Shown: positions 1 through 20,873 of the stretch, in pieces
Layout of the letters: every line of letters begins with the position of its first letter
How positions within the stretch are numbered: the stretch's first letter is position 1
NCBI GenBank assembly: GCA_036507075.1
Contig: DASXQR010000176.1
Coordinates: 1 to 20,873, forward strand
DNA length: 20,873 nt
From: Acidobacteriota bacterium
Lineage (GTDB): Bacteria; Acidobacteriota; UBA6911; JACQSX01
Reading direction: 5' to 3'
Position numbers and translations under genes: made by a program
The notes under the pieces: model-generated
What the model was told of the DNA's origin: nothing
Database searches by the model: none
Seen by the model: only the letters and a program-made list of their open reading frames with translations

Positions 1-14
1 GACGTGGAAGGGAC

Positions 15-172
15 AATTTGGATTTCGGATTGCGGATCTCAGCATCAAACGGTTGTGGGCCACACATATTGATTCCACATCCCTCATTTCCCATTCCGCA
101 TTCCGCATTCCGCATTCCGCATTCCCCATTCCGCATTCCGCATTCCCATTCCCAATTCCCCATTCCGCATTC
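15..172. repeat. Inverted heptamer-array element, ATTCCGC family (short left arm 15-39, long right arm 72-172)
   Basis: 72-172 holds about 14 tandem units (ATTCCAC ATCCCTC ATTTCCC ATTCCGC x4 ATTCCCC ATTCCGC x2 ...) and runs into the murD stop codon. 15-39 (ATTTGG ATTTCGG ATTGCGG ATCT) is the complementary-type arm. Same design as 9317-9417. Confidence 0.9.
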
Positions 173-1544
173 ATTGCCCCTTCAACTTCATCACCGCCGC
201 CTTGAACTGCCGGCCCCGGTCTTCGTAGTCCTGAAACATGTCAAAGCTGGCGCAGGCGGGCGCCAGCAACACCACATCGCCCGGCCGCGACTTTTCCATA
301 CCGAGACGGACTGCCTCTTCCAAGCCGGCGGCACGGGAGATCGGCTTAAGATCGCCCAGCGCCGCCGCGATCTTTTCGGCCGCTTCACCAATCACTACAA
401 TATGCCTCACGCGCTGCCGAACGGATTCCCGGAGGTCCGAGAAATCGGCGCCCTTGTCGCGCCCTCCCATCAGCACCACCAGCGGCTCGCTGAATGCCTC
501 AAGCGCCTTGATGGCCGCGTCCACATTGGTTGCCTTGGAGTCGTTGAAGAACGAAACTGCTCCGATCTCGGTCACAAACTCCAGTCGATGTTCCACCGCT
601 TTGAAATCCCGAACGGCAAGCGCCATCTGTTCCGGACTGACCCCTGCGGCAAAACCGGCGGCGGTGCAAGCCAGGACGTTTTCCAGATTGTGGCTTCCTC
701 GGAGCGGGATCTCTGCGATGTTGATAACCTTGAAATCGTCCTTCCCTTCCCGCAGCCAGACGGCGCCCTCTCTTACAAATGCCCCTCGACTTACCGGGTT
801 GCGGGCGCTAAACCAATGGACGTCAGAGTGAACCCGGGGCGCCATCGCCTTTACCCGCGCGTCATCGGCATTCAGAACAGCGGCATCCTCTTCCATTTGA
901 TTCTTAAAAATCCTTTCTTTTGCGATGCCATAGAGGTCCATGCTCCCGTGTCGATCGAGATGATCGGGAGTAAGGTTGAGCATCACTGCCACGTTCGGGC
1001 GGAAGTGATCGATGGTCTCGAGTTGAAAACTCGACACCTCTACGACGTGCCAGCTCGCCGTGTCCTCGTTTTGCACCTGGCTGATCAGCGGTGTCCCAAT
1101 GTTTCCGCTGATGAATGTGCTGGGATACCTTTTTGCCAGCATGGCCCCGAGCATAGCCGTGCATGTCGTCTTGCCGTTGGACCCGGTCACGGCCACGATT
1201 CTTCCTTTGAGGACCCGATACGCCAGCTCGATTTCCGAAATCACTGGAACGCCCGCGTCCATGGCCCCTCGAACCACCGGGTGGCTGAGCGGGACTCCCG
1301 GGCTGAGCACCGCCAGATCGGGCTTCTCGGACGGCGGCGGAAAGGTCCCGCCCAAATAGAGCTTCACCGGGAGTGGGCTTTTTGCGCGGATCGCCCCGAG
1401 CTGTTCGATCCATGGGCCAAGATCCGCCTCCCTTTTGTCGTCCGTGATGACCGCCTCGCTTCCTCTTTCCAGCAGGAACCTCACCACGGCCACCCCTGTT
1501 CTTGCCAGGCCGATGACGAGGACCTTCTTGCCGGCCACCTCCAT
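171..1544 (-). CDS. murD: UDP-N-acetylmuramoyl-L-alanine--D-glutamate ligase
   Basis: N-terminal VLVIGLARTG, SPGVP, P-loop VTGSNGKTT, EVSSFQL, NLTPDHLDRH, NDSKATN, C-terminal LLAPACASFDMFQDYEDRG; follows mraY in dcw order. Confidence 0.98.
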   Translation of the reverse strand: MEVAGKKVLVIGLARTGVAVVRFLLERGSEAVITDDKREADLGPWIEQLGAIRAKSPLPVKLYLGGTFPPPSEKPDLAVLSPGVPLSHPVVRGAMDAGVPVISEIELAYRVLKGRIVAVTGSNGKTTCTAMLGAMLAKRYPSTFISGNIGTPLISQVQNEDTASWHVVEVSSFQLETIDHFRPNVAVMLNLTPDHLDRHGSMDLYGIAKERIFKNQMEEDAAVLNADDARVKAMAPRVHSDVHWFSARNPVSRGAFVREGAVWLREGKDDFKVINIAEIPLRGSHNLENVLACTAAGFAAGVSPEQMALAVRDFKAVEHRLEFVTEIGAVSFFNDSKATNVDAAIKALEAFSEPLVVLMGGRDKGADFSDLRESVRQRVRHIVVIGEAAEKIAAALGDLKPISRAAGLEEAVRLGMEKSRPGDVVLLAPACASFDMFQDYEDRGRQFKAAVMKLKGQ

Positions 1545-1550
1545 AAGCCA

Positions 1551-2663
1551 TCACCGCAATTTCAGCGTGGTCAGGCTGAACAGGACGAAAATCAGCGCGA
1601 TAATCCAGAAACGCACCACTACTTTGGGTTCTCTCCATCCGAGTAACTCGAAATGATGATGTACCGGCGCCATGCGAAAAATTCTCTTTCCCCGCATCTT
1701 GTAAGATGCCACTTGCAAGATCACCGAGAGCGCCTCGATTACAAAAATACCGCCGATGAACGGCAACAAGAGCTCTTGTTTGATCAGGAGTGCCACCGTC
1801 CCGATCGCTCCACCCAGCGCCATGGCGCCTACATCGCCCATGAACACTTCCGCAGGGTAGGAGTTGTACCAGAGAAAACCAAGGGTCGCGCCCACCATGG
1901 AGCCACAGAAGATTGTCAATTCACTTACGTACACGTTTTTGATGAGTCCCAGATAAGATGCAAATGTGGCATGTCCGGTAACGTAAGTCAGAACAGTCAA
2001 AGCCGACGCAGTCATGACCACTGAACCCGCCGCAAGACCATCCAATCCGTCGGTCACGTTCACGGCGTTGGAGGCTCCAACCAGCACCCATACGGCAAAA
2101 AGAATCAGCGGCAGGTACGTCGAATATCCGGCAATCTTCAGGTCCAGCACCGGCCGGATTTTCTTAAAAAACGGAACACTCAACTCGAGGCTGTAGATGC
2201 CCTGATGGTACAGCAGGATTAAAACTGCTGCGATGACCAGCGATGCGGCAATCTGGGCCCCCATTTTGGACCGGGCCGTCAAGCCGAGATTGCGTTTGTG
2301 AGCGGTCTTCAAGTAGTCATCCAGGAATCCGATCAACCCAAACAGAGTGATTGAGGCCATCGCAATCCACACATAGTAGTTCGTCAGATCCGCCCACAGC
2401 AGCGTGGGGATCAGAACACTGGCAACAATCAATACACCTCCCATGGTGGGAGTGCCCGCCTTTGAGCGGTGTGCCGCCGGTCCCTCTTCCCGGATGTACT
2501 GCCCGATCTGAAATTCCCTCAGCCGGCGAATCACCCAGGGACCGAAGACCAAGGTGAGGAGCAGCGCCGTGAGAGAGGCGTACACGGTTCGGAACGTGAT
2601 GTAGCGAACAACGTTGAGGACCGGTATTACCTGATGGAACTGGTAAAGGAAGTGATAAATCAT
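1551..2663 (-). CDS. mraY: Phospho-N-acetylmuramoyl-pentapeptide transferase
   Basis: Polytopic membrane protein with [43 protein letters not shown]. Confidence 0.98.
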
Positions 2664-4051
2664 GAATGGACTCCGCTTCCGTGAAGCGCTGTCAGGCGCT
2701 CCACTACCTTATCCATGCGGATTCCGCGGGAACCCTTTACCAACAGCAGGTCTCCGGTGCGGCACAGTTGAGCGGTAAATTCAGCGGCCTGCTCGCTGCT
2801 CTCAAAGTATCGGGTCTGAGATTCCGGCACGCCTCCCTGTTTTGCCCCTTCCAGGATGGCTGCGGCGTTCCCACGCACTCCAATGATCCAATCGAATCCA
2901 AGCCGCGCCAGCTCCAGGCCGGCCTCGTAGTGGAAGCGGGGGCTTTCTTTCCCGAGCTCGAGCATTTCTCCCAGCACGGCAATCCTGCGGCGGAAGCCCG
3001 CCAGGGTGGCAGCCGAAGCAGCGACTTCGCGCAGTGCTGCCGGGTTTGAATTGTATGAATCGTCGATGAGCGTGGCCGAGTTGCTTATCCTGATAATTTG
3101 ACCGCGCATCGGGACCGGCGACAGTGAGGGTGCCACGGACGCGATTTCGTCCACTGTCAGGCCCATCCAGAACGCGACGGCGGCAGCCGCCAGAAAGTTG
3201 TAGACGAAGTACCTGCCCGCCATAGGAAGGACCACCTCCCGACGCGATCCTCCTGCCAGCAGCACAAAGCTTGTCCGGACCGATTCGGGAATGCGAATAT
3301 TCTGAGCCTGGATTTCCGATGAGGATTGCGTGCCGAAAGCGATCTTTTTCCCCTTGAACGCGGCGGCCTTGCTCGAAAGCAGCGGATCATCGGCGTTGTA
3401 AACCCACGTTCCTCTGGATTCAAGATATTCGGCGAGCTCCAGTTTGGCTTGTGCGATCTGCTCAACGGAATCGAAGAATTCCAGATGAACCGGCTGTACG
3501 TTGGTAATCACGCCGGCGTCCGGTTCCGCAATCCGGCTCAGGGCGGCAATTTCTCCCAGCGCAGACATTCCCATTTCAAGAACGGCCACATCTGTTTCAG
3601 GCGACATGCGCAGCAACGATAGCGGCAGCCCGAAGTGGTTGTTCAGGTTCCCCGCGTTGGAGTAGACGCGGAACCGGGAGCTGAGCACTCCGGCGATGAA
3701 GGTTTTGGTGGTGGTTTTCCCTGTGCTGCCTGTCACTGCCACCACGGTTTTCGACCAGAGACGCCGATACTCGCGCGCCAGATTCTGAAGCGCTTCTGTG
3801 GTGTCGCGCACCTGCAACTGAGAGTTGCTGGAGGAAATCTCATTCCTCAACTCCGATACCACGGCCCCGGCCGCCCCTTTCTGGAACGCGGATTGCAAAA
3901 AGTCGTGACCGTCAAATTTCGGCCCTTTAATGGCAAAGAAAAGATCCCCGGGCTGCAGCGTTCGGCTGTCAATGGAGAATCCCGAGATTGCGGGCAGCCG
4001 TGCGCCGACGAGTTTGGCGTTCATCGCGCCGGCAATCTGCTCAGCCGTCAT
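2660..4051 (-). CDS. murF: UDP-N-acetylmuramoyl-tripeptide--D-alanyl-D-alanine ligase
   Basis: [63 protein letters not shown]; 4-bp overlaps with murE and mraY. Confidence 0.97.
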
Positions 4052-5517
4052 TTCTCGTCCTCGATCGCCTGCTGGGCCTCTTCCTTGTCCGAGAATGGAA
4101 TTTTCTGTGTCCCGATCACCTGGTAGTCCTCATGTCCCTTGCCGGCCAATATAACGGTATCCTCATCGGTCGCCATTCCCACCGCGTGGCGAATTGCTTC
4201 GCGGCGGTCCCGGATGCGCACATAGGGGGTGGACGTGATTTTCACGGAAGGCTCGATCGCGTCCAGAATCGCATCGGGATCTTCGGTGCGCGGGTTATCC
4301 GTAGTAATCACCACATAATCGGCAAACTGGGCGGCAACTTTTCCCATCACCGGCCGCTTGGTCCGGTCTCGATCGCCGCCGCATCCGAATAGCACGATCA
4401 ATTTCCCCCGGGTAAGGGGTCGGGAAAGCTGCAAAACATTTCTCAAAGCATCGTCGGTGTGCGCGTAATCGACATAGATATGCAGCCCTCTGGAATTCTG
4501 CACCGGCTCCATCCGCCCCGGCGCGGTCTGCATCTCCTGCACGCCCTTCTGGACCGCTTTTCCCTCTACTCCCAGTTCCAGCGCCGCGGCGCACGCTCCC
4601 AGGATGTTATACACATTGGGCAATCCGATCAGAGAAGAGCGAATGGCAAGAGAACGCTTTCCGGAAAGCTGAAAGGCGATTCCGTGCTGGTCGAGGCTCA
4701 GATCACGACACTGGTAGTCGGTCTTCGGACTTACTCCAAAGCTCACTCGCCGGCTTCCCACCTCATTCCAGAGACGATCGCCGTAGGCATCATCCCGGTT
4801 GACGACCCGGATGGGGTTGCCGAATGCCGGATCCACAAAAAATCGCCTCTTGGCTGCATAGTAGTTTTCGAAGGTCCGATGAAAGTCAAGATGATCCCGG
4901 GTCAAGTTGGTAAAGATAGCCGCCTTGAAATCCAGAAAGTCGCTGCGGCGCAGCTCCAGCGCGTGGGATGAAACTTCCATGCAACCAAACCGGCAACCGG
5001 CGTCCACGGCGCGCCGCAGCAGCGACTGCACGTCCGGCGCTTCGGGAGTGGTATGTTCAGCGGGAATCTGCTCGCCTCCGATTTTGCGACCGATGGTCCC
5101 CAGCATCGCTGTGCTCGCCCCTACGGCCCGAAAGATTGAATCCATCAGGTACACGGTGGTGGTTTTACCGTTGGTTCCCGTTACTCCCACCAGCATCAAG
5201 TCTCGGCTCGGATGCCGGTAAAAATTAGCGGCTGCGCGAGCCATACTGGCGCGCGCATCGGAAACGCGCAGCCACGCAACCCTGTGGGGATCGGCCGGTT
5301 TTTCCGAAATCACACACGCGGCGCCTTTTTGCACGGCGTCGCTGACAAAACGGTGTCCATCAGTGTTGAATCCGCGGAGCGCGAAGAACAGGTAACCCGG
5401 TTTGACCTGCCTGGAGTCATAAGCCAGCCCTGTTATTTCAGGGGGAGCACCTCCGTGAGCTTCTCCGCCTGTCATGCTAATCACTTCAATACCTTGCATC
5501 AGCTCTTTTAAGTTCAA
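4048..5517 (-). CDS. murE: UDP-N-acetylmuramoyl-L-alanyl-D-glutamate--2,6-diaminopimelate ligase (TTG start)
   Basis: YDSRQV, VTGTNGKTT, HTTPEA, MEVSSHAL, FTNLTRDHLDFH, VDYAHT, FGCGGDRD, DNPR motif (typical of meso-DAP specificity), AGKGHE. Confidence 0.98.
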   Translation of the reverse strand: MNLKELMQGIEVISMTGGEAHGGAPPEITGLAYDSRQVKPGYLFFALRGFNTDGHRFVSDAVQKGAACVISEKPADPHRVAWLRVSDARASMARAAANFYRHPSRDLMLVGVTGTNGKTTTVYLMDSIFRAVGASTAMLGTIGRKIGGEQIPAEHTTPEAPDVQSLLRRAVDAGCRFGCMEVSSHALELRRSDFLDFKAAIFTNLTRDHLDFHRTFENYYAAKRRFFVDPAFGNPIRVVNRDDAYGDRLWNEVGSRRVSFGVSPKTDYQCRDLSLDQHGIAFQLSGKRSLAIRSSLIGLPNVYNILGACAAALELGVEGKAVQKGVQEMQTAPGRMEPVQNSRGLHIYVDYAHTDDALRNVLQLSRPLTRGKLIVLFGCGGDRDRTKRPVMGKVAAQFADYVVITTDNPRTEDPDAILDAIEPSVKITSTPYVRIRDRREAIRHAVGMATDEDTVILAGKGHEDYQVIGTQKIPFSDKEEAQQAIEDEK

Positions 5518-7543
5518 GTGAGGTCCTGACCTGATAGGGCTTAAAACTGAAAAACACTTCGCATACCATCCCGTTGTAGATGGGGATGCCGGCAGCGGGG
5601 CGCTGAGCCACGGCGCGCCCGGCGCCCGAAATCTTCAGCTTCAAACCGAGGCGGGCGCAGATGCGAGCAACCTCGCGCACACTTTTTGTCGAAAAATCCG
5701 GCAACTGCTCCGAAGTTTCTTCAAGAGGCATGGAAACAACGCCGCGCGGGCCGGCAGATTCCAGCTTTGGTTCCTGGCGCAGCATGCTCTGCACCACCTG
5801 AACTACATCTACGATTTCAGTTTCATCCGGCTGCGGCTCCGCCGGAATTGACCGGGCTATGCGCAGGGTGTCTTTTTCCCGGGGTATCCCCAGTTGCACC
5901 AGCGTCCGTTCCACGATTTCCTTGAATACAGGCGCCGCAACGGCGCTTCCATAAATCGCCCCCCTCGGCTCGTCAATCATCACCAGCACCACCACTGCCG
6001 GATTCTCCACTGGAGCGAAGCCCACAAACGAAGCAACGTAGCGCGTATGCGAGTAGCTCCCGTCGATAAATTTCTGCGCGGTGCCCGTTTTGCCGGCAGC
6101 GCTGTAGCCATAAGGTTTCGCCAGTTTGCCCGTTCCGTCGTCCACTACCTGGATCAGGGCCTGCCGGATCCTTTCAGCCGTTGGGGAGCTGATTACACGA
6201 TGGCATTCCGAACGCCCGGACTTGACCACCGAACCGTTGGGCGCCAGCACTCGATTCACTATGCTGGGACGCACCCATTGGCCGTCGTTGGCCAGCGCCC
6301 CGAAAGCCGCCGCCACTTGAAGTGGAGTGACGCCGATCTCCTGTCCGATCGAGATGGCGCCAATTGAGAGCTTGGACCAGCTTTCCGGAGCCCTCAGCAG
6401 GCCGCTCTGCTCGCCGGGGAGTTCCACGCCTGTGGGCTGGCCAAATTGGAATTTTCGGATGTACTGATAGAGCCTTTCCTCTCCCAGCCTTAATCCTAAC
6501 TTGATTGTCCCCACATTGCTCGACTTGGCCAGGATCTGATTAAACGTCAGCACTCCGTAGGAGTCGTGCGCCTCTCGAAAAACCTTCCCGCCCAGCGAAA
6601 CTGAACCCACACTGCAGTTAATCAGCTCTTCCGGAAAGGCAAGTTTTTCTTCCAGCGCGGCCGAAGCGGCCACAATCTTGAAGGTGGACCCTGGCTCGTA
6701 AGTGTCGAGAATGGCGCGGTTACGCCTCATTTCGGCAGTGACCTGCGCGTACTGGTTTGGGTTGAACGACGGATAAGACGCCATCGCCAGCACCGCCCCG
6801 GAATGCGGCTCGATTACAATCGCGGCGCCTCCGGAGGCCTGAAACTTTTCGACGGCGCCGCCGAGTTGCTGCTCGGCGATATACTGAATGTTCTTGTCCA
6901 GGTTCAGCACCACCACATTTCCCGATTGTGAATTCTCATCCGGCGCTCCGAACAGAATCTGGCTTCTGGCATCACGGGTTACGATAACGGTGCGGGCGTC
7001 GCCGCGAATTTCGCCGTCCAGGAGATACTCAATTCCCGAAAGTCCCGTGTTGTCCATTCCCACAAATCCAATCACATGCGCGGCCAGTTCCTGATTTGGA
7101 TAAAACCGTTTGCTTTCCCTCTGAAACCTGAGTCCTCTCAGCCCCAGCGCTCGGATCTGCTCGCTCTCGCGCGGGGTGATCTTGCGCTTGACATAGACAA
7201 AAGGCGCTCCCGAAGTAAGCCGCTCGTAAAGAGTCTCAACGGGAATGCCGATGATAGGTCCGATTTTCTGCGCTGCGGCACGGACATCCTTGATCTCTCT
7301 GGGATGGCAGTAGACGGAATCCAGCGCGACGCTCACGGCCAGTTCTTCCAGATTACGATCGAGAACGTCTCCCCGCATGGGAGTGAGCTGGACATATCCC
7401 TGCTGCTGCTGCTGCGCCTTTTGCAGGTAGGTGTCGTGCTGGAATATCTGGAGCTGCACGAGGCGAAAGAAGATCACAAGCGCCCAGAGGAAAACCAGGG
7501 CTGCCAGGCAGATCAGGCGATGAGGATTAAAATCGTTCCGCAT
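5486..7543 (-). CDS. ftsI: Class B penicillin-binding protein (PBP3/FtsI) with C-terminal PASTA-like domain
   Basis: N-terminal TM, RGDVLDRN, RFYP, GLSGIE, SxxK (EPGSTFK), SxN (SSN), KTG (KTGTAQK); tail LPDFSTKSVREV...GAGRAVAQRP resembles PASTA. Overlaps the murE start by 32 bp. Confidence 0.95.
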   Translation of the reverse strand: MRNDFNPHRLICLAALVFLWALVIFFRLVQLQIFQHDTYLQKAQQQQQGYVQLTPMRGDVLDRNLEELAVSVALDSVYCHPREIKDVRAAAQKIGPIIGIPVETLYERLTSGAPFVYVKRKITPRESEQIRALGLRGLRFQRESKRFYPNQELAAHVIGFVGMDNTGLSGIEYLLDGEIRGDARTVIVTRDARSQILFGAPDENSQSGNVVVLNLDKNIQYIAEQQLGGAVEKFQASGGAAIVIEPHSGAVLAMASYPSFNPNQYAQVTAEMRRNRAILDTYEPGSTFKIVAASAALEEKLAFPEELINCSVGSVSLGGKVFREAHDSYGVLTFNQILAKSSNVGTIKLGLRLGEERLYQYIRKFQFGQPTGVELPGEQSGLLRAPESWSKLSIGAISIGQEIGVTPLQVAAAFGALANDGQWVRPSIVNRVLAPNGSVVKSGRSECHRVISSPTAERIRQALIQVVDDGTGKLAKPYGYSAAGKTGTAQKFIDGSYSHTRYVASFVGFAPVENPAVVVLVMIDEPRGAIYGSAVAAPVFKEIVERTLVQLGIPREKDTLRIARSIPAEPQPDETEIVDVVQVVQSMLRQEPKLESAGPRGVVSMPLEETSEQLPDFSTKSVREVARICARLGLKLKISGAGRAVAQRPAAGIPIYNGMVCEVFFSFKPYQVRTSLELKRADARY

Positions 7544-7557
7544 GAGGAGGTGCCGCC

Positions 7558-7714
7558 TGTCCGTTCTTCGTGCTCCGTGCTCCGTGGTCCGTTGGCGGTT
7601 GTTTACTATCCTTTCATCATCCGTTGTAAGTATTGGAGGGGGTCATCGATTGGGCCCGCAATGCCACGGGCAAGAACAACGGACGACGGACCACGGAACA
7701 ACGGACCGCCGATC
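7558..7714. repeat. Inverted heptamer-array element, TGTCCGT/ACGGACA family
   Basis: Left arm 7558-7599: TGTCCGT TCTTCGT GCTCCGT GCTCCGT GGTCCGT TGGCGGT. Right arm 7666-7714: ACGGGCA AGAACA ACGGACG ACGGACC ACGGAACA ACGGACC GCCGATC. Same family as 11499-11638. Confidence 0.85.
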
Positions 7715-7739
7715 CAGTATTCTTACATACTCAGAATCT

Positions 7740-7766
7740 TCACTCTGTCCAATAAACAATCGTCAT
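7740..7766 (-). other. Candidate 8-codon mini-ORF MTIVYWTE* behind a strong Shine-Dalgarno
   Basis: Minus strand reads AAAAGGAG-AATTC-ATG ACG ATT GTT TAT TGG ACA GAG TGA, between ftsL and ftsI; not in frame with ftsI. Confidence 0.3.
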
Positions 7767-7812
7767 GAATTCTCCTTTTTATTTTCCGGAATCTCGTCCG
7801 CCCAAATAATGC

Positions 7813-8223
7813 TCACTGCCGCGTCTCCTTGTTTCCGGAAACTGCGGGCAAAATAGACTCAGCCAGTACCCGCTCTGTCGTGACGGCGGCCGAATCGCTG
7901 ATGAAAACAACCTTTTCTGAATTTGCCGGGATCAGCCCCAGTTGCGCGCGGGCAAATGCATCGATCCGCTGCGGAGAGCGGCATGCTGCGTGTTCCAGCA
8001 ACAAGGCCTGGTGTTGCTCTTTGAGCAAAGCCGTGTCGCGTTTGATTTCCTGAACCTGGTAACCAAGCGCAATGATTTCAGAATGAAACCAGGAGTAGGC
8101 CAGAATGAGAAAAGCCACTATGCTGCCAAGCAAAACGTAGCGGCCGATCTCACTGAGACTGATCTTGTGGGCGGCGCTGGCAACTGCGCGATTCTGAATC
8201 TGTTGGCAATGATAATCCTTCAT
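7813..8223 (-). CDS. ftsL: Cell division protein FtsL
   Basis: Small bitopic protein: one TM, coiled coil, RSPQRIDAFARAQLGL motif; located between rsmH and ftsI; AGGTG SD upstream. Confidence 0.9.
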   Translation of the reverse strand: MKDYHCQQIQNRAVASAAHKISLSEIGRYVLLGSIVAFLILAYSWFHSEIIALGYQVQEIKRDTALLKEQHQALLLEHAACRSPQRIDAFARAQLGLIPANSEKVVFISDSAAVTTERVLAESILPAVSGNKETRQ

Positions 8224-8236
8224 AAGTCACCTAAAT

Positions 8237-8302
8237 CTTTGTGTCCTTTGTGTCTTTGTGGTGAAAAAGCGTCCCACCACAAAGACACAAAGAGCACAAA
8301 AG
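8237..8302. repeat. Hairpin element of CTTTGTG(T/N) 8-9-mer units
   Basis: CTTTGTGTC CTTTGTGT CTTTGTGGTG (8237-8263), 11-nt loop, CACCACAAAG ACACAAAG AGCACAAAAG (8275-8302); the inner 18 bp are a perfect stem. Near-identical to 14220-14285. Confidence 0.92.
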
Positions 8303-8321
8303 CAAAAATCGGTCCCGCAGC

Positions 8322-9251
8322 TTAAAGCTTTTCCACCGATCGAAGCTTTGCGCTGCGGGACCTCGGATTCCGGTGAACCTCCTCCTCAGTTGGCTGCACC
8401 GGCTTCCTTGTCAATAACCGAACCACCTTTTTCTTTGGGCAGTTACATTCGTCGGCGGGGCGGAAACAGATGCATTTCCCGCTGAGCAGGTTGAATTCGG
8501 TTTTAACAATTCGATCTTCCAGTGAGTGAAAACTGATTGCCACCATCCGTCCGCCGGCTTTCAGAAACTCTACGGTTTCATGAATGAATTCCTTCAGACC
8601 TGCGAGCTCGTCGTTGACCGCAATCCTGAGGGCTTGAAATACCCGCGTGGCTGGATGAATGCGATGCTTACCCAGTTTCACTACCGAGCGCACAATACGA
8701 GCCAGCATTCCGGTGGTCGTGATCTGCTCCAGTGCGCGTTCTTCGACAATGCGGCGCGCGATCTGACGCGACTTCCTCTCTTCGCCGAAGCGATAAAAAA
8801 TGTCTGCCAGTTCCTTTTCAGATAATTGCTGGACCAGGTCGGCCGCCGTAAGCTTCTGCGTCGTATCCATCCGCATATCGAGGGGACCTTCAGCGAAACT
8901 GAAGCCACGTTGAGGGGACATCAACTGGAGGGATGAAGCTCCGAGGTCCAAAAGGATGCCGTCGACTTCGGAGATGTGGAGGTTGTTCAGAACCAGGGGA
9001 AGGTTTTTGTAATTCTCGTGGAAAAGCTTGATGCGGCGGCCGTTGGTTAACCGTTCCTGAGCTAGCTGCAAAGCGTGGCTGTCACGATCCAAACCGATCA
9101 GAAGACCGTCGGGACCGATTTCTCTGAGAACGGCTTCAGAGTGGCCACCCAGACCCACAGTACAGTCGACATAGGTACCTCCACGCCTGCAATCCAGAAA
9201 CCGGATTACTTCATTCAACAGTACCGGCGTGTGTGTGGTGGAGGTCGACAT
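8322..9251 (-). CDS. rsmH: 16S rRNA (cytosine1402-N4)-methyltransferase
   Basis: HTPVLLNEV, YVDCTVGLGGHS, DLGASSLQL, RGFSF, PLDMRMD, HPATRVFQALRIAVNDEL, ISFHSLEDRIVK, NPRSRSAKLR. Confidence 0.98.
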   Translation of the reverse strand: MSTSTTHTPVLLNEVIRFLDCRRGGTYVDCTVGLGGHSEAVLREIGPDGLLIGLDRDSHALQLAQERLTNGRRIKLFHENYKNLPLVLNNLHISEVDGILLDLGASSLQLMSPQRGFSFAEGPLDMRMDTTQKLTAADLVQQLSEKELADIFYRFGEERKSRQIARRIVEERALEQITTTGMLARIVRSVVKLGKHRIHPATRVFQALRIAVNDELAGLKEFIHETVEFLKAGGRMVAISFHSLEDRIVKTEFNLLSGKCICFRPADECNCPKKKVVRLLTRKPVQPTEEEVHRNPRSRSAKLRSVEKL

Positions 9252-9316
9252 TTTTTAACGCCTCGTGATTTCAATTCACAACAACAAATTCAATGCAACA
9301 CTCAGATGCTCCTTGC

Positions 9317-9417
9317 AATTTCGGATTGCAGAATGCGGAATGCGGAATGGGCCTTAAATTCCTGGGAGAACCAGCCTTTTATTCCGCATTCGGCATTCAG
9401 AAATCCGCATTCGGCAC
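9317..9417. repeat. Inverted heptamer-array element, ATTCCGC family
   Basis: Left arm AATTTCGG ATTGCAG AATGCGG AATGCGG AATGGG (9317-9351), 29-nt spacer, right arm ATTCCGC ATTCGGC ATTCAGA AATCCGC ATTCGGC (9381-9415); ends about 10 nt from the mraZ stop. Confidence 0.9.
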
Positions 9418-9426
9418 ACTTCATTG

Positions 9427-9867
9427 CTAAATCCCAAAATCAGAAAGCGTCTCGGCATCCTTGTTTGTGTACGGATCGGATTCCATCAGCTTCGAGAAAC
9501 GCTCATTGTTCCAAACCTCCAGATATGTGAGGTTGCCCATTACAGCCACTTCTCCGGCCATTCCGGCGGCTTCGCGAAGATGCGGCTGGATCAGTACCCG
9601 TCCTTGCTTGTCCATCTGCGTCAGTTGGCCGTAATAATTTGTGTTCCTCAAAAATTTCACCTTTTCGGGCTTCATCTTCGGAGGGGCCAGAAGCTTGGCC
9701 TCAATCTCCTCCCATTCCGAAAGCGGATAAATCAAAACGTTGTTCCCCGTGAGGCTGGTGACATACACATCGACGCCGTATTTCTCCTCAATGAACTTGC
9801 GGAAGCCGACAGGGACTTTAATGCGTCCCTTTTCATCCATTGTTGCCGGTAAATTTCCCCGCAGCAT
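9427..9867 (-). CDS. mraZ: Division/cell wall cluster transcriptional repressor MraZ
   Basis: Two AbrB-like repeats (MDEKGRIKVP, MDKQGRVLIQPHLR), LEVWN motif; first gene of the dcw cluster; GAGGA SD. Confidence 0.97.
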   Translation of the reverse strand: MLRGNLPATMDEKGRIKVPVGFRKFIEEKYGVDVYVTSLTGNNVLIYPLSEWEEIEAKLLAPPKMKPEKVKFLRNTNYYGQLTQMDKQGRVLIQPHLREAAGMAGEVAVMGNLTYLEVWNNERFSKLMESDPYTNKDAETLSDFGI

Positions 9868-9920
9868 TCCATCCTCAACGACTCTTTCCCTTTAAAAACG
9901 GGTAAACAAGGAAGGCTTGG

Positions 9921-9955
9921 ACCCTTTTTCTCTACTTTAGTCCACTTTAGTCCAC
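9921..9955 (-). promoter_or_regulatory. MraZ binding repeats (operator)
   Basis: Minus strand GTGGA-CTAAA-GTGGA-CTAAA-GTAGA-GAAAA-AGGGT: GTGG-like boxes at an exact 10-nt period, just downstream of the -10 element. Confidence 0.85.
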
Positions 9956-9958
9956 GGA

Positions 9959-10020
9959 AGGATAGATCCGGTCTTATAGAGAGTCAAGGTTTTTTTTGAT
10001 TTATGCTTATTTTTTCTAGA
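9959..10020 (-). promoter_or_regulatory. Sigma70-type dcw promoter with A-tract UP-like region
   Basis: -35 TTGACT (9987-9982), 17-nt spacer, -10 TATCCT (9964-9959); A/T tracts at 9990-10015. Confidence 0.8.
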
Positions 10021-10034
10021 GTTAACGCCGAACC

Positions 10035-10373
10035 GGAAGGCGGAAAGCAGAAGGCAGAAGGCGGAAGGCATGAGGCGGAAGGCAGGAGGCAGAAAGAGTG
10101 CGCGCCAGCCGAACCGTGCGCGTCAGCAAACGGACCCTTCAAAGTAACACTGCGGATTCTGTAAGCGGAAAGTCTGGCCTGAAAACGCCGAGGGTTTACA
10201 GGTGAAGCCGTTACCTGGAAGAGTCCGCTTGCTGACGCGCGCGCTTCGGCTAATGTGCACTGCCGCCTGCCTCCCGCCTCCTGCCTCCCGCCTCCTACCT
10301 CCTGCCTCCCGCCTCCTGCCTCCTGCCTCCTGCCTTCCGCCTCCTGCCTTCCGCCTTCCACATTCCGCATTCC
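10035..10373. repeat. Large nested foldback element: inverted GGAGGC/GCCTCC heptamer arrays around an inner 52-bp inverted repeat
   Basis: Left arm about 9 units (GGAAGGC/AGAAGGC/AGGAGGC, 10035-10096); right arm 16 units (GCCTCCT/GCCTCCC/GCCTTCC, then ACATTCC GCATTCC, 10262-10373). Inner IR 10097-10148 vs 10210-10261 matches 42/52 without gaps; 61-nt loop. Confidence 0.92.
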
Positions 10374-10383
10374 AGCGTACGTC

Positions 10384-10392
10384 TGCTACCAT
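10384..10392 (+). promoter_or_regulatory. Candidate extended -10 promoter for the ychF-like gene
   Basis: TG-C-TACCAT 23 nt before the GTG start; SD GGGGAG at 10406-10411; no good -35 (that position falls inside the heptamer array). Confidence 0.5.
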
Positions 10393-10415
10393 GACGCCTT
10401 TCTCTGGGGAGCACT

Positions 10416-11495
10416 GTGAAGGCGGGTATTATCGGATTTGGACAGTCAGGCAAAACCACCCTTTTTAACATTCTGACCCGGGCTGGAGCGCAGACGGGAT
10501 ATTCGGGCAAGAATGAACTGAACATCGGCGTGGCCAGGGTCCCTGACGGGCGTCTCTGGAAACTGTCGGAGCTGTTCCGACCCCGAAAAACCACGCCGGC
10601 AACGGTGGAGTACATCGATCTTCCGGGGATCGAAAAGGGAGAGTTCAAAACATCAACCCAGTTGAATAACTTGAAATCTGCCGACGCTCTGGTACATGTG
10701 GTGCGTGCTTTCGAAGATTCCCGGAATCCTCACCCGGAAGGTTCGGTCAATCCGGCGCGCGATGTAGAGAATTTTGAGCTCGAAATGATCCTCTCCGATC
10801 TGGCAGTGGTGGAGAATCGGTTGGAACGCCTGGAGAAGGACCTGAAACGTGTCAAGAATCCCGACCTGGAAACTGAGCACACCCTTATTCTGCAACTGAA
10901 AGGACAACTGGAGAATGAAAAGCCGCTGCGTGAGATGGAACTGAGCGCAGACCAGGTGAAGCGCATTCGGGGATTTGCATTTCTTTCGCTCAAACCCGAG
11001 ATTATTGTTTTGAACCTGGCTGAATCCGATGTCGCGCACATTGACGCCGCCGCGGCAAGGTTCGGTTTGCAGAGTTGGACCGTCCGACCGAAACTGGGTT
11101 TTTCCGCGGTTTGCGGAAAGATTGAGTCCGAGATCGCCGAACTCTCGGACTCGGATTCACAATCTTTTCTCATTGAGCTCGGATTCTCCGAACCGGGACT
11201 GAACCGCGTCATTCGCGATACCTACCGCATTCTGAATCTGATTTCTTTCTTTACTGTGGGCGATGATGAAGTGCGCGCCTGGACGATTGAGCGGGGTACT
11301 GCGGCACAGAAGGCGGCCGGCGAAATTCACTCCGACATCGAGCGTGGGTTCATTCGTGCCGAAGTTGTCTCGTATGATCCGTTGATCGCCTCCGGCTCGC
11401 TAGCCGCCTGCAAGGAAAAAGGCCTGGTTCGCCTCGAAGGAAAGGATTACGTGATTCATGACGGAGATGTGATTAATTTCCGGTTCAATGTGTGA
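10416..11495 (+). CDS. ychF: YchF/Obg-family P-loop ATPase (redox-regulated ATPase YchF-like), GTG start
   Basis: P-loop GFGQSGKTT, VPDGRL, TPATVEYIDLPG, HVVRAFED, FFTVGDDEVRAWTI, AAGEIHSDIERGFIRAEV, RLEGKDYVIHDGDVINFRFNV (TGS/DUF933 C-terminus). Confidence 0.93.
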   Translation: MKAGIIGFGQSGKTTLFNILTRAGAQTGYSGKNELNIGVARVPDGRLWKLSELFRPRKTTPATVEYIDLPGIEKGEFKTSTQLNNLKSADALVHVVRAFEDSRNPHPEGSVNPARDVENFELEMILSDLAVVENRLERLEKDLKRVKNPDLETEHTLILQLKGQLENEKPLREMELSADQVKRIRGFAFLSLKPEIIVLNLAESDVAHIDAAAARFGLQSWTVRPKLGFSAVCGKIESEIAELSDSDSQSFLIELGFSEPGLNRVIRDTYRILNLISFFTVGDDEVRAWTIERGTAAQKAAGEIHSDIERGFIRAEVVSYDPLIASGSLAACKEKGLVRLEGKDYVIHDGDVINFRFNV

Positions 11496-11498
11496 GGT

Positions 11499-11638
11499 TG
11501 ACCTTTGTCCGTTGTCAGTGGTCCGTTGTCCGTCGCCCTTTGCAAGAAACGCAAGCGAAAGAGCAAAAGTGGAACGGAAAGAACCAATGGCAAAGCGAAG
11601 ATTACGGACCACTGACAACGAACCACTGACAACGGAGC
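11499..11638. repeat. Inverted heptamer-array element, TGTCCGT/ACGGACA family
   Basis: Left arm TGACCTT TGTCCGT TGTCAGT GGTCCGT TGTCCGT CGCCCTT (11499-11540), purine-rich spacer, right arm ACGGACC ACTGACA ACGAACC ACTGACA ACGGAGC (11604-11638). Confidence 0.9.
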
Positions 11639-11644
11639 CATGAA

Positions 11645-12382
11645 ATGACAAAACAGTTTGCCGCCACGCTTGTTCTCGGGGCGGTGGCAGCCCTGGCTAA
11701 CATCCTGGGAGGCTGGTTTGTCTCATACCAGAAATCGCTGGATCGGCTCCTGGTGCGTATTTTGATCGCTCTCGGCGCGGGTTTCCTGCTGGCCGCCACG
11801 TTTTTGGTGGTGCTCCCGGAAAGCATGCGGTTGAATGTCAACACACCGTTGATTGTGCTGGCAGGATATCTCCTGATTCAGCTGTGCCAGCACACCATCG
11901 CGACCCATTTCCACTTCGGCGAGGAGACGCATCACGAACTTCATGCGCGGCAGTACGTGGGTTACACAGCCGTATCAGGAATGGCGCTGCATGCTTTCTT
12001 TGATGGAGCGCTGATCGCTTCCGGTTTTGCCCTCTCAGGCAGAATCGGCGTACTGCTTTTCGTCGCTGTGCTGCTGCACAAGATTCCGGAGGGTTTTACT
12101 GCGGCATCGATCATGCGGGCAGCCGGCAGGAGCCGGCGCGTGGCCCGTTTTTCTGCGGAGTTGATCGCGGCCGCCACGTTCCTTGGGATCGTTTCCATCT
12201 CACTGATTGCAGGCGCCGTACGCTATGCTCTCCCCTTCAGCGCCGGCGTGACGCTGTATGTGGCGGCTTCGGATTTGATTCCGGAGGTGAACCGGGAGGG
12301 GCAAATCTGGATTAGCGGGGTTGTATTCCTGGGAGTGCTGTTCTATTTTCTGACCGAGTTACTGCTCGACGCTGTTATTTAG
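11645..12382 (+). CDS. ZIP (ZupT/GufA) family divalent metal transporter
   Basis: About 8 hydrophobic segments, His-rich loop HTIATHFHFGEETHHELH, TM4/TM5 motifs ALHAFFDG and LLHKIPEG, LYVAASDLIPE. Confidence 0.93.
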   Translation: MTKQFAATLVLGAVAALANILGGWFVSYQKSLDRLLVRILIALGAGFLLAATFLVVLPESMRLNVNTPLIVLAGYLLIQLCQHTIATHFHFGEETHHELHARQYVGYTAVSGMALHAFFDGALIASGFALSGRIGVLLFVAVLLHKIPEGFTAASIMRAAGRSRRVARFSAELIAAATFLGIVSISLIAGAVRYALPFSAGVTLYVAASDLIPEVNREGQIWISGVVFLGVLFYFLTELLLDAVI

Positions 12383-12397
12383 GAATAACGGTTCGCG

Positions 12398-12473
12398 AAT
12401 TGGAAAATCATCAATTCTGAATCGTGTAATTGGGAAATTTTGAATTCACCACAGGGACACAGGGGGCACAGAG
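12398..12473. repeat. Degenerate AAT(T/C) 7-8-mer tract fused to a solo arm of the CACAAAG family
   Basis: AAT starts at 12398, 12406, 12413, 12420, 12428, 12436, 12443. It is followed by CACCACAGGG ACACAGGG GGCACAGAG (12447-12473), a variant of the right arms at 8275 and 14260. Confidence 0.7.
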
Positions 12474-12481
12474 CATCTTTT

Positions 12482-12508
12482 TGCTAAACTGGTAATTCTT
12501 GCTACTTT
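12482..12508 (+). promoter_or_regulatory. Two candidate extended -10 elements upstream of proS
   Basis: TG-C-TAAACT (12482-12490) and TG-C-TACTTT (12500-12508); no SD before the ATG at 12524. Confidence 0.4.
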
Positions 12509-12523
12509 CAACTTTCCACTTGT

Positions 12524-14218
12524 ATGCGTTGGTCTAAGGCCTTCATCCCGACATTGCGCGAGCTTCCGTCCGACGCGGAGTTCAAAAGTCATCAGCTCTT
12601 GCTGCGCGCGGGCTACATCCGCCAGCTCGGCGCGGGTATTTATTCGTACCTCCCGCTGGCGCAGAGGTCGCTGGAACGAATCGCGCGAATCATTCGAGAA
12701 GAGATGGATCACATTGGAGCTCAGGAGTTCTATCTGCCGGCTCTCCACCCCGCGGAAATCTGGAAGGAGAGCGGACGCTGGGACGTGATGGGCGACAACA
12801 TGTTTCGCCTCAAAGACCGCTACCAGCGGGACCTTTGCCTGGGAATGACGCACGAAGAGGTTTTTACCGCCATCATTCGGGACGCGATCCGTTCCTACAA
12901 AGAGCTGCCCCAGATCTGGTATCAGATTCAGGTGAAGTTTCGGGATGAGCCTCGGCCCAAGTCGGGACTGCTCCGAGTTCGGCAGTTCCTGATGAAAGAC
13001 AGTTACTCGTTTGATGTGAGTACCGGCGGGCTGGACGAAAGCTACATGAAACATCATCAGGCTTACCGCCGGATATTTGATCGCTGCGGTCTGAAGTACA
13101 TCGACATCCAGGCTCACAGCGGCGCGATGGGCGGAAGTGGATCGCAGGAATTCGTCGTCCGATCGGACGCCGGGGAAGATCACGTCGTGCACTGCCCTTC
13201 CTGCGGTTACGCTGCCAATGTGGAAAAGGCAGGCACCCGGGTGACGGGAATCGAAGATCCTGCGCAGAATCTGGAACCGGAAATTGTGCACACGCCTTCG
13301 CAAAAAACCATCGCGCAGGTCTCCGAGTTCCTCAAGATTGATCCTTCGCGCCAGATGAAATCGGTGGTTTACATGGCCGATAACCACCCGGTGCTGGTGC
13401 TGGTCAGGGGTGATCACCAGGTCAACGAAACTAAACTCGAATCGGTTCTCACGACCCAGACTCTGCGCCCCGCGCACCCGGAAGAAATCCGGCAGTTCTT
13501 TGGCGCCGATGCGGGGAGTCTGGGACCCTACAAGCTCAGAGATGTGCGCATCGTTGCGGATGAGGCGCTGCGCGGCCGCCGGAATCTGGTGAGCGGCGCC
13601 AACCGGGACGACCACCATTACCGCAATCTTACGCCCGGTGAAGATTTCCATCCGGAATATGCAGATCTGCGTTCTGCCGAGTCCGGCGACCTGTGCATTC
13701 AGTGCGGCAAGCCGGTGGAGGTGTTTCGTGCCATGGAAATCGGCCACATCTTCAAACTGGGCGTGAAGTATTCCGAGTCGATGGGAGCTTACGTCCTCAA
13801 CGAAGCGGGAGAGCGAATCCCGATCGTGATGGGAAGCTACGGCATCGGACTGGAACGAATTCTGTGCGCCGCCATCGAGCTCTATGCCGATCAGGACGGA
13901 ATTGTCTTCCCCGCCGGTATCGCGCCATACGACGTCGTGATCTCCCAGGTCAACAGCAACGACTCGGAGCAAGCGCGAGTGGCCCGAAGTTTTTACGATC
14001 AGCTTACTGCTTCCGAAATGGAAGTGCTGTGGGATGATCGCGACGAGCGTCCCGGCGTAAAATTCAAGGACGCGGATTTGATTGGGATCCCTTACCGAAT
14101 CACCGTCGGAAACAAAATCAAGGAAGGCAAAGTCGAGATTTTCAATCGCGCTCGCCGGGAGAAAAAGGAAACGCCGATTGACGAAGCCTTGGCCGCGCTG
14201 AGGGAGATGATGAAATGA
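12524..14218 (+). CDS. proS: Proline--tRNA ligase, bacterial type with INS editing domain
   Basis: SHQLLLRAGYIRQ, WKESGRW, LGMTHEE, motif 2 KFRDEPRPKSGLLRVRQFLMKDSYSF, INS GADAGSLGP, EIGHIFKLG, motif 3 MGSYGIGLERI, anticodon domain DDRDERPGVKFKDADLIGIP. Confidence 0.98.
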   Translation: MRWSKAFIPTLRELPSDAEFKSHQLLLRAGYIRQLGAGIYSYLPLAQRSLERIARIIREEMDHIGAQEFYLPALHPAEIWKESGRWDVMGDNMFRLKDRYQRDLCLGMTHEEVFTAIIRDAIRSYKELPQIWYQIQVKFRDEPRPKSGLLRVRQFLMKDSYSFDVSTGGLDESYMKHHQAYRRIFDRCGLKYIDIQAHSGAMGGSGSQEFVVRSDAGEDHVVHCPSCGYAANVEKAGTRVTGIEDPAQNLEPEIVHTPSQKTIAQVSEFLKIDPSRQMKSVVYMADNHPVLVLVRGDHQVNETKLESVLTTQTLRPAHPEEIRQFFGADAGSLGPYKLRDVRIVADEALRGRRNLVSGANRDDHHYRNLTPGEDFHPEYADLRSAESGDLCIQCGKPVEVFRAMEIGHIFKLGVKYSESMGAYVLNEAGERIPIVMGSYGIGLERILCAAIELYADQDGIVFPAGIAPYDVVISQVNSNDSEQARVARSFYDQLTASEMEVLWDDRDERPGVKFKDADLIGIPYRITVGNKIKEGKVEIFNRARREKKETPIDEALAALREMMK

Positions 14219-14219
14219 T

Positions 14220-14285
14220 CTTTGTGTTCTTTGTGTCTTTGTGGTGAATTCGCTTTTGAACCACAAAGACACGAAGAACACAAAG
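14220..14285. repeat. Hairpin element of CTTTGTG units between convergent genes (possible bidirectional terminator or 3' stabiliser)
   Basis: CTTTGTGTT CTTTGTGT CTTTGTGGT (14220-14245), 14-nt loop, ACCACAAAG ACACGAAG AACACAAAG (14260-14285): 26-bp stem with one mismatch (G-U wobble on the plus strand); fills 66 of the 69 intergenic bases. Confidence 0.92.
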
Positions 14286-14287
14286 CA

Positions 14288-15574
14288 TTAAAGCGGCGAT
14301 TGCAGCCAGCCTTCCGTATCGAATTGCATCGGCTCGCTCTGACCGAGAATCTCAAGGCGTGGAATTTTTTCGGCCTCTTCGCGCAGCCCCTCCGATAAAA
14401 GCAGCCGATCAAGCGACAGCGTATCCCGGATGTGCGCGATCCGCGGTCCTGCCAGCCTGGGAGGGCACGTGCTCAATGCGGTCATGATCGCCTCGCGATC
14501 GTTGGGCAAAACCACGGGCGGCCGAGCCCCCGAAGGCGACCTGGCGGTAAACGAGTTGAGCTGCGTTATCCCCAGATTGACGCGGTTCATCATCTTTGGC
14601 GTGGTGAAGTCGGCCAGACCCATTCCGACCGCGTTTCCCTCGGTTTCGTCAGTCAGACCTCTGACGAATATCCGGTAAATCGCCGGCATGCCTTCGATCC
14701 AGGGAACACCTTCCACGTGGCCGCGCACGCCGCGCCCGATGACGTTTGTATCCATGCCGGTTCCCGAGATGTTCTTTCCCATCCGATCACACACCAGCAG
14801 ATCAAGATCGGAGATCGGCAGGCTACCCATCAGCTTGCACGCTTCCAGCAGCAACTTCGCTTCTTGGTCAAAAAAGTTCGTCAGCGGGACTGCGGCGATG
14901 CGTGCCGTCTCATGATAGGCGTTCTCGATAATCGCCAGTCCCCCCAAAATCTTGCCCGTCTGAATAATGCGCTCGGCTGCGATCCGGAGCGCCCTTCCCA
15001 GCCCGACATCGAAAACACGGCTGTGATATTCCCTGGCTCCTTCGAGCTTACCGAGCCCGATGGCGCAGATTTTGGTGAGCCCGCTTTCAATGGGCCCTTT
15101 GTAATCGGTATGCGGTTTGACGCGGTTCAAAAGCAGTACACCGTCGCAGTCCAGAGCAGTCTGCGCGACAAACACCTCAATGTTTTCCGCGCTTCGTCCC
15201 AGAGAGCGTGTCGCCATCCCGGAAAGGACCGGACACCCCATGGTTGTCTCGGTGACGCCATAGTGAGCAATCAGGTTGCGTTGTCCTTCCGACGTGGCGC
15301 CTGCGTGGCTTCCCATGGCGGGCAGTATGAAAGGCTGGAAGCCGCGCAACTTGAGAAATTCCACAGCGGCCGCCGCGACTTCAGCGATGTTCTTGATACC
15401 GCGGCTCCCGACCGTTACTCCGACCCTGGCACCGGGCGAAAGCGGCTGACGCGAATCCGGCGGTGAGAAAAGTGAATCCAGTTGCTCAAAAACCCGGGCA
15501 CGAATGTCATCGACGCGAGGCCTCTCGAAAGTCTGGCGCGCCAGGAACATGCACGGGATCCCATTCTGGCTCAT
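14288..15574 (-). CDS. LarA-like (lactate racemase N-terminal/DUF2088-type) domain protein, substrate unknown
   Basis: VGVTVGSRGIKNI, PAMGSHAGATSEGQ, LNRVKPHTDYKGPIESGLTKICAIGLGK, GKNISGTGMDTNVIGR, GNAVGMGLADF: motifs I recognise from this conserved family. Confidence 0.75.
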   Translation of the reverse strand: MSQNGIPCMFLARQTFERPRVDDIRARVFEQLDSLFSPPDSRQPLSPGARVGVTVGSRGIKNIAEVAAAAVEFLKLRGFQPFILPAMGSHAGATSEGQRNLIAHYGVTETTMGCPVLSGMATRSLGRSAENIEVFVAQTALDCDGVLLLNRVKPHTDYKGPIESGLTKICAIGLGKLEGAREYHSRVFDVGLGRALRIAAERIIQTGKILGGLAIIENAYHETARIAAVPLTNFFDQEAKLLLEACKLMGSLPISDLDLLVCDRMGKNISGTGMDTNVIGRGVRGHVEGVPWIEGMPAIYRIFVRGLTDETEGNAVGMGLADFTTPKMMNRVNLGITQLNSFTARSPSGARPPVVLPNDREAIMTALSTCPPRLAGPRIAHIRDTLSLDRLLLSEGLREEAEKIPRLEILGQSEPMQFDTEGWLQSPL

Positions 15575-15581
15575 CAGAGTT

Positions 15582-15587
15582 ATTTTA
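15582..15587 (-). promoter_or_regulatory. Candidate -10 element for a leaderless or near-leaderless transcript
   Basis: Minus strand TAAAAT-AACTCTG-ATG: -10 hexamer 7 nt before the start codon, no SD. Confidence 0.5.
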
Positions 15588-15606
15588 GATCACTGCCCGG
15601 TTTAGT

Positions 15607-15648
15607 CGTAAACGTAATCGTGGACGTTGACGTGCGCGTGCTCGTGAA
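15607..15648. repeat. Hexamer tandem tract CGTNNN x7
   Basis: CGTAAA CGTAAT CGTGGA CGTTGA CGTGCG CGTGCT CGTGAA: CGT at an exact 6-nt period. Confidence 0.8.
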
Positions 15649-15660
15649 CTGAGTTTCTAC

Positions 15661-15856
15661 ATTTCTGGGAGTGGAGAGACGGCCCGCTGGCCGTCTCTTC
15701 GACATTTTCAGGCGTAGCGACGCGGCATGCCGCGTCAGACTCAGACGCGACATGTCGCGTCGCCACGGTATCGAATCAAGCGTTACAGTGCACCAGGACT
15801 AGGCGAAGCCTTGGTTCGCCTGAGACGGCCCTCAGGCCGTCTCTCCGCTCCCAAAT
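15661..15856. repeat. REP/REPIN-like cluster: nested inverted pairs of palindromes (A-B-B'-C-A')
   Basis: A GGAGAGACGGCC-CGCT-GGCCGTCTCT (15673-15698); B GTAGC-GACGCGGCATGCCGCGTC (15714-15736); B' GACGCGACATGTCGCGTC-GCCAC (15744-15766); C AGGCGAA..TTCGCCT (15801-15821); A' GAGACGGCC-CTCA-GGCCGTCTCTCC (15822-15846). Confidence 0.88.
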
Positions 15857-15871
15857 CAGTTAACTCGTCGC

Positions 15872-16063
15872 TCACTGATTCACTACATACTCCAACGCGA
15901 CAACCCCTGTTTTGTGCACTTTGTGGGATTTCAAACTCAATTTGGCCTGCCTGGCGGGATCTGGAAGCATCGGGATGCCACCGCCGAGCAGTACCGGTAT
16001 GATGGCGACTTCCACAGTGTCGACCAACCCTGCCTCGAGGAGACTGCGAAAGAGCAGGCCACC
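15872..16063 (-). pseudogene. 5'-truncated dihydrofolate reductase/RibD C-terminal family gene remnant
   Basis: Manual translation GGLLFRSLLEAGLVDTVEVAIIPVLLGGGIPMLPDPARQAKLSLKSHKVHKTGVVALEYVVNQ* matches the GGxxLxxxLLxxGLVD...PVLLGxGIPL...GxVxLxY C-terminal pattern of the family. No upstream start: an in-frame TAG lies at 16088-16090. Confidence 0.8.
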
Positions 16064-16087
16064 AAGCGCACAGCCTTGGACCCTTTT

Positions 16088-16306
16088 CTAATCCGCCGCC
16101 GATTCGAGAAGCGCGCGGGCCGTGGTTGCATCTTCCAGTCGCACAATCAGGCGAATTCCGCGAGTGAATTGAAGTGGCGGTTCCATGCGGCCCGCGTCGT
16201 CACTGCTCAATATGGATGGGATCCCGTTCGCATCGAGGACGCTCCGCGCAACCAGGGCGGCCGGCTCATCCGAGAAAGTCTTGATGACCACCAATTCGTC
16301 GGGCAT
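16088..16306 (-). CDS. DUF2007-like small putative signal-transducing protein
   Basis: 72 aa, LVVIKTF..A.VARSVLDANGI...GIRLIV..EDATTARALL pattern; TAGGA SD-like sequence upstream. Confidence 0.8.
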   Translation of the reverse strand: MPDELVVIKTFSDEPAALVARSVLDANGIPSILSSDDAGRMEPPLQFTRGIRLIVRLEDATTARALLESAAD

Positions 16307-16317
16307 GAATTACAATC

Positions 16318-16785
16318 CTATTTCACCTCATCCGTCCAGGGCTGCAGGCTGGCCAGATACTCACGACCTTGGTCAAAATCCTTCCTGATGTGCCACCTCA
16401 CGCTGCCTATCTCGCGCGCCTCGGCCAGCGCTCTGTGGATGGCGGTGACTGCGGACGCCGCGACACGGCGGTCGCGGCCGCCCAGAAGAAAGCCAAGAAC
16501 TCCGCGCCTCTTCTCAATCCGCCCGATCCACAGTCCCTCCTTCACATCCCTGCCGCCCGGCCGATATGCCAGGAAGCAGCGGTATTTCCCCTCCGGCACC
16601 GTAAAGTTGAAGTACCAGCCGGCGTCATTCTGTAATGGCTCGCTGTCGGCCTGGACACCACTTTCGCCCAGTTTGTGGATAAGCCATTTGCAGACGTCAT
16701 CTCCGAAGGATTTCTGGTTGATGAAGTAATCCTTCTCTACCGACGTGTTAAAGAAAACGCTCTGGAAAGTTACTACAGTTCGCAT
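16318..16785 (-). CDS. Hypothetical protein (155 aa; start reassigned to MRTVVTFQS...)
   Basis: Globular-looking sequence FNTSVEKDYFINQKSFGDDVCKWLI...GWYFNF...LWIGRIE. Starting at 16785 instead of 16875 removes the overlap with the upstream ORF. Confidence 0.75.
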   Translation of the reverse strand: MRTVVTFQSVFFNTSVEKDYFINQKSFGDDVCKWLIHKLGESGVQADSEPLQNDAGWYFNFTVPEGKYRCFLAYRPGGRDVKEGLWIGRIEKRRGVLGFLLGGRDRRVAASAVTAIHRALAEAREIGSVRWHIRKDFDQGREYLASLQPWTDEVK

Positions 16786-16804
16786 TCTCGGTCTTAAGAG
16801 CCCA

Positions 16805-17113
16805 CTACTGCGTCTTGGGCTTTGATCGCTCTCGCCGGGCCTGAGGCTGTTCCACTCGTTTGACGTGAACATCAACGTAGAAAAGCTTCACCTCCCGTTT
16901 GTCGCGCCGCCTGTCTGGATTCCCGTACCCGAAACGAACCTGCCGCACTTCGAATTCCACGGCAACATTTTCCCGCTCAGGATCTGGAAAGATGACGACG
17001 TCCCCCGCGCGCGGCAGAATCGGAGCATTCTGCCAACTCGCGCCGACAGACATTTCGCCCTTGCCCTCTTCAACGAACCTGATAATCGGCGGTACGAATT
17101 TATCTTCACCCAT
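16805..17113 (-). CDS. Hypothetical protein (102 aa; start reassigned to MGEDKF...)
   Basis: Fills the gap between the receptor gene and the next gene co-directionally; beta-rich pattern PILPRAGDVVIF...FEVRQVRFGY...VDVHVKRV. Confidence 0.6.
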   Translation of the reverse strand: MGEDKFVPPIIRFVEEGKGEMSVGASWQNAPILPRAGDVVIFPDPERENVAVEFEVRQVRFGYGNPDRRRDKREVKLFYVDVHVKRVEQPQARRERSKPKTQ

Positions 17114-17124
17114 TGTTCCGCGAG

Positions 17125-20100
17125 CTACCAATAAAACTTCAACCCGAGCTGCATCTGACGCGGGTCATTGACTTGACTGTTCACGACTCCGAACTCATTG
17201 CTGTTCAGATTGGTGCTGCCCGTGCCGAACACCGTTCGGTTGAACATGTTGAACACCTCCCAGCGAAAATCGAAGCGCCGGTCTTCGCCGAGCCCGAAGC
17301 TCTTGGCTACGCTGATATTCTCAGTCAGCCCGGGGAATGCACGGACCTTCGGGTTGAAGCGCGTCGCGTTCCCAAAGGCATCGGGCTGCGCCGGGAAAAC
17401 GGAGCGATTCAGGAAGCGATCGCGGCCGGGATCGAATTTATCGCCCGCAATCGGCGCCCTCCAGTTGTCGTATCCGGTGATCGTCGGGCGTGTCAGGCTG
17501 TTCAAAATCGGCAACGGATTGTTGCGCGTGAGAGCGATCGGGAATCCACTCACGTAGGCCTGGATCAGACCGACGCGCCAGCCGCCGAGAATATGAGAGG
17601 CGAAGCCGTCGCTAAGCCAACGCCGGCCGCCGCCAAATGGCAGCTCGTAAAGCGTGTTTAACTTGAGGGCATGAGTCTGGTCGAATTGCCCGATCGATTT
17701 CTCGGCCCTGCGATTGTACTGGTCCTGAGCTCCGCTTCCCGTGAAGTAGGTGTCCGAGTCGGTGAAGATCTTTGAAAATGTGTAGTTCCACTGGAACAGC
17801 AGGCCTTGTGAGAAGCGCCGCTCGGCCTTGACCACCAGTGTGTGATAGGCCGAGTGGCCGCTCTTGTCGCCGCCCTGTGAGCCGGTCACAATGTTCAGAT
17901 ACTGCGGGAACGGGCGCAGCGACTGCGCCACGGTGCGCTGCTGCTGAATCGCTGGGTCGGAGAACTGCGGATACGGGAGCGCGATGCCGTTATCGCGCGC
18001 GAGCTGCGAGGTCGCCTGCGCGCGTAAGAGAGCCGCGGCGCCCGCCGCACCGAGCCGGCTTACAAAACTATTCCAGACCGCAGTCGGCACCTGGTTCAAA
18101 TTGACGAGACCCGTTTGTAAATGCGCTCCGACGGTGGCGTTGTAGGCCACCTCGAGGACCGTAGCCGGGGTCAACTGCCGCTGGATCGAAAAGGTCCAGT
18201 AATAAGTCTCCGGGGCACGAGCGGCGTCGCTCAACTGCCAGTGATCGACGTTATTGTTATTTGAGAAGCTGGGATCGATCAGTGGAGGAAGGGGATAGGG
18301 GGGCAAGCCGTCATCCCAGTTATAAAGCTTCGTGATTCCCTGACTGGTGGAGTCGAAAACGTACTGGCCGATGAAGCCGGCAAAGTGCCCGGAACCGCTC
18401 ACCACTGTGACCTTAGAGAAAGAGCGGCCGAAGGCGGCCCGTAGCGCCGTCTTGTCGGTTGGCGCAAACGCGATCCCGAGGCGCGGTCCGATGCCGCCAT
18501 ACCAGCCCGGCACCAGGCTGCGCCGGTTGTCGCGCCCGGGACCAAAGCCCGCGAAGCGAAGCGCGCCGGGATAGTTGTTGACCTTCGGATTCGGCCGGTC
18601 CGGGGTAAAGTCCGAATACTGATCGTTCAGCGTGACGGGCGGCTGGGTGAACTCGTACCTCAAGCCAAGGTTCACTGTCAGGCGCCGGCTGAGGCGCCAG
18701 TCATCCTGGAAATAGAAGCCGTAGTACCGATAGAGCTGCGGCACGCTGCGGACCGTTTCGGTGCGGCCAAAGATGGCTTCGCCCAGCAGGAAGGAGGCAA
18801 ACGAACTGCCACTGGTGGCACTGGTAGCGCCCGGAACGGACGTGGTCAGGTAACTGAACCTGGCGCGCCCGGCAATGTCCTGCTGTCCGAAGCCAACCGC
18901 CCGCTGGCTTTGGAAAGCGGCGCCCATTTTGTAGTTGTGTCTTCCCCAGTTGAGACTGAAGTCGTCCTTGTAGGACCACAATGGCTGCTTGGTTCCGTTG
19001 TCGGCAGAGCCACCCCAGGTGGAGAACTCGGTGAACTCGACGGCGGGAAAATTCACCTTACAGTCGACCGCTCCCTTGAAGCAGAGGCCGAAATCCTTGC
19101 CGACGTTTGGCGAAAGGCTGTCCTTGAAGAACTTGTTGCCGCCGATCGAAAGGTGGTTCAGCGCGCGGTTTGAGATCGTCCAGTCGTGGCTCACCCGGTA
19201 GGCAGAAGTGTTGAAGATCTGCTCCTGACCAGTCCAGAGCGGCAAGGGCAGACCGGGCGGGCCCGAAGCACCGACTTCCTGGCTGAAGTTGGTAACGTTC
19301 ATGAAGAAGCCGAGATGGTGTTTAGTCGAGAGCGTGTGGTCGATCTTCAAGCTCACCTTGGTCTGTGGATTGAGAATCGCTCCGGAAGTAACGATGTAGT
19401 TACTCCGCACGTAGCCGGACGTCCCCGGCTGGGCTCCCCTATTCGGCTGGACCTTTTGGCCGAACTTCATGACCTGCTTGGTGAACGCGCTGAAGCGATT
19501 CTGCGGGATGATATTGTTGGGGAAAGGATCGCGGATGAATCCCGTGCCGTTCGGATTCGGCCTGGTCGTGGCCGGGTCGTATAACTGCAATAGCCGCCCA
19601 TTCCCATCGACCCATTTGGAGAAGTCGCCATTGTACATCTCCGACGTCGGCACGCTGAAGGTAAGGTCATTGGCCCCAACGCGGTTTCGAAAACCCTCGA
19701 ACGCGAAGAAGAAGAAGGTCCGGTTCTTTCCGTTGTAGAGCTTCGGGATCCAGACCGGGCCACCCAGGCTGGCGCCGAAATCATTCTGTTTGTAGACCGA
19801 CTTGGTTTTTGGAAAGAATCCGCGCGCGTCCAGAGCGTCATTTCGCAGGAAGTCATAGGCCGAGCCGTGAATCCGATTCGTGCCGCTCTTGGAGACAAAT
19901 GTCATCACGCCACCACCGGCCTGGCCATACTCGGCCTTGAAGCCGTTAGTGTCGACGGTGAACTCCGTGATCGCTTCGACCGAGGGCGCGTTGTAGGCGA
20001 TTTCGGCGGCATCGGCCGAGCGGTTCGTCGTCACCGAAATGCCGTCCAGCGTGGCGTCCCAGGCAGCAGCCTGACCGCCACCGAGCGAAAGCTGGTTGTT

Positions 20101-20613
20101 GCGGCCCTTGGCCTCCGCGGTGATAGCGACCAGGTCAAAAGGGCTGCGCAAAGCGCCTCCTACGACAAGCGGCAGCTCATCTACCAGACGGTTCTGGACA
20201 GCGGTCGAGATCTTGGCATTCTCGGTTTGCAGACGCGCCAAATCGGGGGTCACCTGGACGACGTCGGAGAGTTCGCCGAGCTCGAGCTTGATATCGAGGC
20301 GCACGGTGGTTACCGCCGTCACAACCACCTTGTCGGCAAGGTATTTCTTGAAACCGGGCAGGCTGACCTGGACCTGATAGGTGCCTGGCGCAACCGGAAC
20401 GTTGTATTCGCCTCCCGCCCCGCTGATGGTGCCTTTGGCCACGTTCGTTCCGGTCGCCACAATCGTAATCTCCGCGCCGGGAATGACAGCGCCGCTCGGG
20501 TCAGTCACCACACCCGTAATGTTCCCCCATTCGGACTGCCCCAGAAGGGGAACTGCAGCAAGAAGACAAAAGAGTGCCAGTGCGAGTTTCTGACGGTGAG
20601 AAGATCGCAGCAT
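17125..20613 (-). CDS. TonB-dependent receptor-like outer-membrane protein with N-terminal carboxypeptidase-regulatory-like domain (Oar-like)
   Basis: Signal peptide, GNITGVVTDPSGAVIPGAEI, PSVEAITEFTVDTNGFKAEYGQAGG, SKSGTNRIHGSAYDFLRNDALDAR, YFQDDWRLSRRLTVNLGLRYE, terminal PRQMQLGLKFYW; GGAGG SD. Confidence 0.95.
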   Translation of the reverse strand: MLRSSHRQKLALALFCLLAAVPLLGQSEWGNITGVVTDPSGAVIPGAEITIVATGTNVAKGTISGAGGEYNVPVAPGTYQVQVSLPGFKKYLADKVVVTAVTTVRLDIKLELGELSDVVQVTPDLARLQTENAKISTAVQNRLVDELPLVVGGALRSPFDLVAITAEAKGRNNQLSLGGGQAAAWDATLDGISVTTNRSADAAEIAYNAPSVEAITEFTVDTNGFKAEYGQAGGGVMTFVSKSGTNRIHGSAYDFLRNDALDARGFFPKTKSVYKQNDFGASLGGPVWIPKLYNGKNRTFFFFAFEGFRNRVGANDLTFSVPTSEMYNGDFSKWVDGNGRLLQLYDPATTRPNPNGTGFIRDPFPNNIIPQNRFSAFTKQVMKFGQKVQPNRGAQPGTSGYVRSNYIVTSGAILNPQTKVSLKIDHTLSTKHHLGFFMNVTNFSQEVGASGPPGLPLPLWTGQEQIFNTSAYRVSHDWTISNRALNHLSIGGNKFFKDSLSPNVGKDFGLCFKGAVDCKVNFPAVEFTEFSTWGGSADNGTKQPLWSYKDDFSLNWGRHNYKMGAAFQSQRAVGFGQQDIAGRARFSYLTTSVPGATSATSGSSFASFLLGEAIFGRTETVRSVPQLYRYYGFYFQDDWRLSRRLTVNLGLRYEFTQPPVTLNDQYSDFTPDRPNPKVNNYPGALRFAGFGPGRDNRRSLVPGWYGGIGPRLGIAFAPTDKTALRAAFGRSFSKVTVVSGSGHFAGFIGQYVFDSTSQGITKLYNWDDGLPPYPLPPLIDPSFSNNNNVDHWQLSDAARAPETYYWTFSIQRQLTPATVLEVAYNATVGAHLQTGLVNLNQVPTAVWNSFVSRLGAAGAAALLRAQATSQLARDNGIALPYPQFSDPAIQQQRTVAQSLRPFPQYLNIVTGSQGGDKSGHSAYHTLVVKAERRFSQGLLFQWNYTFSKIFTDSDTYFTGSGAQDQYNRRAEKSIGQFDQTHALKLNTLYELPFGGGRRWLSDGFASHILGGWRVGLIQAYVSGFPIALTRNNPLPILNSLTRPTITGYDNWRAPIAGDKFDPGRDRFLNRSVFPAQPDAFGNATRFNPKVRAFPGLTENISVAKSFGLGEDRRFDFRWEVFNMFNRTVFGTGSTNLNSNEFGVVNSQVNDPRQMQLGLKFYW

Positions 20614-20690
20614 GGCTTAACCTCCGACTTTGATGATTTCGGCTAATCCGGCGCTTCGAGCCGGTAATTTTGCCAGCCTGGGATGATCAC

Positions 20691-20719
20691 TTTATAAGCT
20701 TTTGCGGGCATAACGGCAA
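20691..20719 (-). promoter_or_regulatory. Candidate sigma70 promoter for the receptor operon
   Basis: -35 TTGCCG (20719-20714), 17 nt, -10 TATAAA (20696-20691); the -10 lacks the conserved final T. Confidence 0.35.
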
Positions 20720-20789
20720 GAAGGAACGGGAGCGCGCGACCCAGAGACGCGATACATCTCTTCTGAGGCGGGTGCAATAAATCGCGCTT

Positions 20790-20873
20790 GGAGAGACGGC
20801 CTGAGGGCCGTCTCAGGCGCCGCAAAGCGGCGCCTGGAGTTTGGACATCTGTAGCGACGCGGCATGCCGCGTC
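20790..20873. repeat. Second REP/REPIN-like cluster (cut by the window end)
   Basis: 20790-20819 is the exact reverse complement of 15817-15846; hairpin CAGGCGCCGC-AAA-GCGGCGCCTG at 20814-20836; 20851-20873 is identical to 15714-15736. Confidence 0.9.

Follow-up and report, generated by a model that had tools for sequence, protein, structure and literature searches.

What are the hairpins with tandem-repeat arms that fill six intergenic gaps of this locus, three of them within the dcw operon, and how did they come to be there? The window analysed here (20,873 nt; contig C176:1-20873) belongs to the genome of a soil bacterium (6.1 Mb, 96%-complete assembly; G000). The cyanobacterial STRR is another bacterial heptamer repeat array. 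To our knowledge, bacterial tandem heptamers (STRR, Xanthomonas GGGAATC, Geobacter, Beggiatoa) have been described piecemeal for decades with no mechanism, and the four-helix-bundle gene of rRNA intervening sequences (IVS) has had no function for over 30 years.

Foldbacks in the window

The features of the window are given below; none is assigned a strand (.).

15..40 (.), short tract of GGATTNC units, each differing by one base from the complement of the 72-172 array (from the sequence); it stands at the contig start and may therefore be cut
72..172 (.), ATTCCGC heptamer array, long and solo, 14.6 units (TRF score 132)
7558..7714 (.), foldback with GTCCGTK / ACGGAC arms in the ftsI/ftsL gap of dcw; 26-nt arms, 85% complementary
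8237..8302 (.), tight hairpin, (CTTTGTGY)3-GGTG-loop-CACC-(RCACAAAG)3, in the ftsL/rsmH gap; 26-nt arms, 92%
9317..9417 (.), foldback with a GGAATGC left arm and a GCATTCC right arm in the rsmH/mraZ gap; 27-nt arms, 89%
10035..10373 (.), foldback with GRAGGCR arms (8 + 13 units) in the divergent mraZ/ychF gap; 58-nt arms, 84%
10095..10262 (.), palindromic core of the GRAGGCR family, 168 nt with 52-nt inner arms (inverted-repeat search, BLAST)
11499..11638 (.), foldback with GTCCGTT/GTCAGTG arms between ychF and a ZIP gene; 31-nt arms, 87%
12398..12473 (.), half-element remnants, a AATTCNNGA tract followed by CACAGGGR units; no hairpin (fold z 0.15)
14220..14285 (.), tight CTTTGTG hairpin lying where the stops of proS and a LarA-family gene converge; 26-nt arms, 96%
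15596..15648 (.), single arm from an element of the ACGTSC hexamer family, together with the end of the family core (CGTAAACGTAAT); truncated (BLAST)

The original prediction listed seven elements built as tandem units, a spacer and inverted tandem units. Six proved to be real foldbacks by their arms and their folds. TRF reported 7- or 8-nt arrays in the arms of all six, and for each of the five folded whole as RNA, none of 200 shuffles folded as well: 7558-7714 (-59.0 kcal/mol, z -3.7), 8237-8302 (-40.2 kcal/mol, z -8.9), 9317-9417 (-43.3 kcal/mol, z -4.2), 11499-11638 (-52.2 kcal/mol, z -4.7) and 14220-14285 (-41.7 kcal/mol, z -9.6). The sole part of 10035-10373 that was folded, its core at 10097-10240, gave -60.5 kcal/mol (z -3.75). 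The seventh candidate, 15-172, did not survive: the inverted-pair search reported none there, and its RNA fold (z +0.34) was equalled by 123 of 200 shuffles. The 72-172 array and the 15-40 tract form no hairpin, and 15-172 is a long solo array. The solo tracts that had been placed at 12398-12473 and 15607-15648 do exist, but both are weak, neither having a TRF row or folding (z 0.72 for the latter); as half-elements they have 4 short BLAST matches at other loci and 75 BLAST matches, respectively. In all, the window holds about 10 arrays with a TRF score of at least 40, where about 0.6 would be predicted from the rate in the array-poor genome G002 (37 per Mb).

No gene is interrupted by the window elements, and several of them abut gene ends, as had been pointed out. 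The ATTCCGC array overlaps the murD stop (171-173), the hairpin at 14220-14285 lies 1 nt past proS and 2 nt from where the LarA-family gene (NF052515, 6e-134) stops, and 11499-11638 starts 3 nt past the ychF stop and ends 6 nt short of the ZIP gene start.

Genome-wide families

Genome-wide, short-period arrays number 4914 without overlap and cover 3.0% of the sequence; periods of 7, 8 and 9 dominate, and hundreds of distinct units share one architecture. In the scan for inverted pairs that had been suggested, neighbouring arrays are inverted in 1052 cases vs direct in 144, and 868 foldbacks with loops of at most 200 nt account for 136,393 bases, or 2.2% of the genome. An arm has a median of 4.0 units. 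The expectation that the same arm faces outward in every copy of a family largely held, with 586 of 615 foldbacks (39 families) in their family's majority polarity (random mean 363, maximum 389; 1000 simulations), but failed for the CTTTGTG units, whose CACNAAG superfamily is found in both polarities (189 and 39). The hairpins at 8237-8302 and 14220-14285 belong to the minority, reverse-polarity class of that superfamily, with loops of 13-19 nt.

The spacers, described at the outset as unrelated, are in many cases homologous: relatives among other spacers were found for 348 of 695. The palindrome at 10095-10262 matched 92 loci genome-wide, with about 30 long copies, mostly between GRAGGCR arrays, and is the conserved core of its family rather than an unrelated nested element. 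BLAST-type genome comparison found no relative elsewhere in the genome for the spacer of 7558-7714. The largest family, AATGCGG, to which 9317-9417 belongs, comprises 152 foldbacks with a stereotyped arm of about 4.4 units and, in 81 copies, a loop of 40-49 nt; its alignment columns are about 90% conserved in the arms and about 50% in the loops, and no gene-bearing copy is present in the 96%-complete assembly. In the large families the arms are stereotyped, and the cores, though diverged, are homologous. Where one foldback is nested in another, the guest is centred within 10 nt in the host loop in 15 of 19 cases.

As measured on gene calls from a crude ORF caller, foldbacks lie a median of 18 nt from a stop codon vs 59.5 nt from a start. 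Within tandem gaps, 320 are closer to the stop and 153 closer to the start, and foldbacks occupy 38% of convergent and 18% of divergent gaps. This proximity may reflect either (i) targeting of gene ends, or (ii) the places where insertions survive. TTTT follows within 12 nt downstream of 13.7% of 1726 hairpin ends vs 5.1% of control sites; classification as intrinsic (Rho-independent) terminators was rejected, 86% of the hairpin ends having no T-run.

Gene-bearing cassettes

It had been put forward that such arms flank four-helix-bundle and GxxExxY nuclease-like genes, and the genome bears this out. The four-helix-bundle model (TIGR02436/PF05635, 23S_rRNA_IVP) gave 8 matches at 7 loci, all above the curated cut-off, with PF05635 E-values of 2e-30 to 4e-14 at four loci; these lie on contigs C199, C88, C225, C37, C73, C17 and C231, and none is on the window contig. 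All seven are flanked on both sides by tandem arrays, six as inverted pairs and one (hexamer ACGTSC) ambiguously. GxxExxY (TIGR04256) matched at 6 loci, all above the curated cut-off and 4 at full length, and five of these stand between inverted arms of 8-, 9- or 37-nt units. Among the 23 proper-polarity pairs set 300-1200 nt apart, 5 hold four-helix-bundle loci; the figure for about 4100 other gene calls is 18 (Fisher p 7e-11). In relatives (16 genomes), inverted tandem arms were found at 16 of 20 four-helix-bundle loci. Unit distance correlates with protein distance (Mantel r 0.34, p 0.0006, n 22). The foldback at 10035-10373 resembles, in unit type and polarity, the arms of four-helix-bundle cassettes in G000 (C199), G002 and G004.

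Some genes stand beside a complete foldback and not between its two arms (C88, C225, C37, C140). At C82:21180-21560, a gene-less element still has the two ends of a C231-like cassette and its first codons (83% over 188 nt and 71% over 110 nt); judged by its sequence, this one copy is an internal-deletion derivative of a four-helix-bundle cassette. Two unrelated proteins, one four-helix-bundle and the other PD-(D/E)XK-like, occupy the same cassette architecture, and neither is a known transposase: profile searches of the cassette proteins found no transposase family match. A search by sequence found no solved structure for the GxxExxY protein.

Turnover at orthologous gaps

Across 37 syntenic gaps of G000 and G001, 17 are empty in both genomes, 10 are doubly filled, and 3 and 7 are filled in G000 alone and in G001 alone, respectively; none of the 10 doubly filled gaps has a unit family common to both genomes. 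In the comparison with G002 (84 gaps), G000 alone is filled at 27 gaps and G002 alone at 2. The dcw gaps follow the same pattern of filled, empty or other-unit sites: at orthologous positions sister genera have empty gaps of 2-24 nt or different units. The rsmH/mraZ gap, site of 9317-9417, is just 24 nt in G004 and 16 nt in G002, two genomes with the same dcw operon free of hairpins. Orthologous gaps differ by gain, loss or replacement, with no gradual slippage; the alignment of the dcw locus originally proposed speaks for presence/absence or replacement. These comparisons are between genera only (about 73% protein identity), and the flanks of filled and empty gaps do not align; a target-site duplication is unreadable because the nearest relatives are other genera. 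In a near-identical strain from a second soil sample, the elements at 7558-7714 and 9317-9417 are identical, which we count against a mobile reading.

For most relatives the samples were 13-40 kb per genome, from kin that are not independent. Each of five foldback-rich relatives has at least 3 four-helix-bundle matches, and eight relatives with neither gene have 0 foldbacks. The same-family genome G002 has 2 cassettes and almost no foldbacks. G006, with 6 four-helix-bundle and 19 GxxExxY matches, and G010, with 4 matches, each have 0 arrays with a TRF score of at least 40 in 40 kb. Gene presence is therefore insufficient for foldbacks.

Origin of the hairpins

The window hairpins are members of a genome-wide set of dispersed families. 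We give about an even chance to the reading that these are non-autonomous, MITE/REPIN-like derivatives of small cassettes, in which inverted arrays of 7-9-nt tandem units surround a four-helix-bundle (Avd-like) or GxxExxY (PD-(D/E)XK-like) gene; the window hairpins would then be gene-less, formerly mobile copies. In its favour are the abundance of the elements, families with fixed polarity, stereotyped arms and cores, the same arms around the small genes here and in relatives, one deletion derivative, turnover at orthologous gaps, the phyletic pattern and the RNase III precedent of the Coxiella IVS. Against it count the lack of a gene-bearing copy in the largest family, the presence of two unrelated, non-transposase proteins in one type of cassette, the array-free 40 kb of G006 and G010, the near absence of foldbacks from G002 and the two polarities of the CACNAAG superfamily. 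The non-autonomous, dispersed elements of the original prediction are supported, whereas the moving enzyme and the gene-end targeting that it added remain conjectural.

A host process (snap-back synthesis, or recombination at palindromes) could instead have made the foldback the primary element, with the four-helix-bundle and GxxExxY genes as loop passengers and neither source nor motor. Consistent with this, two unrelated gene families share the architecture, the biggest family has no gene-bearing copy, the genes at C88, C225, C37 and C140 adjoin a complete foldback, and G006 is gene-rich yet free of arrays in its 40 kb. The centring of guests in host loops points the same way, implying either that new DNA enters at loop apices or that an arm is copied into its mirror image. 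In array-poor G002, however, the cassettes still have their own inverted arrays, so that the arms accompany the gene; the unit diverges along with the protein, and the C82 copy keeps cassette-internal sequence including the gene start. We consider this origin unlikely, if deserving of attention. Nor do we find it probable that the hairpins serve the host as regulatory RNA structures, whether as terminators, as 3' stabilisers or as sites of processing, produced by local slippage and palindrome-correcting template switching and kept by selection with no mobility. Local origin does not predict a stereotyped arm and homologous core in one polarity at 100 or more loci, the T-run is mostly absent, the same sites in sister genera are empty or hold other units, and the dcw operon of G002 and G004 runs with no hairpins. 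These observations stand against stop proximity, the heavier occupancy of convergent gaps, very stable stems, arms better conserved than loops and the excess of TTTT over control sites, all of which a regulatory role would accommodate.

Two further proposals fare worse. The genome has 12 Y1_Tnp matches, and the elements might be of REPIN type, moved by its RAYT (IS200/IS605-type Y1) transposases; REPINs are likewise intergenic hairpin pairs in the portion of PMC3116915 available. When the flanks were read, none of the 12 matches had tandem-unit arms as its own flank; six (C122, C85, C201:35721, C107, C32, C223) have GC-rich REP palindromes in inverted orientation on their flanks, and the single match with a heptamer foldback nearby has it outside that gene's REP pair, leaving such movement very improbable. 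We attach hardly any credence to a reading as regulatory repeats that form G-quadruplexes, the proposal made for (GGGNATC)4 of Xanthomonas and Nostoc, even with about four units favoured per arm and a near-stop placement similar to that of the repeats in the available text of PMC4692102: the window units GGAATGC, GTCCGTT and CTTTGTG have no GGG tract, one architecture is common to hundreds of different units, and the four-unit arm belongs to a copied master sequence.

Returning to derivation from cassettes, a copy-and-insert process would have made the copies; it would need proteins encoded by the cassettes, which would act in trans and recognise the repeat unit, and insertions would survive only just outside coding sequence and away from promoters. 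In the transcript of an operon, the two arms would anneal to give a long double-stranded RNA stem, which RNase III would cut by analogy with 23S rRNA intervening sequences. With such cutting an element could reside harmlessly within an operon like dcw, and the mRNAs on either side would be split or stabilised; later slippage would alter unit number. More tentatively, it is possible that the hairpins represent a new class of bacterial mobile element, of which they would be the gene-less majority; its ends would be inverted 7-9-nt arrays and its motor or specificity factor would be the enclosed protein reading the unit, either (i) the Avd-like, pentameric four-helix-bundle protein (7-mers), or (ii) the small, PD-(D/E)XK-like GxxExxY nuclease (8/9-mers). 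That system would also explain the 23S rRNA IVS, the cyanobacterial STRR and the long-noted bacterial excess of heptamers.

This genome links heptamer repeats to the IVS gene with counts, in that the repeats behave as copied elements and the gene-bearing form has the same ends in this genome and in 16 relatives; a deletion intermediate, together with gain, loss and replacement in sister genera, ties them further. Two small proteins can be named as candidates for binding or cutting their own arm sequence. The results suggest that elements which would impose double-stranded RNA stems on operon transcripts take up about 2% of the genome, three gaps in the essential dcw operon included.

Comparison with known systems

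The 23S rRNA IVS of Coxiella, Leptospira and Salmonella, as far as the sources available describe them, resemble the cassettes in having a small S23p/four-helix-bundle gene between complementary, stem-forming ends. In the part of PMC4990558 at hand, the Coxiella IVS has an S23p ORF, commonly decayed, and tandem heptamers (GACAGAT) in a stem cleaved by RNase III, their number differing between strains. The window elements likewise have long stems (arms 26-58 nt in length and 84-96% complementary; folding energies from -40 to -59 kcal/mol). Unlike IVS, which sit in a 23S/16S rRNA helix, they lie between protein genes (murD...mraZ, ychF, ZIP, proS, LarA-family) and have no ORF, and their arms are whole arrays of 3-20 units, in about 870 copies per genome.

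With REPINs and MITEs they share short intergenic hairpins in hundreds of copies, a fixed arm arrangement, and a cognate gene flanked by the same repeats and far outnumbered by gene-less copies. As in MITEs, ends and sub-terminal sequence are common to a gene-bearing element, here in one copy only (C82:21180-21560 and the C231 cassette). In contrast to REPINs, with their single REP palindrome, the elements have tandem 7-9-mers as arms; none of the enclosed genes belongs to a known transposase family, and the genome's RAYTs go with other repeats.

The cassette protein also resembles Avd, the accessory protein of diversity-generating retroelements, matching the Avd models NF033474 (1.5e-10) and PF22296 (6.8e-12) and PDB 2gsc; PF05635-Avd homology is in print (PMC10053308, seen in part). 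No reverse transcriptase adjoins any of the 7 four-helix-bundle loci, and the genome's only 2 reverse transcriptase matches are at C146 and C119.

Heptamer arrays of Xanthomonas and Nostoc, Geobacter and Beggiatoaceae are similar, in the published text available, in unit size, about four units, intergenic stop-proximal sites and having no known function. They include inverted pairs of (GGGAATC)n in Xanthomonas, where the convergent pairs (70 and 75 in two genomes) are always in one orientation, and GGGGAYT in Nostoc (PMC4692102), runs of four or five heptanucleotides in tandem, depicted as pairs that switch strand, in Geobacter metallireducens (PMC2700814), and TAACTGA repeats in Beggiatoaceae (PMC4679880). 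In their accessible parts these three papers interpret the repeats as G4, as sites for regulators or as signals in translation, and tie no gene family to them; in what is available of Rehm et al., association of the repeats with mobile elements was not found. Our literature searches found no paper linking tandem-arm hairpins to these genes. Unlike the published heptamer arrays, those described here coexist as many unit sequences and are tied to cassettes.

Tandem-unit hairpins in the window

The window is contig C176 of a soil-metagenome genome (G000; 6.12 Mb in 233 contigs, 56% G+C). The original prediction that tandem arrays occur here as mirror-image pairs, or foldbacks (a tandem-unit arm, a loop and an inverted arm), was borne out at six sites, with units of 7/8 nt.

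Features of the window
Minus strand: murD, mraY, murF, murE, ftsI, an ftsL/DivIC-like gene, rsmH and mraZ (Pfam and NCBIfam)
Plus strand: ychF, a ZIP transporter gene and proS (Pfam and NCBIfam)
LarA-family nickel-pincer isomerase gene (NF052515, 6e-134)
TonB-dependent outer-membrane protein gene (Pfam and NCBIfam)
7558-7714: foldback (TRF and inverted-repeat finder, as for the five below)
8237-8302: foldback
9317-9417: foldback
10035-10373: foldback
11499-11638: foldback
14220-14285: foldback

When folded as RNA, five of the six foldbacks were far better than all 200 shuffles of each (z -3.7 to -9.6); for 10035-10373, the core alone was folded (z -3.75). A seventh element, proposed at 15-172, did not hold up as a foldback, its putative left arm being one base per unit off and its fold being no better than those of the shuffles (z +0.34); the interval carries a real ATTCCGC array of 14.6 units, which overlaps the murD stop. 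The solo tracts claimed earlier do exist, though as weak half-elements, and the distances claimed between elements and stop codons were correct. Among the DNA contigs of four soil runs compared with window 1-10280, a near-identical strain (run X2) spans both 7558-7714, with one difference, and 9317-9417, with none; presence/absence of elements was not seen in these contigs, which break in repeats.

Abundance and placement across the genome

Non-overlapping arrays (TRF score of at least 30) number 4914 and make up 3.0% of G000, with 1144 distinct units and dominant periods of 7 (1313 arrays), 8 (1180), and 9 nt (844). Arrays of score at least 40 reach 337 per Mb, versus 37 per Mb in G002, a relative of the same family that served as the natural background for array density. 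Neighboring arrays that share 6-mers are inverted in 1052 cases and direct in 144. Foldbacks with loops of at most 200 nt number 868 (2.2% of the genome); the median arm is 32 nt (~4 units), and the median element 144 nt.

Placement was assessed against genes called by a home-made codon-usage ORF picker. An array is present in 1518 of the 2787 gaps of at least 50 nt. Foldbacks lie a median of 18 nt from a flanking stop versus 59.5 nt from a flanking start, the stop positions being exact and the start distances rough, and within tandem gaps 320 are closer to the stop and 153 to the start. Occupancy by foldbacks is highest in convergent gaps (38%), followed by tandem (30%) and divergent gaps (18%). 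As TTTT follows only 13.7% of foldbacks (5.1% of control sites), we rejected the possibility that these are ordinary intrinsic terminators.

Families of copies

The foldbacks constitute copied families, not local accidents. The claim that the same arm faces outward within a family proved true genome-wide: in 39 families of at least five foldbacks each, 586 of 615 foldbacks follow the family polarity, against 363 expected by chance and no more than 389 in any of 1000 simulations. Such fixed polarity is a prediction of common descent of the copies, and is not predicted by independent local origin. The CACNAAG 8/9-mer superfamily departs from this rule and occurs in two forms: 189 copies have CACNAAG on the left, with loops of either ~80-110 nt or <20 nt, and 39 have CTTNGTG in that position and 13-19-nt loops. 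The two CTTTGTG hairpins of the window are of the latter form.

The largest family (152 foldbacks; GGAATGC left, GCATTCC right) has a stereotyped arm of ~31 nt, 63 of its left arms falling at 4.4-4.6 units, and a 40-49-nt loop in 81 copies. Arm columns are ~90% conserved and loop columns ~50%, the latter still alignable. Of 695 spacers overall, 348 are related to at least one other, and these include the 80-110-nt cores of the 8/9-mer families. The palindrome at 10095-10262, originally described as a nested element, is the core of the GRAGGCR family: it matches 92 loci, and its long copies (~30) mostly sit between GRAGGCR arrays. In the AATGCGG family, the pattern of unit degeneracy is that of a fixed master sequence, not of decay. 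Growth of arms from the loop side was considered and rejected, since the degeneracy of outer versus inner units formed no gradient in five families.

Gene-bearing cassettes

The original prediction also proposed, correctly, a link to four-helix-bundle (23S rRNA intervening sequence [IVS]/Avd-like) and GxxExxY genes: arms surround all seven loci of the former in G000 and five of six of the latter. At each four-helix-bundle locus (TIGR02436), arrays of 6-8-nt units lie on both sides, six pairs being inverted and one ambiguous (a near-palindromic hexamer, ACGTSC). The five GxxExxY loci (TIGR04256) between inverted arms have units of 8 or 9 nt, or in one instance 37 nt, and the sixth has a single arm. 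The 37-nt-unit arrays surround the GxxExxY gene at C145:17530-18200, so the architecture does not require 7-9-nt units.

A census of inverted pairs with family-normal polarity, 300-1200 nt apart, yielded 23 pairs, of which five hold four-helix-bundle loci, compared with 18 among the ~4100 remaining gene calls (Fisher p 7e-11). The 84 pairs of opposite polarity merely bracket ordinary genes between two neighboring foldbacks. The largest ORF was profiled in 20 of the 23 pairs: four matched the four-helix-bundle family, five were ordinary genes (sdhC-like, MOSC, DusB, dioxygenase and OMP), which we read as chance neighbors, and 10 matched no family and may be spurious. The fifth four-helix-bundle locus, on contig C73, is a decayed copy found by genome search only. 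These largest ORFs, with 10 lacking a family, revealed no third type of cargo.

Besides its own family, the four-helix-bundle protein matches Avd of DGRs, a homology reported in an earlier paper (PMC10053308), as well as PDB 2gsc. No reverse transcriptase was found near any of the seven loci in G000, and sequence search found no solved relative of the GxxExxY protein. Periods 8 and 9 together outnumber period 7 in G000 (six GxxExxY and seven four-helix-bundle loci), and period 7 outnumbers 8 and 9 in the sample of the relative G001 (four GxxExxY and 13 four-helix-bundle matches), which hints, from two genomes only, that each gene family is tied to its own unit length.

A second class of hairpin repeats accompanies a different gene. 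Of 12 Y1-transposase (RAYT-like) matches in G000, six lie between inverted REP palindromes rich in G+C rather than between tandem-unit arms. G000 therefore has two different hairpin-repeat systems, each next to a gene of its own. Members of these REP families occur in the window at 15660-15860 and 20760-20873 (GAGACGGCC...GGCCGTCTC; GTAGCGACGCGGCATGCCGCGTC), with 352, 226, and 111 BLAST matches elsewhere in G000, and the REP palindrome GAGACGGCCCTCAGGCCGTCTC lies downstream of the Y1-transposase match at C201:22582. The REP palindromes make up a REPIN-like system of the classical kind, alongside that of the tandem units.

Cassettes and foldbacks in relatives

Inverted tandem arms also flank 16 of the 20 four-helix-bundle loci detected in 16 relatives from the same class, both loci of the array-poor G002 among them. 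Protein distance and unit distance are correlated across 22 loci (Mantel r 0.34, p 0.0006). Paralogs within a genome differ in protein as well as in unit, and similar proteins in genomes of different families share a unit (GGTCATT in G007 and G000; AGGAGYC in G008 and G023).

Gaps were compared with two other genera of the same family, namely that of G001 and G003 (RsmH 85% identical to G000) and that of G002 and G004 (78-82%), in all of which the dcw-ychF-proS synteny is retained. The rsmH-mraZ gap is 175 nt with a GGAATGC foldback in G000, 82 nt (G001) or 277 nt (G003) with GGATTGC foldbacks, and 24 nt (G004) or 16 nt (G002) with none. In the ftsI-ftsL gap, G000, G001, and G003 carry foldbacks, each genome with a different unit, and the genus of G002 and G004 carries none. 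Over 37 syntenic gaps between G000 and G001, 10 were filled in both, three only in G000, seven only in G001, and 17 in neither; none of the 10 shared a unit family, the units of one pair being one base apart. Against G002, 27 of 84 gaps were filled only in G000 and two only in G002. In some filled gaps the foldback begins inside or just past the stop codon, and the counterpart gap in the other genome measures 2-25 nt. Presence/absence at orthologous gaps had been named at the outset as a test, and it is this pattern, not gradual slippage, that the comparison revealed.

Foldback density was surveyed in 30 relatives, from 13-325 kb of sequence each. Five (G001, G003, G005, G007, and G015) have at least 75 foldbacks per Mb, and each has at least three four-helix-bundle matches; the eight with neither gene have no foldbacks in their samples. 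Three are foldback-poor despite having the genes: G006 (6 + 19 genes), G010 (four), and G002 (two). Spearman's coefficient is 0.55 (p 0.0015), among kin that are non-independent and in small samples. On this pattern, the genes look necessary but not sufficient for foldbacks.

Other repeats were noted around these gaps. Upstream of mraZ, window 9934-9955 contains 2.2 direct copies of ACTTTAGTCC, and a similar doublet, ctactttggtccaatttggtccac, is retained in G002, G003, and G004 and occurs in looser form in G005 and G007; this repeat is a possible MraZ operator. A 20-nt inverted repeat, 90% complementary, spans the rsmH stop (window 8311-8362), and GGTCCCGCAG, just 3' of rsmH, is retained in G001-G004, unlike the adjoining foldback. 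G002 has its own dispersed palindrome, AGTACCTCGATTCATGAATCGAGGTACT (locus L004), and a split version of it in the ftsI-ftsL and ZIP-proS gaps.

Origin of the hairpins

We put at about even the chance that the hairpins are non-autonomous derivatives of four-helix-bundle/GxxExxY cassettes, copied to new sites, presumably by cassette proteins acting in trans. The foldback at C82:21180-21560 has lost most of the cassette gene and retains the arms, the sub-terminal region at either end and the opening codons of a cassette like that on contig C231; it is a direct intermediate between cassette and empty hairpin. The main rival reading, which we rate as improbable, makes the foldbacks primary and the genes their passengers; it would fit the single design shared by two unrelated gene families and the lack of a gene-bearing copy in the largest foldback family. 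Nesting favors it as well: at C88:67532-68043 and 18 other loci in G000, a foldback of one unit family lies at the center of one from another family, its left and right offsets in the host loop differing by at most 10 nt in 15 of the 19, yielding composite mirror-image arms. Enrichment of nested foldbacks in loops was not seen, the 19 pairs falling below the naive random 59, and centering alone holds.

If the hairpins are cassette derivatives, insertions would survive only at positions just outside coding sequence. Unit number would then drift by slippage, as suggested by its spread of 2-34 per arm around a mode of 3-4 in G000. Within an operon transcript, pairing of the arms would give a 26-58-bp stem.

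Comparison with known systems

Parts of this picture are already in print. Earlier papers describe pairs of inverted heptamer arrays close to stop codons in Xanthomonas, interpreted as G-quadruplexes and reported to lack ties to mobile elements (PMC4692102), elements of four and five heptamers in Geobacter (PMC2700814), TAACTGA repeats in Beggiatoaceae (PMC4679880), and an IVS with its own ORF (PMC4990558). The link between arrays and four-helix-bundle/GxxExxY cassettes was not found in print: in a search of openly accessible papers, no paper tied inverted tandem arms to such cassettes, except for the heptamers of the Coxiella IVS. That IVS, as described in PMC4990558, combines the same four-helix-bundle gene family with tandem heptamers in a stem that is cut by RNase III; by analogy, RNase III cleavage is predicted for the stems described here.
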